From the IMG/VR virus record IMGVR_UViG_3300033144_003548: a stretch of DNA of 64,000 nucleotides. The stretch is one strand, 5' to 3'. Numbering within the stretch: position 1 is the stretch's first letter; every line of letters begins with the position of its first letter. This DNA comes from a virus. The translations under genes and the position numbers were made by a program. Under the pieces are notes generated by a model. The model did no database searches, was not told the origin of the DNA, and worked only from the letters and a program-made list of their open reading frames with translations. This document shows positions 1-64,000 of the stretch, in pieces.

Positions 1-741
1 GAGGAAGTTAAGCTACTTGATGTTGCACCTTTGATTGTAGTTGCTGACGGTGACGGTTATTTGGTTATAGATGGGCAAACACGGCTTTCTTTTTACAGAC
101 CTTTCGTGGAGAAGATGCCGTGTCTAGTTGTTCCCTCACTTTCGGAAGAGGCAGTTTTAGCATTAAATATAGTATTAAACTCTAAAAGGAAAAACTTGAG
201 TGAACCTGAGCAACGAGAGGCATTCACTCGTTTAATAAATATCGGGTGGTCTGTTGAGCAAGTAGCAAACAGTTCTAACTTCTCAGCTAAAAGAGTAAAA
301 AATCAAGTAATGATAGAAGAAAGTGCTTCTCAGGAAGTAAAAGATGCCATAGATAGCAAAGAGTTTAGTGCAAGAAAAGTAGACGAATCATTTATGGGTT
401 TGGTAGAAGCACACTACCAGTCGAAAGGTGATAAAGATATAAATGGCATTCCTAAAGATATAAACCAAGCTATACAAACAGAAGTTGCCAAATATATCAA
501 TATTTTAAATGCAAACAGACAGCCAGACGAAGAAGAAATTACAAGAGATTGGATGTTCCAACACAGAACTGATGAAACAGTATTGATTAATTCAAAGGTA
601 ATGTGGAAAGACTACACGCCAGAGCAGATTGCTAGAAGCTCTGTCATAAAAACTGATGAGGCAAATTTTATATGCGAGCACCCCGACAAAGTTGATGTAA
701 TGGGTAAAACAAAAGTATGGTTCAAATATAGTAGAAAATGA
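1..741 (+). CDS. ParB/Srx-domain protein, probably 5'-truncated by the window edge
   Basis: PLIV...YLVIDGQTRL ParB N-terminal motif followed by N.KRKNLS..EQ and an HTH-like segment; frame open to position 1. Confidence 0.7.
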   Translation, partial: EEVKLLDVAPLIVVADGDGYLVIDGQTRLSFYRPFVEKMPCLVVPSLSEEAVLALNIVLNSKRKNLSEPEQREAFTRLINIGWSVEQVANSSNFSAKRVKNQVMIEESASQEVKDAIDSKEFSARKVDESFMGLVEAHYQSKGDKDINGIPKDINQAIQTEVAKYINILNANRQPDEEEITRDWMFQHRTDETVLINSKVMWKDYTPEQIARSSVIKTDEANFICEHPDKVDVMGKTKVWFKYSRK

Positions 742-1235
742 AAAGGTGTCCCTGCTGTAATTTAGAGAAACCAGATAGTGAGTTTTGGAAATGTCGTTCC
801 AGAAAAGATGGTAAAGCCACATATTGCAAGACTTGTGCCAAAAAGAGGAGACAAAATTGGGAGAAGAATAATAAGGGGAGGAGAAAGAATTACAGCAGGG
901 CATACCGAAAGACTCCTAGAGGGTTGTTTGCAGGGATTAAATCACGTGCCATCAAACGTGGTATATCTGTGGAATTAACTTGTGATGAATTTGTTCGATG
1001 GTTCAACAAACAAGATTTAAATTGTTATTACTGCGATAGCAAACTGGTATTTCCTGTTATTGGAAGCCGAAAAGTTCAAGGATTAAAGGATTTGACAATA
1101 GATAGAAAGGATAATAAATTAGGTTATACAAAAGATAATATAGTGATTTCGTGTAGCCGATGTAATATAATTAAAGGTAGCTGGTTTACTGCCGAACAGA
1201 TGCACAAAATATGGAGGGCTATCGGTGAAAATTGA
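738..1235 (+). CDS. HNH homing endonuclease with N-terminal Zn finger
   Basis: CPCC...CKTC N-terminus; CYYC...LTIDRKDNKLGYTKDNIVISCSRCNIIKG. Confidence 0.8.
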   Translation: MKRCPCCNLEKPDSEFWKCRSRKDGKATYCKTCAKKRRQNWEKNNKGRRKNYSRAYRKTPRGLFAGIKSRAIKRGISVELTCDEFVRWFNKQDLNCYYCDSKLVFPVIGSRKVQGLKDLTIDRKDNKLGYTKDNIVISCSRCNIIKGSWFTAEQMHKIWRAIGEN

Positions 1236-1860
1236 GCGGGTGTGGAGTATGCCAAGTAAGCATACATTCACCATCAAACCAATAGCAGAATTGATCCAAG
1301 AGGAGATGGGCGACATCTCGTGGAACTTTCACAGAGAAGCTCCATACGGTGAGGACATAGTTAAAGTGGATAGGCTGTGGATTGATCCGTTTTGTGGGGA
1401 GAATAGTCCTGCCCATATCCGCAACGATCTCAATCCAAAAATTGAGGCAGAGTATCATATGGAAGCTCTGGCTTTCTTACAATTATTCGAGGATGAGAGT
1501 GTTGACGGTGTTTTGTATGACCCCCCGTATTCACCAAGACAGATTGCTGAATGTTACAAATCGGTTGGGTTAGATACTCAAAAAGGAATAAGAACAAGGG
1601 CAACTTTTTGGTCTGAGGTAAAAGACGAAATTGCTCGAATAACAAAACCAAATGCGAAAGTTATTTCGTGTGGTTGGAACAGTATGGGAATGGGAATCAA
1701 TAGAGGATTCCTTATGACCAGAATTTTACTTGTACCACACGGTGGTAATCATAACGATACTATAGTAACAGTTGAAATAAAGAGAGATACGTTTGAATGT
1801 TTGATTTCTTGCTTCCCAAGTGTTCAAGGTGCGGAAAAAATTCTAGTGAAGTTCATCTAG
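1225..1860 (+). CDS. Adenine-specific DNA methyltransferase
   Basis: WIDPFCGEN SAM-binding motif and LYDPPYS catalytic motif. Confidence 0.8.
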   Translation: MKIERVWSMPSKHTFTIKPIAELIQEEMGDISWNFHREAPYGEDIVKVDRLWIDPFCGENSPAHIRNDLNPKIEAEYHMEALAFLQLFEDESVDGVLYDPPYSPRQIAECYKSVGLDTQKGIRTRATFWSEVKDEIARITKPNAKVISCGWNSMGMGINRGFLMTRILLVPHGGNHNDTIVTVEIKRDTFECLISCFPSVQGAEKILVKFI

Positions 1861-2792
1861 GTAAAGTAGATGGGCAGGTTTACTGTGAGCATTGTATCCC
1901 GCTAATTCTTTTTGGAAGAGAAATTCCTGCACAGGGAAAGTCTAATAGGGCTATTAGTAGTTGGAATGAATTAGTTACCCCTAAGACATTCGATGATTAT
2001 ATCGGGCAGGAAGCAATCAAAAAAGAATTGAGAACTATGCTGGCAGCTACTGAGAAACACGGAATACCAGTCCAGCACGTGTTATTCAGTGGTAGCTTTG
2101 GTTTGGGTAAAACAACAATAGCGAAGATATTTGCGGACAGTGTTGGCGAAAATGACATAGTAACTGCGGTGAATGTTAGAAGCTACGATGATTTCCCACA
2201 CAAGCCTGTTGTTGTTGTAGATGAAATCCATACTATTAGGGATGAAGAATGGTTACTGGGTATAATGGACAGGGGTAACCAAACAATACTGGGTGCTACT
2301 ACTACGGCAGGTAGTTTGAGTGGACCTCTTCGTTCAAGATTTGTTTCTCTAGTGTTGTCACCATATACTGTGGAAGAATTACAGAGAATCGTTATTGGAG
2401 CTGCCAAAAATCTTAAATATGATTGTCCAGATTACGTTGCAGAGGAAATAGCAAAGAGAGGTAAGACCGTTGCTAGGATTGCTCTATTCTTGTTTAAGCG
2501 TGTATATGATAGAATTACTCTAAACAATGGTAATGTCTCTCCAGAATTATTGGTTGAGTGGTTTGCTGAGATGAAAATAGACTCAGATGGCTTGGACAAT
2601 GCAGACAGGGCATATATTAGTTGTCTTTCAGATAAGCCTATTGGACTTCAAAACCTGAGTGCTATGACTGGACTTGATAGGATTACTCTTGAGGAGACTA
2701 TTGAGCCTTACCTTCTAACCAAAGGATTTGTCAAACGCACACCAAGAGGTAGAGTCTTAGGAGACAGAAAGGCATTGGGAGTTTGGAGTTAA
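1797..2792 (+). CDS. ruvB: Holliday junction branch migration helicase RuvB-like, with N-terminal Zn finger
   Basis: P.TFDDYIGQE, GSFGLGKTT, VDEIH, GATT.AG.LSGPLRSRF, EPYLL...RTPRGR. Confidence 0.9.
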   Translation: MFDFLLPKCSRCGKNSSEVHLGKVDGQVYCEHCIPLILFGREIPAQGKSNRAISSWNELVTPKTFDDYIGQEAIKKELRTMLAATEKHGIPVQHVLFSGSFGLGKTTIAKIFADSVGENDIVTAVNVRSYDDFPHKPVVVVDEIHTIRDEEWLLGIMDRGNQTILGATTTAGSLSGPLRSRFVSLVLSPYTVEELQRIVIGAAKNLKYDCPDYVAEEIAKRGKTVARIALFLFKRVYDRITLNNGNVSPELLVEWFAEMKIDSDGLDNADRAYISCLSDKPIGLQNLSAMTGLDRITLEETIEPYLLTKGFVKRTPRGRVLGDRKALGVWS

Positions 2793-2857
2793 ATGGATTT
2801 CCTTGTTGGTTGTATTATCATAGGACTCCTGCTCTATTTAATCTTCGGTAAGAAGTA

Positions 2858-3307
2858 ATGGCAAAGCAGAAATCGGTCAAGCCAAATTGCTATGAGTGTC
2901 GCTGGAGAGGACACAATCCTGGGGATGCTCATAGCAAATGCTGCCACCCCTACAATACCCACTTTGCAAAAGACCCAATGCTACAAATGATGGGAATATT
3001 CGCTAGTGTTGGTCGAGTTGCTTTGCCTGCGATGGCAGATAAGAGACTTAAAATTAAAGCGAATCCAACTGGAATCAAGAATGGGTGGTTTCACTATCCA
3101 TTCAACTTTGACCCTGTTTGGTTGGAACATTGTGAGGGGTTCGAGAAGATTAAAGAAAAAGACCCAAGAGTTGTTAATAAACATTTTGCCGAGGATACTT
3201 ATGGTGAAGCGGAAACTTGTGAACAACCTTATTTTTGTGAGGATTGTCCGAATAGGTTTAAGTGCTTCACTGAGAGAGCTACACCGAAGGAAAATTTTGA
3301 TAAATAA
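2858..3307 (+). CDS. Hypothetical protein with CxxCxxRFxCFT module
   Basis: CEQPYFCEDCPNRFKCFTER near the C-terminus. Confidence 0.75.
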   Translation: MAKQKSVKPNCYECRWRGHNPGDAHSKCCHPYNTHFAKDPMLQMMGIFASVGRVALPAMADKRLKIKANPTGIKNGWFHYPFNFDPVWLEHCEGFEKIKEKDPRVVNKHFAEDTYGEAETCEQPYFCEDCPNRFKCFTERATPKENFDK

Positions 3308-3369
3308 AATTGAGTTATTACGTTAAAATATAATAATTCTAAAATTGAAAAGGAGGAGGTGACATAAAG

Positions 3370-3842
3370 TTGGGTAAGAAACAGTAGACGCAAAGTGCAT
3401 TTGTGATGAGTGCCCAAGACGCTTTATTTGCTTTACACAAAAGAAAGTGTTTAGCGACCCTGCCTATCAAGCTATGTATGAAGCCTTTATAGAAGAAGGC
3501 GTTCCACACGAACAGGCAGTAAAAGCGGTTAGAGAATTTATCGAAAGTCTGAAAAGAAAAGAGATAGAGGTTGATATTTGGAAGAAATTGCCTAAGAAAG
3601 AGCCAGAACCATATTATCCAAGACCTGATAAATGGGTAAAATGGGACACACCAAAACAAGATGATTGGAAAGATACTCCTTTCGATAAGTTCAGAATTGT
3701 CTATGGGGATATAGCAAAGATGGCGGTCAGCGATGCAGAAGATGCTATCAAAGATATAAAAGATGAAGTAAGAAGCTGGATGAGGAGTACGAAGCAAGGC
3801 TTAAAGTATGACAAAAGATGGCAAAATAAATCTAGCCTATAG
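3370..3842 (+). CDS. Cys-module protein with a frameshift near the start; paralog of 54737-55204
   Basis: SD AGGAGGAGGT 3351-3360, TTG at 3370; the frame of the 3447 ORF reads ETVDAKCICDECPRRFICFTQKKVFSDP from 3378. Confidence 0.6.
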
Positions 3843-3875
3843 TGCGGGTGTATATCAAGATGAAGGAGTTAAACA

Positions 3876-4484
3876 ATGGTCGTTAAAGCCCCCCTTGCTA
3901 GGTGTGATGTTTGTCCATTAAAGGATAACGTTTTTGTGCCATCCGAGATTCACGACTCTCGAATTCTCGCCCTTGCTGAAGCACCAGGTTACCACGAATC
4001 CAAAGAGGGTAGACCTCTAGTTGGGGTGGCAGGTCAAGATATGAACAGCATAATCGAGAGTGTGGGTGCTAAGAGAGATAAGTTTGCTATTTATGTAAAT
4101 GCGGTTTCTTGTAGACCTACGAAAATTGTAGATGGTAGAGAGAACAATAGAACCCCGACAGATGAGGAAATTGCTTGTTGTAATGAACGATTAGCTTATG
4201 AAATAGAAAAATACAACCCTCTAGTTATTATCTCTATGGGTAGAATACCTTATCTTGCCTTGGGCGGCAAGACTTATTCTGGTTTTAAGATGGGGGATGT
4301 CATTGGAAAAGAGTTCCTGTACAAAGGAATTTACCGAGTTATCGTTACCTATCACCCTGCGGCAATAAGTCATTCAGGTGGAATAGCTACCGAAAGAGGG
4401 AGACTAACCAGAGATGCTATTAAACGTGCTTTTGCAAAAGCATTAGAAGCAAAGCCTGTTGATAGGCAATTACAATTATTCTAA
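3876..4484 (+). CDS. Uracil-DNA glycosylase family 4 (Fe-S)
   Basis: CDVCPL, AEAPG..E...GRPLVG.AG, N.V.CRP, TYHPAA. Confidence 0.9.
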   Translation: MVVKAPLARCDVCPLKDNVFVPSEIHDSRILALAEAPGYHESKEGRPLVGVAGQDMNSIIESVGAKRDKFAIYVNAVSCRPTKIVDGRENNRTPTDEEIACCNERLAYEIEKYNPLVIISMGRIPYLALGGKTYSGFKMGDVIGKEFLYKGIYRVIVTYHPAAISHSGGIATERGRLTRDAIKRAFAKALEAKPVDRQLQLF

Positions 4485-4678
4485 TGCAGGAGATAATTAT
4501 TTCAACCAAATACGGCAATGAGCATTTTGCTTGTAAAGCATTTGATTGTTCAAAGTGCCGAGTACGGTTTCGTTGTTGGACAGAAAGACCTTTAAGATTA
4601 ACTGAAAGGGAATTAAGAAACCGAATCGTTGGTGATTGTAATTTGATATTAGCATTGAACCTATGGATGAGATTATAA
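4484..4678 (+). CDS. Small Cys-module protein
   Basis: CKAFDCSKCRVRFRCWTER. Confidence 0.7.
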   Translation: MQEIIISTKYGNEHFACKAFDCSKCRVRFRCWTERPLRLTERELRNRIVGDCNLILALNLWMRL

Positions 4679-4702
4679 ACGTTAAATAAAGAGGCTATTC
4701 TA

Positions 4703-5029
4703 GTGAACCGTAAGCAGGATATTATACATATCTGCGTTCATCTATTAGAGCTTGGTGCTCAAATGGGTGAATACAGACTATTGGAATACCAGAACCGATT
4801 GGAAGGGAAATACTATCATCAGGGTTTACCCTCACGCACAGAAGTCATTAAACAAGAGGCGGAACACTATGCTGAATTATTGGTGCGGGCTACTTCTGCT
4901 GGTTTTGCGGAGGAGATAACCCATCTTGAGAGTGACGATTATTTTAGGGATAAATGTAAGGAACGAACTTCTGACAAGACGAAGTGTGAATACTGTAAAG
5001 ATAAATTTTTATGTTGGACAAAACGTTAA
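4703..5029 (+). CDS. Cys-module protein
   Basis: C-terminal CKERTSDKTKCEYCKDKFLCWTKR. Confidence 0.7.
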   Translation: MNRKQDIIHICVHLLELGAQMGEYRLLEYQNRLEGKYYHQGLPSRTEVIKQEAEHYAELLVRATSAGFAEEITHLESDDYFRDKCKERTSDKTKCEYCKDKFLCWTKR

Positions 5030-5175
5030 ATAAAATAAATACAACTTTTCAGATCGGAGCTGCTCGCTCAGGAACAACCACCCAAGGTCCTGGGGTGCTA
5101 AAGTTTATTAAATTATTTTAATGTGTATGCTAAATAAAGTAATGCAAATTCGATACGGAGGGACGGTCAGCAACG

Positions 5176-5751
5176 GTGACCACAAAGGGAAGTCTAACAA
5201 GTATAGCTGTTTCAGACGGTGAGAAATACCCTTATGAAGTTACAAAACGGCAAGTAATGTGGACAGACGGTTACGATGCTTGGCTGTGTGTATTTAATGG
5301 TATTGGAGATAGCCCACGAAACTCCTACCACAAACCTACATCGTATAGGTTCACCTATTATTATCCCAACCGCAATATATTAGGCAAATATAACACACAA
5401 AAAGTAATAACTCTGAGCAAAGGACACACGCTATCAGACTATCAGCGAGTAAAAGAGCGAACTATGGAGCTACACAAAGCACAAGCTGGTCAATTGATTG
5501 CTGGCGGTTTTAAGCTTACTTGGCTGGACTTGGAGGAATCAAAAGAGTGTTTGGAGTATTATATGGAACATTCTAAAGAACCGATAGACCTAGACGAAAA
5601 AACTAATGACGAATTGCTGGCACTTTGCAGAGCAGAAGCCAGAAAGAACGGCTTTAAGGATTGTGAAAGTGGCTGCAAATTAAAGTTTCTTTGTTGGACT
5701 CACCGCAGCCAACGAGAAGAACTTGACAAGAAGTATCGAACTGTGGTATAA
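5176..5751 (+). CDS. Cys-module protein (variant spacing)
   Basis: CESGCKLKFLCWTHR. Confidence 0.65.
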   Translation: MTTKGSLTSIAVSDGEKYPYEVTKRQVMWTDGYDAWLCVFNGIGDSPRNSYHKPTSYRFTYYYPNRNILGKYNTQKVITLSKGHTLSDYQRVKERTMELHKAQAGQLIAGGFKLTWLDLEESKECLEYYMEHSKEPIDLDEKTNDELLALCRAEARKNGFKDCESGCKLKFLCWTHRSQREELDKKYRTVV

Positions 5752-5752
5752 T
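5723..5752 (+). promoter_or_regulatory. sigma70-type promoter
   Basis: TTGACA-18nt-TATAAT with an extended TG. Confidence 0.55.
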
Positions 5753-6056
5753 GAAAACAATAAGAGTAGTTGGAAAAACTGGTGATGGTCGGAACTGGTG
5801 GAAAGAATTTCACTGCTACGGCACAAAGAATGTGGATGATGTCTGTGAAGATTGTATGCTCAAATTTGCTTGCTTTACAGACAGGGATAATATAGAAGTT
5901 GATGTTGAAGAGTTGCCCATAAGACGGATGGATAATATCGAAGCCGATACTATTGCTGATTTCATCACACCAACTATTAAGGTTGCAATACGAGAAGATA
6001 AAGATGGGCATAAAAAAGTGCAGATGAACTTCAAAAAGGTAAGGAAATTCGTATGA
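5751..6056 (+). CDS. Cys-module protein
   Basis: CYGTKNVDDVCEDCMLKFACFTDR. Confidence 0.7.
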   Translation: MKTIRVVGKTGDGRNWWKEFHCYGTKNVDDVCEDCMLKFACFTDRDNIEVDVEELPIRRMDNIEADTIADFITPTIKVAIREDKDGHKKVQMNFKKVRKFV

Positions 6057-6310
6057 ACATAAGTCCTGTAAGAACTAAATATAAACGTATCCCTATTGCT
6101 GATTGTCCAGCCTGTGGATTAAAAGATACTCCACTGTCTCAGGAGCACAGGAAATTCAAACACAAGGAAACTGGAAAAGAGTTGGACTTGTGGTTTGTTT
6201 ACTGCCCTAGATGTGAAGTGATAATAAATTGGGATGAGGAATCTTCAAAGATTATCAAGGGATATGTTAGCGTTAGAGATTTAAAGAAGATGGGATGGGA
6301 GAAGAAATGA
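6053..6310 (+). CDS. Zn-ribbon hypothetical protein
   Basis: CPAC...CPRC. Confidence 0.6.
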   Translation: MNISPVRTKYKRIPIADCPACGLKDTPLSQEHRKFKHKETGKELDLWFVYCPRCEVIINWDEESSKIIKGYVSVRDLKKMGWEKK

Positions 6311-7026
6311 AACCCGAACTGTGCCCACCGCCACCTTTTGTGTTCAATAGGGAAGATAATAAACGAGTCATTTATATCTGTGGACCTCACGGCGTGGGGA
6401 AATCTACGCTTATGAATGATTTGAAATTCTTTGATAGAGAACGGGTAAGAGAACAGCTAACCCACTATGACGCATTACAAGAACAAGTAACCCGTCAGAT
6501 TTGGAGAGCTGCCTTGCACTGTATCGAGCACCGTGAGAATTTGGCATATGCTCAGAAGCAACCACCAAAGTCGGTTGTTATCGGTGATAGATGTTTTCTG
6601 GACGATATAGCTTATATACGAGCATTTAAGAAGCTCAAGTGGATGACTCCAAAAGAGTGCCGAAATGTCTTTTCGATGACAGATGACATTTATAAAAAAT
6701 CTGGAACACCAAAGCCCGAAATGTTTATTCTTCTTCTACCACCTTTTGAGTGGAACAAAGAGAGAATAGAAGAAAGGTGGAATAGGGGTGAAGAACCAAA
6801 ATGGTGTGAACTCAACTTTGATTACCTTCAAGTTGTGCGAGAAGAATTTTCGAACTTAGCGGAATTTATCGGCAAGAAAGGTAAACAAAGGTTAGTAGTT
6901 ATAAGCGAAACCGACAGACTTGCTAGGATAAAGAAAGTAAAAGAGTGGATTAACGAGAATGACCTTGAGGATTTCATTGTAGAGGGTAAAACTTTCGTTG
7001 AATCACCAGTAGGGACAGGTAGCTAA
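6295..7026 (+). CDS. P-loop nucleoside/nucleotide kinase (thymidylate kinase-like)
   Basis: ICGPHGVGKST, GDRCFLDDIAY. Confidence 0.75.
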   Translation: MGEEMKPELCPPPPFVFNREDNKRVIYICGPHGVGKSTLMNDLKFFDRERVREQLTHYDALQEQVTRQIWRAALHCIEHRENLAYAQKQPPKSVVIGDRCFLDDIAYIRAFKKLKWMTPKECRNVFSMTDDIYKKSGTPKPEMFILLLPPFEWNKERIEERWNRGEEPKWCELNFDYLQVVREEFSNLAEFIGKKGKQRLVVISETDRLARIKKVKEWINENDLEDFIVEGKTFVESPVGTGS

Positions 7027-7475
7027 TGTTTTTAGATGAAGAAACAATCAATGTACCATATGAACAAGAACCACACGAAACTCACGATATGGGTGAGTGG
7101 CGAAGTACCGTATGTCAGCTATCTAATAATGACAGATTTGGTAGGGTGAGGCGGTGTAGCATTTGCGGTGGTAGGGACTACCTGTGTGGTGGAGCAGGAT
7201 CGAGGTGGCAAGATAGAGAACTATTAAAACCTTGTTCAGCGATGGAAATAACTCTCGATGGTAAAGAGAGAAAGATACATCTAACTATGGATGAGAACGG
7301 TATCTCTATGGCTGATTGTGATAGATTTGGAACTCCAGAGTGTGATGATTGTCAGTACAGGTTTAAGTGTTATACTCAAAGAAAACTAAGCGGCAGATTA
7401 AAAATAGGGATGCCATTAAAATCAATAATGGATTTGATGAACCTTGAAATACATAAATCTGAAGATAATGGATAG
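7026..7475 (+). CDS. Cys-module protein
   Basis: CDRFGTPECDDCQYRFKCYTQR. Confidence 0.7.
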   Translation: MFLDEETINVPYEQEPHETHDMGEWRSTVCQLSNNDRFGRVRRCSICGGRDYLCGGAGSRWQDRELLKPCSAMEITLDGKERKIHLTMDENGISMADCDRFGTPECDDCQYRFKCYTQRKLSGRLKIGMPLKSIMDLMNLEIHKSEDNG

Positions 7476-7755
7476 CAGGATGCACCTCGGTTATATGATT
7501 TGCCGTCTTGCTATGGAGTGTCATAGGAGAAAGTGTGACAACTGTATATTACGATTTCAATGTTTTACGGCGAAGTGGTTTCCGTACCCTTTTCCAAAAC
7601 ACTTAAAAACTAACGAGGAGTTTGAAGTCGAATTAACTGATGCGGTAAAATACTTAGAATATCACGACAATGGTGTGTGGTTAGTGTGGAAAAATAGCAG
7701 GGCAAAGCAAAAGAAGGGTGAATTTATAAAGGTATTTGGTGATGGGGAACTTTAA
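7444..7755 (+). CDS. Cys-module protein
   Basis: CHRRKCDNCILRFQCFTAK. Confidence 0.7.
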   Translation: MKYINLKIMDSRMHLGYMICRLAMECHRRKCDNCILRFQCFTAKWFPYPFPKHLKTNEEFEVELTDAVKYLEYHDNGVWLVWKNSRAKQKKGEFIKVFGDGEL

Positions 7756-8524
7756 AGAAGAGGTTCTAAACAACGTAGCAATAGGTGCAGGCAAGGTTGA
7801 ACAGAGGTTAGCTGAGAAAAAGCAGAAACTTCTTTATCTAGCCGTGTCTGGCTCTCACGCTTGGGGGCTGGAACGACCAGATAGCGACTTTGATTTGCGT
7901 GGTATATATCAAGACCCTACTGATAAGATATTGGATTTGCGTAAAGGTAGAGATACGATAGAGTTTACTGATGGCATATATGATGTGCAGTTATATGAAG
8001 TTGAGAAATTTTTTAGGCTGCTTTGCAACCACAATGGTAATATGGTTACGTTACTCCAACTTCCTATGTGTCCTTATATGGATACCGAGTACGTGCCTTG
8101 GAACACAATAGGAAATTTCTTTATTACAAAAAAACTGAGATTTTACTATCGAGGTTATGCCGAGTCGCAAAGAAAAAGAGCGTTGTCTCAGCGTGGCGGG
8201 AAAGCACTTATCTATACCTATCGAGAAATGTTTTCTGGACTATTCTTGATGAAGTATGGTTTTATGTGTTTCAACTTCAAACAGCTTTGGCAAGAAGCAG
8301 AGGAAAACGGGTGGTATAATGAGGGGTTGCTTTATAAATATTACGCTAACCCAAAACTCCCTGTGAGTGATGAGGGTTGGACTAAATTCTATGATGAGTG
8401 GGAGATATTGTCAGAAAAGTTAGATACTGAGGCAGAAAGATCCTCATTACCTGATAACTTTGATGGTTATGAGCTTTGTAACGCTTATCTCAGGCTACTG
8501 AGATTGAAGGGATTAAATTTATAA
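7736..8524 (+). CDS. Nucleotidyltransferase, pol-beta superfamily (RlaP/YcgL-like)
   Basis: SGSHAWGL..PDSDFDLRGIY, YEVEKFFRLLC..NGN. Confidence 0.8.
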   Translation: MVMGNFKEEVLNNVAIGAGKVEQRLAEKKQKLLYLAVSGSHAWGLERPDSDFDLRGIYQDPTDKILDLRKGRDTIEFTDGIYDVQLYEVEKFFRLLCNHNGNMVTLLQLPMCPYMDTEYVPWNTIGNFFITKKLRFYYRGYAESQRKRALSQRGGKALIYTYREMFSGLFLMKYGFMCFNFKQLWQEAEENGWYNEGLLYKYYANPKLPVSDEGWTKFYDEWEILSEKLDTEAERSSLPDNFDGYELCNAYLRLLRLKGLNL

Positions 8525-8534
8525 AGGAGTAAAA

Positions 8535-8954
8535 ATGGAGACACAGCTTGTTGAACAATTAAGCCCTACGCAGAGAGAGGAACTCAATCCACCCTTATTT
8601 TATTATGACAAGCAGACTAGCGTTTGTTTGCTAATGAATACTAAGGGCGAGCCAATGGCAAGGGGAATAGCAATTTGCTCACCACTTGACCCGTTTGAGA
8701 AGAGAATAGGAAGGGCGAAGGCGTTAGGAAGGGCTATCCAAGCACTTATCAAACAAGATACAAACGGATGGATAAATCCTCATCGGTTCGATGAGCGGAA
8801 ACCTGGTATTCCTCGTACCAAACAGGAGGAGATAAAAATTCGTTTGAGAAATGCTGCTTATACCTACGGTTGGAAGTCTGCTTTCCACCCTACACTAACG
8901 GATTTGGAAAAGCAACTGTTAAACGGAAGCAAACTTTATGCCACGATTAAGTAA
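8535..8954 (+). CDS. Conserved phage hypothetical protein
   Basis: SD AAGGAG; RGIAICSPLDPFEKRIGRAKALGRA motif. Confidence 0.55.
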   Translation: METQLVEQLSPTQREELNPPLFYYDKQTSVCLLMNTKGEPMARGIAICSPLDPFEKRIGRAKALGRAIQALIKQDTNGWINPHRFDERKPGIPRTKQEEIKIRLRNAAYTYGWKSAFHPTLTDLEKQLLNGSKLYATIK

Positions 8955-9565
8955 AAGACTTCAAAAGGCTATTGAGAGAGCGGAGAAACAAGCAAGGAAA
9001 GAGGCTCTCAAAGAACCTAAGAGGAAAAGGAGAACTGTAAAATCAAGCCCTGAACCACGAAGTCCGTCTGGCAGGTGGATAAAGGATGAGTGGGGTGAAC
9101 AGGGTGAAGTTTACTTTGATGGTAAACTTTATTGGATTACTTTATTTAAAGCAGGAAAAGAACCCTACACTGTTGAAGCTTATTCCTGTGGATTAAGTGA
9201 GGAAAAATGGGAAGAATACAAGAAACATCCAATAAGAACAAACCTGGAAAAATTTCTAGGGAAACCGAAACGAGAACGGAAATCAGGGACTTCGGGGACA
9301 AAAGAACGATTGTCCTCTACACAACGGAAAACGAAGTCTACCAAGTCCTCAAAGACAAGGCAGAAAAAGTCATCCCGTACGAAATCTGGAAAGACGGTGA
9401 CCCAAGGAAAGCGAGGTTAGTGGCGGTAGACTTATATTTCCCCAAGACTAAAAAAGATGCTGTAAATAAGGTAATAGTACAGCTTCAAAAAACAGGCAAA
9501 AATTGCCTCAAATCGAAATCCTGCCAAAGATTGTTAAAATCTATATAAGAGGTCATAAAAATTAA

Positions 9566-10111
9566 ATGCCACCAACTTTCAATACTAAAATCCGTAGTTA
9601 TGGATGGTATTGCGGTAAATGTAAGGAACGTAAACCAATTGATAAGGTTTGGGTAGCGAAGGTAAGGCAAGAGAACAGATGGTCTAATAAAGGTTATGTC
9701 GGAATTATTTGTGCCGATTGTAATACCGAGCTACTTGATTGTTTCGTTGCAAAGAAATACTATCCAGAGCTAAAGAGAAAATGCGAAACGTGTGAAGATA
9801 GATTTCAGTGTTTTACTATGTCAGAGGCACAAATTGAGAAACCAATGAAATCTATTTATGCACACGAAATACATCCTCACATCCCACTCGAAAATGAGGA
9901 TGAAGTTGTTGGAATCAGATCTTATACAGGTAAGATATATGACAAACTCGAAACAAAGGAATTTTGCGTATATCCTGAAAGAGATGATTGTAATCATAGC
10001 TGGATGCGAGCAAATTATACTGGCTCACCTTATAGAAGATGTCGGTATATGAAATATGACAAACAAAACAAGGAGTGGTATTGTGAATACGGCAGACAAA
10101 TTAGGGGTTGA
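9566..10111 (+). CDS. Cys-rich protein with Cys module
   Basis: CETCEDRFQCFTMS plus further CxxC pairs. Confidence 0.7.
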   Translation: MPPTFNTKIRSYGWYCGKCKERKPIDKVWVAKVRQENRWSNKGYVGIICADCNTELLDCFVAKKYYPELKRKCETCEDRFQCFTMSEAQIEKPMKSIYAHEIHPHIPLENEDEVVGIRSYTGKIYDKLETKEFCVYPERDDCNHSWMRANYTGSPYRRCRYMKYDKQNKEWYCEYGRQIRG

Positions 10112-10989
10112 TAAGAAAGATTTATATACTCTCAGCGAGTTCTTAATTAAGGAACATATCGGTTCACTATCACCTGAAACAAATGAAGTTCTTATCAATC
10201 TTTCATTTAGACTTGGGCAAATAAAGCTCAAAGATATACCAGAGGAAGTAGAGGATGAATTGTTTGCCTACATAAAGGCAGTGGACTTGGTTGCAAAAAC
10301 TAATACTTGTCATCAGATGTTAGTATTAAAAAAATTAGGGGAGGCAGTCGGTGTCGAGGAAAAGTGAAATAACCCAAAGACTAAAAGAAATAAGTAAAGC
10401 TATGCAGCCTCTTACTGAGGAAGAAATGAATCTCAACCAGGAGCTTAAAGACCTCAGAGTAAAGGAAATGCTTGACTCTGGAGTTCTCAGCCAAATCAAG
10501 TGGAAATTTACCATCAATCAAAAAGAGGGTAGTGTGCTACTTGAAGGTCCAAGGCGCTATGAACCAAAAGAACTTTTTGCCCCATCTGATTGGGAACACG
10601 ATCACATCACTGTGGGCAAAGCCGAGATTATTTACTCCGATGGTGAAGCCTACATTAGATTCGATAGCATTAAACTATTCAAACACTACAAAGAGAAGTG
10701 GAATCTCGATGTTGACTACTCTGCACTTGAAGAGGCTATGGCTACAGCAAAGGAAACTTTCGAGGATTTGCAAGAATTGAAAGAGGGTATCAGATGAAAA
10801 TAAAAAAAGTTAATCTCACTGACCAGCTTAGAATAAGGATTGCCGATGGTGAAACTGATGGTAAACCATTTGTAGTGGGTGTATTAGCTAGTGGTGATGA
10901 AATGGGCGTAGTGGTTGAGTTTGATGATGAGACATACCTAGCACCCACTGAGGAAATTATCAAGGAAATAATAAAGTTCAGAGGTAAAA

Positions 10990-11598
10990 ATGCTGAATCT
11001 TAGAGAACTCTGCAAAGTAGATATTCCAGAAGGTAGAAGCGGTGAGTGGTATGTAGAAAAGTTTGAGGTTAAAGATGATATTGAAAGAACAATCTTTAAT
11101 CTGCACGCAGGGGGTAGGAGCGTACCAGTTGGCATTTACACTCGCTTATGTAAAGATAGAAGCTTTAATAATCCAATAATGTCCGATACTCCTGCCGAGA
11201 TATATGACCACGCAGAAGCAATTTATAAGATACAGAATTATGGTGGCAGGATTTTAATAAATGGTCTAGGACTCGGTTGTATCGTAAAGGCTGCCCTATC
11301 ATTCCCTAATGTAGAACGAGTAGATGTTGTGGAGCTAGAACAAGATGTTATTAATCTTATTGCACCACATTACACAGACCCAAGAGTTCATATCTACCAC
11401 GATGATGCCTACACAATAAAGTGGGATAAGACTGACAGATGGACGGTTGCGTGGCACGATATTTGGGCAAACATTTGTTCTGATAACCTAGAGGGGATGG
11501 GCAAGTTACATCGTAGATATGGTCACAGAGTTCAGTGGCAAGGTTCTTGGTCTAAGGCGGAGTGCTTATATCAAAGACGCAGAGATAGTTGGTGGTAG
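10990..11598 (+). CDS. Class I SAM-dependent methyltransferase (spermidine synthase-like)
   Basis: ILINGLGLG, VDVVELEQDVINL, WHDIW. Confidence 0.75.
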   Translation: MLNLRELCKVDIPEGRSGEWYVEKFEVKDDIERTIFNLHAGGRSVPVGIYTRLCKDRSFNNPIMSDTPAEIYDHAEAIYKIQNYGGRILINGLGLGCIVKAALSFPNVERVDVVELEQDVINLIAPHYTDPRVHIYHDDAYTIKWDKTDRWTVAWHDIWANICSDNLEGMGKLHRRYGHRVQWQGSWSKAECLYQRRRDSWW

Positions 11599-11614
11599 TG
11601 CAAACACAAAAGAC

Positions 11615-11643
11615 TTGACAATTAGATTGATTTGTTGTATAAT
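11615..11643 (+). promoter_or_regulatory. sigma70-type promoter
   Basis: TTGACA-17nt-TATAAT upstream of SD GGAGG and ATG 11661. Confidence 0.8.
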
Positions 11644-11660
11644 AATATTGGAGGATAAAA

Positions 11661-11942
11661 ATGAGCAGTTTTGGTGAAGCTGATAAAGCAAGCAGAGTAA
11701 AATCAGGCAAGAGCGAAAAGAGTGAGTGGAAGGTTCTCGCTACTTTGGGTGAGATTCAAAAGAACAAAGCAGATACTTTGAAAATCACCAGGGTAAATTA
11801 TGCTGGTAAGGAGTTAGTCAATCTCCAGATATGGAGAAAGAACTCTGAAACTGGTAAAGTATTTCCGTTGAAAGATCAGAAACTCTCTTTTAATATTGAA
11901 CTGAAAGATAAAGTAGCTGAGGCAATATCAGCAGCAGAATGA
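11661..11942 (+). CDS. PC4/YdbC-like ssDNA-binding protein
   Basis: LKIT..NYAGKELVNLQIW pattern. Confidence 0.55.
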   Translation: MSSFGEADKASRVKSGKSEKSEWKVLATLGEIQKNKADTLKITRVNYAGKELVNLQIWRKNSETGKVFPLKDQKLSFNIELKDKVAEAISAAE

Positions 11943-12237
11943 TATACTATAAAGCACTTGACCCACAATTGAGGTCTCTAGGTTTAAAGAGGGCGAACCC
12001 TATTCAATACCTTGAGGGAAAATGGGTTTATCCTAGAGAAATGCCCGACCCAGGACAGTATACCAAAGGTGGGCTGTGGGTTGGGAAAAATCGGTCATTT
12101 ATACGCTGGATATGTAAATATATGCGTGAGAAGTATGACCGTGACGTTGTGGTTTATACTTGTGAAATTGGCAGAGTTCTTTGGGAATCCTGCAATCGGA
12201 TAAAGACTGACAAGGTTAAATTATTAGAGAGAGTCGT

Positions 12238-12690
12238 ATGACAAAAGAATCGTGGAACTATAAAGGATTACCCATAATTAAAAACAAGTACATTCCAGAC
12301 GATGCAATATTTATGCTTAGTGATTATCACGCTGGAGAATTGGTTCACGACTTTAAAAGTAGGAAAACCTATGTGGCAACTGACACGGGGAGACTTCAAA
12401 CGATAACTCCCAACATCCAAAACATCCCGAAAAACAGGGATGAAGATGAAAGTGTTTATCTGTGGGAAAAGTGCAGAGAAAGACAGCGAAATAGTAATTT
12501 TGGGTTGTGTGATACGTGTCACGAAAGGTTCAGATGTTGGACAGCTTGCTATCCTGAGATACGTATCTTTAAGGATGGAATGGAGCTACACCAAGCTGCA
12601 CAAACACTAACCAATATGATAAGAGCACAGGGCATCACGATGAGTGATCTTGAGAAAGCGGTGGCTATGGTTAGTGGGGTAAAGATATGA
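12238..12690 (+). CDS. Cys-module protein
   Basis: CDTCHERFRCWTAC. Confidence 0.7.
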   Translation: MTKESWNYKGLPIIKNKYIPDDAIFMLSDYHAGELVHDFKSRKTYVATDTGRLQTITPNIQNIPKNRDEDESVYLWEKCRERQRNSNFGLCDTCHERFRCWTACYPEIRIFKDGMELHQAAQTLTNMIRAQGITMSDLEKAVAMVSGVKI

Positions 12691-12718
12691 AAATTTTGTG
12701 CGTAGAGTATCAACCATA

Positions 12719-14023
12719 ATGTATGACGTAATTATAGTCGGAGCTGGACCTGCTGGAATAGCGGCAGCTAATCGCTTAAAACTAAATACTCTTCTGATTG
12801 AAAAAGGTCAGAGCATAGATAAAAGAACGTCTAAGACATCAGGTTTTGGGGGTGCTGGTCTATTTTCTGATGGAAAGCTCATTTATTCCACTACAGTCGG
12901 TGGAAATTTATCGTCCTTGGTAGGAAATAATGTTACAGAAAAGTATTTAATGGATACGTTAAAATTATTTAATGTAACTTTACCAGAAGACGCTGCTGAA
13001 GAGGAAAATGAGTTAGTCAAAAAAGCTGCGGGTGTAGGATTAGATTTAGTAAAAACCAGTACGGTCCACCTAGGGACAGATGGTGTATTTAATTTTTCAA
13101 AGGATATGCTAAATAAATTAAATGCAAAAATTCAGATCGGGACGGCAGTAACCTGCGTATACAAACATCCAAGAGGTTACTTTGAGGTCAATACTAACCG
13201 AGGTAACCATTACGAGTGTAAATATCTTATTCTCGCCCCTGGTCGTGAAGGTGCAGAATGGTTAAGCGAAGAACTAACCCACGATCTCAAGATAAAGAAC
13301 GTAGGTAATCGAGTTGATTTGGGTATAAGAATGGAGTTGCCTAGCACAGTAGTAGAAAGGTTAATAAACTTTGCTCACGACTTCAAACTCTATTACTACC
13401 CTAAACCATTCGATGACCAAGTAAGAACATTCTGCGTCTGCCCTGGTGGACACGTTGTACGTGAGAACTACGATACGTTGATAACCTGTAATGGGCATAG
13501 TTACTCAAAAGATAGAACCAATAACACCAACTTTGCTATTTTAGTGTCTATTCCCTTCGGAAATCCAATAGACCCGATAAAATATGGTAAATCAATCGTA
13601 TCGTTAGCAAATAACATATCAGATGGTGGGGTGATCATTCAGAGGCTAACGGATTTAGAGCAAGGAAGAAGAACAACGAAGGAGAGGTTGAGTAAAAGCG
13701 TGGTGAAACCGACATTGGAGAACCCGTTTGCGGGTGATTTATCTCTAGTGATTCCCCACCGATACCTAAACGATATATTTGGTATGTTAAAAACTATGGA
13801 TAAACTTACTCCAGGGATTATGATGGGGGACAACCTGCTCTATGGAGTGGAAGTAAAGTTTTACTCAAATATAATCAAACTAAGCAACCAACTCGAAACC
13901 GATGTCCATAATTTATTCTGTATAGGTGATGGGAGTGGGGTATCAAGGGGTATACTTCAAGCGGCTGCGAGTGGTTTGATTGTTGCAGATGCAATAAATG
14001 GGAGGGAAGATGGAAATACCTAA
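12719..14023 (+). CDS. FAD-dependent oxidoreductase (COG2509-like)
   Basis: YDVIIVGAGPAG, GFGGAGLFSDGKL, RTFCVCPGG, IGDGSGVSRG. Confidence 0.85.
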   Translation: MYDVIIVGAGPAGIAAANRLKLNTLLIEKGQSIDKRTSKTSGFGGAGLFSDGKLIYSTTVGGNLSSLVGNNVTEKYLMDTLKLFNVTLPEDAAEEENELVKKAAGVGLDLVKTSTVHLGTDGVFNFSKDMLNKLNAKIQIGTAVTCVYKHPRGYFEVNTNRGNHYECKYLILAPGREGAEWLSEELTHDLKIKNVGNRVDLGIRMELPSTVVERLINFAHDFKLYYYPKPFDDQVRTFCVCPGGHVVRENYDTLITCNGHSYSKDRTNNTNFAILVSIPFGNPIDPIKYGKSIVSLANNISDGGVIIQRLTDLEQGRRTTKERLSKSVVKPTLENPFAGDLSLVIPHRYLNDIFGMLKTMDKLTPGIMMGDNLLYGVEVKFYSNIIKLSNQLETDVHNLFCIGDGSGVSRGILQAAASGLIVADAINGREDGNT

Positions 14024-14275
14024 AGAGTATCAAGACTTTTGTAAGGAAGTTGGGAAGCTGGCGAGGAAGTATAAATTGTCAGAGTTTAGAGGGGAATTCA
14101 GACCACCCATTCGTGCTGACTGGCATTCAATGATTAGTTTTAGCTGGACACAGGGCAGGCACGGAGCAGAGGCAGGAAACATTTCTATAAATTCCCAAGT
14201 TTGGGTAAACAGTACAATTGATGAGGAAAATGAAAGAGGATAAAGGTTACGCTACCAAACGAGGAACGAGAACGA

Positions 14276-14749
14276 ATGAGGCAAGCTTATCCTCCACCAA
14301 AGAAAGCTACGTTCTCAAAAGCGATGGCAATCTGGAAATCTGTGCCCGATTTCGGGTCTGACTTTGGACCTGAACCAGACATCTTCAGCACGACTGTGCC
14401 AGATAATAAAGAGCTTCAAAAGATAATGCAAGAGTTGATGAAGATGCAAAAATGGCAACCGAGTGGTGGTTATGCTAAGATTGAACCAGAGGAAGATAAG
14501 GAAGCGAAAGAGGCTGCAAAGTTAAAGAGGTTTATGACTATGTGTTTTAATCGCACAACGGATTTTACCAAGTGTGATTATTGTGAATTCAGATTTAGAT
14601 GTTTTACCGAAGTAACAAAAAGGAAGAAAGATGGAACTAATAACAATCAACAGCGAGAACGGGAAGATACTCCGAAAAAAATCTCACCAAGTGTCTTTAA
14701 ACTCAGACCTAAAAACCCTGGCAGAAGAGTTATCAAGGGTTCTAAATGA
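14276..14749 (+). CDS. Cys-module protein
   Basis: CFNRTTDFTKCDYCEFRFRCFTEV. Confidence 0.7.
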   Translation: MRQAYPPPKKATFSKAMAIWKSVPDFGSDFGPEPDIFSTTVPDNKELQKIMQELMKMQKWQPSGGYAKIEPEEDKEAKEAAKLKRFMTMCFNRTTDFTKCDYCEFRFRCFTEVTKRKKDGTNNNQQREREDTPKKISPSVFKLRPKNPGRRVIKGSK

Positions 14750-15119
14750 GAAGCAAGGTCAAGGGTTGGCAGCTCCACAACTAGGTGAGCTAGTCCGTGT
14801 CTTTGTGATGAAGTATAGGGGTAAGGATTTAGTAGTAGTAAATCCTACTTTGAAGCATAAAAAAGGTGCGTGGAAAGTGGTTGAGCGGTGTTTCAGCATA
14901 CCTGAAAAATGGTATGAAGTGAAACGACCACAATCAATGACACTATTTGGAACTGATTTAGATGGTGGGGGGATAAAGATTAAATGCGACCATATTCTCT
15001 CGTCTGTTGTTGAACACGAAGTTGACCATCTGTCAGGCATCTTAATTGACAAAAAAGGGAAGGAAGTGCAGGCAGAGAAAGACAAACCTCTAGCCTATCC
15101 TAAGTTGGCTTACGCATAA
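14631..15119 (+). CDS. def: Peptide deformylase
   Basis: GQGLAAPQLG, ERCFSIP, HEVDHLSG. Confidence 0.9.
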   Translation: MELITINSENGKILRKKSHQVSLNSDLKTLAEELSRVLNEKQGQGLAAPQLGELVRVFVMKYRGKDLVVVNPTLKHKKGAWKVVERCFSIPEKWYEVKRPQSMTLFGTDLDGGGIKIKCDHILSSVVEHEVDHLSGILIDKKGKEVQAEKDKPLAYPKLAYA

Positions 15120-15452
15120 TGAACAAGTATGGATTTAGTGGAGAACTACCAATAAAGACAAATGGTGGGCAGGTAGTTGCCACATCGTTCAATCGCATTG
15201 TTCACGGTAAGCGTGGTGCGTATGTCGAATTTTTAGATGAACAGATAAACAAGGAAGCAATTGAACTTCCAGAGGGGTCGGAGTGGAGATTAGACAATGA
15301 ACACCCTGCTGGAAAAATGTGTTACTTTGTGTTATACTGTCCAAAAGGAGAAAAGATAAGAATATATCACCAGAAACGTGTGGTAGATTACGCTGATTAT
15401 GTAATAGGTAGGTGGTATATTGCTCCTAAATGCTTACAAGGATTTGAGGTAA

Positions 15453-15953
15453 TTGGTAGATATGATAGTAATTGACCCAAATAATTTTAATTTTGAGGAA
15501 CTGGAAAAAGATGGAAAGATAGTCGCAGTATCGGGTTATTTTGATCCGCCCACACCTACTCATCTTATCTACTTTAGGGCAGCAAAGGAACTTGGGAAGT
15601 GGCTAGTCGTTATATTGAACACCGATGAACAATTATTAATGAAGCGAAAAGGGACTCCACTTGAAGGCAAGATAAGATATGAATGGTGGGACAGAGCATT
15701 TATCGTGAACGAATTTAAAACAGTCAATCTGGTTGTAAGGTCAATTGATGAGGGAAGAGGTATAGCAGAAACTATAAGAGCAATTAAACCCAACATCTTT
15801 GCGAAGGGTGGGGATAGAAACCCAAAAGATAATCCTATCCCCCAAGAAGAAATAGATGTTTGTAAGGAAGTAGGTTGCGAGATTGTGTATGGTGTGGGTG
15901 GTGACAAAGATAGTAAGACACATTCAAGTTCTTGGTATAATTGGGAAAGCTAA
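15453..15953 (+). CDS. Cytidylyltransferase-like protein (HIGH superfamily)
   Basis: VAVSGYFDP, AKELG..LVVILN.D, FAKGGDR, HSSSW. Confidence 0.8.
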   Translation: MVDMIVIDPNNFNFEELEKDGKIVAVSGYFDPPTPTHLIYFRAAKELGKWLVVILNTDEQLLMKRKGTPLEGKIRYEWWDRAFIVNEFKTVNLVVRSIDEGRGIAETIRAIKPNIFAKGGDRNPKDNPIPQEEIDVCKEVGCEIVYGVGGDKDSKTHSSSWYNWES

Positions 15954-17326
15954 TGGAAATAATTAGAAGACTGGCAAAAAAGTTTAATACAGCAGGTTAC
16001 GAACTTTTTGAAGTTGGTGGTCACGTTAGAGATTCTCTGATTGGCAGAGAATCTTATGATATTGACCTAACTACTAATGCCAGACCAAAGGTGATTAAAT
16101 CTTTGGTAAGGGGCTTTGGTAGCGTCTACGATGTTGGTGAGAAGTTTGGAACAATTGGTCTGATGGTAGATGAACAGCTAATTGAAATCACCACCTACAG
16201 AAAGGAAGTTTATGCAAACAATTCTCGCAAACCACAGGTAACCTTTGGCAATAATCTAATAGATGACCTATCTAGGAGAGATTTTACCATAAATGCTATT
16301 GCCCGTAACCCATTGACCGAGGGTATCGTTGATCCATTTGGTGGAATTAAAGACATCGAGGCAAGGACTATCAGGTGTGTTGGTAACGATGATGAGAGAT
16401 TTAATGAAGACCCTCTAAGAATGATGAGGGCAGTTAGATTTGCGTGTCAGCTAGGTTTCAGAATGGAAGTGAGAGTTAACCATCCAGAGAGGCTTCGCAT
16501 CATCTCCAATGAAAGAATCAGAGATGAGCTATCCAAAATATTGCTGTCTCTAAAACCAGGTTTTGGTATCAGGAGATTGTGCAGTATGAAGCTTATGGAT
16601 TATATTTTTCCAGAATTTATAAACCTGAAAAATATAGAGCAAGGCAAAAATCACATCAAAGATGCTTTCCATCACTCTCTAATGGTTCTGGATAAAGGTG
16701 CAAGAATTGACCACAAGGAATACAATCTTGAGTTCAGACTCGCTTGCCTACTGCACGACATAGCTAAACCAGAAACAAAGACTGAGGATGAAACTGGCGT
16801 TCACTTCTATGGTCATCATTTCGTTGGTTCTAAGAAAGCTAGAAAGGCTCTTAGGAGACTTAAATATGATAATGATACCATAGATAGAGTATGCCATTTA
16901 ATCAAGTATCATATGACCCCAATTATGTTACAGAAGGAACTTGTTGCAGGTGAGATACGTAAAAGAGTTATAATGAGGATGATTAGAAAAATCGGAGAGA
17001 GTAATATTTACTTGCTACTTGACTTGGTTAAGTGTGATATTCGTTCTTCAAAAAACTCAAGATACAAATTTATAAATGTTTTGACTACGATGGTTGATGA
17101 GTGTATGAAAGAGCAGCCAGAATCTCTCGTTTCACCATTAGACGGTGACGAGATTATGGAACTTTACAACCTAAGACCTTCCCGTGCCGTTGGTAAAATC
17201 AAAACCTACTTGACTAATCTTGTTGTAGATGGTAAAATAGATAAGGAAGATAAAGAGGCTGCTAAAGAAAAAGCTATGGAATATATTAAGACCCAACTAA
17301 TTGAGGAGATAATGAACGGTGAGTGA
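15941..17326 (+). CDS. cca: CCA-adding tRNA nucleotidyltransferase with HD domain
   Basis: VGGHVRDSL, DIDLTT, DLSRRDFTINA, EDPLRMMRAVRF, LLHDIAKP. Confidence 0.9.
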   Translation: MGKLMEIIRRLAKKFNTAGYELFEVGGHVRDSLIGRESYDIDLTTNARPKVIKSLVRGFGSVYDVGEKFGTIGLMVDEQLIEITTYRKEVYANNSRKPQVTFGNNLIDDLSRRDFTINAIARNPLTEGIVDPFGGIKDIEARTIRCVGNDDERFNEDPLRMMRAVRFACQLGFRMEVRVNHPERLRIISNERIRDELSKILLSLKPGFGIRRLCSMKLMDYIFPEFINLKNIEQGKNHIKDAFHHSLMVLDKGARIDHKEYNLEFRLACLLHDIAKPETKTEDETGVHFYGHHFVGSKKARKALRRLKYDNDTIDRVCHLIKYHMTPIMLQKELVAGEIRKRVIMRMIRKIGESNIYLLLDLVKCDIRSSKNSRYKFINVLTTMVDECMKEQPESLVSPLDGDEIMELYNLRPSRAVGKIKTYLTNLVVDGKIDKEDKEAAKEKAMEYIKTQLIEEIMNGE

Positions 17327-17575
17327 GATAGATTCTTTTAAGGAGGATTATATCAAGGGTTATGTTGACCCTTATATTAATAGGTTGCTTGACCTTAGAA
17401 ATATCATTAAAAACGCAACAAGCTATGGTGAGATTGCTAAGGCATTAGATCGTGAGAAGGCGGCGTTAAGAACAGCGTTTCCAGAATTGATAGAAAGGAA
17501 AAATGCCCAAAAGGACACTCAAACCAATACCTAAACCACCTGTAGCTCCACCAAAAGAGCCTACGGAAAAGGAGA

Positions 17576-17959
17576 TTGAGGAGGCACGTAAGGGTGGCAA
17601 AGATAAGAAGAATCGTGTGCATTAGTTGTGGTAACACGGAAGAATTTATCGTGGACTCCACACGTAATTGCGTTGGTGCTACTTTACGATTTAATGAAGA
17701 CGGTAGTGCTGAATTAGATGATTCCTTTGCCCAGGATGTTGATATATTTCCAGGGCATTGTGCTATTTGTGGTGCAGAGATAGGTTATGATGCCACCTAC
17801 AGTCAACCAAAAAGTGGAGTGTTTGGTTGGATATTGGACAAGAAAAATGAAGCAGTCTGTAACAAATGTGAAAGACGCTTCGAATGCTTTACTGAAAGGA
17901 ATGGTGATAAACCTTGTCTTGGTTTTAGATTCAAAGAGGAATTTGCAGAAGTAGAATGA
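17576..17959 (+). CDS. Zn-ribbon plus Cys-module protein
   Basis: CISC, CAIC, CNKCERRFECFTER. Confidence 0.7.
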   Translation: MRRHVRVAKIRRIVCISCGNTEEFIVDSTRNCVGATLRFNEDGSAELDDSFAQDVDIFPGHCAICGAEIGYDATYSQPKSGVFGWILDKKNEAVCNKCERRFECFTERNGDKPCLGFRFKEEFAEVE

Positions 17960-18282
17960 AATGTGATGAGTGCGAATATAGATTTATTTGTTTTACGACC
18001 AAAGAAAGACCTATCAGGGTAAAAATAAATTGGCAACTAACCAACAGTTGTTCGAGGTGTCGGTACGCTGATTTTACTGCTTCTTATGGTGACCATACTA
18101 AAAGAGTGGTGACTGTATGTAAAAAGAAAAATTGGTTAGTTCACCAAAAATCTTCTTGCAGTGAATTTGAACCAAAAGACGTGAAAGAAATTGACAAGGT
18201 ATATGCTGAACTGCGGGCTGAATTAAATAAAAAGAACCGTAGAAGTAAATTACCAAAGTATTGTGAGTTAGATGAAGATTGA
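17956..18282 (+). CDS. Cys-module protein, paralog of the next gene
   Basis: MKCDECEYRFICFTTK; ends LPKYC. Confidence 0.7.
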   Translation: MKCDECEYRFICFTTKERPIRVKINWQLTNSCSRCRYADFTASYGDHTKRVVTVCKKKNWLVHQKSSCSEFEPKDVKEIDKVYAELRAELNKKNRRSKLPKYCELDED

Positions 18283-18745
18283 AAAGCTAACCTATAATAG
18301 TAACGTAATTGGGTATGATAAAGATGACGACTTTGAAGATGAAGAAGCTGATGACCAATATGAGCTAAGACAAAAGCTCTATAAGCTTGTAAAGAGATGT
18401 GAGAGATGTAAATTTCGTTTCAAGTGTTACACTCAGAATACGGCAGATAGACCTGAACAGCTTAAAGGCATCAACTTTGAAGTTGCAAAGTGCTGTATAA
18501 GATGCACTCACGGACACTTTAGGAGAGGGAAAGACCAATACAGGAGAGTTGGTAAATGTAGCATACACAAAGTTTCTGTTCACCAATTCTCTTACTGTGA
18601 TAATTTCAATCCTAAACGAGTAGACAACCTAACATATGTTGTCTATGATGAGATAAAGAAAGAAATGGAATTTTTGACACCTAATTTTGGGTTACCAAGA
18701 TATTGTATAGTTGATAAAAAGCATCTGGAGGTTAAATATGGCTAA
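18272..18745 (+). CDS. Cys-module protein, paralog of the previous gene
   Basis: CERCKFRFKCYTQN; LPRYC. Confidence 0.7.
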   Translation: MKIEKLTYNSNVIGYDKDDDFEDEEADDQYELRQKLYKLVKRCERCKFRFKCYTQNTADRPEQLKGINFEVAKCCIRCTHGHFRRGKDQYRRVGKCSIHKVSVHQFSYCDNFNPKRVDNLTYVVYDEIKKEMEFLTPNFGLPRYCIVDKKHLEVKYG

Positions 18746-19364
18746 GTTAGTTCCAAATACTTGCGTAAATTGTCACACACCTGTTGGTTATGTAACTGAA
18801 GAAGCCCTTCAAATACCAACAATGTGTGTTGCGTGTGCTGCCGATCCAGAGGTGATGGAGGAGTGGGGGCACGAACCAATCGGGCAACCAAAAGAAGTAT
18901 TAAAATATTATAGAAGTAAAGCTAATAAACTTTCTGTTTGAGGTAGCTATGTTCGATGAACTGACCAATGATGAATTAAAGGTATTGGCTGATGCAGTCA
19001 ATTTTATATTGAACTCTGGCGCTTATGAAAATGTGCTATCTATGGGACTCGTAGAAAAAGCACTAGATTCTCAGATAGAAACCTTAGAGGAGGCTTTCAA
19101 TAAGCTCAAGACAGCAAATAAAGAACGCAACGGGATAGATATGGATGAAGAAGAGGAATGTTCTGATGAACTTTACCTCGACCTGAAAGAAGGTGGTTCA
19201 CTTGAGGAAGTGAAAAGAATAAACACTCCAGAGTTCTTTGACGAGCTAAAAAGAGCGGGGTTTCCTGATAAGGATAAATACCAAGTCATTTGCAAAAAAT
19301 GTTTGGCTAAGAAATATGGGGTAGACCCACACGAATTTGATTTTATTCAAACATTTGGGGAGGA

Positions 19365-19994
19365 ATGATGGGTATAGATAGTTGGCAGTCAAATTATAAT
19401 AGATTCCAGAAACTCTTTCATAAAGGTGAACAGGTTGTCGTAGGCTTTCGAGAAGACTACACTCACGGATACATAACCAAAATAGACGAGACAGGGTTTG
19501 GGTTATTTCAATTGAACAAACCTAAAGAGTATTGGTATGATTGGAATCATTTCGAATTTATTTCACATCCTGGTTTTAGGTTTAAGAAACTTCCCAATAT
19601 CGGTGAAGAGTGGATTGATAATGTTAATCTATTTACTATTAAATTGATGGATGAGTTCACCGAATTTCCGCTTGAACATATGATAGAACGGGATCTTGCC
19701 ATCCATTACCAGTTTCATAATTCAAATGACATCATAGCGTGCATAAACAAATTTAGAGTTCTGCCAACAGATTTTCAAAACTTTGAAGCTGGTTCTCCTT
19801 GGGGTAAGCTAGAATTGCGAGTACATACAAACGAAGCAGAGTTGGTAGCACACCAACAATTCTTACAAACCTTGCCCACAGTGCGTGGCGACTTTGACAT
19901 ACTCAAAGCTTACTTCTTCAACGATGATAAGATACGTTTTACTAATTTAGCGGGAACTGCATCAAAAGAAGTGAGGGATAATGAAGAACTTTAG
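19365..19994 (+). CDS. Hypothetical protein, last gene of the + arm
   Basis: 209 aa ORF with SD GGAGG. Confidence 0.55.
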   Translation: MMGIDSWQSNYNRFQKLFHKGEQVVVGFREDYTHGYITKIDETGFGLFQLNKPKEYWYDWNHFEFISHPGFRFKKLPNIGEEWIDNVNLFTIKLMDEFTEFPLEHMIERDLAIHYQFHNSNDIIACINKFRVLPTDFQNFEAGSPWGKLELRVHTNEAELVAHQQFLQTLPTVRGDFDILKAYFFNDDKIRFTNLAGTASKEVRDNEEL

Positions 19995-20072
19995 CCCGCA
20001 CTTTTCGCAGTCGGTGGGTTGGCAATCGTATATATCAGTTTCACCATAGTTATTTTCTACTTTGAGACGCAT
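19962..20072 (-). pseudogene. Truncated Cys-module gene
   Basis: SD GGAGG; MRLKVENNYGETDIYDCQPTDCEKCGLKFF, then the final C[FYW]T is missing. Confidence 0.5.
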
Positions 20073-20384
20073 ATAACCTCCACTATAATTGCCTTAGCGT
20101 GAGACATAGCATAACCATCTTTACTCTTCCAAACATTGAATCCAACATTCTCAACTGCCTCATCTGTATACCAGGGGTCGCCAGAACTAACGTAACTTCT
20201 GGTTGGCAGAGGATGAATTTGTGTAATTCTCATTATCTCTAGTTTGTATGTTATACTGAACGTAAGGAAGCAGAGATAAAATGGGAAACATTCTACAACG
20301 TAGTAAAGGGGAAAGCAAAACCTAATTTACTCTTTAGAGGATAAAGAAAAGAGAACACGAAAGCTTATTAACAAGGCATAATTA

Positions 20385-20407
20385 AACCCGTCTCATTGAG
20401 ACGGGTT
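20385..20407. terminator. Perfect inverted repeat near the convergent junction
   Basis: AACCCGTCTCA-T-TGAGACGGGTT with AT-rich flanks. Confidence 0.6.
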
Positions 20408-20477
20408 CTTTGTTAAAATAATTAATTAGGAATTTTTCCTCCACCCAGTGGACAAAAGTAAAGTTTAATTTAATATT

Positions 20478-21077
20478 TTAACTTACATCTAAAAATAATT
20501 TAACTGTATTTCCTTCCTGAGCTACCAGCAAGTTTCCTAGCTCCACGTATGACAAAATATCAGTTTCCTCAGCAAAATCTGCTGGAATCGGAACAATGTC
20601 TTGTGGTAGAACGTCAATACCACTTCTCCAGAAGAACTCGGCTACAGCTTCACTACAGATCATCTTTGGATCTCTCTTATATTTGTGAATAAGAGGTCGT
20701 TTTATCCCAAACTTTTCACGTAGCACACGCAAAGCTGCGTAACGAAGTGCTCCAAACCAATCATAAGATGCTTTGTTATCGCTTGCAACCTCGACTGCTT
20801 TCTTGATGAGCATCTTAATTTCCTTTTTAGTTAGATTGGGACGCATAACCACAACTCGTCTGCCGTCCTGGTGAGCGACATTTTGAATGACTACCCCACG
20901 ATTATCACTCTCAACTAATAAGGGAATGTCAGTAAACCCCACACCTAGATACATTTCTACGTGCTCATATCTGCCCATAGCCCATCTTTTAATCTTGGAA
21001 AAAGTATCTTGTCTATTATTCAAACAAACTAAGACATCACAAGCTTGCAGTTCAATCAAATCCATATTCGTATTCAA
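20478..21077 (-). CDS. Permuted papain-like (YiiX/NlpC-P60) hydrolase
   Basis: YEHVEMY precedes YD and MICSE (His before Cys). Confidence 0.7.
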   Translation of the reverse strand: MNTNMDLIELQACDVLVCLNNRQDTFSKIKRWAMGRYEHVEMYLGVGFTDIPLLVESDNRGVVIQNVAHQDGRRVVVMRPNLTKKEIKMLIKKAVEVASDNKASYDWFGALRYAALRVLREKFGIKRPLIHKYKRDPKMICSEAVAEFFWRSGIDVLPQDIVPIPADFAEETDILSYVELGNLLVAQEGNTVKLFLDVS

Positions 21078-21423
21078 TTACCCTCACCCCCGCTTTTTTG
21101 GCTTGCTCAACCATATTTTTTGTGCCTTTGCTTTTCTCTTTGGCACTATAAAAGGCAAGCACCAAATCAGGCTTACCTTCAACTAACATTTGTTTATTTC
21201 TTATTGGACCTGCTGCCTTACCGTATGTTGCCCAATCAGCAGGAAATTCAATAACCTTCCACCCCCACGCTTCTGCTATCTCACGTGCCATTGTGTCAGC
21301 ACCTTTTGCACCACCTTCAATGATGGTTGCACTAGGTGATAGATTGGACATAATGCTGACCATCTTTGCTCGACCAACATAATCCCTACTACCACAAATC
21401 AATACTCGTTGTGCGTTTTCCAT
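21052..21423 (-). CDS. SLOG family protein (DUF2493/YspA-like)
   Basis: VLICGSRDY, IIEGGAKGAD, ADWATYGKAAGPIRNKQML. Confidence 0.85.
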   Translation of the reverse strand: MENAQRVLICGSRDYVGRAKMVSIMSNLSPSATIIEGGAKGADTMAREIAEAWGWKVIEFPADWATYGKAAGPIRNKQMLVEGKPDLVLAFYSAKEKSKGTKNMVEQAKKAGVRVIEYEYGFD

Positions 21424-21437
21424 TAAAAACTCCGAAA

Positions 21438-22304
21438 CTATAAGTAGACCCATAAGCCGAATTCTGTTTTATGTGAACATTTATCTTGATTTAATGTTAC
21501 CACTAAATTCTTCGCCACCTACCCGAAGCTATAGAGTGAGCACTCAGCTTCTGCTTGGTGTTGCACCAGATGGAGTTTACCTCTCCTACTTATACTCCCT
21601 ATTCCTACCTGAAAATGTAGGTGTTTGACTGTGACAATTGGGACACAAGAATTCTAAATTTTCTGGTCTATTATCATTACTAATACCATTCTTGTGGTTT
21701 AATTGTAAGGAAATCTTTTTACCTTGCCACTCACCAACATTACCGCAGACTTGACATTTATATTCTATTATCTGCCTTCTAATAACACGTCTTTTTAATG
21801 TTGCACCACATACTCTTGAGTTCTCACAAAAAACTTCCTTATCTGGTACAGGTGGTTTACGACTAACCTGATAATGTCTGCCCAAATTATTGTTGTATCC
21901 CAATGGAATATGTGAGATGTCCAAGTTATCTGCCTTGATACGCTTCTTGAGAATTTCATACCCCGAAGCCACATTTGGAACATCTATCTCTTTTAGTGTA
22001 CCAATTAAAGTATCGTGTTTATAGAGCATATTCTGCAAGTCTTCTTTAGGTATTGTCCATATTTTTGACCTTTTCCTTTGTTTATACATTCTAGCCTCGT
22101 GGTAGAGATAAGTAGGAGTTTAGCACTTGTCGTCAGATTTCTCTGCTAGGGTGTTACCCTACATCCTGCTCGATGGTGTTCGGACTTTCCTCTCTCTTTC
22201 TAACCTACCTTGATTTTCTGACCGATCCTAATCCCTGCAAGATTCCCAGGTCATATTTGCAGCCTCGGTTTAGAAAGTTGAGCGTTCACTCGGTCTACTT
22301 ATAG
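21438..22304 (-). ncRNA. rnpB: RNase P RNA interrupted by an HNH ORF
   Basis: 13-bp P1 (21438-21450/22292-22304), GAGGAAAGUCCG (22181-22192), GGUAAACUCC (21572-21581), AGAUAAAUG, AAACAGAAUUCGGCUUAU (21452-21469). Confidence 0.85.
21586..22089 (-). CDS. HNH endonuclease embedded in the RNase P RNA
   Basis: CQVCG...LQLNHKNGISNDNRPENLEFLCPNCHSQT; SD GAGG. Confidence 0.9.
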   Translation of the reverse strand: MYKQRKRSKIWTIPKEDLQNMLYKHDTLIGTLKEIDVPNVASGYEILKKRIKADNLDISHIPLGYNNNLGRHYQVSRKPPVPDKEVFCENSRVCGATLKRRVIRRQIIEYKCQVCGNVGEWQGKKISLQLNHKNGISNDNRPENLEFLCPNCHSQTPTFSGRNREYK

Positions 22305-22308
22305 TATA

Positions 22309-22396
22309 TGGCGGAGGGTGTGAGATTCGAACTCACGGTGGTTTGACCCACTTCAGTTTTCAAGACTGCTCCTTTAATCCACTCAGGCAACCCTCC
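22309..22396 (-). tRNA. tRNA-Ser(TGA)
   Basis: Cloverleaf, long variable arm, encoded CCA. Confidence 0.9.
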
Positions 22397-22573
22397 TAAT
22401 TGTTAATCTTGTTCTTCCAATTTACCTTTCTTTATCTCTATGCTTTTTTGCGTCTGCCCTGCAAGCTCTTTTACAGAAGTACATACATATCGGAATACAA
22501 ACACATAAGTCAATTACTATATGGATTATAAATTCAACAAGTGAAATTGTAGCACCAAAAATAATAAACTCAA

Positions 22574-22903
22574 TCATTTAGCTCTTCCATAATCATCTTC
22601 TAACCTTACAACATCATCTACTTCTGGTGTAGAAACTTCGATAATAAAAGTATCGTGAATTGCTTTTATTCTGTGTTTAGTGAGTGGTGGTAAATGAATT
22701 GAGTCACCTGTAACCATCACATTAAGTTCATCATTTATATAGAACTCAGCCAATCCACTCAGTATATAAAGAGTTTCGTCTTTCACTTCGTGATATTGTA
22801 AACTTAACCTCTCCCCTCGTTTCACGAACAAGAGTTTGCCCACATATTTTTCCTCTTCAGCAAACCAAATTTCGTAGCCCCAGGGTTTATCTACGTGCTT
22901 CAT
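22574..22903 (-). CDS. Cupin protein (mannose-6-phosphate isomerase-like)
   Basis: DKPWGYE, LSLQYHEVKDET, EVSTPEVDDVVRLEDDYGR. Confidence 0.85.
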   Translation of the reverse strand: MKHVDKPWGYEIWFAEEEKYVGKLLFVKRGERLSLQYHEVKDETLYILSGLAEFYINDELNVMVTGDSIHLPPLTKHRIKAIHDTFIIEVSTPEVDDVVRLEDDYGRAK

Positions 22904-23069
22904 TTCCTCTTTAGAATCTCCACAATTTTCCAGCCGTACTCGTTAATCAATTTTGTGCGATAAGAAGATTCAAGCTTAGTAATAAAGGGATCTTCCATTT
23001 GTGCTACCTTTAATAGTAAGGCATCCAACTCCTTCGTTACTTCCTGATAAAGCTCAAACTTTTTCATTG

Positions 23070-23142
23070 AGCTGGCGGCAGGAATCGAACCCGCTACCAG
23101 TTGTTTACAAGACAACCGCTCATCCTTATGAGCTTCGCCAGC
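23070..23142 (-). tRNA. tRNA-Thr(TGT)
   Basis: GTTGT-CTTGTAA-ACAAC arm. Confidence 0.9.
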
Positions 23143-23148
23143 ATAAGC

Positions 23149-23217
23149 GGGGAAGTGGTCACAGGCTGTATAGCAAATCAATCGTGACCCAAATTTACGC
23201 TACATAACCACCTTCCC
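23149..23217 (-). ncRNA. Candidate structured RNA between tRNA-Pro and tRNA-Thr
   Basis: Terminal stem GGGAAG.GUGGUUA/UGACCACUUCCC and inner stem UGUAGC..AAAU/AUUUGCUAUA. Confidence 0.45.
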
Positions 23218-23296
23218 TGGTCGGGGTGAGAGGATTCGGACCTCCGACTCCGTGATCCCAAATCACGTGCTCTAAACCTGACTGAGCTACACCCCG
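23218..23296 (-). tRNA. tRNA-Pro(TGG)
   Basis: CGTGA-TTTGGGA-TCACG; CCA. Confidence 0.9.
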
Positions 23297-23551
23297 TCAA
23301 TACAATATTTTGCTTACATCAACAAGACCTTTTCCAGCTTTAACCAACCAATCTTTGCCCCACATCTTAGCAACCCTATTAAAAAGATCTCTATCTTCTA
23401 CAATAACGCTGTCGGTGCGTGGTACTCCCATCTCTTTATTTTTGCCCTCAGTGAAACAAAGGAATCTTAAATAGCAAGATTCACAATTATCAGGACAATC
23501 CATACATAAATAACCACCACCCTGTAAGAAGTGATAAACAACCTTCTTCAT
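23297..23551 (-). CDS. Cys-module protein
   Basis: CMDCPDNCESCYLRFLCFTEG. Confidence 0.7.
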   Translation of the reverse strand: MKKVVYHFLQGGGYLCMDCPDNCESCYLRFLCFTEGKNKEMGVPRTDSVIVEDRDLFNRVAKMWGKDWLVKAGKGLVDVSKILY

Positions 23552-23555
23552 AATG

Positions 23556-23629
23556 TGGAGGGCAGGAGACTCGAACTCCTAATCTTCTGCTTGCAAAGCA
23601 GTTGCTCTCCCTAATTGAGCTAGCCCCCC
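23556..23629 (-). tRNA. tRNA-Ala(TGC)
   Basis: G3:U70 pair, TGC anticodon. Confidence 0.9.
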
Positions 23630-23729
23630 TTTGTACATAAAGTAACGTGGTAAATCTTCCAAGTAAACCCAATCTAACCAGTAAATTCCATTTACCACAA
23701 TCCAAGCTCTAACATATAAGGATAGTTCT

Positions 23730-24095
23730 TCAAATTTGCGTTCCGCCAAAGTGACCTCTCGCATCAGGAACATTCCATCCCTTTTGCCTGAGAAGATCAT
23801 ACTCCCAGTCATTCTCTATTCGATTAGTAAAACAGAAGAATTTATGCTCACACGACTCACAATGAGTCAGGTAAATACTAAAAGCCTGTATGGTTACATT
23901 TCTTTCGTGCAATTTCCAGAAACACTCATCGTGGTGGTGTAAAATCCACAAACAGGAATGTACTGAACTACGATGACATTCAGGACATTTTATCAATGGA
24001 CCCTCTAACTTGTTGAACTCCACAAAATTGTGGCAATCAAAGCAATAGAGATACTTAGGAAATAAATGTTCCTTCTCTAATTTTATCAATTTCAT
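23730..24095 (-). CDS. Zn-ribbon plus Cys-module protein
   Basis: CFDC, CPEC, CESCEHKFFCFTNR. Confidence 0.7.
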   Translation of the reverse strand: MKLIKLEKEHLFPKYLYCFDCHNFVEFNKLEGPLIKCPECHRSSVHSCLWILHHHDECFWKLHERNVTIQAFSIYLTHCESCEHKFFCFTNRIENDWEYDLLRQKGWNVPDARGHFGGTQI

Positions 24096-24101
24096 AGTTA
24101 G

Positions 24102-24188
24102 TGGGATAGGCTAGATTCGAACTAGCTTAGTCACTACGGACGCCACTTTTACAGAGTGGTGCAACTCGCCTATCGTTGCCGCTATCCC
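24102..24188 (-). tRNA. tRNA-Tyr(GTA)
   Basis: CCACT-CTGTAAA-AGTGG, long variable arm. Confidence 0.85.
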
Positions 24189-24568
24189 AATTTATATTGT
24201 TCATATTCTGTACCCAAAGTTATAGAATTGCCACAAACCGAAGAAGGTATTAAATATTTATTGCCATCTGAAGTTAACACGAAAACAAAGTCAACCGCAT
24301 CTTTATTGAAATTCTTTATCTTGCCACTGCTACTTCTATTTCCACCTTTAATAGTTAAGCTAACAAAAAACCTGCCATACTTACTTTTGAAGGATGTTGT
24401 CTTAACTTGAATTCTTTTTAGCCCGTCAATATCAACAACTAAATCATAATCCTGGCTATCAGTAAGTGGTATGCTTACACTATATCCCTGTGATACAAAA
24501 TATCCGATAGCCGCACCTAACCCTACGTCACCTTGTTTTTTAGTATTCTTCTGCCTAAATCCAATCAT
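24182..24568 (-). CDS. PD-(D/E)XK endonuclease (group I intron-associated type)
   Basis: KQGDVG, GYSVSIPLTDSQDYDLVVD...RIQVKT. Confidence 0.8.
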   Translation of the reverse strand: MIGFRQKNTKKQGDVGLGAAIGYFVSQGYSVSIPLTDSQDYDLVVDIDGLKRIQVKTTSFKSKYGRFFVSLTIKGGNRSSSGKIKNFNKDAVDFVFVLTSDGNKYLIPSSVCGNSITLGTEYEQYKLG

Positions 24569-24774
24569 TTTTCCTTATTCAAATGATACAGACCATCTCT
24601 CAAAGTATACCACATCTGTGTCCATTCAGTGCCATTCAAAACTAAAATGTGATCTTTAGGCTCTGTAAAACACCTGAATCTTACTGGACAAGTATTACAT
24701 ATTCCGTCACAGCTAGTCTCTCTATAAGTAGTGTTATCCCTTGTTTTGATATAATACTTGAGTCTCCGTATCAT
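24565..24774 (-). CDS. Cys-module protein
   Basis: CDGICNTCPVRFRCFTEP. Confidence 0.7.
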   Translation of the reverse strand: MIRRLKYYIKTRDNTTYRETSCDGICNTCPVRFRCFTEPKDHILVLNGTEWTQMWYTLRDGLYHLNKEK

Positions 24775-25205
24775 TACAACAGAGCAGGTTGTAGCTCACT
24801 CACCTCCTCTACTTTGAAGTTTCCTTTAAGACTGTATTTTCCCCATCGGTATAATTTAAACCAATCATTATAAACCGTGTGAGGCATTTCATCCACGCTG
24901 ACTTCTTCTGCAAGGACAAAAAATTTAATGTTACAATCAGGACAACCAACCTCAACCATCGGTGCTAGTCCCCTGCGACAAGTGTATCCCATAAATTCTA
25001 ATGGTCTACCACACGTACAGTTTAATTCGTATAACATTCAAATCTCTCTTTACAAGTTTCGCACTCTACCTTACCTTTCCCTTGAAACTTACCATAAATG
25101 CCGTGACAAGAAAGATTAAATCGTGCTGCGGGTAGGTCTTTAAATATAGAATATACAGCACTCAGGAATATGATAATTGCAATAACGCACGCCAATTCCA
25201 TAATG

Positions 25206-25276
25206 CTCTCGGACTTGGGTTCGAACCAAGCTCTCCAGGTTCAAAGCCTGACGTGCTACCAATACACCATCCGAGA
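25206..25276 (-). tRNA. tRNA-Gln(TTG)
   Basis: Cloverleaf, CTTTGAA loop. Confidence 0.9.
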
Positions 25277-25280
25277 AATG

Positions 25281-25355
25281 TGCCGAGGAGAGGACTTGAA
25301 CCTCTAACGCACAGGGCTTCAACCTGTCGCTCTACCTGAATTGAGCTACCTCGGC
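25281..25355 (-). tRNA. tRNA-Phe(GAA)
   Basis: ACAGG-TTGAAGC-CCTGT. Confidence 0.9.
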
Positions 25356-25359
25356 ATAA

Positions 25360-25418
25360 GACAATCTGCTGATGGTCTACTTATCAGCAGTCATTTTGTG
25401 ACTACCACCTAGATTGTC
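25360..25418 (-). ncRNA. Candidate small three-way-junction RNA
   Basis: GACAAUCU/AGAUUGUC closing stem, AGUCA/UGACU and GCUGAU/AUCAGC hairpins. Confidence 0.4.
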
Positions 25419-25825
25419 CGCTTTGTATTTAGGAGAACTTCTTCAGAATAGCTTCTAGTCTCTTAATCTCTCCGCTCTCTACCTTAGTGCCAGTAGAAGC
25501 TTCAGCGATTTGAGCTTTGTTAGCCTTCTTGCGATCCTGACGATCAGATTGAAGTTTCAGTATCTCCTCTTTGGTCTTGGCTTCATCTTCGGCATCAGCT
25601 TTTTCGATTGCGGCTTTCAAGTTAATAAGTCCACCAAGCTTGCGATTAACCGTAGCAATCGCTTCCTGAGCCTCATCAATGACCACGTTAGGAATACCAA
25701 CAATAGCCAGCACGCCCTTTATAGTCCTTACGTCACCATTCTTGAAGCCTATCTCAGAGGTATACCTCTCCAACTCAGCAAGACCGAACTTTTTTGTAGT
25801 GACCATTTTCCGCTCCTTTCCTATT

Positions 25826-25854
25826 ATTCTAACATAAAATTGTTATATTGTCAA
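25826..25854 (-). promoter_or_regulatory. sigma70-type promoter
   Basis: TTGACA-17-TAGAAT with extended TG. Confidence 0.7.
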
Positions 25855-25861
25855 GTCCTTG

Positions 25862-25945
25862 TGTCGCTGGCGAGAATCGAACTCGCATACCCTCATCGGG
25901 CACTGGTTTTTAAGACCAGCGTGTATTCCGTTCCACCACAGCGAC
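25862..25945 (-). tRNA. tRNA-Leu(TAA)
   Basis: CTGGT-CTTAAAA-ACCAG, long variable arm. Confidence 0.9.
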
Positions 25946-26079
25946 TTTCTTCTGCATCATCTTATCCTTTTTGACGATAGTTTTGGCACTTTTAACGTGT
26001 CTAATAACACTCCCAGGGAGTGCCGCAGGATCTTCTTGATGAATCCTTAATACTTCATCCAAGTGAAATAAAGCTTCTT

Positions 26080-26346
26080 TCATTTGTTTACGTTTGTTGT
26101 GAGACATTTGTAGTCCAAAAACATTTTGCGTGCTTTTTGTTGACATAGAGGATAACTATAAGCATTGCAATTACTAAGTTCTTTACAAAAATCCTCGTCT
26201 TTTATTGTAAGTACTCTACGCTCAGTGTAGCAAATAAACCTAAATTTACAATTAGAACAATCATCACCCCCAAAACATCTAAATTCCCACCTATAACCAC
26301 GCAGAGAATCTTTATCTACAAATCTAATTACTTTAATTACTTTCAT
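26080..26346 (-). CDS. Cys-module protein
   Basis: CFGGDDCSNCKFRFICYTER. Confidence 0.7.
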   Translation of the reverse strand: MKVIKVIRFVDKDSLRGYRWEFRCFGGDDCSNCKFRFICYTERRVLTIKDEDFCKELSNCNAYSYPLCQQKARKMFLDYKCLTTNVNK

Positions 26347-26348
26347 TC

Positions 26349-26425
26349 TGGCGGGAGCGTAAGGATTCGAACCCTAATTTCCACGTTTTGGAGACGTGTG
26401 TTTTCTCCAGTTAAACTACACTCCC
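26349..26425 (-). tRNA. tRNA-Trp(CCA)
   Basis: CACGT-CTCCAAA-ACGTG; CCA end. Confidence 0.9.
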
Positions 26426-26805
26426 TAGCTCCTTATTTCTACTTTATAACCTTTAACATTAAAACCAGCTTTTTTGATCAAATTAACTATTTTTTCACCA
26501 TCTGCTTGAGTAAGCCTGTCTATTTCTAGAGTGATTGAGGCTTGACCACCAAATGTAGCCCAACTAAAATTAAAATTCCTTCTAGGAATACCACTAAAAA
26601 TACTGGAGAAATCGAATATTGACGGTGGCTCTGATGTTAGTATCTGATATGCTTCATTTATTTGTTTGAACTTGCCTGTTGCCTCTGGAGAGTGATTCAC
26701 ATCAGGATGCCACTGCTTCGCAAGTTTCCTATATGCTTTTTTAATATCATCTTTTGGTGCTCCATAAGGCAAACCAAGTATTCGATAACAATCAGGTCTA
26801 TTCAT
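26425..26805 (-). CDS. J-domain protein
   Basis: YRILGL...[17 protein letters not shown]...[11 protein letters not shown]. Confidence 0.9.
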
Positions 26806-26822
26806 TTAATCCCCACCATATG

Positions 26823-26906
26823 TGTCCGAGATAGGAGTCGAACCTATAACGCCTTTCGGCAACAGGGTTTGAGCCTGCCGTGTCTACCTATTTCCACCAC
26901 TCGGAC
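26823..26906 (-). tRNA. tRNA-Leu(CAA)
   Basis: GCAGG-CTCAAAC-CCTGT. Confidence 0.9.
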
Positions 26907-26947
26907 TTGATAAAAGTGTTTTAGGATTCGTAGGTTGAAACACTTTT

Positions 26948-26976
26948 ATTATAGCATATTTTCTCTCAAATGTCAA
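26948..26976 (-). promoter_or_regulatory. sigma70-type promoter
   Basis: TTGACA-17-TATAAT with extended TG. Confidence 0.75.
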
Positions 26977-27165
26977 GCCCTTTTAAGGTCTGCCCCACAA
27001 TGAGGACAATGTTTCCAACCTTTTGCCGTGAGTTCCTTACAACTAGAACATTCGGGATGCCCTGCTTTAATGTAACAATCACGGCATTGACAAAATCCGT
27101 GAGTCATACCTAGAACTCCTGAATCAGTATAACACACCTCAGTTTCCTTGCCACAAGTTGCACAC

Positions 27166-27548
27166 TTAAACACTCCTCACCTCCTCAATTAGCTTATCAG
27201 CACTATGCCAAATCCATTGATTTCCATCCCACATATAAACATTCTTCACACCAAACATTGGCATTAGAGTACTACAAATGCTACACCAAAATCTGGTAAA
27301 TGGATAGTCTTTTCCATTGGGAGTCATACAAAATATGTACATATCCTTTTGGACTTCGCTAAACCCCCCCACTCAGCGTGGTTTGCTCTACAGTCGGGGT
27401 AAGGTTGTTCAATATCTACCCTTTTACATTTAGCACAATCGCTGTAGAACTCACCATTAAAGGAGAAGACATCACCATTACTGGCAGCAAATTTAATTAC
27501 CTTACAGGGGGATTTTTTAGCTATTTCTCTAAATAACTCTATATTCAT
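27166..27548 (-). CDS. Cytidine/dCMP deaminase-like gene split by a -1 frameshift
   Basis: SPC...NG...HAE in the first frame; CSIC...GVKNVY in the -1 frame; junction at the G7 run 27364-27370. Confidence 0.6.
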
Positions 27549-27550
27549 TT

Positions 27551-27628
27551 TGGGGTGAGGTGTGGGATTCGAACCCACAGTAACGAGGGTCACAACCTCG
27601 CAGTTTAACCACTTAACTTAACCCCACC
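27551..27628 (-). tRNA. tRNA-His(GTG)
   Basis: G-1:C73, GTG anticodon, CCA. Confidence 0.9.
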
Positions 27629-27629
27629 A

Positions 27630-27845
27630 TCAATTAGTATAACAATTAAACCTAAATTGGCACTCATCGCAAGATGATTTGTGAAACATTCTACAATTAT
27701 AAAATATATGCTTCACCACATCTCTGTTATCTTGAACGAGTGCGGAAAGCATCACGGCTAAATGAGGTTTTATATCGTCAGGATGATTAAAGCCGTAGTG
27801 CATATACAAATGTTTAGCAGCTACACTCTCTAAGTATTCATCCAT
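27630..27845 (-). CDS. Cys-module protein
   Basis: C-terminal CRMFHKSSCDECQFRFNCYTN. Confidence 0.7.
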   Translation of the reverse strand: MDEYLESVAAKHLYMHYGFNHPDDIKPHLAVMLSALVQDNRDVVKHIFYNCRMFHKSSCDECQFRFNCYTN

Positions 27846-27902
27846 TACATTGATATTTCAATCAACTTCAAAGCGAAAACTTTTATACCAAACAACTCTA
27901 TT

Positions 27903-28140
27903 TTAGGGAGTTCTATCTTTATTTAATTGGGAAATAGGTGTTATGTTAGGTGGAGATGATTCTAAATTTACCATCCTAACGTTACACAAATCCATTTGGA
28001 ACAAAGCTGTAATCCAGTCGGGACACTTATTCCTAGCAAAGACTACAAAACCTATAGGATTACCACCGCATCGTTGACGTTCTCTTTCTACTCTTACTAC
28101 CTGAGTGTAAGGTAAAATCTCCTAGCTGAAATAGATTCAT
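27903..28140 (-). pseudogene. Internally deleted orotate phosphoribosyltransferase-like gene
   Basis: SD AGGAGG; MNLFQLGDFTLHSGSKS, then in another frame IGFVVFARNKCPDWITALFQM; PRPP-binding core absent. Confidence 0.5.
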
Positions 28141-28151
28141 TTTCCCTCCTG

Positions 28152-28222
28152 AGCGGTAGATGGGGATCGAACCCATATTTCAGACTTGGCAAGCCTGCGT
28201 TGCACCATTCAACTACTACCGC
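28152..28222 (-). tRNA. tRNA-Gly(GCC)
   Basis: Cloverleaf, TTGCCAA loop. Confidence 0.9.
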
Positions 28223-28227
28223 AATTC

Positions 28228-28303
28228 TGGCTCTCGGATTAGGATTCGAACCTAAGTTTCCTGGTTCAGAGCCAAGCGTCCTACCTGGTTAGACGATCCG
28301 AGA
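28228..28303 (-). tRNA. tRNA-Gln(CTG)
   Basis: CTCTGAA loop; CCA. Confidence 0.9.
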
Positions 28304-28675
28304 TTTCTCCTTTAATATGTTCACTAACGTAGGAAAAGGAATGTGTTTTGCTTCTGGCAGATCATAAAGCATCATTTTAGCACCAGCATAATTTAGGGTG
28401 TGTATTATAATTTGCTTACTCCTTATATTATTATCAGCGATGTATTTAGCTACCCACCACCCAGTGTTAGGGTCAAGAGAATCTACATAAACTTTCTCAC
28501 CTAAGTCGTGGTCTAAGAACATAATATCAAAATCGTTCTCATTCTTCAAGACTTCAATTGCTGTATCTCTAGAATCCGCCACGAAAATCACAGATTCCTC
28601 ATTAATCACATCTTTCAACAGTCTCAACAGAGTGTTTTGTCGTTCTACCATATCATCTAAGATAAATATTTTCAT
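28289..28675 (-). CDS. Receiver-fold protein (cyclic-phosphate-processing type)
   Basis: IFILDD...FLDHDLG...TG..VAK.I...IIIHTLN. Confidence 0.7.
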   Translation of the reverse strand: MKIFILDDMVERQNTLLRLLKDVINEESVIFVADSRDTAIEVLKNENDFDIMFLDHDLGEKVYVDSLDPNTGWWVAKYIADNNIRSKQIIIHTLNYAGAKMMLYDLPEAKHIPFPTLVNILKEKSRIV

Positions 28676-28677
28676 CT

Positions 28678-28754
28678 TGGCTCTGGTGGCTAGATTCGAA
28701 CTAGCATAATTCTCCTTAACAGGGAGGCATACTACCTAATTGTACTACACCAGA
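28678..28754 (-). tRNA. tRNA-Asn(GTT)
   Basis: CTGTTAA loop; CCA. Confidence 0.9.
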
Positions 28755-28765
28755 GTAATTTGTAT

Positions 28766-28987
28766 TCATAATTTAATTAATCTATATGTAGGATAGTATC
28801 TAGGTCTAAAGTGCCATTGTCTACTAAATTGAGACCTATCCACTATTACTTTACCAACATCTTTTATTGTGTCTCTTGTAGTATAGCAAAGAAATCTTAT
28901 TTTACACCGATTGCAGGAAAAGCGTTTGCAAATATAACCTAAATAATATTCACCACAGTCAACATAAATCAATATCTCTTCTATCAT
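28766..28987 (-). CDS. Cys-module protein
   Basis: CKRFSCNRCKIRFLCYTTR. Confidence 0.7.
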   Translation of the reverse strand: MIEEILIYVDCGEYYLGYICKRFSCNRCKIRFLCYTTRDTIKDVGKVIVDRSQFSRQWHFRPRYYPTYRLIKL

Positions 28988-28991
28988 ACTG

Positions 28992-29065
28992 AGGCAGCGG
29001 TGGGATTTGAACCCACATAAGACCGCTTTGCAGGCGGTTGCCTAACCAGATTCGACTACGCTGCC
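28992..29065 (-). tRNA. tRNA-Cys(GCA)
   Basis: ACCGC-CTGCAAA-GCGGT, U73. Confidence 0.9.
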
Positions 29066-29095
29066 ATTATCATCATTGCTCCATTATACTCCTTG

Positions 29096-29168
29096 CGGTC
29101 TGTACGGGTTTTGATCCCGTCCCTCATCCTTGACAGGGATGTATGCTCACCACTAACACCTACAGACC
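29096..29168 (-). tRNA. tRNA-Asp(GTC)
   Basis: CATCC-CTGTCAA-GGATG; atypical T-loop ATCAAAA. Confidence 0.85.
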
Positions 29169-29512
29169 TAAAACTTCATAATAATACCACTAACGGTTAT
29201 TACTGTATTACCTTCTTTATCGTGGATAATTTCATACCCCTCAGTGAAGGTTGTCATACCCTTAAAACTCACAAAATTTGGTTTGTCTGCCCTTTCTCTT
29301 ATTGAATTTAACGAAGCACACCCAAATGACAAATCGAATACTGCTCTAAACTCGTCACTCCCATTAAGTACCTTGCTTAATTCATACTTGATTGGTGAAA
29401 GCTCTCTTTCTCTATTAGTCCAGCAGATAAAGCGAAATTCGCAAGCTTTGCATTTTTCCGTGTCCAAAAGAATTGGAACTACTAATTTAACATTAAAAGG
29501 GTCATCTACCAT
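29168..29512 (-). CDS. Cys-module protein
   Basis: CKACEFRFICWTNR. Confidence 0.7.
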   Translation of the reverse strand: MVDDPFNVKLVVPILLDTEKCKACEFRFICWTNRERELSPIKYELSKVLNGSDEFRAVFDLSFGCASLNSIRERADKPNFVSFKGMTTFTEGYEIIHDKEGNTVITVSGIIMKF

Positions 29513-29897
29513 AGTTCTTATTTCTAGTTCTGCCTTTTCTCACACGTTCTCTGGTATCTTCTCTAGTTATAGCAATACACTCATTACAACGGCAACCATA
29601 TCTGTAACCAGTTGTCGTACCGTGTACAAGGGTTCTTTTTTTGCTCTTATGATTACCACTATTGCACCTCAAATGCGAAAATGCAATATTATCTAAATCC
29701 CAAAATAATTCAGGATTAACATTCAACCAAGCTTTTTTGTGTTCCACAGACAACTCATCATAAGTATCTATTAATTTGCCACAACGATAACATACATTTT
29801 CACCACGTTTCTCTAGCAAATCAAATAGTATCATCTTCCTCAATCTATGACACGCAGTACCGTATGGCATACCTAATTGATCATCTTTACTGCCCAT
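29502..29897 (-). CDS. HNH-like endonuclease
   Basis: CYRCG...LSVEHK...NIAFSHLRCN; HGT..GY..GCRC..C. Confidence 0.65.
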   Translation of the reverse strand: MGSKDDQLGMPYGTACHRLRKMILFDLLEKRGENVCYRCGKLIDTYDELSVEHKKAWLNVNPELFWDLDNIAFSHLRCNSGNHKSKKRTLVHGTTTGYRYGCRCNECIAITREDTRERVRKGRTRNKNYGR

Positions 29898-29928
29898 AAT
29901 TTGACCTCCGTCTTTTATGGATACTCCT

Positions 29929-30005
29929 TACGGGCGGCAGGACTCGAACCTGCAAAACCTTGCTTCTAAGACAAGTACGTATGCCTTTAATTCCGTCACG
30001 CCCGC
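29929..30005 (-). tRNA. tRNA-Leu(TAG), short variable arm
   Basis: CTTGT-CTTAGAA-GCAAG. Confidence 0.85.
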
Positions 30006-30010
30006 TCTCG

Positions 30011-30089
30011 TGCCCTCAGCGAGATTTGAACTCGCATTCTCAGATCCATTACGGCTAAGAGTTTAGGAAACTCCCCCGACTATGAGGGC
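30011..30089 (-). tRNA. Atypical tRNA-Arg(CCT) lacking a canonical D-arm
   Basis: Acceptor GCCCTCA/TGAGGGC, GGAGT-TTCCTAA-ACTCT, T-arm GCGAG-TTCAAAT-CTCGC. Confidence 0.7.
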
Positions 30090-30281
30090 TTATCTCATCA
30101 TCCACTGCCCTAGTTCTTTGCGTTGTTCACCAATCCACCTACTAAAATCTTTCTCTAATTTCTTAGAAACTTTTGCGCCACAATGTGCTTTCCATTTACC
30201 ACACTTGACACAAAATTTAAATTCCCAGTAATAGCTATCGGTTTCTTTTTCTACCTTGTTCCAGTCGTGCTTACAAAACAT

Positions 30282-30560
30282 CTACAAACTCTCCGTATAA
30301 CATTTAAATCTATTATCACAATTATAGCACATTTTCTCCAGCGTGTCAAGTCCTACACATCTTTGCCTGACATACTCTCTACTATAATGATGATTTACAA
30401 CTAGCATCCAATAACAAGTAATTGCTCCAAAAGGTTGACCACATTTTGGACAAAGCCGTTCTTCTCTGCTACTGCCTGGAAGTCTCTTCCACTCAAATAC
30501 AGTTCTGGCAGAGGGGAAGAACTCCTCACAGTTCTCACACCAAAAAGAAAAATTAATCAT
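30282..30560 (-). CDS. Zn-ribbon plus Cys-module protein
   Basis: CENC, CPKC, CYNCDNRFKCYTES. Confidence 0.7.
   Translation of the reverse strand: MINFSFWCENCEEFFPSARTVFEWKRLPGSSREERLCPKCGQPFGAITCYWMLVVNHHYSREYVRQRCVGLDTLEKMCYNCDNRFKCYTESL
30321..30349 (-). promoter_or_regulatory. sigma70-type promoter inside a CDS
   Basis: TTGACA-17-TATAAT with extended TG. Confidence 0.6.
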
Positions 30561-30562
30561 CC

Positions 30563-30638
30563 TGGCACCCCTGGAGAGACTCGAACTCTCATCTTACGCT
30601 TTAGAAGAGCGTTGCTGTTCCAATTCAGCTACAGGGGC
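30563..30638 (-). tRNA. tRNA-Arg(TCT)
   Basis: ACGCT-CTTCTAA-AGCGT; CCA. Confidence 0.9.
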
Positions 30639-30830
30639 TTTCTTTACCATAAAAGTCGTATAACAATAAAATTTTATTGGACAACTCTCACATTCTTCAA
30701 GTCCATCATTATTATACTGATGACAATAACAATGAGACACAAAAGAGAAGTTATCACGATTGGGGTAATTCAAACAAATCCTAACCATTTGTTGCCTGAA
30801 AGGTACTTCTTTACGTCTAGACTTTGACAT
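30594..30830 (-). CDS. Cys-module protein
   Basis: CESCPIKFYCYTTF. Confidence 0.65.
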   Translation of the reverse strand: MSKSRRKEVPFRQQMVRICLNYPNRDNFSFVSHCYCHQYNNDGLEECESCPIKFYCYTTFMVKKAPVAELEQQRSSKA

Positions 30831-31233
30831 AATCTATACACCCACCTCTCTCAAAGTGAGCACAATTTACAGGAAAAGCAGGTCCATCCGCAGTTATAAA
30901 CTCTGGCAACTTTTCTCTAATAGAACAGTTAGTTATATACGGACAATCAATCTCCTCACAGGTAATTATTCTATCACTAATTATACCAGCCTTTGGACAC
31001 TCTATCTGTTGATTGCCAAAGTAACCAACAACCTTTCCCCACTCCTCAGTATAACATCTAAACCTCAAATGGCAAGTATCACATTTAGAGTTATCTTTTG
31101 AGGCGTAGGTTCGCTTCCAGCACTCTGCCATAAAAGTATCATCTTCCATAGATGACCTCAGCATCCTATCACTTTTTGCCTCGAATGGTTTTGTGCTAAC
31201 TTGTTTACTTCTCTTTTTATTCAGCTTAGCCAT
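30817..31233 (-). CDS. Cys-module protein
   Basis: CDTCHLRFRCYTEE. Confidence 0.7.
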   Translation of the reverse strand: MAKLNKKRSKQVSTKPFEAKSDRMLRSSMEDDTFMAECWKRTYASKDNSKCDTCHLRFRCYTEEWGKVVGYFGNQQIECPKAGIISDRIITCEEIDCPYITNCSIREKLPEFITADGPAFPVNCAHFERGGCIDYVKV

Positions 31234-31236
31234 ATG

Positions 31237-31313
31237 TTCCCCTGGCGAGACTCGAACTCGCAGCTAACCGAAGTTCGTAGCTTCGTGCTCTATCCAAATT
31301 GAGCTACAGGGGA
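31237..31313 (-). tRNA. tRNA-Arg(ACG)
   Basis: CGAAG-CTACGAA-CTTCG. Confidence 0.9.
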
Positions 31314-31316
31314 TTT

Positions 31317-31391
31317 TGGTAGGGGTAGAGGGAATCGAACCCTCGTTTTCAGGGTGAAAACCTGAGTGCCTGTCCACTAGCAGATACCCCC
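31317..31391 (-). tRNA. tRNA-Glu(TTC)
   Basis: TCAGG-TTTTCAC-CCTGA; CCA. Confidence 0.9.
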
Positions 31392-31667
31392 TCCCTTTGT
31401 AATTGGTATTAAATCATTAACTATCTTACCAAACATCCATTTTTCAGCATACTCAGAGACTATATGATACATCTTTTTATTTCTCTGCTTTACCCAGGAA
31501 TTTTGTATTAATTTCTCATAATCTCTAAAATTTACTTCTATTATGGCATAATCTTTAAACGTGAGTGTGTAGCAAACAAACCTAAGACGGCAACTATCAC
31601 AACGTTTGCCAGCACAGTAATATCTCTCCCAAAACTGTCGCCCTTCAAACAGAAGTCTTCTTCTCAT
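31377..31667 (-). CDS. Cys-module protein
   Basis: CAGKRCDSCRLRFVCYTLT. Confidence 0.7.
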   Translation of the reverse strand: MRRRLLFEGRQFWERYYCAGKRCDSCRLRFVCYTLTFKDYAIIEVNFRDYEKLIQNSWVKQRNKKMYHIVSEYAEKWMFGKIVNDLIPITKGGGIC

Positions 31668-31669
31668 TA

Positions 31670-31915
31670 CTACCTAACTACAAGTGCTTCAAGCACCATA
31701 GATTTCTCGTCTGGTAATAAATGTAATTTAAGCTTACTTATACATTTATAAGGTTCTAGTTTAAAACAAGCCAAATCAAATCTGAAAGGTATAATCTCGG
31801 TTATGTAAGTACCACTATCAAACTCTTTGTGGATTCTCATCGTCATACACTCAAATCTACTTTCACAGTTATCACACGACTCGTGCAGTATTGGAAACCT
31901 AAAATTTACTTTCAT
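31670..31915 (-). CDS. Cys-module protein
   Basis: CDNCESRFECMTMR. Confidence 0.65.
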   Translation of the reverse strand: MKVNFRFPILHESCDNCESRFECMTMRIHKEFDSGTYITEIIPFRFDLACFKLEPYKCISKLKLHLLPDEKSMVLEALVVR

Positions 31916-31916
31916 A

Positions 31917-32009
31917 TGGTAGGCGTGGTAGGAATCGAACCTACACCTTGGGTATATCAGACCCTAAACCGCTTATAAGACGGTTGCACTGCCTTTGTGC
32001 TTCACGCCC
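31917..32009 (-). tRNA. tRNA-Ile with two tandem anticodon arms (TAT and GAT)
   Basis: ACCGT-CTTATAA-GCGGT, TT, AGGGT-CTGATAT-ACCCA, AGGT, T-arm, ACCA. Confidence 0.85.
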
Positions 32010-32230
32010 TTTCGTGTTCTCAAAGCATTTACGAACCCATAAATACCGATACACACACCGATAGAATTAACCACTATTATAGCTGGAAGTGCTTGTAGTA
32101 TACCATAAGTAAGGAATAAAATAGCTCCACCAAGCAATAATCCTTTTATAATTACCAGCCCCTTGAATGCCATAGCTCCGTAAATTAGAACACCAGCAAC
32201 CACACCAATAGCTTCTATTAGCCAATTCAT
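31973..32230 (-). CDS. Small membrane protein (YgjV-like)
   Basis: Three hydrophobic helices; YG.L..ALP.I.VN pattern. Confidence 0.55.
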   Translation of the reverse strand: MNWLIEAIGVVAGVLIYGAMAFKGLVIIKGLLLGGAILFLTYGILQALPAIIVVNSIGVCIGIYGFVNALRTRKGVKHKGSATVL

Positions 32231-32841
32231 AACAGATCCATCTCCAGAGGCGGATTTACGTTTCTGTAGTATTCATCTACAATCGAAACGTTTGCAAATA
32301 ATGTTTCTCGATTAAACTTTTTACCAAATCCTTCGTGTATATGACCAAAGATGTGTATTCTTGGTTTGACTTCTCTAACCCTATCTAAAAGAGTCTCTGA
32401 ACCAGCCTCTCTACCGTTTACTGCTAAGTCTTGCATCCCTCTAGGTGGACCGTGTGTGATAAGGACATCTAATTTATCTGGTATATACCTCCACATCTCC
32501 CCCAACTCGTTGTCGGGCTTCATAAAAGCCCAACTACCAAACACGGGTGTATAAGGAGATGCCCAAAAGTTAATACCATCAATTACAATTCCCTTATTAT
32601 AAAGAACTGTAGCGTTCTTTAGCCACAATGAGGGTGGTCTTGATTGAAGAGCAAAATGAAAGTCGTGGTTACCAGGAGTAAATAGAATATGCTTGAAGTC
32701 CAGTGTCCCTAACCACTCATCAAACTTTTCAACCTCGTCTACTTTCCCCATCATCGTAGCATCACCAGCGTGGATTAGAACATCACCTGCTGGCAGTTTG
32801 GGAAAATGCCCGTGTGTATCAGCTATTGCTACTATTCTCAT
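32227..32841 (-). CDS. Calcineurin-like metallophosphoesterase
   Basis: IADTHG, HAGD, GNHD, THGPP, FGHIHE. Confidence 0.9.
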   Translation of the reverse strand: MRIVAIADTHGHFPKLPAGDVLIHAGDATMMGKVDEVEKFDEWLGTLDFKHILFTPGNHDFHFALQSRPPSLWLKNATVLYNKGIVIDGINFWASPYTPVFGSWAFMKPDNELGEMWRYIPDKLDVLITHGPPRGMQDLAVNGREAGSETLLDRVREVKPRIHIFGHIHEGFGKKFNRETLFANVSIVDEYYRNVNPPLEMDLL

Positions 32842-32967
32842 TTTCTGCCTTTTCTATCCACTTCCTAAATGGGCAATCGTTACAGATCTTAGCACCACGT
32901 TTCCTAACCGATTTGCAATTCTTATAAAAAACTTTACTCTTTTTAAGTTCTTTAAGTGTTATCATTC

Positions 32968-33043
32968 TGGTAGGGTCAGACGGATTCGAACCGACATTCC
33001 CTGTTCGAGAGACAGGAATCCTTAACCATTAGATGATGACCCC
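32968..33043 (-). tRNA. tRNA-Glu(CTC)
   Basis: CCTGT-CTCTCGA-ACAGG; CCA. Confidence 0.9.
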
Positions 33044-33047
33044 AACG

Positions 33048-33121
33048 TGGAAGCGAAGGGACTCGAACCCTTAATATCCGCTTTAAGAGAGCGGTGCTGT
33101 ATCCAGTTTAGCTACGCTTCC
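33048..33121 (-). tRNA. tRNA-Lys(CTT)
   Basis: CCGCT-CTCTTAA-AGCGG. Confidence 0.9.
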
Positions 33122-33313
33122 TTTTTTACTCATTTCAATAAAGTTGGTGAGTTGAGTACTGCTGAAACCTGTACCTTTAAAATCACGGTTTGTGAAGCAT
33201 TTGAATCTTAGTTTGCAGCTATCACATTTGCTAGAGCCGCACTCAATAAAGATTCCCTGCCCATCACATTCGTAATAATCATCACATTGACCACCCATAA
33301 CCCAAAGTCTCAA
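33083..33313 (-). CDS. Cys-module protein
   Basis: CGSSKCDSCKLRFKCFTNR. Confidence 0.7.
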   Translation of the reverse strand: MRLWVMGGQCDDYYECDGQGIFIECGSSKCDSCKLRFKCFTNRDFKGTGFSSTQLTNFIEMSKKGSVAKLDTAPLS

Positions 33314-33513
33314 AATTCAGCCAACCTTTTAACGTTAATCCCACGTTTTTTCAGCTTATCCATAACCTCGTTGGTTTTCATATTAATGCAATCATTGACT
33401 ATTATAGCACTTTCTGTGAAACATTTGAATCTATCTTTACACGTATCACAGTCAGTGTAATAGCACCAAAAAGCCTCGATGCTATCTTCCTTCTGTATAA
33501 CAACATACCTCAT
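33310..33513 (-). CDS. Cys-module protein
   Basis: CYYTDCDTCKDRFKCFTES. Confidence 0.7.
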   Translation of the reverse strand: MRYVVIQKEDSIEAFWCYYTDCDTCKDRFKCFTESAIIVNDCINMKTNEVMDKLKKRGINVKRLAEF

Positions 33514-33794
33514 TAGTCAAAATGGAAAGCTCTATGTTCAGCTAGTTGTTCCTCAAGATCGTGGTTGTAAGAATAAACTTCCATTACTTTCTGCATAGGT
33601 TTGCTATTCATTTCATCGTAGACTTCTCTAACATTTTCAGTCTTAGCCACCCACACAGGATAGTCATCATAATCAAAAGTGTCACAAACCACTAACATAT
33701 GAGAGCACCCACTAACACGAAATCCCATAAAGGTTGTCTCTCTATTGAGCCAATCTCTAATGTCTTGTTTCGTAGCCACCATTTCTCTCCTTTC

Positions 33795-33873
33795 TGGTGG
33801 GAGTAGAGGGACTCGAACCCACAACAATCACCTTAAAAGGGTGCTGCTCTGCCTGCAATTGAGCTATACTCCC
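33795..33873 (-). tRNA. tRNA-Lys(TTT)
   Basis: CTTTTAA loop; CCA. Confidence 0.9.
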
Positions 33874-33881
33874 TTATTATA

Positions 33882-33910
33882 ATTATAACATATTGAAAAT
33901 GGTCTGTCAA
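33882..33910 (-). promoter_or_regulatory. sigma70-type promoter upstream of tRNA-Lys
   Basis: TTGACA-17-TATAAT with extended TG. Confidence 0.8.
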
Positions 33911-33921
33911 GTGCTTTCTTC

Positions 33922-34009
33922 TGGCGGAAAGGGAGGGATTCGAACCCTCGGTGCTGTTACACACACAGACTTAGCAGATCTGCACAATAAGCCACTCTGA
34001 CACCTTTCC
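33922..34009 (-). tRNA. tRNA-Ser(GCT)
   Basis: CTGCTAA loop, long variable arm; CCA. Confidence 0.9.
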
Positions 34010-34012
34010 AAA

Positions 34013-34107
34013 AGCTAGGGCTGTTACTTTCCCACCACAATCTACACCATAAGGCGGTCAGGGAACGAACTCCCCACTGAAGTCGTCCAAGGACCCTTGC
34101 CCTAGCT
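34013..34107 (-). ncRNA. Candidate structured RNA of unknown class
   Basis: 9-bp terminal stem AGCUAGGGC/GCCCUAGCU, GC-rich interior, abuts tRNA-Ser. Confidence 0.5.
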
Positions 34108-34172
34108 GTTACAAAATGTCGGCATTTATTCACAAATGTTGACGTTTCGTAACAATAAAAAATCCCTACGCT

Positions 34173-34249
34173 TGGTAGGGACGACAGGATTTGAACCTGT
34201 AACCTTCGGTATATCAGACCGATGCTCAGCCAGATTGAGCTACGTCCCC
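34173..34249 (-). tRNA. tRNA-Ile(GAT)
   Basis: TCGGT-CTGATAT-ACCGA; CCA. Confidence 0.9.
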
Positions 34250-34406
34250 TTTTAGTTTATTTATCTTATCAAGCAAGTTCCTTTCCTTCCTAATCATCTC
34301 GGCAGCACACAACTCGCTACCGTAAGTGCCCCAGGCATAATTATGGAAGGATCGGAGTTCTCGATACTCCTTTTCTAATTTTTCCAATTGTTTCAATTTG
34401 TCCATA

Positions 34407-34484
34407 TGGTAGGGGTGACAGGGATCGAACCTGCATAGCTACTTGTTTGTAGGACAAGCGTTCCACCAATTGAACTACACCCCT
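34407..34484 (-). tRNA. tRNA-Val(TAC)
   Basis: CTTGT-CCTACAA-ACAAG (C33); CCA. Confidence 0.85.
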
Positions 34485-35189
34485 ATTTTGATGAGGCTAT
34501 TTCCAACCCCAACCGAATTTTTTGCCCCAACCAAAATTATTCTTCATCTTTCTCCCTCTTTGTGACCTTGATTCTACCCTCTTCTTCTGTCACATTATAA
34601 TCAGGTTCTTTTGGAATAACTCTGACCTTATACCTATCCTCTTTCTTAGGTCGTTTGTTGGGTGCAAACTCTCTAGTCATCTCTTTGCCAGTTTGATCTT
34701 TCATCGCTTCCACCTTCTTTGGTATCCATCTACCCTGATGGCATTGACCACATTGTTTCCCCAACCTCAGTGGAGAATAATCTGCGGTTTTGTGGCAATA
34801 CGTACACTGCATTTCCATTTATTTCTTCTCGTCTGCTTCTTTTACTTTAGCCAAAAAGTATTGTGTTTTGTCTTCATTACCGATAATGGTAACAACCTTC
34901 AATTCAGCAAAGGGTCTTTGCTCTTGAAGAAATCTTACCACACCAATCTCAGTATTAAGCTGTGTCTTGAAATGGTTTTTCATTCTTAGAATATAACCAT
35001 CTGGATGAAACTTCTCAGCTAATGTTCCACTAATTTCAAACATCTACCTCTCCTTAGTATACATCCCCATTTTCTCGGATTTTCATATCCTCATAGGGAG
35101 CTATTACTCTCCTATAAAATTCTCTGCCCACGCAATCTAATGTTCCCATTAGCCTTGCATATACGGCATATCCTCCACCACCATATAAG

Positions 35190-35543
35190 CTATTCGCTAT
35201 TTTTGTTATTGTATAATTGAAACACCCGTCCAGGTCGTTGTCCTTGATTTTCTTTAGAGCCTCTATTAGCTCTTCTACGTCTTTGTCGAGAACTCCCCGA
35301 TGCTCTCTTTTTATATACGGCATCTTCCCTTCCTTGTTGTCTACTTTTTATTAACTTATCTCTCTTTTTCTTTGCTCGCTTCACAGAAGGTTTTACATAT
35401 GCTTCCCGCTCTTTTAGTTCCCTGAATAAACCAGAAGCCTGAACCATACGATTAAAACGAGAAAGCATAGAATCTAAATAAGCTGAACTCTCTGGATTTT
35501 TCCTATATAATTCTTCCTCAAATTTCGTTAACTTTACGTACAT
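35190..35543 (-). CDS. rpsU: Ribosomal protein bS21-like
   Basis: LDSMLSRFNRMVQASGLFRELKEREAYVKPSVKRAKKK resembles the bS21 core. Confidence 0.7.
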   Translation of the reverse strand: MYVKLTKFEEELYRKNPESSAYLDSMLSRFNRMVQASGLFRELKEREAYVKPSVKRAKKKRDKLIKSRQQGREDAVYKKRASGSSRQRRRRANRGSKENQGQRPGRVFQLYNNKNSE

Positions 35544-35971
35544 TCAACAACTACGAATCTGTCATCCAAATACTTTTGACAGATAGGTTTTACCTCACTT
35601 TCCCAATCTCTTCTGCCGTTACCACAACCAGGCTTTGTGAGATAGAACTTACCGTGCTTTCGTGGATTATCTGCCCACTCGACAAGCTGCCGTAGTGAAC
35701 GTTCTATCAAATTTAGATCTGCTTGTTCTCTCCAATGGTGTTTGACTGGTAAGGTTATAATGTTATATTTATCAAAAACATAAACATTATTACCACCACT
35801 CAATTTTGCTCCTAATTCGTAGGGAAGTTGAGGAAACTTAACAGCAGCCTGCTTTGCTGTACCACGACCCATCACACAAGCACCATCTTTACGAATCGTA
35901 CCGTTGGTAGTAATTATAATCCACCGACCTAGTTTATGATAGTCCCAAAGATTACCTGTCTGCTCTATCAT
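35534..35971 (-). CDS. Macrodomain (ADP-ribose-binding) protein
   Basis: IITTNG...VMGRGTAKQA, TLPVKHHWR, PGCGNG. Confidence 0.8.
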   Translation of the reverse strand: MIEQTGNLWDYHKLGRWIIITTNGTIRKDGACVMGRGTAKQAAVKFPQLPYELGAKLSGGNNVYVFDKYNIITLPVKHHWREQADLNLIERSLRQLVEWADNPRKHGKFYLTKPGCGNGRRDWESEVKPICQKYLDDRFVVVECT

Positions 35972-35972
35972 T

Positions 35973-36260
35973 TTACTCCCTTGTCATTTTAGTTCCGCAT
36001 TTAGGACAATCAACCTCATTACAAGGTTGATTTACAGTATGAGGAACTTTTACTCCGCAGCTAGGACATATGCAGTTTCCTGCTGGACCTGCACCAGGTT
36101 TATCACCCTGATTTCTGCCCCTACCTTGACTGAAAGAACCCACTCTAGGTTTACCAAACTGATCAATTCCGCCAAGAGCTTCCATTGTCACCATTTGTCT
36201 CCTGCCCATACCAAATGCTCTCCTAAACCACCTATTTCTATGTCTCATTTTAGCCTCCAA
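35973..36260 (-). CDS. Gly/Arg-rich protein with Cys-rich metal-binding tail
   Basis: GPAGNCICPSCG...PC..VDCPKCGTKMTR. Confidence 0.6.
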   Translation of the reverse strand: MEAKMRHRNRWFRRAFGMGRRQMVTMEALGGIDQFGKPRVGSFSQGRGRNQGDKPGAGPAGNCICPSCGVKVPHTVNQPCNEVDCPKCGTKMTRE

Positions 36261-36422
36261 GTTGTGATTGTAGTCTTCTTTGAACTGACTTGCTATCTGC
36301 GACTTCGATTTCGCCTTCTTCCATTAGTTCATTACAGATATTTACTACTACTCTCAAGTCAAGTCCCAACCTCTCGACTATATCAGAATAATAAAGGATT
36401 TCGCCCGTCTTAAAAAGTTCTT

Positions 36423-36821
36423 CTATTTTATCTTTAATAGCTCCCAAGTTACTTTGCCATCCTTTATTAAATCTCTAATTTGTCTTTGCAATTTTGTTGT
36501 CGTGCTTGAACCTTTCTTAACCTCAACGATTGTTATCTGTGTTGGATTCCCCTCTGACATCCCATCAAACACTATATAGTCAATCGGAGTTCCAATAAAC
36601 CTAGCATCACTCGGAGCGTGTTTCCATTCAGGGAAATGAGGAATCATTTGCTCAAATACTTGACCCTCTATTGATGCTTTACTTCTCTTTATTGCATCTG
36701 CTCTCGCCTCTTGCAGCAGCCGTTGCACATCCTTTTCTGTATTTTTTCTTTTAACAAGCTCTCTAATAAAAAGAATTGCAAAAATAAGTAACAGGACCGC
36801 AATGACTATGGTTTCAATCAT
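36423..36821 (-). CDS. Membrane-anchored Holliday junction resolvase-like endonuclease (COG4741-like)
   Basis: N-terminal TM helix; GQVFEQ..P, DARFIGTPIDYIVFDG, EVKKG. Confidence 0.8.
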   Translation of the reverse strand: MIETIVIAVLLLIFAILFIRELVKRKNTEKDVQRLLQEARADAIKRSKASIEGQVFEQMIPHFPEWKHAPSDARFIGTPIDYIVFDGMSEGNPTQITIVEVKKGSSTTTKLQRQIRDLIKDGKVTWELLKIK

Positions 36822-37226
36822 TTTGACCTCTCAGGTATAAGCTCAACTATTTTCCGTAGCTCATCAATATACTGATCTTGGAACGGAAACAAACATTTGT
36901 AAACAGACAGATCACCAACACGTTTTCTAGCTTCTGCCTCCAGCATCCAAATACCCCATTCCAAATAAAGTTCAGCCATTAACCCTTTGCTCCACGTGGT
37001 TGACTTGAAACGAATCCACTCTCTCTTAGCTTGAAGATGTGATCAATTGGATATTTGTCGACAACGTTGCCACCGATGTTTAAATCTAGATAACCTATGC
37101 AAAGCATATCCCCTTTCTGATAAACCGCATAAACCCCATCATAAGTGATAGCCGCATTTGACCTGTCAAACCAGATTTCTACTTTCATTTCCTACTCCCA
37201 TAGAAATTTTGACTTACATTTAAGTC

Positions 37227-37781
37227 CTATACTTCATCCCCCCAAAAATCCCAACCTTCGGTGTACTCTGTATCATCCTTCAAACGAGCAAAAAGTTCTA
37301 TTCGTGGTAAATCACCCATTAAATCAACTATTTTCTTCCTCGTTATATCTGGTTTCTGAGAGTGCCTCCGTATTGGCTCATCTATAATTTGATGAACATT
37401 CTTATTTACCCGTTTAGGATTGCCCTTAGTTCCAAGTAAAATAACTTCAGCATTTGCTCTAGTCCAGTAGCCCATCCCCGTAAACCAGGTAGGTGCTTTC
37501 TTGTTTCTCTTTACCCACACAAAGGCAATTGTCTTATAAGAGAAACCCCAAGACTGCATTACCTCAAGAGCTTCGGGTATCATTGGACAAGTAGCCCACA
37601 GAAACAATGTACAATCCTTATCAACAATATTACCTACAGGAAGAGCTTTAATCTCCTCTAAAATCATAGTCCGATAATGACTATCGGCACTTCTTCCACA
37701 ACCAGTATCTCTATTCCAAACTCTAAATCGCCAAGGCGGATCGGCATACAGTATGTTATATCTTTTGTTCGGTAAGTCCAT
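37227..37781 (-). CDS. MT-A70 family adenine methyltransferase
   Basis: LYADPPW, LFLWAT, HSQKP, RIELFAR. Confidence 0.9.
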   Translation of the reverse strand: MDLPNKRYNILYADPPWRFRVWNRDTGCGRSADSHYRTMILEEIKALPVGNIVDKDCTLFLWATCPMIPEALEVMQSWGFSYKTIAFVWVKRNKKAPTWFTGMGYWTRANAEVILLGTKGNPKRVNKNVHQIIDEPIRRHSQKPDITRKKIVDLMGDLPRIELFARLKDDTEYTEGWDFWGDEV

Positions 37782-38049
37782 CCAAATATTCCTTTATGAC
37801 ATCTCCGTGACAAGGTTGTGGTTTACAGAAACATCCCAATTTCTTGTTCTTCAAACGAGAAACCATAAGCACAAACATCGGGTCTTCAAGTTTGCCCTTA
37901 AAGTAGCTTCTATATCTCTCTATCACTTCTTCTCTTGTACCGTCTTTGCCAATTACAAAAGGATTACCAAAAGGAGAACCACGTCCAATGTAAATATAAT
38001 TTTTGTCCTTACATTTGTAGATATTAACTACTTCCGTTCTGTTGCACAT
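37756..38049 (-). CDS. DUF4326 family protein
   Basis: YIGRGSPFGNPFVIG..GTREEVI, LGCFCKPQPCHGDVI. Confidence 0.85.
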   Translation of the reverse strand: MCNRTEVVNIYKCKDKNYIYIGRGSPFGNPFVIGKDGTREEVIERYRSYFKGKLEDPMFVLMVSRLKNKKLGCFCKPQPCHGDVIKEYLDGLTEQKI

Positions 38050-38234
38050 ATAAATCTATCCTTACAATCCTTACAAAAATCGTAGAAACCACATCTATGA
38101 GGTTCGTCAATTACCTCACCACGACCACAAACCGTATATCTGATAAACTGCTTTTCGGTTTCACCGAAAGTAGTTACTTCGATTTCTTCCTTTGTACAAT
38201 TATAACACACTTTAAACTGACTGTCAAGCCCCAT
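38028..38234 (-). CDS. Cys-module protein
   Basis: CGFYDFCKDCKDRFICATER. Confidence 0.65.
   Translation of the reverse strand: MGLDSQFKVCYNCTKEEIEVTTFGETEKQFIRYTVCGRGEVIDEPHRCGFYDFCKDCKDRFICATERK
38199..38227 (-). promoter_or_regulatory. sigma70-type promoter overlapping a CDS start
   Basis: TTGACA-17-TATAAT with extended TG. Confidence 0.6.
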
Positions 38235-40184
38235 TTAAACTAAGCCATCTTTAATCCTTTGAATTCGTGGTAAACACCAACGTTCCCTCCATTCTTCTAC
38301 TATTATATCAAATTCTTTATAGTTTGTCAAGTCCAATGTATCGGTCTCTTCTCTCAGGAACTCTCTGTAGTTCTTGGCAAGAGGAATGACGTAAACTCCT
38401 CTAAAGTTTTCGATACTTTGAACCTTCCAATACTTGGAAAGCTTTTGATACCCCTTCACCACTCCATACTTTTCTTTTATTGAACCATCTTCGTTATAGT
38501 AAATTTCGGAGTGCTTACCTTTGGTTTTCTTGAAATCCTCACGCATCTGCTGTTTAACTTCGAGTGGAACAAGAACAGAGGAATAACCTTTAGATGTACC
38601 TAGATAAATAAATCCATCTAATCTATTGTAGAGACTAGATTTACCGTAAAGAGAAGTTACAGTCATCATCGCTAACCGATGACCATATTTGTTTTCAAAA
38701 TAATCTTGAACCTCTTTACTTTTTGTGGATAGAGCACATAACTTACCTGCTAAATAATTACCAAATTCTGGTGTTGATATACAATGCTGCACATTCATCA
38801 GGTAATTGATTCTCTTGCCCTTCCACTTGTTTTGGTGTGTCCAACCTATAAATTTATCTCTGATGGGAATGGTCAAATCGCTAGCCAGCCCCACAATTCC
38901 AATAATAAATCCAGTTTCACGATCCCGAACTAAGTAATGAATCCTTCTACCAACTTCACCACTATTTCCGCACCAAACAGGTTTTCCATTTCTCCTCACC
39001 ATAATAATCTGATTGGGTACTGTTACGCAATATATCTTACCATCATAGTCTACCCAACTTCTTTTATCTTTATGTGAGTTAGGATTATATGTATTATAGG
39101 TAGGATTAAAAGTAACTATATACGCTTTATTTCCAACGCTATTGATATAGCTTCGTAATTTGGTATTATAACCAAGTTTAAGACATATTTCACTAATGTC
39201 ATCTGCTAATCTTTTAGATATAGTACTATACGTTCTCTCTCTACTACCATCATTCCTATCTCTATTACATCCATCTCCCAACATAGCAAAATCTAACAAT
39301 AGTCTTAATTGCTTTTTAGGTAATCCCTTTATACAGGTAGGAATGTACTTACTATCTCTTTTTCCTAGCTTATTAAAATAAGCTGCCCAAACTTTGTTAC
39401 CCAAAACGATTCTTCTACTCTTCGTAGACTTCTTCTGTAACGAATACTTAATACCAGCTTTATCTAGCACATCTAAAAATGTATCTAACTTATCACCAGT
39501 ATTTTGTGTAAAACAAACAGAATACTTTGTAGTATGACCTTCAGCCAGATAGAAACCAAGTATTGATACGAAGGTGTTAATATCTAATACGACATCATCA
39601 TAATGTTTACCTTTTGGGATATGATCAACTTTTGGTAGAGTAAAATAATCTATATGATTACCACACCAGTCAAATTTAGAAGTGTATCTAACACATCTAG
39701 TAGACTCATCAGCCCTAATCAAGTTAAAATCTAAATGCTTATCCCTACTTATAAATAAATTATGATTCGGAGTAACTAACAAATCTATGCTGCCACTTTG
39801 TTTAAACATCTTACCACTATAGTGCTCATTGACATAGTGTGTTGGTAGTTGATACTCCAGCTTATTAGTCTCTCTATTAAGCGTTGCCACCTTAACACTT
39901 GGTATTAAATCGCAAAATCGCATCCAACCAAGCTCAGTTAAAATGTCTGTTTCCTCGTCATAACAAAGGGGTGCAGATGAGACGGTAACACGACCGTACC
40001 ACCATAAATCATTCAAATCTTTAGTTTCACAAAACTCTATATATGGTTGAATCTTCTCTACATCAGGAACAATCGCTTGAACAGCTTCCCACTTCGGTCT
40101 AATTTGTCCCAAACGTTTTGCATTCTTATCAATGTACTGCTGCCTAGCCTCAAGCAGTCTTTCTCTCAACTCTTCCTTATCCAA
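38235..40184 (-). CDS. DUF4338/DruA-like protein with an intein
   Basis: GRRIHYLVRD, RDKFIGWT, YLAGKL, TSLYGKSSLYNRL. Confidence 0.75.
   Translation of the reverse strand: MDKEELRERLLEARQQYIDKNAKRLGQIRPKWEAVQAIVPDVEKIQPYIEFCETKDLNDLWWYGRVTVSSAPLCYDEETDILTELGWMRFCDLIPSVKVATLNRETNKLEYQLPTHYVNEHYSGKMFKQSGSIDLLVTPNHNLFISRDKHLDFNLIRADESTRCVRYTSKFDWCGNHIDYFTLPKVDHIPKGKHYDDVVLDINTFVSILGFYLAEGHTTKYSVCFTQNTGDKLDTFLDVLDKAGIKYSLQKKSTKSRRIVLGNKVWAAYFNKLGKRDSKYIPTCIKGLPKKQLRLLLDFAMLGDGCNRDRNDGSRERTYSTISKRLADDISEICLKLGYNTKLRSYINSVGNKAYIVTFNPTYNTYNPNSHKDKRSWVDYDGKIYCVTVPNQIIMVRRNGKPVWCGNSGEVGRRIHYLVRDRETGFIIGIVGLASDLTIPIRDKFIGWTHQNKWKGKRINYLMNVQHCISTPEFGNYLAGKLCALSTKSKEVQDYFENKYGHRLAMMTVTSLYGKSSLYNRLDGFIYLGTSKGYSSVLVPLEVKQQMREDFKKTKGKHSEIYYNEDGSIKEKYGVVKGYQKLSKYWKVQSIENFRGVYVIPLAKNYREFLREETDTLDLTNYKEFDIIVEEWRERWCLPRIQRIKDGLV
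38964..39965 (-). mobile_element. Intein (334 aa) with LAGLIDADG endonuclease
   Basis: CYDEETDILT..GW, VTPNH, LGFYLAEG, MLGDG, IYCVTV...WCGN followed by Ser. Confidence 0.9.
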
Positions 40185-40452
40185 GATATTTCTCCCTCTC
40201 CTCTGGTGGTAAATCAGAGGTCATACCAACCTTTATGTTGGGTTTACGCTTTCTACCAGTAATCCCTCTCGATTCAGTGGTATGAAACCCTGGACCTTTA
40301 TAATGAACATAAACACGACCAAAAATTTGGTGGAGTGCTTCTTTCCCACACTCAGGACATACTTTGGAAGGGCTATTCTTATGCTGACTAAACGTTTGCA
40401 TTACCTCTAAACAATGTCCACACTCTGCACACTTGTACTCATATACAGGCAT
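40177..40452 (-). CDS. FmdB-family Zn-ribbon protein
   Basis: MPVYEYKCAECG...CPECG...YKGPGFHTT. Confidence 0.85.
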   Translation of the reverse strand: MPVYEYKCAECGHCLEVMQTFSQHKNSPSKVCPECGKEALHQIFGRVYVHYKGPGFHTTESRGITGRKRKPNIKVGMTSDLPPEEREKYLG

Positions 40453-40781
40453 CACTTCTTCCTTTTCGGAATTTTCTTTCGTGTATAACACTTGAATCTG
40501 AATTTGCAATCATCACAGGTTTCATATTTTTCGCACTCGAACAGAATTTCATAATCCCCCTTAATCTCTTGCCACTGTTTGCATCCCATCATATGCTCGA
40601 TGAGACATTCATAACAGAACCACCTATGACAGCCCCAACATTCACGTAAGTCAGTTATTCTATGACACCCTTGACACCATTTGGGCAAGTTAAAATCGGG
40701 AAATCTATCTCTGTTTCTAAACCCTATTCTATCTCTTGCAATTAAATTGTAAACCGCAAGATCACTAATTTCTACGTCCAT
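40452..40781 (-). CDS. Cys-rich protein with Cys module
   Basis: CEKYETCDDCKFRFKCYTRK. Confidence 0.7.
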   Translation of the reverse strand: MDVEISDLAVYNLIARDRIGFRNRDRFPDFNLPKWCQGCHRITDLRECWGCHRWFCYECLIEHMMGCKQWQEIKGDYEILFECEKYETCDDCKFRFKCYTRKKIPKRKK

Positions 40782-41347
40782 AGCTCCACAGAATCAATTT
40801 CATTACCCCAAGCATCCCAACCTTCCACCTTTTCTCTAGCAAAAAGTTCAATACGAGGCAAATCACCACACAACGATACTATTCTACTCCTTACCTCATT
40901 CGGTTTTGATGAGTGGATTCTTCTGTCTGGTATTGGTTCGTTCACAAATTGCAAGACGTAATGATTCTTGACGAGATGCCTCGTTCTTCCTCTTAACCCC
41001 AAAAAACATAACTCACAACTCCTTCTAGTGTAAGGAGTCAATGTCGTTCTGACCTTATTTTCATTGTGTAATGAACGCTTATTCCAAACGAAAGCAATAC
41101 CAGAATACTTAAATCCCCAAGCCTTCATAAACTCAGCAATACGGGGTATCCTGCTGTCAATAACCCACAAAAACAAGAAAGCATCGTCACCCACTATCGA
41201 TTTCACAGGTAATGACATTATCTCCTCATCTGTCATTACTCCATAAGGAACTTGTTTGCCCCCGCCAATCGAGCCAGCAGTTAATCCACCAAAAACATAC
41301 CCAGTATCCCAGGGGGGATCAGCGTAAATTATTTGGTACTTCAACAT
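40772..41347 (-). CDS. MT-A70 family methyltransferase (second copy)
   Basis: IYADPPW, HSSKP, RIELFAR. Confidence 0.9.
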   Translation of the reverse strand: MLKYQIIYADPPWDTGYVFGGLTAGSIGGGKQVPYGVMTDEEIMSLPVKSIVGDDAFLFLWVIDSRIPRIAEFMKAWGFKYSGIAFVWNKRSLHNENKVRTTLTPYTRRSCELCFLGLRGRTRHLVKNHYVLQFVNEPIPDRRIHSSKPNEVRSRIVSLCGDLPRIELFAREKVEGWDAWGNEIDSVELWT

Positions 41348-42329
41348 AAATCAATCCCAAAGATGGAAGAACCAGCGTGTAAATAATCTCATTCTCTTCT
41401 TAAAGAGGTTCTGATCTTCTTTGGACATTTCTAGACTCTTATCTAGTGTCTTTTTCGTCAGCTTCTCCCCCCTCTCAAACCATTTGGGTTGAACCTTGTT
41501 TACGTAATCATCCTCACAAACTCTCTTAGCAGCTTCCCAACCCTCAATCATTTCTTCTAGAAGATCAATCCACTTGCCGTAAGTAGAGGCTTTGCCATAA
41601 CCTGGGTAACTGTGAGCATTCTCCTGCATATGCCTCAGCATCTCAGGGATAATTCTCGCTAAGTAATAGTCGATACCCCAAGTATCGCAATCCGCCCAAC
41701 CACGTTTTCCTCTCTGGAAAAACCATTTTACTTTCCTGAGATTGTAAGGAATGTCTAAAACAAACCTTCTTACAGGAAACCAAACTCTCTCAAACAACGT
41801 AAGTTTGCGAGATAGAATATCATCCAAAGATGTATACTCTTCACACATATTAACCTCCATTGGGATGAAACTTATCCCATTCGTTTCGTTACTTACGTCA
41901 TTCGAACCCCTCGTTAGCTGTAAATTTCATAGCCATTTCTTGATCCAATCTAATCGGCGACGGTAGATCACTGTCCAACGTCTAGCAAAGTATTTTCGCT
42001 AACTGTTCCAATAATAATTTTCGCCTAAAAGACCCGTGCCTTCTAGGTCTTCATCAGTCTCAATGATGTTTGCCCACTTGTCAATACAAGTGAAGTCGGG
42101 AAAATCTTTAGGATAGCGAGGCACTTCGTCCTCAACTATCTCTACTATCTTTCCACCAATAACTTTTGCAAAGCCACCTTCTCTCAGTAAGACAACGTAG
42201 CTGCTAGTGTCGGGGTCAAGATAAGGTACTTCATCCCCAACCTTTAAATCCCTCAATTCGTTATAGAAGCACTTAACTTGACTACCATTTGGTAATGAAT
42301 CATAAACTCCCATTAACTTCTCCTTTTTC

Positions 42330-42403
42330 TGGTAGCGGGGGTGAGGGTCGAACTCACGGAGAGTTGCTTATGAGACAACTTTGAATACCGATTCTCCACC
42401 GCT
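42330..42403 (-). tRNA. tRNA with CAT anticodon (Met or Ile2), small D-loop
   Basis: GTTGT-CTCATAA-GCAAC; CCA; one acceptor-stem mismatch. Confidence 0.75.
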
Positions 42404-42545
42404 ATAATTTTCTATTGAATTACAATTTGCACAAAGACAACGATAATCTTCACTAATATACATCATCCACCAGTAAGGACATTCTGCCATTGGTATCTGA
42501 CATTTATCACAATTCCCTGGTTCGGGACATATTCTTGGGTCTGGT

Positions 42546-42827
42546 TCAGCCCACTTTAAGCAAGGTTTTTCCGCTTTCGTCATTTCTCTCTAGAACAACA
42601 GAATAAATATTTCCCTTGCCAGACCTTGATTTAACCCTTGCTATATCCTTTGTCTCCTCAATAATCCTGTCGAGAATTTTTTGCCCTATTTCAATATGAC
42701 TTAACTCTCTACCACGAAAAATCACGCTAACTCTAACTTCATCTCTAGCTAGAAGTCTTTTAACGTTCTTTATCTTTATGAGTAGGTCGTGCTCTGCAAT
42801 TTTAGGTCTAATTCTAATCTCTTTCAA
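42546..42827 (-). CDS. infC: Translation initiation factor IF-3, C-terminal domain only
   Basis: KEIRIRPKIAEHDLLIKIK...VRVSVIFRGRELSH.EIG. Confidence 0.85.
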   Translation of the reverse strand: MKEIRIRPKIAEHDLLIKIKNVKRLLARDEVRVSVIFRGRELSHIEIGQKILDRIIEETKDIARVKSRSGKGNIYSVVLERNDESGKTLLKVG

Positions 42828-43070
42828 TAATGACCTCTAATCCCACTGTGGGTCCCATCCATTCTTGCGTCTCCACCGCTCATACTCACCCCGTTTCTCG
42901 CAAGATGAGTGCCAATAACAAATCTCATCATTTGTATGAGCATCACACGTATTACACGGATTATGGTCTTGTATCAATTCATAGATGCGTTTACATTCAG
43001 GACAATCATCAATTGTTCCTGGATACCTAAGCTTATGCTTTCTGCACAACGATAATGTTCTTACCATATG

Positions 43071-43144
43071 AGCGTCTGGAGAGATTTGGACTCTCACTTA
43101 CTGGTTGGAAGCCAGTCGTGCTAACCGTTAAACACTACAAACGC
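43071..43144 (-). tRNA. tRNA-Gly(TCC)
   Basis: ACTGG-CTTCCAA-CCAGT; T-loop TCCAAAT. Confidence 0.85.
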
Positions 43145-43149
43145 ATAGT

Positions 43150-43320
43150 GCCTACTGGTAAAGAGAAGAAAGTGAAGTCGTTAGAATTTAAAAAACACTA
43201 AAAGGCTAAACACGTTTACGTCCTTTTGTCTAGTCTCTTTACCGATGGACATCACAATGGACTAGATAACATCTGCCAAAGTAGTAACAACTATTTCACA
43301 ATCTAATCCCACCAGTAGGC
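43150..43320 (-). ncRNA. Divergent Y RNA-like structured RNA downstream of Ro60
   Basis: 10-bp terminal stem GCCUACUGGU/ACCAGUAGGC; GUGAA..GUUGUUACUAC echoes the Y-array motif. Confidence 0.5.
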
Positions 43321-43338
43321 TATCAAGCAATCACCCGA

Positions 43339-44655
43339 TTAAAAACCACCTGTTTCGTAAGCTCTAATGTAATTCAAGACGGCTTCTGACCAACCATCAA
43401 TGTGAGTCCAGTTGCCGTAACCTACACCTCTCTGGTAAGAAGCAACATTTATCATATAACCCCTACCATTTGGTTTGCCAACTCTATCACTTGACTGCTC
43501 ATCAGTTATAACAAGTAGTCGGTCATAATTTGTGTTATTAACTGCGTTAACAGCACCACCTAGAGAAGTTCCGCCGTGAGGCTGAGAATTAATTATAGCA
43601 TCCCTCAATGCAAATCCGTGCCTTGCAGCAACTCTCTTTGCATTATTTGAGAATGTCCATATCTCAGCATCATCTGACATTTCTCTAGCCAGTATTGCCA
43701 GACCACAAGCAGCATCCATCGCAGTTAACTCTGACTTACCAGACAACCTTGAACCCATACTGCCAGACACATCCACCAACACCGTAGTTTTACCATCCAA
43801 CTTACCCTGACTTGCAACAGCCTTGAACATAGCCTTTTCTAGTTCAGTTTCCCACTGGGGTGCGTGGCTAGCTGCTGTAATAAATCTAAATGGTAAAACT
43901 CTGTCTACCTTCATATGGTCTAGAGCATCCTTCACCAACACCTCATCGACACCAGATTGGTGCATATTCCTCAAGTTACGAAGCAGAGCCATAGCTCCAA
44001 GCTTCCCATCTTTGATTAAACGCTCAAAAGTATCCTTCTTATCCTTACCAGCACTTAAATTAACTTCCCAAGTATCAGGTGCTGCCAAAGTCCCATCAAC
44101 CAATTGCTTCCAAGTATCCACCTGTTCTTTGCTTGTTGGTTTTGGGTGAGTAAGGAACAAAACATCTCTCAACTTAACTTCAGCATCTCTATTGTACTTG
44201 GCAAGCTCGTATTCATCAAACTTAGGAAAAGCTTCTGCCAAACCCTTCTTAACTTGTGCTGACAAGGGTTGCCTGCCGTCCTTCCAGTAAATCTTCAAAA
44301 ACTCGGCAGGCTCATCTGCACGTTGCATTATTCTTGCCAAAGTTTCCTTTACCAAGTGCTTGTGAGTATTGTGCTTAGCCATTTCACGCACAATTAGCAA
44401 AGGAACGTGACGCAGCTTCATTTGCTCCCTAGCTTCGATAGCTATCTCAGCCACCTTCTCTGGTTTTACTTTAGGCACAAGATCAGCTATTCTTTGAGCA
44501 ATATCCTTTCCACTCTCGTAGAAAGTGTTCTCCCAAAGCAAGCAAGCCATAACTGACCTTCTTAGCTCCAGCTCAGGACTTATCCTTCTTGCTGGACCTC
44601 CCTCGTGTGTGTAGATAGGAACTCTTGTTCTTGTTGCCGTGTTTGTTCTCACCAT
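43339..44655 (-). CDS. Ro60/Rsr TROVE-domain RNA-binding protein with vWA domain
   Basis: THEGG, LLWENTFYESG, DTWEV.LS, MALLRNLRN, DVSGSM (MIDAS), ITDEQ. Confidence 0.92.
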   Translation of the reverse strand: MVRTNTATRTRVPIYTHEGGPARRISPELELRRSVMACLLWENTFYESGKDIAQRIADLVPKVKPEKVAEIAIEAREQMKLRHVPLLIVREMAKHNTHKHLVKETLARIMQRADEPAEFLKIYWKDGRQPLSAQVKKGLAEAFPKFDEYELAKYNRDAEVKLRDVLFLTHPKPTSKEQVDTWKQLVDGTLAAPDTWEVNLSAGKDKKDTFERLIKDGKLGAMALLRNLRNMHQSGVDEVLVKDALDHMKVDRVLPFRFITAASHAPQWETELEKAMFKAVASQGKLDGKTTVLVDVSGSMGSRLSGKSELTAMDAACGLAILAREMSDDAEIWTFSNNAKRVAARHGFALRDAIINSQPHGGTSLGGAVNAVNNTNYDRLLVITDEQSSDRVGKPNGRGYMINVASYQRGVGYGNWTHIDGWSEAVLNYIRAYETGGF

Positions 44656-44680
44656 ATCTAACTCCTTTCCTTTAATAAAA

Positions 44681-44797
44681 ATAAGGGGAACAAGCGACTA
44701 GAGTACGTTATCCCCAACTCACTCTCACTAAGGAGAGCCGTTGGAGTATACAAACTTCAAATTCTGTACGAAGTAACTCTTGTCTTCACCACCTTAT
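44681..44797 (-). ncRNA. Y RNA-like copy 1
   Basis: GUGGUGAAGACAAGAGUUACUUCG...UACUCUAGUCGCUUGUUCCCC. Confidence 0.75.
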
Positions 44798-44804
44798 ACC
44801 GATA

Positions 44805-44887
44805 ACGGGGGACAAGCGACTAGGCTCTGTCAAAGCGTTTATTTTGTGAAAATAATCTTACGAAGAAATCCTAATCTTCACCACCGT
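44805..44887 (-). ncRNA. Y RNA-like copy 2
   Basis: GUGGUGAAGAUUAGGAUUUCUUCG...CCUAGUCGCUUGUCCCCC. Confidence 0.7.
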
Positions 44888-44898
44888 CAAATTCCGAT

Positions 44899-45026
44899 TT
44901 TGGTAGGGAACAGACGACCAGAGTACAAGGCTTTCGCCTTTTCGCTGGAGTCGAACCAGCAAAGATTGTTTTCAGACAATTTGTATTCCATACACGAAGT
45001 ATCTCTAATCTATCACCACTACCAAA
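44899..45026 (-). ncRNA. Y RNA-like copy 3 with a T-arm
   Basis: Conserved stem plus GCUGG-UUCGACU-CCAGC. Confidence 0.75.
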
Positions 45027-45028
45027 TT

Positions 45029-45235
45029 TTAACGTTCTACTCTTTGTATTTTAAAGAGATTATATTCATTCTTATCAAAACACCCATTGGGACACTTTGC
45101 ATAAACTAACCACAGATTCCGATTACCTTTTTCGGCATAAGCAAATGTCAAAGTAGCACCGCATCTATTGCAAGGATTCTGCTCAAGCACTTTCGAAACA
45201 ACATCTCCTAACTCTACCGCCAAAGGTCTTGTCAT
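45029..45235 (-). CDS. Zn-ribbon small protein inside the Y RNA array
   Basis: SD GGAG; CNRC...CPNGC. Confidence 0.55.
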   Translation of the reverse strand: MTRPLAVELGDVVSKVLEQNPCNRCGATLTFAYAEKGNRNLWLVYAKCPNGCFDKNEYNLFKIQRVER

Positions 45236-45248
45236 AATTCTCCAAATA

Positions 45249-45344
45249 AGTAGGGAACAAGCGACTCCAGCAAAGCAGCCACCCACAATGGGTGGTTTGT
45301 ATTCGAATTAGCAGTTCGATGCAACTGAAATCTTCACCACTACT
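45249..45344 (-). ncRNA. Y RNA-like copy 4
   Basis: AGUAGUGGUGAAGA...GUCGCUUGUUCCCUACU. Confidence 0.7.
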
Positions 45345-45355
45345 ATATTTCCGAT

Positions 45356-45486
45356 GGATAGGGTACAAGCGAAAAGAGTACAATAAGCGTCCTATCTTAG
45401 ACGAACCCCACTCGGTGGGGTGTAGGATTCGATACCTACATTACTGCATCCACACTGCGAAGTAACTCTCCTCTTCGCCACTATCC
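45356..45486 (-). ncRNA. YrlA-type Y RNA with a permuted tRNA-like domain
   Basis: Conserved stem enclosing T-arm GUAGG-UAUCGAAU-CCUAC, looped acceptor CCCCAC-CGA-GUGGGG and D-arm CGUC-UAAGAUAG-GACG. Confidence 0.85.
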
Positions 45487-45502
45487 TGAGCTAGTTTCCT
45501 AG

Positions 45503-45784
45503 CTATGCCCAGTCCTTGTATTCCTCATCACTAATTCCAATGACATCGGCTTCTAGGTTAGTCCTAGAGATTGCTTGACCGAGCTTGGTATGCAACCTCG
45601 AATACTTCAAAATCTTCTGATGATTAGTCTCGAAATCGAAGTTTGGTTGCCAGTCCGCATCGGGGTGCTCCCCTCTACTTCCAAATGATCTATAAGACCA
45701 TCCGTGCTGTTGCTCTAGATTACGAAGATGGGAAATCTCCGCAGCTAATGCTTTCTGTGTTTGAAGTGCTGTTGCAATCTTCAT
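45503..45784 (-). CDS. DIP1984-like helical protein, first gene of the Y RNA/Ro60 operon
   Basis: MKIATAL..QK.L..EI..L N-terminus and L..AI..TN C-terminus. Confidence 0.5.
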   Translation of the reverse strand: MKIATALQTQKALAAEISHLRNLEQQHGWSYRSFGSRGEHPDADWQPNFDFETNHQKILKYSRLHTKLGQAISRTNLEADVIGISDEEYKDWA

Positions 45785-45810
45785 ATTTCTTTCTTCACCT
45801 TCCTGTCACT

Positions 45811-45844
45811 ATTATAGCACATTAAAACCTAATTGTCAAGCCCC
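45811..45844 (-). promoter_or_regulatory. Repeat promoter GGGGCTTGACAATTA-...-TGCTATAAT
   Basis: Consensus -35/-10 with 17-nt spacer. Confidence 0.85.
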
Positions 45845-46041
45845 ATATGAGGCAAATTATAAGCTCTCTTTGGGTCTGGTTTACTCATCCGTATCTTTAT
45901 TACAAAGATAAACTCACGTCCACAAAAACCACACGTAACTTTATCTCCATCCTTGGGGTTAGGGTGCTGAAAAGAAGTCTTTCCACACGGACACTTGAAA
46001 CCTGTAGTAACAAATGACGTTACAGTTAAACTCTTATCCAT
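45829..46041 (-). CDS. Zn-ribbon protein ending GLDN
   Basis: CPC, CGFC; stop codon lies in the next promoter. Confidence 0.6.
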   Translation of the reverse strand: MDKSLTVTSFVTTGFKCPCGKTSFQHPNPKDGDKVTCGFCGREFIFVIKIRMSKPDPKRAYNLPHMGLDN

Positions 46042-46049
46042 CTACTAAT

Positions 46050-46084
46050 ATTATAGCACAAAACGTTTTAATTGTCAAGCCCCC
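46050..46084 (-). promoter_or_regulatory. Repeat promoter
   Basis: GGGGCTTGACAATTA...TGCTATAAT, 17-nt spacer. Confidence 0.85.
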
Positions 46085-46343
46085 CATCACTATCCAAGCA
46101 AGCTCCAGTCTCCCACGTACCATCGGGCTGAACCAATATAAATACTTCCTCATCACCCAAAGTAATGTCAAGACCACCACTAGAAAGAGGAGCAATAAAT
46201 AAACCATCAAGAAAATGTTTAGCTGTTTTGAGTGCTTCTTTTGTTATTGGATAACCACCACAGCTATCCCAATCCTTCTCAAGCTTTGCGAACTCTTTTA
46301 ATTCTTGTCTCAACAGCTTTCTTATTTCTTTACTATGCTTCAC
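46068..46343 (-). CDS. Hypothetical protein ending GLDN
   Basis: LEKDWDSCGGYPI motif; GTG start 6 nt after the -10 box. Confidence 0.6.
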   Translation of the reverse strand: MKHSKEIRKLLRQELKEFAKLEKDWDSCGGYPITKEALKTAKHFLDGLFIAPLSSGGLDITLGDEEVFILVQPDGTWETGACLDSDGGLDN

Positions 46344-46349
46344 ATTATC

Positions 46350-46383
46350 ATTATAACATAAAGAGAACTAATTGTCAAGCCCC
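46350..46383 (-). promoter_or_regulatory. Repeat promoter
   Basis: GGGGCTTGACAATTA...TGTTATAAT, 17-nt spacer. Confidence 0.85.
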
Positions 46384-46631
46384 TGCAAGTCAGCCTCAAC
46401 TGGTTGGGAAGTAAAGCATTGAAACCTGAACTGACAAGCTTCACAATACTCTCCCTTCTCCCTGCCACATATCAAGACGTTTACAAGGTCGAGAGGTTTT
46501 CTACACTCTGAACAAACCTTAAAATTTTTGTCCAGCATTAGACCAAATACTTCGTGTCTTTGCGTATAAATCGTAAAACCACAGTTCATACACCTTACGA
46601 AGATTTTCACTTCTTCAAGCACTCCGTACAA
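46368..46631 (-). CDS. Zn-ribbon plus Cys-module protein ending GLDN
   Basis: CGREKGEYCEACQFRFQCFTSQ. Confidence 0.7.
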   Translation of the reverse strand: MYGVLEEVKIFVRCMNCGFTIYTQRHEVFGLMLDKNFKVCSECRKPLDLVNVLICGREKGEYCEACQFRFQCFTSQPVEADLQGLDN

Positions 46632-46787
46632 ATATACTTAGCTGGTTTTACTTTTACCAGCTTACCATTCTTATCCTTTTCACGAATACGATGAAGCGTG
46701 AACTGAGTTTCACCACACTCAGAGCAACAAATAACCCTTTGCATAAATAGATTAAGCGTTAAGCTACTTGGATCTACATCCGTTTTT

Positions 46788-47549
46788 CTAACTTCTAACT
46801 TTTCTACTGGCATTTACTTCCTCTCCTTTTACAATAATATCTATCTTCCTAGCACAAACTTTATGATAACCTAATGGACACTTATCACAATCAGGATTCT
46901 GGTTAAAACACCAATCCCTACCGATATACCAAGCTGGTTTGTCTAGAGCACCTGGATACTTTGGATTTTCCTGTCTGGCAACCTCAATGATATGGTGTAT
47001 GTCATCATACTCTGCCAAACCTGAGCGTAAGAAAACTTGTCTAATATGTTTGTCATAAGAAACATCAATATCGTGCAAACTCACGCCAAGACCGCAATCT
47101 CTGACAAGAATATTAACAGCCATCGAAGCTTTCTTCTGACCAATTCCTTTGAATTGAACAAATCGGTCATAAATAGTTTTCGCAGACGCAGTATCGTTCC
47201 AAATATTTGCAGCATTTCCTTTATAGCTGTATGCCAATTTGTCTATTGCTGACACTACAAATTTTGCCATATTTCTCCAATATCTGCACCCAACTTCCTT
47301 CAAGTCCTCTGCGATTCCACTCTCACCGAGCTTATAAAGAGTCTTTCCCAAATCTCCCCAATCCCAATCCAATTTGCCAGGGATTGCCCAAACTTTCTCA
47401 GCCCTCATTCCCTGATCTAAAATTACGGCAATTAAATATCCATTTGGATTAGTTTTTGCGAGTTGAACACCGTCCCATTGATAATCATTACCCTCAAGTA
47501 ATGAACCAAATCCCAACAAATAAGCAGTTACTTCCTTCATTCTCCTCAA
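46788..47549 (-). CDS. HhH-GPD (endonuclease III-like) glycosylase with Fe-S loop
   Basis: FKGIGQKKASM, D.H, CFNQNPDCDKCPL...C. Confidence 0.8.
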   Translation of the reverse strand: MRRMKEVTAYLLGFGSLLEGNDYQWDGVQLAKTNPNGYLIAVILDQGMRAEKVWAIPGKLDWDWGDLGKTLYKLGESGIAEDLKEVGCRYWRNMAKFVVSAIDKLAYSYKGNAANIWNDTASAKTIYDRFVQFKGIGQKKASMAVNILVRDCGLGVSLHDIDVSYDKHIRQVFLRSGLAEYDDIHHIIEVARQENPKYPGALDKPAWYIGRDWCFNQNPDCDKCPLGYHKVCARKIDIIVKGEEVNASRKVRS

Positions 47550-47679
47550 CTTAATCTTACCCTTCCTTTTTCCTTTTTCTTGAATAGAAAAATACCTTTA
47601 CAATAATTGCACTTCTCTATCGTAATATTATCATCCTCATAAATAATACTCAACATATAGGAACAATCGGGACAACTTT

Positions 47680-47928
47680 TCATTGTATTATATGCTTATG
47701 CCAATGGTCTTTTATTTTCCTTTCATCTCTCAAGCTTCTATAGTTAGGAAATATCGTCCTAACTACCGCCTCTATCTTCCTAACTTCGTTCTCTGTAGGT
47801 TGCCTATGCTCGTTGAATACGACCATCGGAATCTTACAAGTAGAACAGTCTACAATTACACACAAACTGTTTGAATAATATTTTTGCGTAATAATTTTAC
47901 CATTTACTAACTTGCATAGCTCACACAT
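47680..47928 (-). CDS. HIT-like small protein
   Basis: CELC N-terminus, HWHKH C-terminus. Confidence 0.55.
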   Translation of the reverse strand: MCELCKLVNGKIITQKYYSNSLCVIVDCSTCKIPMVVFNEHRQPTENEVRKIEAVVRTIFPNYRSLRDERKIKDHWHKHIIQ

Positions 47929-48743
47929 TATACTCTAATAAATTTCTTGCCCTTTTTCAAGACAATCTCTATATTTCTCAGTTCCTTGCCCTGAAAATAT
48001 GCCACTGCGTGACCTTTCGTTAATATGGGAAGAGAGATTACAAACGTATTCAAATGGAATCTCAATTTATAGTGGTGAACGTGACCAAATATGTATATTC
48101 TAGGTACTAAGTAATTTAGTAACTCTTCCAAAGCTGGTTCACCCAACCCTTTAAATACTCCTGTAGGTGGCTGATGAGTAACTAAAATATCAACATCTTT
48201 CAAGTGGGACAGATAAAGTATTTCCCTGAAAGAGATATTTTTCGATGTATCTCTTAGAAAATTTCTACTCCTAATTATACCATTTAATCCAGCAATTGTT
48301 AGTCCTCTAATTTCCTGGTGTAAAGCTAAAGGCTCTAGACACTGCACATCATCGTGATTGCCCCTAACAAAGTATCCTTTATGTTTCCACTTATTCACAA
48401 TCTCAAGGTTGTGAAGGTTAGCCAGATCATCCTCAGTGGCAAAATCTCCAACAGAAATGAAGAAATCAAATGGTTCTTCAGCCAACAAGATTTGGTTTAA
48501 TCTATCAAAATGCCCGTGACAATCCCCTACGAGGATTACTTTATTCTTGAACAGTGCCTTCTTACAAATCTCGATGGCTTCCTCTATATTGGCAAACGCC
48601 CACTCCAAACACGGTCTACACAGAGTAATATAGTTATCCTCTATGTCTTCTCTATCGAATCGTGCAACTTCAAGATTATCAAATTTGTGACCACATCGTT
48701 TGCAAGTCCACCTATCCCTTTGTTTTATCTTCTCCAAGTCCAA
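47928..48743 (-). CDS. Metallophosphoesterase with an N-terminal degenerate HNH-like domain
   Basis: RDRWTCKRCG...N.ITLCRPC; GDCHG, GD, GNHD, THQPP, FGHVH. Confidence 0.8.
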   Translation of the reverse strand: MDLEKIKQRDRWTCKRCGHKFDNLEVARFDREDIEDNYITLCRPCLEWAFANIEEAIEICKKALFKNKVILVGDCHGHFDRLNQILLAEEPFDFFISVGDFATEDDLANLHNLEIVNKWKHKGYFVRGNHDDVQCLEPLALHQEIRGLTIAGLNGIIRSRNFLRDTSKNISFREILYLSHLKDVDILVTHQPPTGVFKGLGEPALEELLNYLVPRIYIFGHVHHYKLRFHLNTFVISLPILTKGHAVAYFQGKELRNIEIVLKKGKKFIRV

Positions 48744-49148
48744 TTATTTTCCCATCCTTTGTAATCTTAAAGTTAAATATACTTATATTGGAGTATTTAT
48801 TCCTGCCAAAATCCGTTATCTTTTTCCAGCAAAAGAACTCTTCCTCTGGTGTAAGTTTTCTACCTAATCTCGTTTCCACTGCTCTTAAAATTTTAGTATC
48901 TTGATATTCTGGACCTAAGTGATCTGCTATCTTCTGACACGCAGCATCTAAAACTCTTCCAATCTTTGATTTACTAAGACCTACTAACTCGCTTGCTGCA
49001 TTTAACGAGTACTGCTCTTTGGTTATTGCTAAGACTAATAACTCCACCTCTGATAATGCTCCACTCTCCGAAAGTTGGGAAATGGCTGAATCAATATCCA
49101 ATTTAACACTTTCCTCACAAAAATAATAAGTTCGGATAATCTCTTTTA

Positions 49149-49895
49149 CTATGACCATTTATTCCATCTTCCAAATTGCTTCTCCTTACCTAAACAATGC
49201 TCAAGGAAATAGCAACGAGCACAATCCCTGTCCAAATTCCTCAAAAACACATTAGAATTAATCTTGGACTCGACTTTGTTTACTTCGTTAAGTAAAACAT
49301 CAAAATCATCTTCAGTTCTTGTCGTTACCAAATCCTTCATAGTACCTAAATGCCTCAACACCAATCCCTTCTCCCGCTCACCATAGACTTGCCTATAGAC
49401 GTAACTATAAATGGTGAACTGCAAGTCCAAATCCAGTTGGGTTTGGGTCGGTTTTACTCCAGTTTTTAAATCAACTACCATATCATCGTGAGTAATTTGA
49501 TCAAAAACCGCAACTACATTATACTGACCTAGCTTTATACCATCTTTCCTGCTAATGAAGTGCTCCACCTTCTTTGGTGGCGGAACATTCTTGATATACT
49601 TATCGTAATACTTGGTAACAAGTTTCTGACCTTCGTTCAGCTTATTTAAATAATCCTTTTCGTGCAAGAAAACTATATCTTTTCCAGAAGCTAATTGAAT
49701 CCACTCCTGCTTAAATACCTTAGCCATATCTTCCTTGCTTAAACCACTCTCATAAGCTAGTTTTATAGTCCTATGAACTGCTGTTCCATATATAGAGGCA
49801 GATGATTCTACTAAGGGAACTTTCTTCACATACCTCAAGTAGTACATATATTCACACGTCATTAAGGTGTGCAGCATTGTATACGAGATGTCCAT
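49149..49895 (-). CDS. PD-(D/E)XK exonuclease (RecB/Cas4-like)
   Basis: SY..L....C, GTAVH, VDLKTG, QFTIY, CARCYF...C. Confidence 0.85.
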   Translation of the reverse strand: MDISYTMLHTLMTCEYMYYLRYVKKVPLVESSASIYGTAVHRTIKLAYESGLSKEDMAKVFKQEWIQLASGKDIVFLHEKDYLNKLNEGQKLVTKYYDKYIKNVPPPKKVEHFISRKDGIKLGQYNVVAVFDQITHDDMVVDLKTGVKPTQTQLDLDLQFTIYSYVYRQVYGEREKGLVLRHLGTMKDLVTTRTEDDFDVLLNEVNKVESKINSNVFLRNLDRDCARCYFLEHCLGKEKQFGRWNKWS

Positions 49896-50480
49896 TATGG
49901 GATCTCCTTATCTGCTAATGCTAGTAGCCTATCTTCCTCTACCATTATTCGTCCTCTTCCTCTAGTAAGCTGCCACCACGACTACCAGTAACTTGGTGAT
50001 ATGAATCAGTCCTATAAAGCTCCTTGTTCGACTTCCACGCTTCAATTTTGCCATAAAGGATGGTAATTTCTCTTTTCTTACTTATAATCCTTGACATCAA
50101 ACCGTCAAGATACTTCTCATCCTTATCACTATTACCAATTACTTTAACATAGTCAACAGCCCTACTTTTATTAGAAATATCACTTGACAGGGCATCTTTT
50201 ACATTGTGAGCCTTTGCTTTTTCAAATTCCCACTCCAAATTTGCCAAGTCTGTCTTCACATCAGCTAACTCATTAGTCAGCTTAACATAGTCATCTATAT
50301 CTGGTCTAGTCGGTAATGCCATTAATAACTCCTTTTGCTTTCCTTCCTGCGTCTAGGTTATCTGGAACACTCTCAAAATACAAAAGCTTGAACGCATCCC
50401 AAAGAGTCAGTTCATCTGTATCTCTATTATACTTCTCGCAAAGATACCACAATCTCATACAAGACTCTGCCCAAGCATCA

Positions 50481-51497
50481 TTAAGACTCATTGGATACTT
50501 CCTCATTCTCTTCACTCGCTGGTATCTCCTTCTCTATTTCGATATTAGCACTTGTAGCTTTTTCGAAAAGCTCTTTTCTCAGGTCAGGACTCTCCTTCAA
50601 AAGCGTAGCAAATTTATCCATTCCTTGAGCTTTATGTTCACCGTAATTAAACCAAGAACCTCTCTTCTCTACAATTCCAACCTTCTCACAAGCAATAATT
50701 AAATCGGCATCAATATCAATACCTTTTGCGTGATGGATGAGCAAAGTAGCAACTCCATAAGGTATAACATCCCAATCTTTACCCTTATCTACGGTTACTC
50801 TAGTTTCTATAGATTGTTCCGCTCTATTCTCAGTTCCCCACATACTAAGTTTAATATCTGAAAAATATTGTAAAGCCATACCACCTTTGGGAGATTTTTT
50901 GCCTCCCCACTTACCAATTTCATACGAAAGCTGATTGACAGTAATAAAGATAGCTTCCTTACGTCTAATAGGTTGCTGAATCTTTCTTATAAAATCACTC
51001 ACTGCTCTAGCTTGCGTGCCAATGTTAAATCCCTTGTCCATATCCTCAGTTTTCTGCTTCTTCTCTAAGTCGGCTTTTGGTGTGGCTGCTGAAATAGAAT
51101 CCATCACAATAACTTTGGCATCATAATTCCTCACGGCTTCAATACAAAGATTGAACACTAGCTCGGCATAGTCTGCTGCCACAAGGTGGAAATTCTTTGC
51201 ATTAATGTCTACACCACAAGCTTCCGCATATTGTTCGCTGTATTTCTCAAGCGGGATTAACAGTGTGCTATATCCAGCTTTTACCGCTTGGGCTGTTATA
51301 TGGTACGCCAGTGTTGTTTTACCTGACTTTTCAGGTCCATATAACTGACTAATTGAACCACCTGGGATTCCGCCACCAAGAACTTTATCGAGTGTTAGAA
51401 TCCCTGTAGGTAATCTCCAAGTAACCCTACCAGGAGGAACATAAACACTATCATTTTTATTTACAAATGTGTCAATTAATTCTTTCGTATCTTTCAT
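50481..51497 (-). CDS. recA: RecA/UvsX recombinase
   Basis: PTGILTLDKVLGGGIP, GPEKSGKTT, DSISA, GGMALQYF, KRGSWFNY. Confidence 0.92.
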   Translation of the reverse strand: MKDTKELIDTFVNKNDSVYVPPGRVTWRLPTGILTLDKVLGGGIPGGSISQLYGPEKSGKTTLAYHITAQAVKAGYSTLLIPLEKYSEQYAEACGVDINAKNFHLVAADYAELVFNLCIEAVRNYDAKVIVMDSISAATPKADLEKKQKTEDMDKGFNIGTQARAVSDFIRKIQQPIRRKEAIFITVNQLSYEIGKWGGKKSPKGGMALQYFSDIKLSMWGTENRAEQSIETRVTVDKGKDWDVIPYGVATLLIHHAKGIDIDADLIIACEKVGIVEKRGSWFNYGEHKAQGMDKFATLLKESPDLRKELFEKATSANIEIEKEIPASEENEEVSNES

Positions 51498-52072
51498 TAT
51501 TTTACCTCTTCCTCGGTAATAACATCCAGTTGGACTCCAGCCAACTCAAACAATTTTTCCGATAGCGGAAAGTTATATTGCCTCTTTGCAGGGTTATCTC
51601 CATCTTTGATTGGTTTATCACTGGAGTAACCACTACCACTCTTACCAAGACATACCACTCTCTTAATACCAGCTTGGATAATCTCTTTCGCACAATTGAT
51701 GCAAGGCGTACCACAATAGCAGTAGAGGGTAGTTCCTACAGTTGATATACCCATTCTGGCTGCTTGCATTATTGGGTTTATCTCGGCGTGTACGGCTACA
51801 CAATACTCCATCCCTTCACCACTAGGAAATCCCATTCTTTGTCTTGGACATTTATTTGAAACAAAACGGTCAGTATATTGCCCAGTGTCATCTCTGTAAT
51901 CACAGTGAGGAACATCTTTTGGAGGTCCATTATAACCAGTTCCTACCACGTGCTTACCCTTCACAAGAACAGCACCAATTTGCCTAGAAAGACATTTACT
52001 CATACCCATCCAGAGTTTTGCTTCTTTCATAAAATGCAAATCCCACTCATATTGACTTCTATGCTTTTCCAT
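51497..52072 (-). CDS. dCMP deaminase
   Basis: SKCLSRQIGAVLV, GYNG, HAEINP, PCINC. Confidence 0.9.
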   Translation of the reverse strand: MEKHRSQYEWDLHFMKEAKLWMGMSKCLSRQIGAVLVKGKHVVGTGYNGPPKDVPHCDYRDDTGQYTDRFVSNKCPRQRMGFPSGEGMEYCVAVHAEINPIMQAARMGISTVGTTLYCYCGTPCINCAKEIIQAGIKRVVCLGKSGSGYSSDKPIKDGDNPAKRQYNFPLSEKLFELAGVQLDVITEEEVK

Positions 52073-52074
52073 AC

Positions 52075-52416
52075 TTACCTTACCCCCTCATAAATTACTT
52101 CTATTCTTGAACTGGCACAAATAAACTTGTGTTTACAACTTTCGCATTTGTCTAAAAATCCTGGAGTATCAAATGCCCCGACTTTGCAGAGGTAGCGAGG
52201 CTCATCACTACCACACTCGCACCACATAGGGTCTGGTTTGTAGTCATACCCTGCGGGTGAAATCCCCGAAAATGGTATTACCATTCCTGATGAAAGCGGA
52301 ATATAACCACCAGTTTGAGGATTGCCATTTTTTACATATTTATAAATAACAGCTTTCCCACATTCTATACAACCTGCCACCACGCAAATAATTTCTTCTC
52401 TAGCTGCCGTTACCAT
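52075..52416 (-). CDS. Cys-module protein (variant)
   Basis: CESCKHKFICASSR. Confidence 0.6.
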   Translation of the reverse strand: MVTAAREEIICVVAGCIECGKAVIYKYVKNGNPQTGGYIPLSSGMVIPFSGISPAGYDYKPDPMWCECGSDEPRYLCKVGAFDTPGFLDKCESCKHKFICASSRIEVIYEGVR

Positions 52417-52815
52417 TACCCTTTTTTCAAATTACTCATCTCTACGAAGCAATCTTCTCTCCATTGTAATTGCTTAACATAGGAATTGTAATCCATTCCT
52501 TTTAATGATTTCTTATAAGTTTGGAAATAAATCGCTAATTCCGCCTCTTGTCGCTTTACGAGAAGTAAAGGTAATACGTCCCTTAAAAACTTGACTGCAT
52601 CATTAGCCTTCAACTCCCAAGCATACTTTGTCTTATATGTAGCTTTCCGCTTATCTTTTACTTTACCAACAAAACCACCATAGAGTGTCTTACAGTTATC
52701 CAACACAGATTTATTGCTATTGGTTTAGTACCTAGTGTATAATCATAACAATCACCAAACTTACTACCACGTTTGCGAAATCTCTTATTTATTCTTATAC
52801 ACCATTCACCCCAAA
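52416..52815 (-). pseudogene. Degenerate LAGLIDADG homing endonuclease
   Basis: FWGEWCIRI...Y.L in one frame; TNSNKSVL...YGG...YAW...A.KFL..VLP.L.VKRQEA in another. Confidence 0.6.
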
Positions 52816-54843
52816 ATCAAGAGGCATCAGCCAAAGTTGTTGCCCGTTTTCGTTGTCTTCTACACCATCATCCTTAAACCAACAGTCCCTTATTTTAACG
52901 TCAACAAGAACGGGAACTTTCTTTAAAAATTTCTCACCCGCAAAAATCATTTTCCTCTTTACTAGCTTGGCAACTTCAATGGTATACTCATAAGGAACTT
53001 CAATACAAAGCTCATCGTGGATAGTATTCACCATCCTTGCAGAATACTGCCACAAAACTCTATCAAGATAAACCATTGAAGTCTTTGTCATATCAGCAGA
53101 AGTGCCTTGGATTGGGTGATTCCTACCAACTCGCTCATAAAAAGCTTTCATTTTTTTATAGTCTTCTGCTTTAGGATCTAAAGAAGGAAACCATCTAATC
53201 CTACCACCAATGGTTTTGCTACGACCCTCTTCAAAAGCTTTTGCTCCCTTTTCCTTTAACCACTGCATTAAGGTAGGGTATGTCTCCTCATATTTCTGCA
53301 AGTGTCCAGCAGCCTCATCAGAACTACATCCCAACCTCTCTGCCAACGTCTTAACACTCATCCCATAAATAAGCCCAAAGTTGATTGTCTTTGCAGCCCT
53401 TCTCAAGTCACCGCTAACATTTTCATAAGGAACACCATACATCTCCGCAGCAGTACCTCTATGAATATCTCCACGTGGATCATTAAGGATTCTCAACATA
53501 GTCTCATCACCACTCATCTCCGCAGCAATCCTAAGCTCTATCTGAGAGTAATCAGCGATAACAAACTTGTGACCAGGTTCTGGAATAAAGCAAGATCTCA
53601 AAATTTTTCCCTCATCACCTTTCTTCTGGATATTCTGCAAGTTTGGTTCTGAACTACTAAACCTGCCACTGTCAGTCCCATTCTGATTAAATTTAGCGTG
53701 AATCCTTCCATCCTCACGGATATGATCAATCAGGTTCTCACCGAAAGTTTTCTCAGTCTGCTTCAAACCACGATACTTAATGATGTTCTTAATAACTCCA
53801 GCTTTTGTAGAATCCCCTTTATACATTTCAGCAGCCACTTTCAAAGTAGCATTATTAGTCAACCCTGCTTTAGTCTTTTTATTTGCTTCTTCAAAACTAA
53901 TTCCAACTCTGCCACAAGAATCTACTAACTGCTGCCAGCTATCAAGATTAAGGACAGGCGGTGGTTTTTGTTTTGCGGTGTTAGCATAAGGTGTACCATC
54001 TTTTCTCAACCTTACTGGCTTAGGTGGTGGAGCAGGAGGATCTGGAAGAACCTGACGTATGTCGTTGCTAATTTTGAACAACTTCTTCTTCAATTCAGCA
54101 AGAGTTACTCTCCACTTCCCCGCATCCAGTTTTATACCAGCAAGCTCCATCTTTGCTACTGGAGCGATTAAAGCAAACTCTAACTCAGCAATCGCATTAA
54201 GATTTAGCTGATTTAGATACATCTGTTGCCTTCTCCTAATCCCTGGGAGCACTAGCACATCATCAGCAGCATATGCTAATTGTTTCTCTGTAAATTCCCC
54301 ATCATAAGGAAAATCGGCAAAGGTTATCGTTATACCTTTGTCTAGTTTGTAGTCTAGATATTTAACAGACAAATCGCCCAAAGATGTTCCGTCCTTACTT
54401 ACACCCACATTAAGCAAAAATTCCCCTATTTTGGTATCGTACATACCATTAATCTGTATGTTTCTAAGAACACTTAGAAGTTTGTAATCATAGTTACCAT
54501 TCTGGACTATTTTAATATACTTACCATCTTCCAGAATTTCTTTAAATGGATTTAAGTCAACTCTTCGGGCATCAATAACATAAGCTTTACCACCAACTTC
54601 AATTTGGAAAAGCAAGAGCTTCACACCTGGAACAAGAACATCTAGACCACCACTATTCTCTGTGTCTATTCCTAAATACTTTTCCTTTTTTGCGTCTGCT
54701 ATGATAAGTGGTACGCTCTTCTGGTCAGTTATATATTCATAATTGCCCAAACCTGTTGAACTCACTAGCGTTTGCACTCCACTTAATCTCCTCTCCACTT
54801 GCCATATGGTAAGTAACATTAACCATCTCAGAGTCTGTCCCAT
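52795..54843 (-). CDS. polA: Family A DNA polymerase with 3'-5' exonuclease (true start probably near 54750)
   Basis: GIDTE, YAADD, GRFSSSEPNLQNI, ADYSQIELR, RRAAKTINFGLIYG, TIHDEL. Confidence 0.95.
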   Translation of the reverse strand: MGQTLRWLMLLTIWQVERRLSGVQTLVSSTGLGNYEYITDQKSVPLIIADAKKEKYLGIDTENSGGLDVLVPGVKLLLFQIEVGGKAYVIDARRVDLNPFKEILEDGKYIKIVQNGNYDYKLLSVLRNIQINGMYDTKIGEFLLNVGVSKDGTSLGDLSVKYLDYKLDKGITITFADFPYDGEFTEKQLAYAADDVLVLPGIRRRQQMYLNQLNLNAIAELEFALIAPVAKMELAGIKLDAGKWRVTLAELKKKLFKISNDIRQVLPDPPAPPPKPVRLRKDGTPYANTAKQKPPPVLNLDSWQQLVDSCGRVGISFEEANKKTKAGLTNNATLKVAAEMYKGDSTKAGVIKNIIKYRGLKQTEKTFGENLIDHIREDGRIHAKFNQNGTDSGRFSSSEPNLQNIQKKGDEGKILRSCFIPEPGHKFVIADYSQIELRIAAEMSGDETMLRILNDPRGDIHRGTAAEMYGVPYENVSGDLRRAAKTINFGLIYGMSVKTLAERLGCSSDEAAGHLQKYEETYPTLMQWLKEKGAKAFEEGRSKTIGGRIRWFPSLDPKAEDYKKMKAFYERVGRNHPIQGTSADMTKTSMVYLDRVLWQYSARMVNTIHDELCIEVPYEYTIEVAKLVKRKMIFAGEKFLKKVPVLVDVKIRDCWFKDDGVEDNENGQQLWLMPLDFGVNGV

Positions 54844-55204
54844 CAGTTATAGTAATATTATCTCCATAAACCCAAGTAGTATATGGTTGTGGTATTGGAC
54901 TACCTGTATCATAAGGCTGATATGGGACCCAAGGTTTTATATCTAATGGAAATGGAACATTACCATTACCATCTTTATCAGAACCACCAATTTCGATAGC
55001 AATTCTGTTCATTCTTAGTTTAATTTCGCTGGTAACTTCCTCAAGAGCTTGTTCTCTTGTCCGCCCTTTTGCCATTAATGCCTCAAATAGCCCCTGAAAA
55101 ATTGGGTCGGAAAATATTCTCTCCTGAGTAAAGCACTCGAACTTGTGAGGACACTGAGCACACAAACACTTCTCTTCTAACGCTTTACCCTTATGATGTT
55201 TCAT
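54737..55204 (-). CDS. Cys-module protein, paralog of 3370-3842
   Basis: KCLCAQCPHKFECFTQERIFSDP. Confidence 0.7.
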   Translation of the reverse strand: MKHHKGKALEEKCLCAQCPHKFECFTQERIFSDPIFQGLFEALMAKGRTREQALEEVTSEIKLRMNRIAIEIGGSDKDGNGNVPFPLDIKPWVPYQPYDTGSPIPQPYTTWVYGDNITITDGTDSEMVNVTYHMASGEEIKWSANASEFNRFGQL

Positions 55205-55207
55205 TAT

Positions 55208-55603
55208 TTACCCCGTTTCAACCCCTGTTGAAAGTATCTTTCTCAACTCGCTAAGATCATCTAATTCTTTTGGAAGGATACCAAGTTCTACTCTATGCTC
55301 TGTTTCAATAAGAGCAAGAGCATTCCACGCAACTGCTGCCAAATGATCTTCATCACTACTCCCACCTAGATAAGCATATGCGTGTCTTATCGCAGAATCT
55401 AGATACCTGGCAAATGGTTGACCCTTCTCCCAATTCCTGTCACCGTACTTATCAGCACCATTTTCATAATGTTGTGCTAATCTTTTTAAAGCGTAGGGTG
55501 GAATCAAGTCAAATCTCCCCTTGCCTTTGTTAGTGTCTCTTTTACTCCCAGTATTAAATTCCTGGCGTTCACCACTATCTTTAACTTCATTAAATTGTTT
55601 CAC
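55208..55603 (-). CDS. dATP/dGTP diphosphohydrolase-like protein (DUF5664)
   Basis: GKGRFDLIP, GADKYGDRNWEKG, DSAIRH, DHLAAVAWN. Confidence 0.85.
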   Translation of the reverse strand: MKQFNEVKDSGERQEFNTGSKRDTNKGKGRFDLIPPYALKRLAQHYENGADKYGDRNWEKGQPFARYLDSAIRHAYAYLGGSSDEDHLAAVAWNALALIETEHRVELGILPKELDDLSELRKILSTGVETG

Positions 55604-56027
55604 CTTTCCTCTCCTTTTTATACTTCTTAGTACAAGCTTGTGCTAAATCATTTGCTCTTTTATTATCCCAACGACTTATATTCTTTAGCTCTACCTTAAA
55701 AGGAGCTATACTGATTAACTCGTGTACCTTTTGTTTAAGCTCTCTAAGATGAGGAAAATTAATCTTCCATCCTTGAGTAATCTGACTGTAGACAATTCTA
55801 CTGTCGGTATATACAACGCAATCTCTTCTTGCGACATTCAATACAATCAGTCGTTTCAGAGCTTCAATGACAGCCTTATATTCAGCTTCATTGTTGGTAA
55901 TATTATCACCTAGATATTGTTCAGCTTCCTCAAATAATTTGCCATCTAGGTAAATAACAATACCAACTCCACCAATTCCTGGATTCGCTCTAACAGACCC
56001 ATCTACCCACACTTCAAACATCCTCAT
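55590..56027 (-). CDS. rnhA: Ribonuclease HI
   Basis: VDGSVRANPG, TNNEAEY, YTDS, NKRANDLA. Confidence 0.9.
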   Translation of the reverse strand: MRMFEVWVDGSVRANPGIGGVGIVIYLDGKLFEEAEQYLGDNITNNEAEYKAVIEALKRLIVLNVARRDCVVYTDSRIVYSQITQGWKINFPHLRELKQKVHELISIAPFKVELKNISRWDNKRANDLAQACTKKYKKERKGETI

Positions 56028-56344
56028 TCTCCTCGACCAAGTTTGGTAGAAATACTGCTCTAATGCCTATCCTTGGATCTTCCCCCTTCTCAATCTTGAC
56101 GACAACAGATTGAATACCACGAAGAGGTTCATCATTTATAAAAACTTTAGTGTTGCTAAATTCTCCATCTCCAATCATCTTGTAAATGCCTAGTAAGACT
56201 ACCCTAGAGAGTGAACCTATATCCTCATCAACCTCTACCACAGAACCGCCCTCATCAATACGGATAGTACACTTATTCCATCTCTCGATTAGTACCTCAT
56301 CTTTCCAAATTTTGGTGTGTTGCCAACTACCATCTCCCTCGATT

Positions 56345-57397
56345 CTAAACATCTAGTGTATATCCTCCTATTGGATTCCAATTAGCTTTGTAAATAGGTG
56401 AACCAAATGTATATTCTCTAGTTAAGTTCATATCAGTTAAACCATCTTTTTGAACCACAACTACATATCCATTTGTTTGTGGTTTAGAATAAAACCCCTG
56501 GACTGCATAATCAGGAACGTAACACAAACAGCCAGTCTCCATAATTTTACAATGACCACCTCTATAAGTCGAACCGAGCATATGAGTATGAGATTGAATT
56601 ATGCAATGATAATTCTTTAAATCCAATACCTCTTTCCACTCTTGGATTAGTTGATAAACATTGACTGCTGCCTTCAAATCAACCTTAGAAAAAGTTTCTG
56701 CGTGTGTAAAGATTGTATCGTTTATTTGCAAAATGGGGGTCTTACAAACTACCACTCTTTCGAAAGGTTTTGCCAACTTACTCATCAAGTCACCATCCAT
56801 CAAGAATAGCAAAGAAGGGTGGAGTTTCTTCATCAACTCCTTAGCAATACGTTTCTGATGATTCCCCGCAAGTACTAACGTAAGAGGAAACGTCTCATTC
56901 ATAAACTCAAAATATCTTAGAACATAATCAATTTCTAGCTCCAAAGGAACACTTAGATTCTTATTAAACCTAGATATTGAATAGCAATCTGCCACCTCTA
57001 CCGTAACTGCTAAGTCTGCTGACCGATTTCTGTTTACCGCAGTCTGAATTTGGTCATCTACCTGAAATGGAATATGCAAGTCACCCAGGTGCAGTATTTT
57101 CAAACGCTCTTTTAGCAATTCAACATACGGACCTTCAAACTCGAAAATCTTTGGAACTTCCTCACCTTTGATTATTTCTTCATACTTCGAAAAGTATGGC
57201 ATTTCTGGACGAGGTTTATCAATTAAAGCTGTCTGTTCTTCTAATCTATTTAACTTATTGTGAACAGCATCCCTCGTAAAAATTTCATTAAATTCATCGC
57301 TCATCAACTTAGCGATTTGGTTTTCGCTGTACTCTTCTGGATCATTAGCCAGTTCTGATAAGCGATTTACTTTCTCTGGTGTCCAATCTATACTCAT
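56345..57397 (-). CDS. Metallophosphoesterase with N-terminal HTH
   Basis: WTPE...TRDAV..K; GDLHIPF, GNH, SHTH, ETGCLC. Confidence 0.75.
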   Translation of the reverse strand: MSIDWTPEKVNRLSELANDPEEYSENQIAKLMSDEFNEIFTRDAVHNKLNRLEEQTALIDKPRPEMPYFSKYEEIIKGEEVPKIFEFEGPYVELLKERLKILHLGDLHIPFQVDDQIQTAVNRNRSADLAVTVEVADCYSISRFNKNLSVPLELEIDYVLRYFEFMNETFPLTLVLAGNHQKRIAKELMKKLHPSLLFLMDGDLMSKLAKPFERVVVCKTPILQINDTIFTHAETFSKVDLKAAVNVYQLIQEWKEVLDLKNYHCIIQSHTHMLGSTYRGGHCKIMETGCLCYVPDYAVQGFYSKPQTNGYVVVVQKDGLTDMNLTREYTFGSPIYKANWNPIGGYTLDV

Positions 57398-57909
57398 ATA
57401 AACTCCTTCAATATTTCTAACGAATTGTCTACTTGAGTTTCATCAATGAACAGAATACGCCAACCATAATCCGAAAAGTAAGCCGACCTTTCTGCTTTCC
57501 AAGTATCCAAATCTCTACTACCTAAATTCTTAAAATACCTATAATAAATATCAATAGCAATCTGCTCGCTGCTATGAATAAAGTCAGGATTCTTAGTTCC
57601 TAACATAAATGAGCCATCCCCAACAAAGACAAACGGTAAGTTATTGTCTGTAATTATTTTCTGGAGTTTACTTTCTAAAGAGGTAGGTATCCTTCTGTGC
57701 AGAATCTTCCTAATACGCTCTTTGGTAAAAACCTCTCCCTTATGAGAATCACTCATTTTCTTCCTAGTCGCATCACTCCAACTCTTACCAGTATTCCAGG
57801 GTAAAGTTCCTTTCTTAGACTCGCTAATCTTTTGCTTACTCTCCTCAGAATGATGTTTACCTAGAAAATTTTTATGCTTGTTCGTTCTTAGATATACTCC
57901 CTTCGGCAT
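57394..57909 (-). CDS. NUMOD3-repeat homing endonuclease (Vsr/DUF559-like)
   Basis: GKHHSEESKQKISES repeats; PDF...GWRIL.I.E. Confidence 0.75.
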   Translation of the reverse strand: MPKGVYLRTNKHKNFLGKHHSEESKQKISESKKGTLPWNTGKSWSDATRKKMSDSHKGEVFTKERIRKILHRRIPTSLESKLQKIITDNNLPFVFVGDGSFMLGTKNPDFIHSSEQIAIDIYYRYFKNLGSRDLDTWKAERSAYFSDYGWRILFIDETQVDNSLEILKEFI

Positions 57910-58149
57910 TTTCTCTGTGTTTATAAACTCTATTTGTTTGCCTTGGGCACTTTCTCCACATCTCAGGATTTATAGCCCGACATTTTTTTGACATACGATT
58001 ATCGCAGGGTTTCAAATTAGCATTAAAACAATTAACTGCTACCCTAGTATAGTAGTCAGGAATTTCTTCCTCTGTAAATAAGTTATAGAATCTATTTGAT
58101 TTCAAGTACAATCCACCGTCAATCGCAAACTTTTAGATCGAAGAAACTC

Positions 58150-58797
58150 TCATAATCTAGCTACCATCCTTCCTACTTCCCATTGATGGTCATATAGATG
58201 AAGTCCTTTGCTTACTGCAATCAATTCCCCATCCTCAACACCAATGTCCTTAGCCATCATTTCTTTCATAAGTTGGATCGCTGCCAAATTAGCGGGGAAT
58301 CCTCCCCACAAATCCCAAGAACGGAAATAAACTACATAGTGCAACTTCCCGTATCTTACCCTAGTATCTACCAACTTTAAGCAGGGTGGGTCTGGTAAGT
58401 AAATAGAATTCTGATCACCAATAGTCATTGTTGCTTGGTTGGTGTTAAAACCATCTTCTTGATACATTTTACATATTTCAAAGAATTGAGGTTCAACATA
58501 CTCACCATACGTATACTGTTCGTTTGGTTTTTTAGTATTAACCATCAAGTAAGACATATACTCCTTTTCAATATAGTCCATTGAAGTTGGGGCGGGGATT
58601 CCTTCTGGTGTTGTTGGAACAAGTGGTCTTGTTCCAGGATGCTTTATTTGGCATACTATGAGATCAAACTCTTTTCTCTTGCCACCAGCGTGACTCCCTC
58701 TGTCTATCGTATATTCATAGCCGTGCTCAAGAACTTCCTTAATGCACCGCCACCACGCCTCATCTAGATCTCTTACCTCTAGAACGGTTATTTCCAC
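58150..58797 (-). CDS. thyA: Thymidylate synthase (short form)
   Basis: YTYGE, DPPCL, FRSWDLWGGFPANL, HLY. Confidence 0.85.
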   Translation of the reverse strand: MEITVLEVRDLDEAWWRCIKEVLEHGYEYTIDRGSHAGGKRKEFDLIVCQIKHPGTRPLVPTTPEGIPAPTSMDYIEKEYMSYLMVNTKKPNEQYTYGEYVEPQFFEICKMYQEDGFNTNQATMTIGDQNSIYLPDPPCLKLVDTRVRYGKLHYVVYFRSWDLWGGFPANLAAIQLMKEMMAKDIGVEDGELIAVSKGLHLYDHQWEVGRMVARL

Positions 58798-58892
58798 GTT
58801 TTCGCTCTCTCCTCGCTTCCTTTAATTTCCAGCCATCTTTGGAAACTCTTCTTAGTTCCCTATCTAACCCAGGGATTTCGTAACCATATTCA

Positions 58893-59354
58893 TCAATTAG
58901 ACTTGCCCTTTTTAGACTTCGCCTGCTCATTTTTTAACTCTTGCAACTCCAAATAAACGTTCTCCATTTGTCGTATGATTTCTTTCATAGTCGAAAATGG
59001 AATCACAACAAACTTGCTCATTCCGTTTTCTGCTGTGAATTTAAATTTCATTGCCCAGGCTGGAAGAAGATCAGCAGCCTTAGTTTGAGCAATATGTTTA
59101 TCGAACCACTCACGGTGAATGGTCATATACTTCTGGTTTTCTTTACTGCTTGTACCATAACCGTGCTTACACTCGATAGAAATTATATCCCTCATCCAAG
59201 GAAAATTCCACTGAACATCCCCCACAAGAACGGCGTGCCCAGTTATAGTACCTACCGCTCCAGATTTATATAATCGCTTACCATACTCACCACCAAGAGC
59301 TTCTGTCTCTTTCTCAAAGGCATATCCTTTACGCTTTCCCATAATTCTCGTCAA
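58893..59354 (-). CDS. Holliday junction resolvase (Hjc-like)
   Basis: KRKGYAFEKE, SGA, GD, IECKH. Confidence 0.7.
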   Translation of the reverse strand: MTRIMGKRKGYAFEKETEALGGEYGKRLYKSGAVGTITGHAVLVGDVQWNFPWMRDIISIECKHGYGTSSKENQKYMTIHREWFDKHIAQTKAADLLPAWAMKFKFTAENGMSKFVVIPFSTMKEIIRQMENVYLELQELKNEQAKSKKGKSN

Positions 59355-60927
59355 ACTCCTTTACCTTTTGCATCACACTTTGTTCTGTAACCTCATCACC
59401 TGTAATGAAGCTCTCAAAATCGTTCACGTCATCAGATGGTGGTGGTTCAGCTTCCGTAAATTTCAAAATATCTTCGTGGAAATTAAGTTTAATCGCTTCG
59501 GTAGTTGGACCTGATCTGTGCTTATCTATTCTATACCAAGCTTCCCTTCTCTCAGTTATGTTTATCGTGCTCTTACGGTGAAGCAAAATAACCGTGTCCG
59601 CAAAGTTCTCTAAATTTCCACTCTCTTTCAAATCTTCTTTAGTAGGTTCTGCACCTGCTTTATCGCTACGCCTTAGCTGACTAACCAGTATCATAGCGAT
59701 GTTATTATCTTTCGCAAAAGAAGATAGCTTGTCCATTGCGTCATCTATCTCTCTTCTGATGTTATCACCATAGAATCTTAGCTTCTGCAAATAATCTATT
59801 ACCACCACATCAACTGGTTGACTCAGCATATGCCTTCTAATACTACCAAGTATATAATTAGCAGATTGAGATCCTCTATCCTCGATGTATAAACCGTCAG
59901 GATAACTGTTCAAAACAGACACTTGGAAAGCGTGAATCTTTTCTACATCTACCTCACGGATTACGGCTTTCTTCCAATCATCTATAGAAATCCCAGTATT
60001 AGAGCACACAATCCTATCAATATACTCCTCTTTATCAAGCTCTGGAGTATATAAAAGAATCCGCAAACCATTTTGTAGCATTACAGTTATCATATTCCCT
60101 ACAAAAATACTTTTTCCAATGCCTGTTCTAGCAGCAACAATTGTTGTCCTTTTCTTGGCTATGGCACGATACTTATCCAACCAATAAAAGCCAGTTTTAA
60201 TTCCAACATACTTCTCAGGGTGTGCTAATCTGTCTTCGTATCTGACATATGCTTCTGGAAGAAGGCTACCAATACTAACAAGCCCGTGCTTATTTAATGA
60301 AGTATCGGCAACAATAGCCTGTAGTTGAGAAACTGCGTCCACTATTTTGAGATCATTAAACCCAGGTAACGATACCAATTTTCGTGCTTCTTCTTTTATT
60401 TTGGATAGTCTCCACTTCTCCCATACAATGTTTACATAACCCTCTGTAGTTTTTATGTCCGTTGATATTGGAGAAGCAATTATCTGAGTTAGTGCAGGTA
60501 CACCACCAATAAAATCGAGCAAAGTTTGTCCATTATTAAGAATCTTCTTCTCACACGCATCCACCACAAAGTCAAAATTGCAAGTTCCCTGAGTCAACCT
60601 TACGTTAAGAACTACAGGATAAAGAAGTCTACATTTACGCTTCAAAAAGTGCTCTTCACGCAGACCGCTTTGAGCTATGAACTGAGCAGCATCTTCATCC
60701 TGCATAAAAATACCAATAAGGGATTCCTCGGCATTCTCCACAGGAATCTTTACTTCTTCCTCGGTCTCAACAACATCCTGAATTTTTGTTACTTCTGGCG
60801 GAGCACTATCATCTATAACTTCCTCACCACTGGGCATAGGAGGGGTATCCTCTCTCTCTGGTGGTGGACGAAACTCAGAAGCTCCACCTAAAGGATGAAG
60901 TATTTTATTCTCTTTATCTTCTGCCAT
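59329..60927 (-). CDS. dnaB: Replicative helicase DnaB
   Basis: AARTGIGKS, IDYLQ, VSQLRR, DLKESGNLENFAD, KHRSGP. Confidence 0.92.
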   Translation of the reverse strand: MAEDKENKILHPLGGASEFRPPPEREDTPPMPSGEEVIDDSAPPEVTKIQDVVETEEEVKIPVENAEESLIGIFMQDEDAAQFIAQSGLREEHFLKRKCRLLYPVVLNVRLTQGTCNFDFVVDACEKKILNNGQTLLDFIGGVPALTQIIASPISTDIKTTEGYVNIVWEKWRLSKIKEEARKLVSLPGFNDLKIVDAVSQLQAIVADTSLNKHGLVSIGSLLPEAYVRYEDRLAHPEKYVGIKTGFYWLDKYRAIAKKRTTIVAARTGIGKSIFVGNMITVMLQNGLRILLYTPELDKEEYIDRIVCSNTGISIDDWKKAVIREVDVEKIHAFQVSVLNSYPDGLYIEDRGSQSANYILGSIRRHMLSQPVDVVVIDYLQKLRFYGDNIRREIDDAMDKLSSFAKDNNIAMILVSQLRRSDKAGAEPTKEDLKESGNLENFADTVILLHRKSTINITERREAWYRIDKHRSGPTTEAIKLNFHEDILKFTEAEPPPSDDVNDFESFITGDEVTEQSVMQKVKEFDENYGKA

Positions 60928-61909
60928 ATCCCTTCCTCTCTTGTAACCACAGCCATCTGTCAGCATCCATCGCCCCTCTGATACAATTCTCAAAGGACTT
61001 CACGCCATTACTTATAATCAAGGAATCAATATCCATCTTCTCTTGTTTAGAAGTTTTATAAAGAACAGCCACTTTAAGCTGTGGAATTTCTTTCTTTAGC
61101 ATCTTAGCCATTAAATAAGCAGGGGAACGCAACCCCGAAATTTTATCGTTATCGGCAGCTAGAATGACTTCCTTATTCTTAAAAACCTCTGACCACCCAC
61201 TACTCCAACCAAAAATACCAGGAGTGGCAACCACTGGAAATCCGTATTGAATAGCTACAAGAGCCTTAAATTCTCCCTCTGTAATGATAATTGTTCCCTC
61301 TTTTTCTATAATATCGTGATTAAACAAAAAGTTTGCCCCCCTTGCTTCGTGATTGCCAGACAGGCTGATATAAGTAGGTGTATTCTTTTTGTAAGCAAAA
61401 ACTGAGTCTAATATTCTTCCTCTCAAATCTACAACCTCGCCCTGATAAGTATACGGGATAACAATTCTATTCGATAGAATAGGATAACTTTGATAAATCA
61501 CACCAGAATCTTCTGCAACTTTGTTTGTATAATCATCATAAAAATCAGTTCCACAAAAACCTAGTCTGAACCTATCAATCGTTTCCTGTGTTAGCCCTCT
61601 TGTCTTTAAGTAATCAACTGCTTCTGGAAATAAATCAGCGTGATACTTATCAGCAAGACTTGCGTATAACTTCCTGATTTCAGGAATATCAAGCTTTGGT
61701 TCTTCTACCTCCTGAACCTCATACCCCTCTTCGGGTGTTATGATACCCTTAGCAGGACAATGCCAACATCTCCACCTTAATTTTGCTGTATTGAAATTGG
61801 CATCTCGACAACCACAAACGGGACAAACTCCAAGTATTTCATTCTCTTTACGTGAACGAATTTTCAAATCGTCCACAACTTTCATACTTATGTTCACTCT
61901 AGCTTCCAT
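60914..61909 (-). CDS. dnaG: DNA primase (Zn finger plus TOPRIM)
   Basis: CPVC..CWHC, YLKTRGL, RIVIP, ITEGEFK, AADND, KMDID. Confidence 0.88.
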   Translation of the reverse strand: MEARVNISMKVVDDLKIRSRKENEILGVCPVCGCRDANFNTAKLRWRCWHCPAKGIITPEEGYEVQEVEEPKLDIPEIRKLYASLADKYHADLFPEAVDYLKTRGLTQETIDRFRLGFCGTDFYDDYTNKVAEDSGVIYQSYPILSNRIVIPYTYQGEVVDLRGRILDSVFAYKKNTPTYISLSGNHEARGANFLFNHDIIEKEGTIIITEGEFKALVAIQYGFPVVATPGIFGWSSGWSEVFKNKEVILAADNDKISGLRSPAYLMAKMLKKEIPQLKVAVLYKTSKQEKMDIDSLIISNGVKSFENCIRGAMDADRWLWLQERKGYGRR

Positions 61910-62416
61910 TCCTTCCCTTTTTCTGACAGCTAGTACAGACGCCAGTAACGTTATCAATCCTTATTTGCTTACCACAGAACCTGCAAGCTGGAGGCTTCTT
62001 GAAGTTAAAAGGATCATACTTTTGGGCATAATCCAATGTAGCTATCTTACCCTTCTTCCTTTTCTTTGGTGGTTCTCTATGCCAAGTGGGATCTTGCTTG
62101 AACCGAGCCAGTTCGGTATTCAAGACAACTCTAGTAAGGTAGGCAAGTGCCTGATACTTGTCTTTACGCTCAAGATCAGGCAATGCCAGCATAGAAATAC
62201 AAGCCTCAAAAACTGTGGGAACATCCGTTAGCTGTATGAGCCTGAGAATCTCGTCTTTACTTACGTGCAAATGCAATAACGCACTAACACATCTTTGTAA
62301 CTTGATGAGTAATTGCTTTTTGCTCTCTTTTGGTAGTGAATTCCAATCTTGATTACCTTCTAACTGCCCCCTCCACCAACGGATTAATTTGTCACTGTCC
62401 TCGATGTTTGCAGTCA

Positions 62417-63181
62417 TTAGTCATCTTTCTTTTTAAATACTGAATAAAAGTCCTCTCCATCCAATATCCTTTGGATATTAGCGACATCCATTGGTTTCAC
62501 AATCTCTTTAATATTGTACAACTTTTCCTGCCAATTTTCACCAAGAATCTCATCCAGATTTAGCTCAGTTGGTGGTTTAGGAACACAAATCGTAGATGTT
62601 TGATCACCACTTCCTCTGGTATCTAATTTGATGTCATAAGAGTTAATGTCACCAAACTCATCCTCAAAAGCGATGAACTGCTCTGCAATTCTAATCCCTT
62701 TCTGGAAAATCTGAATTTTGTTTCTAGGTCCTGATTCTACATCCACCAAGGATGCACCACAATCAGGATTTGAACACTCCTCTGGAAATCCAGCCTTGGT
62801 TTCGTAGTAATCTGCTCCGCAATTTGGACAGGTAACTACGGGAGTTCTATCAAGAACGTTGAATGTGTAAACCTTACGTGAATTCAAAAGATTCTTAGGT
62901 TTCTCTTCCTTCGCTCTCAATTGCTTGTTCCAATCACAAATTGGACATACATCCCTTCCTGGGCAAATAAAAGACATCCCCTTACCTGCGTTTGCATTAG
63001 GGAATGCCACGTGTTTCTTGGGCACAAAATGTGACCAACTTATTACTGGAACTGAATCCAAAATCCTGATTACTGTTGTGTGTTCTGGAGTTAACTTTAT
63101 AAAATCTGATCCTGTCGAAACTCTTTCCCGTTTTTCCCTTGGTTTGGTACTCTCCTTAATCGCTTCACTAAATTCGCTCAT
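62417..63181 (-). CDS. Single-stranded DNA-binding protein (gp32-like) with Zn-ribbon insertion
   Basis: VIRIL, C...CP.C, FNVLDR, YDIKL...GSG..T; next to primase and helicase. Confidence 0.65.
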   Translation of the reverse strand: MSEFSEAIKESTKPREKRERVSTGSDFIKLTPEHTTVIRILDSVPVISWSHFVPKKHVAFPNANAGKGMSFICPGRDVCPICDWNKQLRAKEEKPKNLLNSRKVYTFNVLDRTPVVTCPNCGADYYETKAGFPEECSNPDCGASLVDVESGPRNKIQIFQKGIRIAEQFIAFEDEFGDINSYDIKLDTRGSGDQTSTICVPKPPTELNLDEILGENWQEKLYNIKEIVKPMDVANIQRILDGEDFYSVFKKKDD

Positions 63182-63201
63182 TTAAAACTCCTTTTTCTTT
63201 T

Positions 63202-63504
63202 ATTGTAGCATACAACGAGGCAATTGTCAAGCCCCACAACTTCTTACTACTTTCATCATTCTACTAATATTATAGCATATTAACAGGCAATTGTCAAGCC
63301 CTTAAAGGACGTAATAGGTATCCATTAAGAACCACCCCTGAAAATTCGGCTACTCTTAAAAATATTCTCGCCCCAAAAAAGCTTCATCTTCAAACTTATA
63401 CTCCATCATAGGAGAAAAATTATCTGCTTGCATTAATTCAAGAAGATTACTTACCTTTCTTATTCCTCTACTGCCATTATACCAATACGAGAGTTGTCAA
63501 GCCC
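63202..63504 (-). promoter_or_regulatory. Three tandem copies of the GGGCTTGACAA promoter
   Basis: 63202-63230 and 63269-63297 have 17-nt spacers; 63476-63500 has a 13-nt spacer. Confidence 0.75.
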
Positions 63505-64000
63505 TTTTAGCAAAAAACAACCCAACAATTTAGGCAAAAATCTGTTCTTCCCCAAATGATATTACTTTTCAAATAAAATATAGCACCGAATGCTTCATCC
63601 TCTAGTATTTGGATAAAATTTCTTTGTCGTTGGGTCATAAATATACGCTACAGCAACTTTGTGGGATGTAGAATCTGAAGGGATGGGAACTTCATTTATG
63701 TTATCATCTCTAAACTTCAACATCTTAATCAACACTATTTACTTTTTTAATATTTTCCAAAGGAACACCTTTGAACTTCGCAATGTCCGCTATTGAAACA
63801 GTGCTCAATTTAGCAATATGGGCAGGTCCTTCAGGTGGTTCTGGGGGTGCGTATTCGTAATCAATTGAAAGTTCGGCGTAATCACTACCTGAGTCAAAGG
63901 AGTGAAAATCCCTCAATCTCTCACTTGTAGGGTCGTTTTCAAACACTATTGCTAGTGCATTACCACTTGCCCAACCAGCTTGGTCAATAACCTCCTGAAT

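Follow-up and report, generated by a model that had tools for sequence, protein, structure and literature searches.

A phage-encoded RNase P RNA gene with an HNH endonuclease gene nested in a stem-closed loop

RNase P RNA, which trims new tRNAs, is one of the few ribozymes that are universal to cells. In type A RNase P, the elements CR-II, CR-III and P12-P14 are responsible for recognition of the tRNA T-loop. RNase P RNAs without most of the specificity domain are known in the form of type T of Pyrobaculum and of C-domain-only and 'micro P' constructs. HNH endonuclease genes, for their part, are frequently found in the group I introns of phages, I-HmuI being one example.

Several described systems come close to parts of the arrangement reported here. 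SegB of phage T4 is a free-standing homing endonuclease of the phage tRNA region (PMC2330249, cited in PMC6582537), and free-standing endonucleases and intron-less homing have been reviewed (PMC2988022). The 23S rRNA of Coxiella burnetii contains an intervening sequence (IVS) that bears an ORF, is closed by a stem and is excised by RNase III (PMC4990558). In Aeromonas phage Aeh1, nrdA is split by mobE and the gene still works (PMC3045599). Lastly, most of the homing-endonuclease-bearing insertions that interrupt rRNA genes in CPR bacteria resemble introns (PMC11270868).

Here, we describe a locus in a 64,000-nucleotide stretch of viral DNA (IMGVR_UViG_3300033144_003548, hereafter the window) where an HNH endonuclease gene lies within an RNase P RNA gene. 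The components, namely a type A RNase P RNA, a free-standing HNH gene and a stem-closed insert, are known; their nesting is found in no paper that was searched. Specifically, a full-text literature search found no paper on a virus-encoded RNase P RNA or on a protein gene nested in one. The papers that look nearest deal with rRNA introns of CPR bacteria and with HNH genes in mycobacterial tRNA clusters.

With the M1 RNA of Escherichia coli (rnpB, RF00010), the RNA of the window shares P1-P5, P7-P9, P15, P16/17, P18, the P4 pseudoknot, the GGU motif of L15 and the GNRA loops. It differs from type A RNase P in being encoded by a phage within a tRNA array, in a P3 that is longer by 84 nt, in the finding of related genomes without rnpA, and in the replacement of J11/12, P12, P13 and P14, including CR-II and CR-III, by a protein-coding cassette. 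With SegB-type genes the locus has in common a nuclease gene that is located in a phage tRNA cluster, has its own ribosome-binding site and lacks an intron; a presence/absence polymorphism among near-identical phages, accompanied by replacement of the neighbouring sequence, is a further feature shared with SegB-type genes and intron-less homing. However, SegB-type genes sit between genes, whereas the HNH gene of the window is found inside a structural RNA gene, with its own closing helix, at a place where the RNA fold tolerates insertion. The Coxiella IVS likewise is a selfish ORF insert that is closed by a stem, was acquired horizontally and sits in a helix of a stable and essential RNA, but its host is an rRNA rather than a ribozyme of which a part has been lost. 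Moreover, the ORF of the window codes for an HNH nuclease on which purifying selection is strong, whereas that of Coxiella is in decay and apparently untranslated; and the Coxiella IVS is excised, which has not been shown for the insert of the window. As in nrdA of Aeh1, a free-standing endonuclease gene lies inside a functional phage gene whose parts reassemble, although activity is only inferred for the window, and the parts are two polypeptides in Aeh1 while they would be ribozyme halves joined by base pairing in the window. The retention of the catalytic domain in the absence of the T-loop-recognition modules is shared with Pyrobaculum type T and 'micro P'; in the window, this loss is coupled to the gain of a mobile gene, and it has taken place in a virus.

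The RNase P RNA gene and its setting

The type-A-derived RNase P RNA gene extends from position 22304 to 21438 on the minus strand and adjoins a 28-tRNA phage array (Table 1). When cmscan was run in E-value mode, RF00010 matched the 3' half at 21437-21705 (59.8 bits, E 1.4e-17) and, with its model positions 44-222, the 5' half at 22107-22191 (36.4 bits, E 1.2e-9). At the Rfam gathering score, which is 100 bits for RF00010, the intact window yielded no RF00010 match, and only the 28 tRNAs, all on the minus strand, were reported. P1 is a perfect 13-bp helix (22304-22292 with 21450-21438; CUAUAAGUAGACC with GGUCUACUUAUAG). The P4 pseudoknot is present, composed of CR-I (GAGGAAAGUCC) and CR-V (ACAGAAnnCGGCUUA), and 7 of its 7 P4 pairs are canonical. 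P1, P2, P3, P5, P15, P16/17, P18, the L15 GGU motif and CR-IV could be aligned with the model (CGGGUAGGUGGC; CAAGAUAAAUG), and the GNRA loops of P9 and P18 are retained along with the L15 GGU motif and P4. Compared to the insert-free allele of a related phage (L058), the 5' half is 92% identical and the 3' half 87%.

Table 1. Features of the RNase P RNA locus and its neighbours in the window
Feature	Position	Strand	Basis or remarks
tRNA-Ser(UGA), last of the 28-tRNA array	22309..22396	minus	ARAGORN; Rfam tRNA 54.3 bits
5' half of RNase P RNA	22108..22304	minus	5' strands of P1, P2, P4, P5, P7; complete P3, P8, P9
P3 hairpin expansion, 84 nt	22196..22279	minus	alignment A1; 4-nt loop in relatives
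Start of P10/11 (GACGACAAGUGC)	within 22108..22304	minus	RF00010 partial match
First copy of UAAACUCC	22115..22122	minus	directly after GUGC
Closing stem, 5' strand (CUCCUACUUAU)	22108..22118	minus	same strand in L121, L202
Shine-Dalgarno GAGG	22095..22098	minus	5 nt before ATG at 22089
HNH endonuclease gene, 167 aa, intact	21586..22089	minus	PF01844, phrog_10822
Closing stem, 3' strand (AUAAGUAGGAG)	21583..21593	minus	contains last two sense codons and TAG (21586-21588)
Second, native copy of UAAACUCC	21572..21579	minus	aligns with GGGUAAACUCC of L197, L201, L194
3' half of RNase P RNA	21438..21582	minus	3' strands of P7, P5, P2, P4, P1; complete P15, P16/17, P18
L15 GGU motif and ACAGAAUUCGGCUUA	within 21438..21582	minus	RF00010 match, covariation
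Downstream gene, YspA/SLOG family	21052..21423	minus	PF10686 E 4.6e-12

The distance between tRNA-Ser and P1 is 4 nt (22305-22308), and the 3' end of a tRNA likewise adjoins P1 in three relatives (L193, L196 and L197). Directly after P1 follow the GGAG (21433-21430) and the ATG (21423) of the YspA/SLOG gene. No minus-strand terminator was found between tRNA-Ser and the SLOG gene, and promoter-like sites occurred there at chance level. Further PHROG matches in the window include a clamp loader, a CCA-adding enzyme, a Ro60-like protein, a UvsX-like recombinase, a DNA polymerase and a DnaB helicase. No close deposited phage was detected by blastn against INPHARED, where only fragments of the HNH gene and of tRNA-Ser were matched. 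The P8-P9 signature of this phage rnpB family was absent from about 185,000 species, each represented by one genome. The generic P4-P5 motif, found in many phyla, is uninformative about the host. Four related phage records, one of which is rated 100% complete, had no match to RnpA (PF00825).

Altogether, the evidence supports the view that the RNA predicted in the window is a phage-encoded RNase P RNA of bacterial type A descent. The initial annotation of this locus had proposed a phage RNase P RNA, with the rnpB hallmarks split in two halves. Both halves indeed match RF00010, and the assignment to a phage agrees with the PHROG matches to phage genes in the window and with the viral relatives described below. 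The ends that had been assigned to the gene, 21438 and 22304, coincide exactly with those of the perfect P1 helix. It had also been stated that the RNA without the loop has a normal size of about 350 nt. The figure itself stands, as the length is 354 nt; however, the normality of this size is partly coincidental, because the 84-nt expansion of P3 offsets the missing P12-P14.

In the minimum-energy structure, this expansion folds into an elongated hairpin. A 477-nt contig from a public DNA run has it too, albeit with small deletions. The occurrence of CCGAGGC...AUG and ...AAGGUAGG had raised the suspicion that the P3 expansion is a second, decayed cassette. Local alignments of the expansion with the cassette ends were, however, equalled or beaten by those of 41-300 out of 500 shuffles, and this possibility is therefore unsupported.

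The insert and its nuclease gene

The two halves of the RNase P RNA are separated by a perfect 11-bp stem, or one of about 14 bp if a bulge is counted, and by the 514-nt loop (22107-21594) between its strands. The pair probabilities of the stem are 0.85-0.99, and when the whole 868-nt RNA was folded, both the closing stem and P1 were part of the minimum-energy structure. It should be noted that a perfect 11-bp stem somewhere in the 868 nt was also encountered in 79 of 1000 dinucleotide shuffles, so that the stem alone represents weak evidence. The weight of the stem evidence lies in the exact bracketing of the ORF and in the recurrence of the design in relatives. In L121 the stem has 11 bp, one of which is a G-U pair, and in L196 it has 10 bp and a different sequence. 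Nonetheless, the closing stem is not universal, because in L202 a second ORF takes the place of the 3' strand before the contig ends. No Pfam family was matched by this second ORF.

The protein encoded in the loop matches the Pfam HNH family PF01844 with 26.7 bits (cut-off 21.4) and phrog_10822 with an E-value of 3e-36. Its catalytic and zinc motifs are intact (CQVC...NHKNG...N...N...CPNCH, corresponding to CxxC...H-N-N...CxxCH). The last codons, GAG UAU AAG, and the TAG stop (21588-21586) are part of the 3' strand of the stem. Three additional C-terminal codons (EYK), which the L196 protein lacks, provide this strand. When the HNH gene of the window was compared with that of L202, 67 of 504 bases were found to differ; of the resulting codon differences, 46 are synonymous and 16 non-synonymous (dS 0.80, dN/dS 0.054). 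These values imply that the HNH protein is under strong purifying selection and that the site has long been occupied. Judged from its codons, the nuclease gene is live.

The breakpoints of the insert were deduced from relatives. On the 5' side, the usual AACAGAGACGAG... that follows GACGACAAGUGC is replaced by UAAACUCCUACUUAU; on the 3' side, the usual sequence restarts at GGUAAACUCCAUCUGG. The cassette therefore replaces J11/12 through P14. The native copy of UAAACUCC aligns not only with relatives but also with the RF00010 consensus cAAaCCCC, and cassette-free relatives have the 3' copy only. Where relatives have AACAGAGACGAG...GAGUGAAACGGG, the motifs are lost from the window, and neither ACAGAGA or ACAGAAA (CR-II, in J11/12) nor GUGAAA (CR-III, in J13/14) was found anywhere in the 868-nt RNA. 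What remains of the specificity domain is only P7-P9 and the start of P10/11. Because CR-II, CR-III and P12-P14 are gone, substrate binding must be weaker or achieved otherwise.

In all these respects the initial annotation was close to the mark. The coordinates and pairing of its 11-bp perfect stem with a 514-nt loop could be verified on the minus strand, the Shine-Dalgarno sequence is present in the loop, Pfam and PHROG confirmed the 167-aa HNH ORF that ends in the stem, and its impression of a reduced specificity domain is matched by the lack of any CR-II or CR-III motif in the 868-nt RNA. The position given for the insert, at about P12, requires correction: P12 is included, but the replaced part begins at J11/12 and extends as far as the 3' side of P14.

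Alleles in related phages, core pairing and movement of the cassette

Relatives were collected by scanning contigs of IMG/VR and JGI metagenomes for sequence patterns, and all of them are phage rnpB genes in tRNA arrays. Their genomes are complete or near-complete viral genomes of 134-153 kb. Scans for the pattern TCTGGTGCAACACCAAGC gave mostly chance matches in protein genes. The 3' junction had no match in metagenome contigs, and the 5' junction was matched in viral contigs by L121 only. Full-size alleles without an insert, the existence of which the initial annotation had suggested as a check, are represented by L058, L126, L127, L193/L195, L194 and L201. RF00010 scores these at 188 bits for L058, 196 bits for L126 and 176 bits for L127, and the contigs of the latter two are rated 99% and 90% complete, respectively. 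A miniature specificity domain, which retains ACAGUGA...GAGUGAAAC, is found in L197. L121 combines a window-type junction with a decayed ORF. It is a complete phage genome of 133,760 bp with terminal repeats, and its junction is identical to that of the window (GACGACAAGUGCUAAACUCCUACUUAUCUCUACCACGA ... GUAAGUAGGAGAGGUAAACUCC). In the 125 nt between its stem strands, the ribosome-binding region and an ATG are followed by a few codons and a 3' spacer; with this ORF remnant and the window-type junction, the RNA scores 176 bits against RF00010. L121 thereby serves as a natural proxy for the deletion of the insert that the initial annotation had suggested as a check. A window-type cassette with a live ORF is present in L202 and in a 2,248-nt contig of a public DNA run. 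In L196, a cassette occupies a second site.

To what extent the ribozyme core is maintained was assessed in alignment A1, which comprises 10 alleles and 60 core pairs, by comparison with 500 shuffles. In the window, 59 of the 60 core pairs are canonical, the exception being an A-A mismatch in P3. Across the 10 alleles, 99.0% of the cells are paired versus 88.9% in the shuffles, and 27 of the 60 pairs have changed on both sides versus 14.1 in the shuffles; neither observed value was reached by any of the 500 shuffles (0/500 in each case). In slid controls, where the 3' partners were moved by 1-3 columns, 28-43% of the cells were paired. The helices that span the insert (P1, P2, P4, P5 and P7) are among those that covary, and in P4 three of the seven pairs change on both sides, which means that compensatory swaps have occurred even at near-universal positions. 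In L121, the ORF is lost and the core is fully paired. Accordingly, the pairing data give no sign of decay of the ribozyme core in the window, while catalytic activity is inferred, in the absence of expression data. It has to be kept in mind that covariation across the family is silent on which branches were selected and that a large part of it may be older than the insertion. As the cassette moves laterally, some insertions could also be recent.

Mobility of the cassette is most evident from L196 and L193. Over about 160 nt of 5' flank they show a single mismatch, and over about 280 nt of 3' flank they are identical; the two alleles differ only between GACGAU and GUGAAACGGG, where L196 has the HNH cassette and a replaced P12 tract. 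The HNH protein of L196 has 158 aa and is 48% identical to that of the window. Its cassette has a 10-bp stem (GUCACUACCG with CGGUAGUGGC), whose 3' strand again includes the TAG stop, and it is inserted six bases upstream of the 5' insertion point in the window. The P12 tract 3' of the HNH gene is of a different origin and resembles that of L197. With L196 as the occupied allele, L193 and L195 as empty ones, and flanks that are 99-100% identical, the aligned sequences of L196 and L193 are an occupied/empty pair that displays a co-conversion tract. For the window itself, an empty allele of near-identical sequence was not found. The cassette ends of the window and L121 are identical, while their rnpB cores are only 78-80% alike; each of the two is nearer to a cassette-free allele, with 87-92% identity for the window and 84-90% for L121. 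The identity of the ends in rnpB backgrounds that are about 79% alike indicates that the cassette, or the cassette with a flank, has moved between backgrounds.

The analogy with homing endonucleases that had been drawn at the outset thus gains support from the L196/L193 pair and from the identical junctions in two rnpB backgrounds, although cleavage of DNA remains an inference. The accompanying idea that rnpB is mobile between phages holds for the cassette and a short flank; movement of the whole rnpB gene has not been demonstrated.

In viral contigs, 55 homologues of the HNH protein were found. Among the 43 loci that were scanned, 40 are inside phage tRNA arrays, where the gene as a rule directly follows a tRNA in the same orientation. 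The HNH family can therefore be regarded as a resident of phage tRNA arrays, like SegB of T4. None of the 55 loci in viral contigs had the rnpB flanks, as searched for by P4 motifs. The three rnpB-resident HNH proteins form one group in a tree of 39 proteins (SH-aLRT 93). This is a quick tree, and its support for an rnpB-specialised clade is moderate only.

Explanations of the locus and their meaning

We consider it probable, though by no means settled, that the locus specifies a working ribozyme with a reduced specificity domain that hosts an intron-less homing endonuclease. The anatomy and homology of the locus, the structural selection on its core, the purifying selection on the nuclease, and the existence of occupied, empty and decayed alleles were established by the comparisons described above. 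The mechanism itself would start with the transcription of rnpB as one unit of the phage tRNA array, a co-transcription that we infer. The catalytic domain and the P7-P9 cruciform are intact in this RNA, with J11/12, P12, P13 and P14 swapped for a cassette made up of a stem strand, a ribosome-binding site, the free-standing HNH gene and a stem strand with the stop codon. The stem may keep the halves together, allowing P1, P2, P4, P5 and P7 to form across the 514-nt loop. By inference, the RNA would act catalytically as a catalytic-domain-centred ribozyme on the phage's own pre-tRNAs, with a substrate recognition that may be weakened or altered. RnpA of the host is proposed as the partner because the four related phage records lack a PF00825 match, and this role is inferred as well. 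The rnpB transcript would double as the nuclease mRNA. Since the stop codon sits in the helix, translation and folding are probably mutually exclusive in any one molecule, which is again an inference. The nuclease, in turn, may cut the cassette-free rnpB DNA of co-infecting relatives, whereupon double-strand-break repair would copy in the cassette and a short flank; homing by DNA cleavage is inferred like the other activities.

Other explanations need to be weighed against this one. The insert could be an intron, that is a group I, group II or other self-splicing element, the removal of which would leave an uninterrupted RNase P RNA. Such a reading might be suggested by the frequency of HNH genes in phage group I introns and by the mostly intron-like nature of the rRNA gene insertions of CPR bacteria (PMC11270868), but there are merely 18 nt from the stem to the ATG and none after the stop, cmscan at E-values up to 10 found no intron family over 21400-22330, and the 125-nt remnant in L121 is without intron features. 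With no room for a ribozyme core and no intron match, this reading is ruled out, and we attach next to no credence to it. Alternatively, the insertion of the HNH gene and the loss of P12-P14 could have left a young pseudogene with a live nuclease, the phage relying on RNase P of its host. Phages need no RNase P of their own, the motifs of the specificity domain are absent, the intact sequence scores below the Rfam gathering threshold, and, if the cassette came laterally, an intact core could just mean that the event was recent. Yet, a dead gene is hard to reconcile with canonical bases in 59 of the 60 core pairs and with the retention of the GNRA loops of P9 and P18, the L15 GGU motif and P4. 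It is equally at odds with the occupation of the same cassette site in at least four diverged genomes, with nuclease copies that differ by a dS of 0.80. In addition, the combination in L121 of a decayed ORF with a perfectly paired core and 176 bits is the opposite of the order of decay that would be predicted. We therefore regard the pseudogene as quite improbable.

Somewhat better placed, but in our opinion still unlikely, is a two-piece ribozyme. In this case the stem would be a processing site, and the loop would be cut out by RNase III, as in the 23S rRNA IVS, after or during translation, so that fragments of about 200 nt and about 155 nt act together, held via P1, P2, P4, P5 and P7. A two-piece RNase P had already been proposed in the initial annotation, and the five helices with 35 base pairs that join the halves are enough to hold the pieces. 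What speaks against cleavage is that the stem has only 11 bp, or about 14 with the bulge, and stems of 11-14 bp are shorter than typical RNase III substrates. There is also no evidence of cleavage, as RNA data are lacking. Precedent for the design itself is, on the other hand, provided by the ORF-bearing and stem-closed IVS of Coxiella 23S rRNA, which RNase III excises (PMC4990558).

Returning to the uncleaved ribozyme that hosts a homing endonuclease, a bolder version of this proposal can be formulated, which we put forward tentatively and rate as slightly less likely than not. It holds that one HNH lineage has specialised on phage rnpB without an intron, that the RNA alternates between mRNA and active RNase P, and that cycles of cassette gain and decay shrink RNase P RNAs. 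Each cassette would bring along a closing helix that contains its stop codon, which would let the ribozyme refold around the gene, and a ribosome that reaches the stop codon would melt this helix. The RNase P might still process phage tRNAs after losing the arm that reads the T-loop. Repeated invasion and decay, with live cassettes in the window, L202 and L196 and a decayed one in L121, could thereby drive both the diversification and the shrinkage of RNase P RNA.

The closing-helix design and the tolerated insertion point may serve as a template for the embedding of cargo in structured RNAs. For the biology of homing endonucleases, the locus represents an extension, as it seems that a selfish protein gene can reside in an RNA gene without an intron if a helix loops out the insert. 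Within one phage family, there is now a natural series of alleles with full or miniature specificity domains and with live or decayed nuclease cassettes, and this series makes it testable how much of the specificity domain a bacterial-type RNase P needs in vivo. Lastly, these alleles offer a concrete mechanism by which mobile genes may remodel a ribozyme: in L196 the P12 tract has been replaced, and in the lineage of the window the distal arm is gone.

Cassette edges and a possible alternative pairing with P1

Copies of UAAACUCC lie to either side of the HNH cassette, both in the window and in L121, a related locus with the same junction and a decayed ORF; cassette-free alleles possess the 3' copy alone. 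This doubling may be a trace of the events that gave rise to the cassette and the deletion. The L121 remnant and the relative in the public DNA run X2 carry a spacer, GUUCUA(A/G)CAAGACUUGUUUAA, that separates the end of the ORF from the stem's 3' strand; this spacer is missing from the window, where the ORF leads directly into the stem. In L202, which has the same cassette with a live ORF, the HNH gene ends with TGA instead of TAG, and the place of the stem 3' strand is taken by a second ORF (MIALDITKR...), at least 107 aa long, that comes after the gene. No Pfam match was obtained for this second ORF, and the L202 contig stops before any rnpB 3' half.

The 5' strand of the terminal helix P1 (UAUAAGUAGACC) has 9 bases in common with the 3' strand of the insert stem (UAUAAGUAGGAG), and their respective partner strands likewise share 9. 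This makes an alternative pairing possible that closes each rnpB half as a hairpin domain of its own: the P1 5' strand could pair with the stem 5' strand, and the stem 3' strand with the P1 3' strand. The sharing is absent from L121, because its P1 differs. The likeness of P1 and the insert stem could be due to chance, gene conversion or a switch.

Coordinates of the features (window positions unless a locus is named)
Feature	Position	Strand	Score
P1 5' strand	22292-22304		
P1 3' strand	21438-21450		
Insert stem, 5' strand	22108-22118		
Insert stem, 3' strand	21583-21593		
UAAACUCC, two copies	22115-22122; 21572-21579		
Spacer in run X2 contig	the 25 letters between 21598 and 21590		
P3 expansion	22196-22279		
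tRNA toolkit	15941-17326; 43339-44655; 21052-21423; 22309-43144		
L202 HNH gene and second ORF	2-499	(-)	
L128 RNase P-like RNA	461-767	(-)	68.8 bits
L129 RNase P-like RNA	G005:45811-46140		26 bits
GOLLD RNA and tmRNA genes	L112 2438-2853, 6827-7195; L136 3212-3618		199.7 bits (GOLLD)

Changes in the core helices P3 and P4

P3 is enlarged in the window by 84 nt, which fold into a long hairpin at a place where relatives have a 4-nt loop. The expansion recurs, with small deletions, in one contig of a public DNA run, a second contig of which has a short P3. The expansion bears no significant likeness to the cassette ends. The P4 strands of L196, with an HNH cassette at a second rnpB site, and of its empty counterpart L193 read GGAAACUCC ... 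CGGGUU. Here, C takes the place of the near-universal G of GGAAAGUCC, and a G in the 3' strand compensates for it. A highly conserved position in the catalytic core has switched from G-C to C-G.

tRNA genes and RNase P-like RNAs in phages

Beside the ribozyme, the window encodes a broad tRNA toolkit comprising 28 tRNA genes, a CCA-adding enzyme (phrog_2244, E 1e-71), a Ro60-like RNA-binding protein (phrog_850, E 1e-52) and, directly 3' of rnpB, a YspA/SLOG protein. GOLLD RNA and tmRNA genes were observed in tRNA-array viral contigs.

Further viral contigs in which tRNA genes are densely arrayed contain shorter RNase P-like RNAs that fall under the Rfam threshold, and the two P4 motifs are merely 147-407 nt apart in L018, L112, L113 and L073. 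Reduced forms of RNase P RNA seem to be common among phages.

Follow-up and report, generated by a model that had tools for sequence, protein, structure and literature searches.

In animal mitochondria, in the tRNA punctuation reportedly described by Ojala, Montoya and Attardi in 1981, polycistrons carry tRNAs that flank ORFs by 0 to a few nt on each side, mRNAs lacking a Shine-Dalgarno (SD) sequence start at or next to the AUG, and some stop codons are partial. Similarly, tRNA-shaped processing signals define the ends of neighbouring RNAs in plant mitochondrial t-elements and the MALAT1 mascRNA. RNase Z, whose action gives the trailer a 5' phosphate, cuts after the discriminator base (N73) in Bacillus subtilis, where an encoded CCA blocks it, and after CCA in T. 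maritima. Among phages, T5 (and T4) carry long same-strand tRNA arrays with small accessory ORFs, HNH genes and few promoters; in T5, ORF ends overlap tRNA 5' ends. In S. coelicolor, CCA-encoding tRNAs are cut between the two Cs, C74/C75 (PMC4681348), and bacterial leaderless mRNAs include lambda cI, Tn1721 tetR, and actinobacterial and Deinococcus lmRNAs (PMC9031893, PMC4681348, PMC4007540), which for the most part are primary transcripts with the AUG as their first codon, or else arise through the toxin MazF. We found no published phage precedent in the literature for near-leaderless genes lying flush with tRNAs.

Here we describe such an arrangement in the genome of a large, uncultured phage. 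In the window, the whole 64,000-nt stretch of DNA that was analysed, ARAGORN identified 28 tRNAs, of which Rfam confirmed 26 while adding two (29929-30005 and 30011-30089); all 28-30 tRNAs and the ORFs among them lie on the minus strand. Fourteen minus-strand ORFs, 48-138 aa in length, begin with an ATG 2-6 nt past the discriminator base of a tRNA (Table 1). At seven of these junctions (Trp, His, Asn, Arg(tct), Ile(tat), Glu(ctc), Val) an encoded CCA is followed by 1-2 nt and then the ATG, while at the others (Thr, Ala, Tyr, Gln(ttg), Cys, Arg(acg), Gly(tcc)) the tRNA is CCA-less and the ATG lies 2-6 nt from N73. We placed N73 from the acceptor stems, the tRNA end used in an earlier sequence-only reading being N73 for CCA-less and A76 for CCA-encoding tRNAs, and each of the 14 pairs of tRNA end and ATG that it had listed was exact on this re-location. 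ATG-initiated ORFs of at least 45 codons begin 1-7 nt downstream of 3.95% of minus-strand positions between 22000 and 44700, and against this positional null the binomial probability of 14 or more junctions among 28 tRNAs is ~5e-13. The direct-junction rate was 14/28 here, whereas in contigs of unrelated phages 9/182 tRNAs had such a junction; in the phage T5 control no ORF lay within 7 nt of a tRNA, the annotated gaps of 13-34 nt leaving room for an SD.

Table 1. Coordinates in the window of direct tRNA-ATG junctions and associated features.
Feature	Coordinates	Strand	Details
tRNA nucleotidyltransferase (CCA-adding enzyme)	15941..17326	+	phrog_2244, 1e-71
RNase P RNA (bacterial class A)	21437..22191	-	Rfam RF00010 pieces, E 4.6e-17 and 4e-9
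tRNA-Thr(tgt) junction	22900..23142 (tRNA 23069-23142)	-	N73 23070, without CCA (caa); ATG 23067; 55-aa ORF 22900-23067
tRNA-Ala(tgc) junction	23297..23629	-	N73 23556 (cat); ATG 23551; 84-aa Cys-module ORF, stop abuts tRNA-Pro (gap 0)
tRNA-Tyr(gta) junction	23730..24188	-	N73 24102 (cta); ATG 24095; 121-aa zinc-ribbon + Cys-module ORF
tRNA-Gln(ttg) junction	25022..25276	-	N73 25206 (cat); ATG 25201; 59-aa Cys-module ORF
tRNA-Trp(cca) junction	26080..26425	-	encoded CCA, GA, ATG 26346; 88-aa Cys-module ORF
tRNA-Leu(caa) unit	26425..26906	-	CAT, 5-codon mini-ORF (ATG GTG GGG ATT AAA TGA); stop overlaps (ATGA) DnaJ-domain gene ATG 26805
tRNA-His(gtg) junction	27324..27627	-	CCA, AA, ATG 27548; 74-aa ORF
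tRNA-Asn(gtt) junction	28289..28754	-	CCA, AG, ATG 28675; 128-aa cREC receiver-domain protein; last 15 nt overlap tRNA-Gln(ctg)
tRNA-Cys(gca) junction	28766..29065	-	N73 28992 (cag); ATG 28987; 73-aa Cys-module ORF
tRNA-Arg(tct) junction	30282..30638	-	CCA, GG, ATG 30560; 92-aa Cys-module ORF
tRNA-Arg(acg) junction	30817..31313	-	N73 31237 (cat); ATG 31233; 138-aa Cys-module ORF
tRNA-Ile(tat) junction	31670..32009	-	93-nt tRNA, CCA, T, ATG 31915; 81-aa ORF, module variant ending CMT
tRNA-Glu(ctc) junction	32819..33043	-	CCA, GA, ATG 32965; 48-aa ORF overlapping phosphoesterase gene start
Consensus promoter	33882..33910	-	12/12 with TG; predicted to drive tRNA-Lys(ttt) and downstream units
Other three consensus promoters	30349-30321, 26976-26948, 25854-25826	-	consensus match
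tRNA-Val(tac) junction	34226..34484	-	CCA, T, ATG 34405; 59-aa ORF running 24 nt into tRNA-Ile(gat)
tRNA-Gly(tcc) junction	42837..43144	-	N73 43071 (cat); ATG 43067; 76-aa ORF

The surroundings of the remaining tRNAs agree with the earlier observation that most are followed by another RNA, a promoter or a clear SD: four have a further tRNA in the next 8 nt, three (Met, Lys(ttt), Gly(gcc)) precede a strong SD and two (Ser(gct), Leu(taa)) a consensus promoter, with a terminator downstream of Ile(gat) and a weaker SD-like stretch (-6.0) after Leu(caa). The SD-led pattern of the T5 type, with the ORF ~11 nt or more past the tRNA, is confined to about five tRNAs (Met, Lys(ttt), Gly(gcc), Leu(caa), Leu(taa)), and the 14 direct junctions fall outside it. 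The 12-kb array has no more than four consensus promoters and a single terminator, and none of the promoters precedes a direct-junction ATG, a layout which suggests that tRNAs and ORFs are co-transcribed as long polycistrons, a trait of mitochondrial type. ORF starts at 0 to a few nt from a tRNA with no ribosome-binding leader, as in mitochondria, number 14 here and 31 in the clade formed with three relatives. Five stops lie at -1 to +2 nt from a tRNA 5' end; in two of them the last base, the G of TAG, is also position 1 of the tRNA, a point of likeness to mitochondria. In place of the partial stop codons of mitochondria, a number of ORFs extend 7-24 nt into the following tRNA (at least four or five in the array, among them cREC, the Val ORF, and 96-aa and 128-aa ORFs). 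The pattern differs further in that it belongs to a phage of an SD-using bacterium, most of whose other genes have a strong SD, and involves only about half of its tRNAs.

Anti-SD duplex energies upstream of the 14 ATGs have a median of +0.75 kcal/mol, compared with -6.9 kcal/mol for the best candidate starts of 111 other ORFs, 77% of which lie at -5 or lower (Mann-Whitney p = 2e-6). No SD was detected upstream of 12 of the 14 (energies -3.3 kcal/mol or weaker), and SD-like bases (CAGGGG) occur solely at the two Arg junctions, where they belong to the 3' side of the acceptor helix and are sequestered within it, in agreement with the earlier claim that these genes leave no room for an SD. Start-codon usage follows the same division: all 31 direct junctions in the clade use ATG, compared with GTG or TTG at 4/11 SD-led starts beside tRNAs in the clade and at 17/55 (~30%) strong-SD genes in the window. 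The close spacing pointed out by the sequence-only reading departs from chance in the window and recurs in the relatives, which share the layout but pair other tRNAs with other genes (six junctions in L001, seven in L083, four in L084). Across the clade the tRNA-ATG distances are bimodal: the 31 direct junctions occupy 1-7 nt and the SD-led class 11-19 nt, and the interval of 8-10 nt is empty.

An alternative is that the direct ATGs are not the true starts, the ORFs being untranslated or read from internal SD-led starts. The clearest such candidate is M17 of the Ala ORF (23503, SD -10.5), followed by M29 of the Arg(acg) ORF (31149, SD GAGGT, -6.8), with weaker TTG candidates in the Thr (-5.1) and Tyr (23996, -6.3) ORFs, so that 2-4 of the 14 ORFs may have an internal SD-led start; in addition, nine of the 14 have no family match. 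Against this, an alternative start is absent in nine or ten of the 14, and domain alignments extend to residues 1-6 in cREC here (PF20274 in Pfam, 8e-13, first aligned residue 6) and in the Metallophos (residue 1), HAD (residue 5) and DnaJ (residue 6) junction proteins of relatives, where the alignment of a fourth protein, cREC, begins at residue 9. The Cys module CxxCxx[RK]FxC[YFW]T recurs in seven junction ORFs, reproducing the count reported earlier, and an eighth, variant copy follows Ile(tat); membership of these eight ORFs in one paralogous family argues that they are coding. In the Ile(tat) ORF the module occupies residues 14-25 and leaves no room for a later start, while in the Tyr ORF the sole SD-like internal start would cut a weak Zn_ribbon_8 match at residues 18-45, and its Cys module or zinc ribbon likewise lies upstream of the candidate. 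Judged from the near-N-terminal domain alignments, the junction ATGs are real starts, and we regard the alternative as very unlikely.

With an ATG 1-7 nt after the tRNA and no SD, excision of the tRNA probably frees a near-leaderless message. We propose that the 12-kb array and a Gly/Met outpost at 42-43 kb would be transcribed as a few long tRNA-ORF polycistrons, and that an endonuclease, probably the host's, would cut the tRNA 3' end either after N73, in the manner of RNase Z, or after C74 inside the CCA. The freed tRNA would then be completed or repaired by the phage CCA-adding enzyme, and the other product would be a 5'-phosphorylated mRNA whose newly made 5' end lies 0-6 nt from the AUG. 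Its translation would follow the leaderless route, which depends on AUG and not on an SD. RNase P, with an RNA subunit supplied by the phage, would bound the mRNA on its other side by cutting the 5' end of the next tRNA. The RNase P RNA gene lies just downstream of the array and is interrupted by an HNH ORF (21586-22089), with an unsplit copy (176 bits) at the same position in the complete relative; homologues of the CCA-adding enzyme (PF01743) occur in both relatives searched. As in mitochondria, RNase P and a 3' endonuclease would make the cuts; the phage differs in bringing an RNase P of the RNA-based kind and a CCA-adding enzyme of its own.

We give about even chances to the view that a host endonuclease would cut at or inside the tRNA 3' end to release near-leaderless mRNAs. 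The proposal that tRNA processing creates leaderless mRNAs is partly supported: it fits the missing SD, the genuine starts, the restriction to ATG, the 1-7 nt class, the polycistrons and a base shared between tRNA and start codon in L084, while cleavage, the enzyme responsible, the resulting 5' ends and the way in which initiation proceeds are parts that we infer. In L084 three junctions read CC/ATG, the ATG sharing A76, and obtaining both products from them would require cleavage within the CCA and its subsequent repair. The cut sites of B. subtilis, T. maritima and S. coelicolor coincide with the places where the clade puts its ATGs (N73-C/ATG, CC/ATG, CCA-N1-2-ATG), and CCA addition or repair is likewise required; in those bacteria, however, the trailer is waste, while here it would be a functional mRNA. 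Like bacterial leaderless mRNAs, the predicted messages lack SD-anti-SD pairing (12/14, with the other two sequestered), have the AUG at the predicted 5' end or within a few nt of it and strongly prefer AUG, but this end would be tRNA-processed, carry a monophosphate and often bear a leader of 1-6 nt. Leaderless translation requires a 5' phosphate and prefers AUG as its start; in E. coli, leaders of 1-6 nt reduce it, which counts against our reading (PMC9031893). Unlike t-elements and mascRNA, which are eukaryotic tRNA mimics, the phage elements are functional tRNA genes.

Since in B. subtilis an encoded CCA blocks RNase Z, the seven CCA-encoding tRNAs need a different cut, and the nuclease is hypothetical given that no RNase Z-like protein was found in the complete relative. 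Both points favour a rival in which initiation takes place on the unprocessed precursor, independently of an SD (e.g. through an A-rich open start or protein S1), the tRNA serving only as an insulating or stabilising 5' structure with no need for cleavage. ORFs running 7-24 nt into the next tRNA lend it further weight and tell against our reading, as RNase P would remove their stops; processing must thus be incomplete before their 3' ends are translated. We nevertheless consider this rival unlikely, as a stable cloverleaf (precursors are predicted to fold at -25 to -42 kcal/mol) that ends 1-6 nt ahead of the start codon would, from general ribosome structure, sit in the 30S mRNA exit path. The same geometry speaks against the related suggestion that the upstream tRNA fold recruits ribosomes, for which we found no support. 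In addition, ATG-only use and the empty 8-10 nt zone fit 5'-end-dependent initiation rather than 30S loading beside a structure, and direct genes do not have more open start regions than SD-led ones. Over the first 42 nt, structure is not lower and A-richness not higher than in SD-led genes; this lack of an open or A-rich start region was also counted against the processing reading.

The junctions could instead be a side effect of compaction by deletion, together with the turnover of cassettes, in an accessory region that is hypervariable, with no selected mechanism, ORFs having been pushed against an undeletable tRNA and being poorly expressed, or each transcript yielding either tRNA or mRNA. 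The genome is indeed very compact, with ORF-ORF gaps mostly of -26 to +3 nt and stops that abut or overlap tRNA 5' ends, an overlap also seen in T5, and only cREC of the 14 junction ORFs is well conserved in the closest relative, most being small accessory proteins. Compaction is not absolute, however, as the array retains many non-coding gaps of 50-300 nt, and in a comparable tRNA array T5 has kept its SD spacers. Neutral compaction would predict neither ATG-only starts nor the 8-10 nt gap, and well-defined domain proteins (cREC, Metallophos, HAD, DnaJ, PRTase) occupy direct junctions. Furthermore, the cREC orthologues of L001 and L083 follow tRNA-Asn across a 2-nt spacer of other sequence (AA, TA), the length being kept over 62-94% protein identity while the bases vary. 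Taken together, these observations make compaction by itself an improbable explanation in our estimation.

The partners at the junctions change among the relatives. The tRNA-Thr of L001 has the same N73-CA-ATG junction as here with a different ORF, and the L084 cREC orthologue follows a tRNA-Met, as CC/ATG. The phosphoesterase, DnaJ and PRTase genes, which are SD-led here, are direct in a relative; for example, the L083 DnaJ orthologue lies directly after tRNA-Gly(gcc).

Half of the tRNA genes called by ARAGORN on the minus strand of the window (14 of 28; Rfam adds two further) form direct junctions, in which the ATG of an ORF falls 1-7 nt after the discriminator base of the tRNA (N73) without a Shine-Dalgarno (SD) sequence. 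The pattern is genuine, has strong statistical support and recurs throughout the clade formed by the window and three relatives of the same layout. With the N73 of every tRNA positioned from its acceptor stem, the 14 pairs of tRNA-end and ATG coordinates reported by the sequence-only reading all proved exact. Seven junction tRNAs encode CCA (Val, Glu-ctc, Ile-tat, Arg-tct, Asn, His and Trp), followed by 1-2 nt and the ATG, and seven are CCA-less (Gly-tcc, Arg-acg, Cys, Gln-ttg, Ala, Tyr and Thr), with C, then A or T, then any base after N73 and an N73-to-ATG spacing of 2-6 nt. The ORFs so joined are 48-138 aa long, and because an ATG-ORF of at least 45 codons begins 1-7 nt downstream of just 3.95% of minus-strand positions in the array region, finding one at 14/28 tRNAs has P ~5e-13 against that positional background.

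The proposal that these genes leave no room for an SD was borne out by anti-SD duplex energies: the median before the 14 ATGs is +0.75 kcal/mol, compared with -6.9 kcal/mol for 111 other window ORFs (77% at -5 or lower), a comparison that somewhat favours the latter, which were scored at their best candidate start. An SD concealed in the tRNA 3' end was considered and rejected; SD-like bases occur at two Arg junctions only, within the 3' strand of the acceptor helix. In agreement with the earlier description, the remaining tRNAs lead into another tRNA, a consensus promoter, a terminator or a clear SD, and the Cys module (CxxCxx[RK]FxC[YFW]T) attributed to seven of the 14 junction ORFs is present in its strict form in seven, with a variant ending in CMT in an eighth.

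That the junction ATGs are wrong starts, or the ORFs untranslated, appears very improbable, being contradicted by domain alignments in the testable cases. The ORF following tRNA-Asn encodes a receiver-domain protein, cREC (PF20274, 8e-13), which aligns from residue 6 and whose N-terminal residues, MKIFILDD, make up the fold's first strand. In the relatives, four proteins with Pfam-defined domains begin at junction ATGs: a Metallophos protein aligned from residue 1, its ATG directly after the CCA of tRNA-Ala; a HAD hydrolase aligned from residue 5 (junction N73-C-ATG); a DnaJ-domain protein aligned from residue 6; and a cREC aligned from residue 9. No alternative SD-bearing start codon was found in 9-10 of the 14 junction ORFs, and an internal start in the Ile-tat or Tyr ORF would truncate the Cys module or zinc ribbon; internal starts are possible in the Ala ORF (M17, SD -10.5 kcal/mol), the Arg-acg ORF (M29) and perhaps the Thr ORF.

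The clade's 31 direct starts are without exception ATG, in a search that also allowed GTG and TTG, and all 31 lie 1-7 nt from N73, with none at 8-10 nt. The 11 SD-led ORFs that follow clade tRNAs begin at 11-19 nt, four of them with GTG or TTG, and in the rest of the window 17/55 genes with a strong SD begin with GTG or TTG. In phage T5, annotated ORFs following tRNAs all begin 13-34 nt downstream, while 79 unrelated phage contigs carry a direct ATG-ORF at 9/182 tRNAs (p = 7e-9 versus the window, Fisher's exact test). Direct junctions are therefore not confined to this clade, ATG-ORFs 2-8 nt after N73 being present in the unrelated IMG/VR contigs L020 (three), L013, L026 and L030. Retention of C74 and A75 after N73 was rejected as a clade-specific processing signal, with C74 at 90% in the clade yet 73% in 88 unrelated loci; position 74 is C in nearly all CCA-less phage tRNA genes and position 75 is often A, which may point to a preference of 3' processing or CCA repair in general.

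The relatives comprise a complete 133,760-bp genome with terminal repeats (L001/L002; IMGVR_UViG_3300033149_001989), whose 25 tRNAs follow largely the order of the window, a metagenome contig (L083; cREC 62% identical), and another contig from the same sample as L001 (L084; cREC 52% identical). The ORFs between tRNAs are mostly replaced among them, and cREC alone among the 14 junction ORFs is well conserved in L001, the closest relative. Direct junctions occur with other tRNA and gene partners in L001 (six), L083 (seven) and L084 (four), and three genes that are SD-led in the window, those for a phosphoesterase, a DnaJ protein and a phosphoribosyltransferase, the last of which is degenerate there, start directly at a tRNA in one relative or another. 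Between tRNA-Asn and cREC the spacer stays 2 nt long while its sequence varies (AG, AA, TA). Neutral compaction combined with cassette turnover, leaving poorly expressed genes, would fit both the fast replacement of ORFs and their very tight packing; we nevertheless consider it unlikely, since long gaps are retained in the array, domain proteins occur at direct junctions, spacer length is conserved, and the contrast with T5 is left unexplained.

The 12-kb array contains four consensus promoters (three 12/12 and one 11/12, all with an extended -10) and a single terminator, and no consensus promoter precedes a direct ATG within it; the direct genes therefore probably lie inside long tRNA-containing transcripts. 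Primary leaderless transcripts from junction promoters were dismissed, the sole overlapping match being weak (9/12) and containing the ATG itself. From the observed geometry and its conservation we infer a cut, its nuclease and a mode of initiation: cleavage of the polycistron at tRNA 3' ends may release near-leaderless mRNAs, a proposal that we favour over its rivals but regard as evenly poised. An endonuclease, probably that of the host, would cut after N73 in the manner of RNase Z, or after C74 as in Streptomyces coelicolor; the CCA-adding enzyme would then complete the tRNA, and the downstream fragment would serve as an mRNA with a 5' phosphate and its AUG 0-6 nt from the end. Such near-leaderless initiation matches both the restriction to ATG and the absence of distances of 8-10 nt; the interpretation is plausible, with these sequence signatures in its support. 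In three junctions of L084 the A of CCA doubles as the A of the start codon (CC/ATG), an arrangement from which a tRNA and an intact AUG could both be obtained only via a cut inside CCA followed by repair.

A CCA-adding enzyme is encoded in the window and in both relatives searched. Just downstream of the last array tRNA lies a class-A bacterial RNase P RNA, interrupted by a 167-aa HNH ORF and present unsplit at the same place in the complete relative (RNA locus L093; 176 bits, above the Rfam cut-off). Searching the complete 133.8-kb relative and a 55.9-kb fragment with Lactamase_B_2 revealed no RNase Z-like protein. RNase Z cuts CCA-less precursors after N73, and an encoded CCA blocks the Bacillus enzyme. 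That half of the junction tRNAs encode CCA is a difficulty for the cleavage model; in S. coelicolor, CCA-encoding tRNAs are cut after C74 (PMC4681348). Further difficulties are that leaders of 1-6 nt are suboptimal in E. coli (PMC9031893) and that the start regions of direct genes are not unusually open, direct and SD-led genes showing no difference in openness or A-richness over their first 42 nt (p = 0.33).

ORF ends are as tight as starts, with some stops 0-2 nt before the next tRNA and others 7-24 nt within it. Such overlapping ORFs would lose their stops on RNase P cleavage, so that they must be translated while processing is still under way. Initiation next to the folded tRNA, on a precursor not yet cut, would accommodate these overlaps, but it implies a steric clash with the 30S exit path and predicts neither the ATG rule nor the distance gap, and we judge it improbable. 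At two TAG stops the third base is the first G of tRNA-Trp or tRNA-Asp (TAG/G); an RNase P cut there would leave a 3' UA, formally resembling mitochondrial partial stop codons. A-tailing of partial stops in tRNA-overlapping ORFs was discarded as inapplicable to cREC, whose frame meets the tRNA 5' end at a codon boundary.

The closest analogue is the tRNA punctuation of animal mitochondria, with its leaderless mRNAs. Unlike mitochondria, this phage otherwise uses strong SDs, supplies an RNA-based RNase P and a CCA-adding enzyme, and tolerates ORF/tRNA overlaps. No report of tRNA-abutting, SD-less phage genes was found in a full-text literature search. In a differential RNA-seq study of phiKZ, no phage transcript is reported as leaderless (PMC8244752). 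More tentatively than cleavage itself, we suggest that the clade may run a mitochondria-like module, its leaderless state selected to tie accessory-protein synthesis to tRNA maturation. Phage RNase P RNA and a host 3' endonuclease would cut the array into tRNAs, finished by the phage CCA-adding enzyme, and leaderless mRNAs, whose translation would not rely on SD-anti-SD pairing, for instance where canonical initiation is disturbed by host or phage factors. If true, tRNA punctuation extends beyond organelles, phages of SD-using bacteria have a second, promoter-less and SD-less route of gene expression, and there is a natural bacterial source of processed leaderless mRNAs independent of the disputed MazF route. 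This suggests a possible reason for CCA-adding enzymes in tRNA-rich phages and for RNase P RNA in this clade. Such genes would then be overlooked or shortened by gene callers that depend on an SD or a spacer. The simple junction rules (ATG 1-7 nt after N73; never GTG or TTG; never 8-10 nt) are testable by reporters and could be used for building compact tRNA-mRNA operons.

Coordinates of processing genes and minor features in the window, and of RNase P RNA in the complete relative
Feature	Coordinates	Strand	Remarks
FAD-dependent protein	12698-14023	+	GidA and HI0933-like matches weak, mostly sub-threshold
Peptide deformylase	14631-15119	+	PF01327, 6e-29
CCA-adding enzyme	15941-17326	+
RNase P RNA	21437-22191	-
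HNH ORF	21586-22089
Unsplit RNase P RNA, complete relative	G001:88978-89352
SD-like stretch and start-stop ORF after tRNA-Pro	23198-23217	-
TAG stop at tRNA-Trp	26425-26427	-
26-codon ORF after tRNA-Gly(gcc)	28060-28140	-
TAG stop at tRNA-Asp	29168-29170	-
First Rfam tRNA	29929-30005	-	52 bits
Second Rfam tRNA	30011-30089	-	35 bits
Terminator-like hairpin, tRNA-Ile(gat)	34162-34182	-
649-aa ORF	38235-40184	-	DruA match PF14236, 1.8e-22
Ro60/TROVE protein	43339-44655	-	vWA domain

The window phage, large and uncultured, has a G+C content of ~39% with marked strand-specific GC skew and encodes replication proteins; it has no DNA-level relatives among 50,697 deposited phage genomes, and its DNA polymerase shares at most 33% identity with that of any deposited cultured phage. 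Genes for a peptide deformylase and a FAD-dependent protein lie close to that for the CCA-adding enzyme, the Ro60/TROVE gene stands immediately upstream of tRNA-Gly(tcc), and the 649-aa ORF carries both a LAGLIDADG-like and a DruA (Druantia) domain. The two Rfam tRNAs occupy the site of tRNA-Leu(tag) in the relatives, and the first seemingly has a CUUAGAA anticodon loop on a short, type-I-sized body. In the array's sole terminator-like hairpin, the 5' arm is formed by the 3' acceptor strand and CCA of tRNA-Ile(gat) (GTCCCTACCAAGCGTAGGGAT, then a T run). After tRNA-Gly(gcc), a strong SD and ATG lead into no more than the 26-codon ORF, which resembles a phosphoribosyltransferase N-terminus (…GDFTLHSGSKS…); L084 has a full 173-aa version with a CC/ATG start after tRNA-His, and its counterpart in the window has probably decayed. 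Downstream of tRNA-Pro, an SD-like GGGAAGGTGG precedes a minimal ATG TAG ORF, and in L001 mini-ORFs of 2-3 codons immediately follow several tRNAs (e.g. CCA-AA-ATG-AAA-TGA).

What the first reader, a model, noticed from the sequence alone, without database searches (positions are those of the whole stretch)
31917..32009. A tRNA-Ile with two anticodon arms, UAU and GAU
Seen: GGGCGUG-AA-D arm-A-[ACCGU CUUAUAA GCGGU]-UU-[AGGGU CUGAUAU ACCCA]-AGGU-T arm-CACGCCU-ACCA. The second hairpin has a 7-nt loop identical to that of the normal tRNA-Ile(GAT) at 34173-34249 and is followed by the same AGGU. Both anticodons specify Ile. Known: tRNA-Ile has no long variable arm, bacteria normally read AUA with lysidine-modified CAU, and IleRS reads the anticodon. 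Inference: the GAU arm could secure charging while UAU decodes AUA without TilS, or the molecule switches conformers, or one arm is a nuclease decoy. A recombination chimera is the null model.
Basis: partly seen in the sequence, partly recalled or inferred. Interest (0 to 1): 0.85.

Follow-up and report, generated by a model that had tools for sequence, protein, structure and literature searches.

The report
Phage isoleucine tRNA with GAU-displaying extra arm
This phage gene is a real 93-base tRNA for the isoleucine codon AUA whose extra hairpin displays GAU, the ordinary isoleucine anticodon; the design recurs in hundreds of phage contigs, I found no paper on it, and the hairpin may be how the host charging enzyme accepts a tRNA it would otherwise load poorly.

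Summary
Window 32009..31917 (-) is a 93-nt tRNA (ARAGORN Ile-UAU; Rfam 57.5 bits). It has a UAU arm, then a second hairpin whose 7-nt loop CUGAUAU and following AGGU match the resident tRNA-Ile(GAU). One correction: the second stem has 4 bp, not 5.

It is not a chimera.
- In an IMG/VR scan that left the extra arm unconstrained, 59 of 64 unique long tRNA(UAU) genes have GAU centred in a 7-nt loop. Class II Leu/Ser/Tyr controls gave 0 of 119.
- In the reverse scan, with the anticodon left free, all 72 long tRNAs carrying the arm have UAU.
- The stem covaries (41 distinct 4-bp stems among 128 sequences) and A73 is near-invariant.
- The arm is followed by 5-6 unpaired bases, against 1-3 in true class II tRNAs.

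A codon-column test on four proteins of this phage reads AUA as Ile, not Leu (+45.8 nats).

Best reading (about 50%): the arm mimics the tRNA-Ile(GAU) anticodon so that IleRS charges a UAU tRNA. This is untested, and short UAU tRNAs are equally common in phages. Decoding by both arms is unlikely, because most family loops lack U33 and a purine at position 37.

This scan has found the family before on other DNA (33 earlier notes). I found no publication describing it.

The parts
31917..32009 (-). whole 93-nt tRNA gene, tRNA-Ile(UAU) with extra GAU arm, CCA encoded
   Evidence: ARAGORN; Rfam RF00005 57.5 bits; five-arm MFE fold
32003..32009 (-). acceptor stem 5' strand GGGCGUG (G1.U72 wobble, C4-G69)
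   Evidence: sequence; fold
31986..32000 (-). D arm GCAC-AAAGGCA-GUGC (normal size, with GG)
   Evidence: compensatory change to GCUC/GAGC in the relative L015
31968..31984 (-). first hairpin (H1): ACCGU-CUUAUAA-GCGGU, anticodon UAU at 31977..31975; the decoding arm
   Evidence: stem covaries in the family; L015 has GCGGU/GCCGU
31950..31964 (-). second hairpin (H2): GGGU-CUGAUAU-ACCC, GAU at 31958..31956; mimic of the tRNA-Ile(GAU) anticodon loop
   Evidence: family statistics
31945..31949 (-). 5-nt linker A-AGGU between H2 and the T stem, the length and sequence of a class I variable loop
   Evidence: linker is 5-6 nt in 124 of 128 family members against 1-3 nt in Ser/Leu/Tyr controls
31928..31944 (-). 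T arm GUAGG-UUCGAUU-CCUAC
31917..31927 (-). acceptor 3' strand CACGCCU, discriminator A73 (31920), CCA (31919..31917)
   Evidence: A73 in 126 of 127 family members
34173..34249 (-). resident normal tRNA-Ile(GAU), whose loop CUGAUAU and following AGGU are copied in H2

Best explanation
This is a functional phage tRNA that reads AUA as isoleucine through its UAU arm (H1). The phage uses AUA heavily, at 25 per 1000 codons.

The second hairpin (H2) is not a class II variable arm and not a relic. Selection keeps it as a short 4-bp stem presenting G-A-U at the centre of a 7-nt loop, that is, a copy of the tRNA-Ile(GAU) anticodon.

The most likely job is to give the host isoleucyl-tRNA synthetase (IleRS) the GAU it normally reads. 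That would compensate for U34 in the real anticodon, which ordinary bacterial IleRS recognises poorly. The phage could then supply an AUA decoder that needs neither lysidine nor TilS.

Shown here: the gene, its fold, the recurrence of the design, the conserved GAU, the covarying stem, the exclusive tie to UAU, the link to A73, and AUA behaving as Ile.
Inferred: How the arm docks is unknown. It could lie alongside H1, or it could take the anticodon-arm position while H1 is looped out.
For: - Real tRNA.
- Recurrence when the arm was left unconstrained: 59 of 64 unique long tRNA(UAU) genes have a centred GAU. The next most frequent centred triplet occurs 10 times, and class II controls give 0 of 119.
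- Reverse scan with the anticodon free: 72 of 72 long tRNAs carrying a CAGAUUA arm have UAU.
- Selection acts on the loop rather than the stem: stem pairs 1-3 are paired in 128 of 128 sequences, with 41 distinct 4-bp stems.
- Ile-type discriminator A73 in 126 of 127. In prokaryote MAGs the GAU arm goes with A73 (8 of 9), while long UAU tRNAs without the arm have G73 or U73 (6 of 7).
- The 3' linker of 5-6 nt differs from Ser/Leu/Tyr variable arms, which have 1-3 nt.
- AUA is used as Ile in this phage. Across 46 AUA columns in PolA, the CCA enzyme, RecA and DnaB, the log-likelihoods are I -95.7, V -113.7 and L -141.4. The column profile equals that of AUU/AUC. The near-invariant PolA Ile435 is encoded by AUA.
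- Long and short UAU tRNAs almost never share a locus: 0 long forms in 119 short-form loci, and one short form among the long-form loci.
- Published basis: E. coli IleRS charges tRNA-Ile2(UAU) 360-fold worse than the LAU form, and a residue in the IleRS C-terminal region sets this (PMC3575796).
Against:
- Short class I tRNA-Ile(UAU) genes are at least as common in viral contigs (107 of 119 loci in a row-capped scan). The arm is therefore not generally required.
- Most family loops (YAGAUUA) lack A37 and so lack the t6A37 that E. coli IleRS uses as a determinant. The mimic is imperfect outside the window's subgroup.
- I could not model whether an arm at this position can reach the IleRS anticodon-binding region.
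- The body is no more similar to the resident tRNA-Ile(GAU) than to other tRNAs.
- Later checks of earlier scan notes put this bold reading at only 13-42 in 100.
Confidence: 0.5

Rival explanations
1. The GAU hairpin is read by some factor other than IleRS. Candidates are a modification enzyme acting on the UAU anticodon, a phage protein, or a host tRNA-Ile-specific nuclease for which the arm acts as a decoy or shield.
For: The loop is conserved but its reader is unknown. Most loops have A rather than U at position 2 and U rather than A at position 6, so they are not perfect IleRS substrates. The window also encodes RNA-handling proteins: a CCA-adding enzyme, a Ro60/TROVE protein and RlaP.
Against: The arm occurs only on UAU tRNAs (72 of 72) and goes with A73. 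The obvious factor shared by UAU and GAU anticodons is IleRS. A general decoy could sit on any tRNA or stand alone. I know of no tRNA-Ile(GAU)-specific nuclease (from memory).
Confidence: 0.2
2. The tRNA has two working anticodon arms. The molecule switches between conformers, so that either UAU reads AUA or GAU reads AUC/AUU, or so that the GAU conformer is the form that gets charged.
For: In the window's subgroup the H2 loop is a perfect anticodon loop, YUGAUAN with U33 and A37, in 28 unique members. H2 is followed by a class-I-like 5-nt linker, AGGU in the window, exactly as an anticodon arm would be.
Against: H2 has only 4 bp and the fifth position is always a mismatch. Across the family, 54 of 59 have A at the U33 position and 41 of 59 have U at position 37. 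The phage keeps a separate normal tRNA-Ile(GAU). The energy model predicts a single five-arm fold.
Confidence: 0.07
3. It is a class II-like tRNA charged by LeuRS or another anticodon-blind synthetase, so that AUA is recoded. Nematode nev-tRNA-Ile(UAU) is charged with leucine in this way.
For: It has a long extra arm and A73, which is also the LeuRS discriminator. The precedent is PMC3333845.
Against: The codon-column test reads AUA as Ile over Leu by 45.8 nats, with a bootstrap fraction of 0.004. The 3' linker of 5-6 nt is unlike Leu, which has 2 nt. The body is not Leu-like. Conservation of GAU would be left unexplained.
Confidence: 0.05
4. The extra arm is a neutral relic of an anticodon-arm duplication or insertion and has no present function.
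For: The layout looks like two anticodon arms in tandem. Short UAU tRNAs work without the arm in many phages.
Against: A relic would not keep G-A-U invariant while its stem turns over through 41 different 4-bp versions. It would also not stay tied to UAU and A73 across bodies as different as the normal-D-arm and compact-D-arm types.
Confidence: 0.05
5. The feature is an assembly or recombination chimera, or a pseudogene unique to this contig.
For: Read support could not be checked.
Against: The related phages L015 and L010 carry the same gene with compensatory stem changes. More than 150 further examples exist.
Confidence: 0.01

Closest known systems
TilS-independent bacterial tRNA-Ile2(UAU) of Mycoplasma mobile (Taniguchi et al. 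2013, PMC3575796)
   Same: A UAU anticodon in a YUUAUAA loop reads AUA without lysidine. Both have A73 and Ile identity. Both face the same problem, that ordinary IleRS reads U34 poorly.
   Different: The M. mobile tRNA is an ordinary class I tRNA, and the solution lies in the enzyme (Arg865). Here the tRNA itself carries a second hairpin with GAU. A phage cannot change the host enzyme.
nev-tRNA-Ile(UAU) of nematodes (Hamashima et al. 2012, PMC3333845)
   Same: A UAU anticodon combined with a long extra arm.
   Different: nev-tRNAs derive from tRNA-Leu, have a true class II arm and are charged with Leu. Here the body is not Leu-like, the arm has a 5-6 nt 3' linker and a GAU loop, and AUA reads as Ile.
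allo-tRNA(UAU), 8/4 type (Mukai et al. 2017, PMC5389517)
   Same: Bacterial or phage tRNA-like genes with UAU and a long arm. The compact members of this family share a small D-arm and a long anticodon stem.
   Different: allo-tRNAs have an 8/4 or 9/3 acceptor/T branch and G73 or U73 (Ser-type). This tRNA is 7/5 with A73. That paper does not mention a GAU loop. In my genome scan the long UAU tRNAs without a GAU arm are the ones with G73.
Class II tRNAs (Leu, Ser, Tyr) with long variable arms
   Same: An extra stem-loop lies between the anticodon arm and the T arm.
   Different: Class II arms are followed by 1-3 unpaired bases and have no conserved loop triplet (0 of 119 with centred GAU). Here there are 5-6 unpaired bases and an invariant GAU.
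Anticodon-arm mimics bound by synthetases, such as the E. coli thrS mRNA operator bound by ThrRS (from memory, not checked here)
   Same: A hairpin that copies a cognate anticodon loop is read by the synthetase's anticodon-binding domain.
   Different: Those mimics sit in mRNAs and regulate translation. Here the mimic would sit in cis on a tRNA and serve charging.

Membership tests
tRNA (Rfam RF00005) | Cloverleaf sequence and structure scoring above the curated gathering score | tested here: met
   57.5 bits against 29, full model 1-71; ARAGORN
   CUUAUAA in the window; family H1 loops
   GGGU-CUGAUAU-ACCC; 59 of 64 in the family
   A-AGGU and A73 in the window; 124 of 128 and 126 of 127 in the family
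Class II tRNA (Leu/Ser/Tyr type) | Long variable arm followed by 1-3 unpaired bases; G73 for Ser | tested here: not met
   5-nt linker and A73 in the window; controls Ser 1 nt, Leu 2 nt, Tyr 3 nt
allo-tRNA (Mukai 2017) | 8/4 or 9/3 acceptor/T branch and G73 or U73 | tested here: not met
   7-bp acceptor, 5-bp T stem and A73; definition from PMC5389517
nev-tRNA-like recoding tRNA | tRNA-Leu-derived body; the codon is read as Leu | tested here: not met
   Nearest bodies are class I tRNAs; AUA columns fit Ile over Leu by 45.8 nats. Charging itself was not tested.
tRNA-Ile isoacceptor (IleRS substrate) | A73, A35, U36, A37, A38 and C29-G41, C4-G69 (E. coli identity set, from memory of Nureki et al. 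1994) | tested here: inconclusive
   The window has A73, C4-G69, C29-G41 and loop UAUAA. However, 4-69 and 29-41 vary across the family. Aminoacylation cannot be tested with these tools.
tRNA-Ile isoacceptor (IleRS substrate) | Charged with isoleucine by IleRS | not testable with these tools
   Only indirect evidence: AUA is used as Ile in this phage

The most novel reading that the evidence does not exclude
The extra hairpin is a cis-acting anticodon mimic. IleRS reads the GAU on the side arm instead of, or together with, the wobble-defective UAU anticodon, so the tRNA's identity and its decoding sit on two different loops. That would be a new kind of tRNA identity element. Phages would use it to bring an AUA decoder into hosts whose IleRS rejects U34. 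In the window's subgroup, which has a perfect YUGAUAN loop, the two arms may even exchange the anticodon-arm position.
Probability: 0.45. Interest if true: 0.85.

Novelty: new variant of a known kind. Interest (0 to 1): 0.74.

Why it matters
tRNA identity rules say that IleRS reads the anticodon itself. A tRNA that carries a spare copy of the cognate anticodon on a side arm would separate who charges it from what it reads. That is of interest for tRNA biology, for how AT-rich phages solve AUA decoding without TilS, and for engineering orthogonal or suppressor tRNAs for anticodon-reading synthetases.

The family is large, standard annotation misses it or calls it without comment, and it is absent from the papers I could search. 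It is unannotated in two cultured cyanophages, Synechococcus phages S-SRM01 and S-SKS1. This makes it directly testable at the bench.

Tried and rejected
- Megablast and blastn of the locus and of the tRNA against 50,697 phage records gave no match. The L101 type also gave none. Only the compact L097 type hit cultured phages.
- No whole genome is held for this window.
- The search for related loci with the neighbouring metallophosphoesterase in metagenomes returned 80 loci, none with a UAU tRNA. The gene is widespread and synteny is not kept.
- My first pattern scan used a spacing that excluded the window's own geometry. I corrected this.
- I tested whether the gene arose from the resident tRNA-Ile(GAU). 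The body is no closer to it than to other tRNAs, except in L001 and L003.
- I tested whether G1.U72 is a family mark. It is enriched (51% against 15%) but also high in several other phage isoacceptors, so I dropped it.
- I looked for a general rule that extra arms mimic the anticodon. Long tRNA-Asn, Thr and Gln in the same loci have GAAA-type or other loops and no mimic.
- I rejected excision of one arm as an intron. There is no group I intron or bulge-helix-bulge motif, and family-wide H2 lacks decoding features.
- The DnaB and RecA searches returned few distant homologues, so they add little to the codon test.

Full report
**What is in the window.** The minus strand of 31917-32009 encodes a 93-nt tRNA. 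ARAGORN calls it tRNA-Ile(tat). Rfam's tRNA model gives 57.5 bits against a threshold of 29, with the second hairpin as a 20-nt insertion in the variable region. The minimum-free-energy fold is a five-arm cloverleaf, laid out as follows:
- a 7-bp acceptor stem with G1.U72;
- a normal D arm;
- hairpin H1, ACCGU-CUUAUAA-GCGGU, with the anticodon UAU;
- two or three linker bases;
- hairpin H2, GGGU-CUGAUAU-ACCC;
- a five-base linker, A-AGGU;
- the T arm, then A73 and an encoded CCA.

The H2 loop is identical to the anticodon loop of the ordinary tRNA-Ile(GAU) at 34249..34173, and both are followed by AGGU. H2 has four base pairs, and the outer A/A is a mismatch.

**Context.** The window is part of a roughly 140-kb phage genome with no close cultured relative. 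It carries 28-30 tRNA genes interleaved with small ORFs. It also encodes a CCA-adding enzyme, a Ro60/TROVE protein, RlaP, PolA, DnaB and RecA. AUA makes up 24.7 per 1000 codons, or 37% of the Ile-box codons. I saw no TilS among the 20 largest ORFs of the window. The rest of the genome was not available.

**It is a family, not a chimera.** A scan of IMG/VR for both loops found eight more 90-96-nt tRNA(UAU) genes on contigs of up to 480 kb. Two of them, L015 and L010, come from phages of the window's own clade, judged by PolA contig sizes. L015 differs from the window by compensatory changes in the D stem and in H1.

I then scanned with only the UAU loop and the T arm fixed and a long gap between them, so the extra arm was unconstrained. 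Of 64 unique long tRNA(UAU) genes, 59 have GAU centred in a 7-nt loop closed by at least 3 bp. The next most frequent centred triplet occurs 10 times. None of 119 Leu/Ser/Tyr variable arms from the same loci has a centred GAU.

The reverse scan fixed the commonest arm loop (CAGAUUA) and the T arm and left the anticodon free. In 85 new loci, every one of the 72 long tRNAs carrying the arm has UAU.

Across 128 unique members, the three loop-proximal H2 pairs are always paired and the fourth is paired in 114. There are 41 different 4-bp stems, and the fifth position is unpaired. Selection therefore keeps a short stem of any sequence that presents G-A-U.

**Two loop types.** Most members have YAGAUUA, with A where an anticodon loop has U33 and U where it has purine 37. 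The window belongs to a minority type with YUGAUAN, a perfect anticodon loop. A dedicated scan raised this type to 28 unique members on large phage contigs. In 25 of them the stem has 4 bp, and the position beyond the stem is always a mismatch, mostly A.G or A.A.

**Not a class II arm.** H2 is followed by 5-6 unpaired bases in 124 of 128 members. The variable arms of Ser, Leu and Tyr tRNAs from the same loci are followed by 1, 2 and 3 bases respectively. The layout is a hairpin plus a class I variable loop. The discriminator is A in 126 of 127.

In prokaryote genomes and MAGs, 9 of 16 long UAU tRNAs have the GAU arm. Most of these lie in arrays of 14-34 tRNAs that look like phage contigs binned into MAGs, and 8 of the 9 have A73. 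The seven without the arm have G73, U73 or (one) A73 and look like allo-tRNAs or Ser/Leu derivatives. The 8/4 allo-tRNA(UAU) of Mukai et al. and the Leu-charged nev-tRNA-Ile(UAU) of nematodes are thus the nearest published objects. This tRNA fails their defining features.

**Which amino acid.** I aligned four conserved proteins of this phage (PolA, CCA enzyme, RecA, DnaB) with distant homologues. I then asked which residue the homologues carry where the phage has a given codon.
- The 46 AUA columns give I 0.27, V 0.17, L 0.16.
- This matches the 107 AUU/AUC columns (I 0.28, V 0.19, L 0.17).
- It differs from the 168 Leu-codon columns (L 0.38, I 0.15).
- Summed log-likelihoods for AUA are I -95.7, V -113.7 and L -141.4. 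The I-over-L margin has a bootstrap fraction of 0.004.
- Controls behave as expected: ATT and ATC read as I; CTA, CTT and TTG as L; GTT and GTA as V. TTA and ATG are poorly resolved.
- The near-invariant Ile435 of PolA, homologous to the Ile of the DYSQIELR motif, is encoded by AUA.

This argues against leucine recoding. It does not prove who charges the phage tRNA, because host tRNAs also read AUA.

**Mechanism.** UAU and GAU anticodons share one obvious reader, IleRS. Published kinetics show that E. coli IleRS charges tRNA-Ile2 with UAU 360-fold worse than with LAU. A single residue in the enzyme's C-terminal region sets this, and Mycoplasma mobile solved the problem by changing the enzyme (PMC3575796). 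A phage cannot change the host enzyme. A CAU gene would depend on host TilS, and from general knowledge an unmodified CAU tRNA is charged with Met.

A UAU tRNA that also presents GAU is therefore a sensible solution, and I put this reading at about one in two. How the arm is presented is open. The long 3' linker would allow H2 to lie alongside H1. Alternatively H2 could take the anticodon-arm position with H1 looped out at the 26/27 junction. From memory, archaeal LeuRS, a homologue of IleRS, reads the tip of the variable arm with its C-terminal domain. An arm in this region may therefore be within reach of a class Ia enzyme.

**What weakens the reading.**
- Short class I tRNA-Ile(UAU) genes are at least as common in viral contigs (107 of 119 loci in a capped scan). 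They almost never share a locus with the long form. The two forms look like alternative AUA decoders, and the arm is not universally needed. A link to host IleRS type would explain this, but I could not test it.
- Most loops lack A37, so they lack the t6A determinant.
- I could obtain no RNA or read data.
- Earlier notes of this scan reached the same idea, and later checks priced it at 13-42 in 100.

**Rivals.** These are: another GAU-binding factor; true dual decoding or arm switching, which is conceivable only for the window's perfect-loop subgroup; LeuRS charging; a functionless relic; and an artefact. Their odds are given in the Rival explanations section.

**Novelty.** Four full-text searches found no description of a GAU-bearing extra arm on tRNA-Ile(UAU). 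The scan itself has met the family at least 33 times on other DNA, so this window is a further member, of the less common perfect-loop type.
- the reciprocal specificity test;
- the linker-length contrast with class II tRNAs;
- the link between the GAU arm and A73;
- the codon-column evidence for Ile in this phage;
- the finding that short forms are equally common;
- two cultured cyanophages carrying an unannotated compact member, S-SRM01 (MW015081, 32947-33027) and S-SKS1 (HQ633071, 178515-178593).

Noticed in passing
window 30011-30089 (-) and 29929-30005 (-): Two further tRNA-like genes are found only by Rfam (35.3 and 52.3 bits) and not by ARAGORN. Both have irregular D and anticodon regions. 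The second has loop CUUAGAA (anticodon UAG, Leu) but only a short variable loop.
   Followed up: partly
window 31973-32230 (-) and 31670-31915 (-): An 85-aa ORF runs 36 nt into the tRNA, and its TAA stop is tRNA bases 35-37 inside the UAU loop. The next ORF's ATG lies one base after the CCA. The packing is very tight, and whether the overlap is real is unknown.
   Followed up: no
L001 6494-6580, L003 2259-2346, L007 1455-1541, L020 1175-1258, L085 4425-4510: These are long (84-88 nt) tRNA-Asn(GUU) genes with a small extra arm in large phage tRNA arrays. The arm loops are GAAA-like and do not mimic the anticodon.
   Followed up: partly
L001 13138-13214, L006 5166-5243: tRNA genes with anticodon UUA (would read the UAA stop) occur on large phage contigs, hinting at stop-codon recoding there.
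   Followed up: no
Synechococcus phage S-SRM01 MW015081 32947-33027; S-SKS1 HQ633071 178515-178593: Compact-D-arm members of the GAU-arm family are present but unannotated in two cultured cyanophage genomes.
   Followed up: partly
L452-L570 (viral contigs): Ordinary short tRNA-Ile(UAU) genes are also abundant in phages (107 of 119 loci). They do not share a locus with the long form.
   Followed up: yes
family-wide: G1.U72 wobble occurs in 51% of long and 34% of short tRNA(UAU) against 15% of other phage tRNAs. It is also frequent in tRNAs with anticodons UUC, CAA and UAA, so it is not specific to this family.
   Followed up: yes
L192 6001-6085: An 85-nt tRNA with a CAU anticodon has an extra arm CGC-GAUU-GCG, on a contig binned to Methanosarcinales. 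It may be a CAU-anticodon counterpart of the GAU-arm design.
   Followed up: no
window 38235-40184 (-): A 649-aa protein has a DruA-like C-terminal region (Druantia defence family) and a LAGLIDADG domain, possibly an intein or a homing endonuclease fusion.
   Followed up: no
window 43339-44655 (-), 7736-8524 (+), 15941-17326 (+): A Ro60/TROVE-vWA protein, an RlaP nucleotidyltransferase and a CCA-adding enzyme with an HD domain together form an RNA repair and quality-control set next to the tRNA array.
   Followed up: partly
window-wide codon test: TTA columns fit Ile and Leu about equally (n = 25). This is probably noise in a small sample.
   Followed up: no
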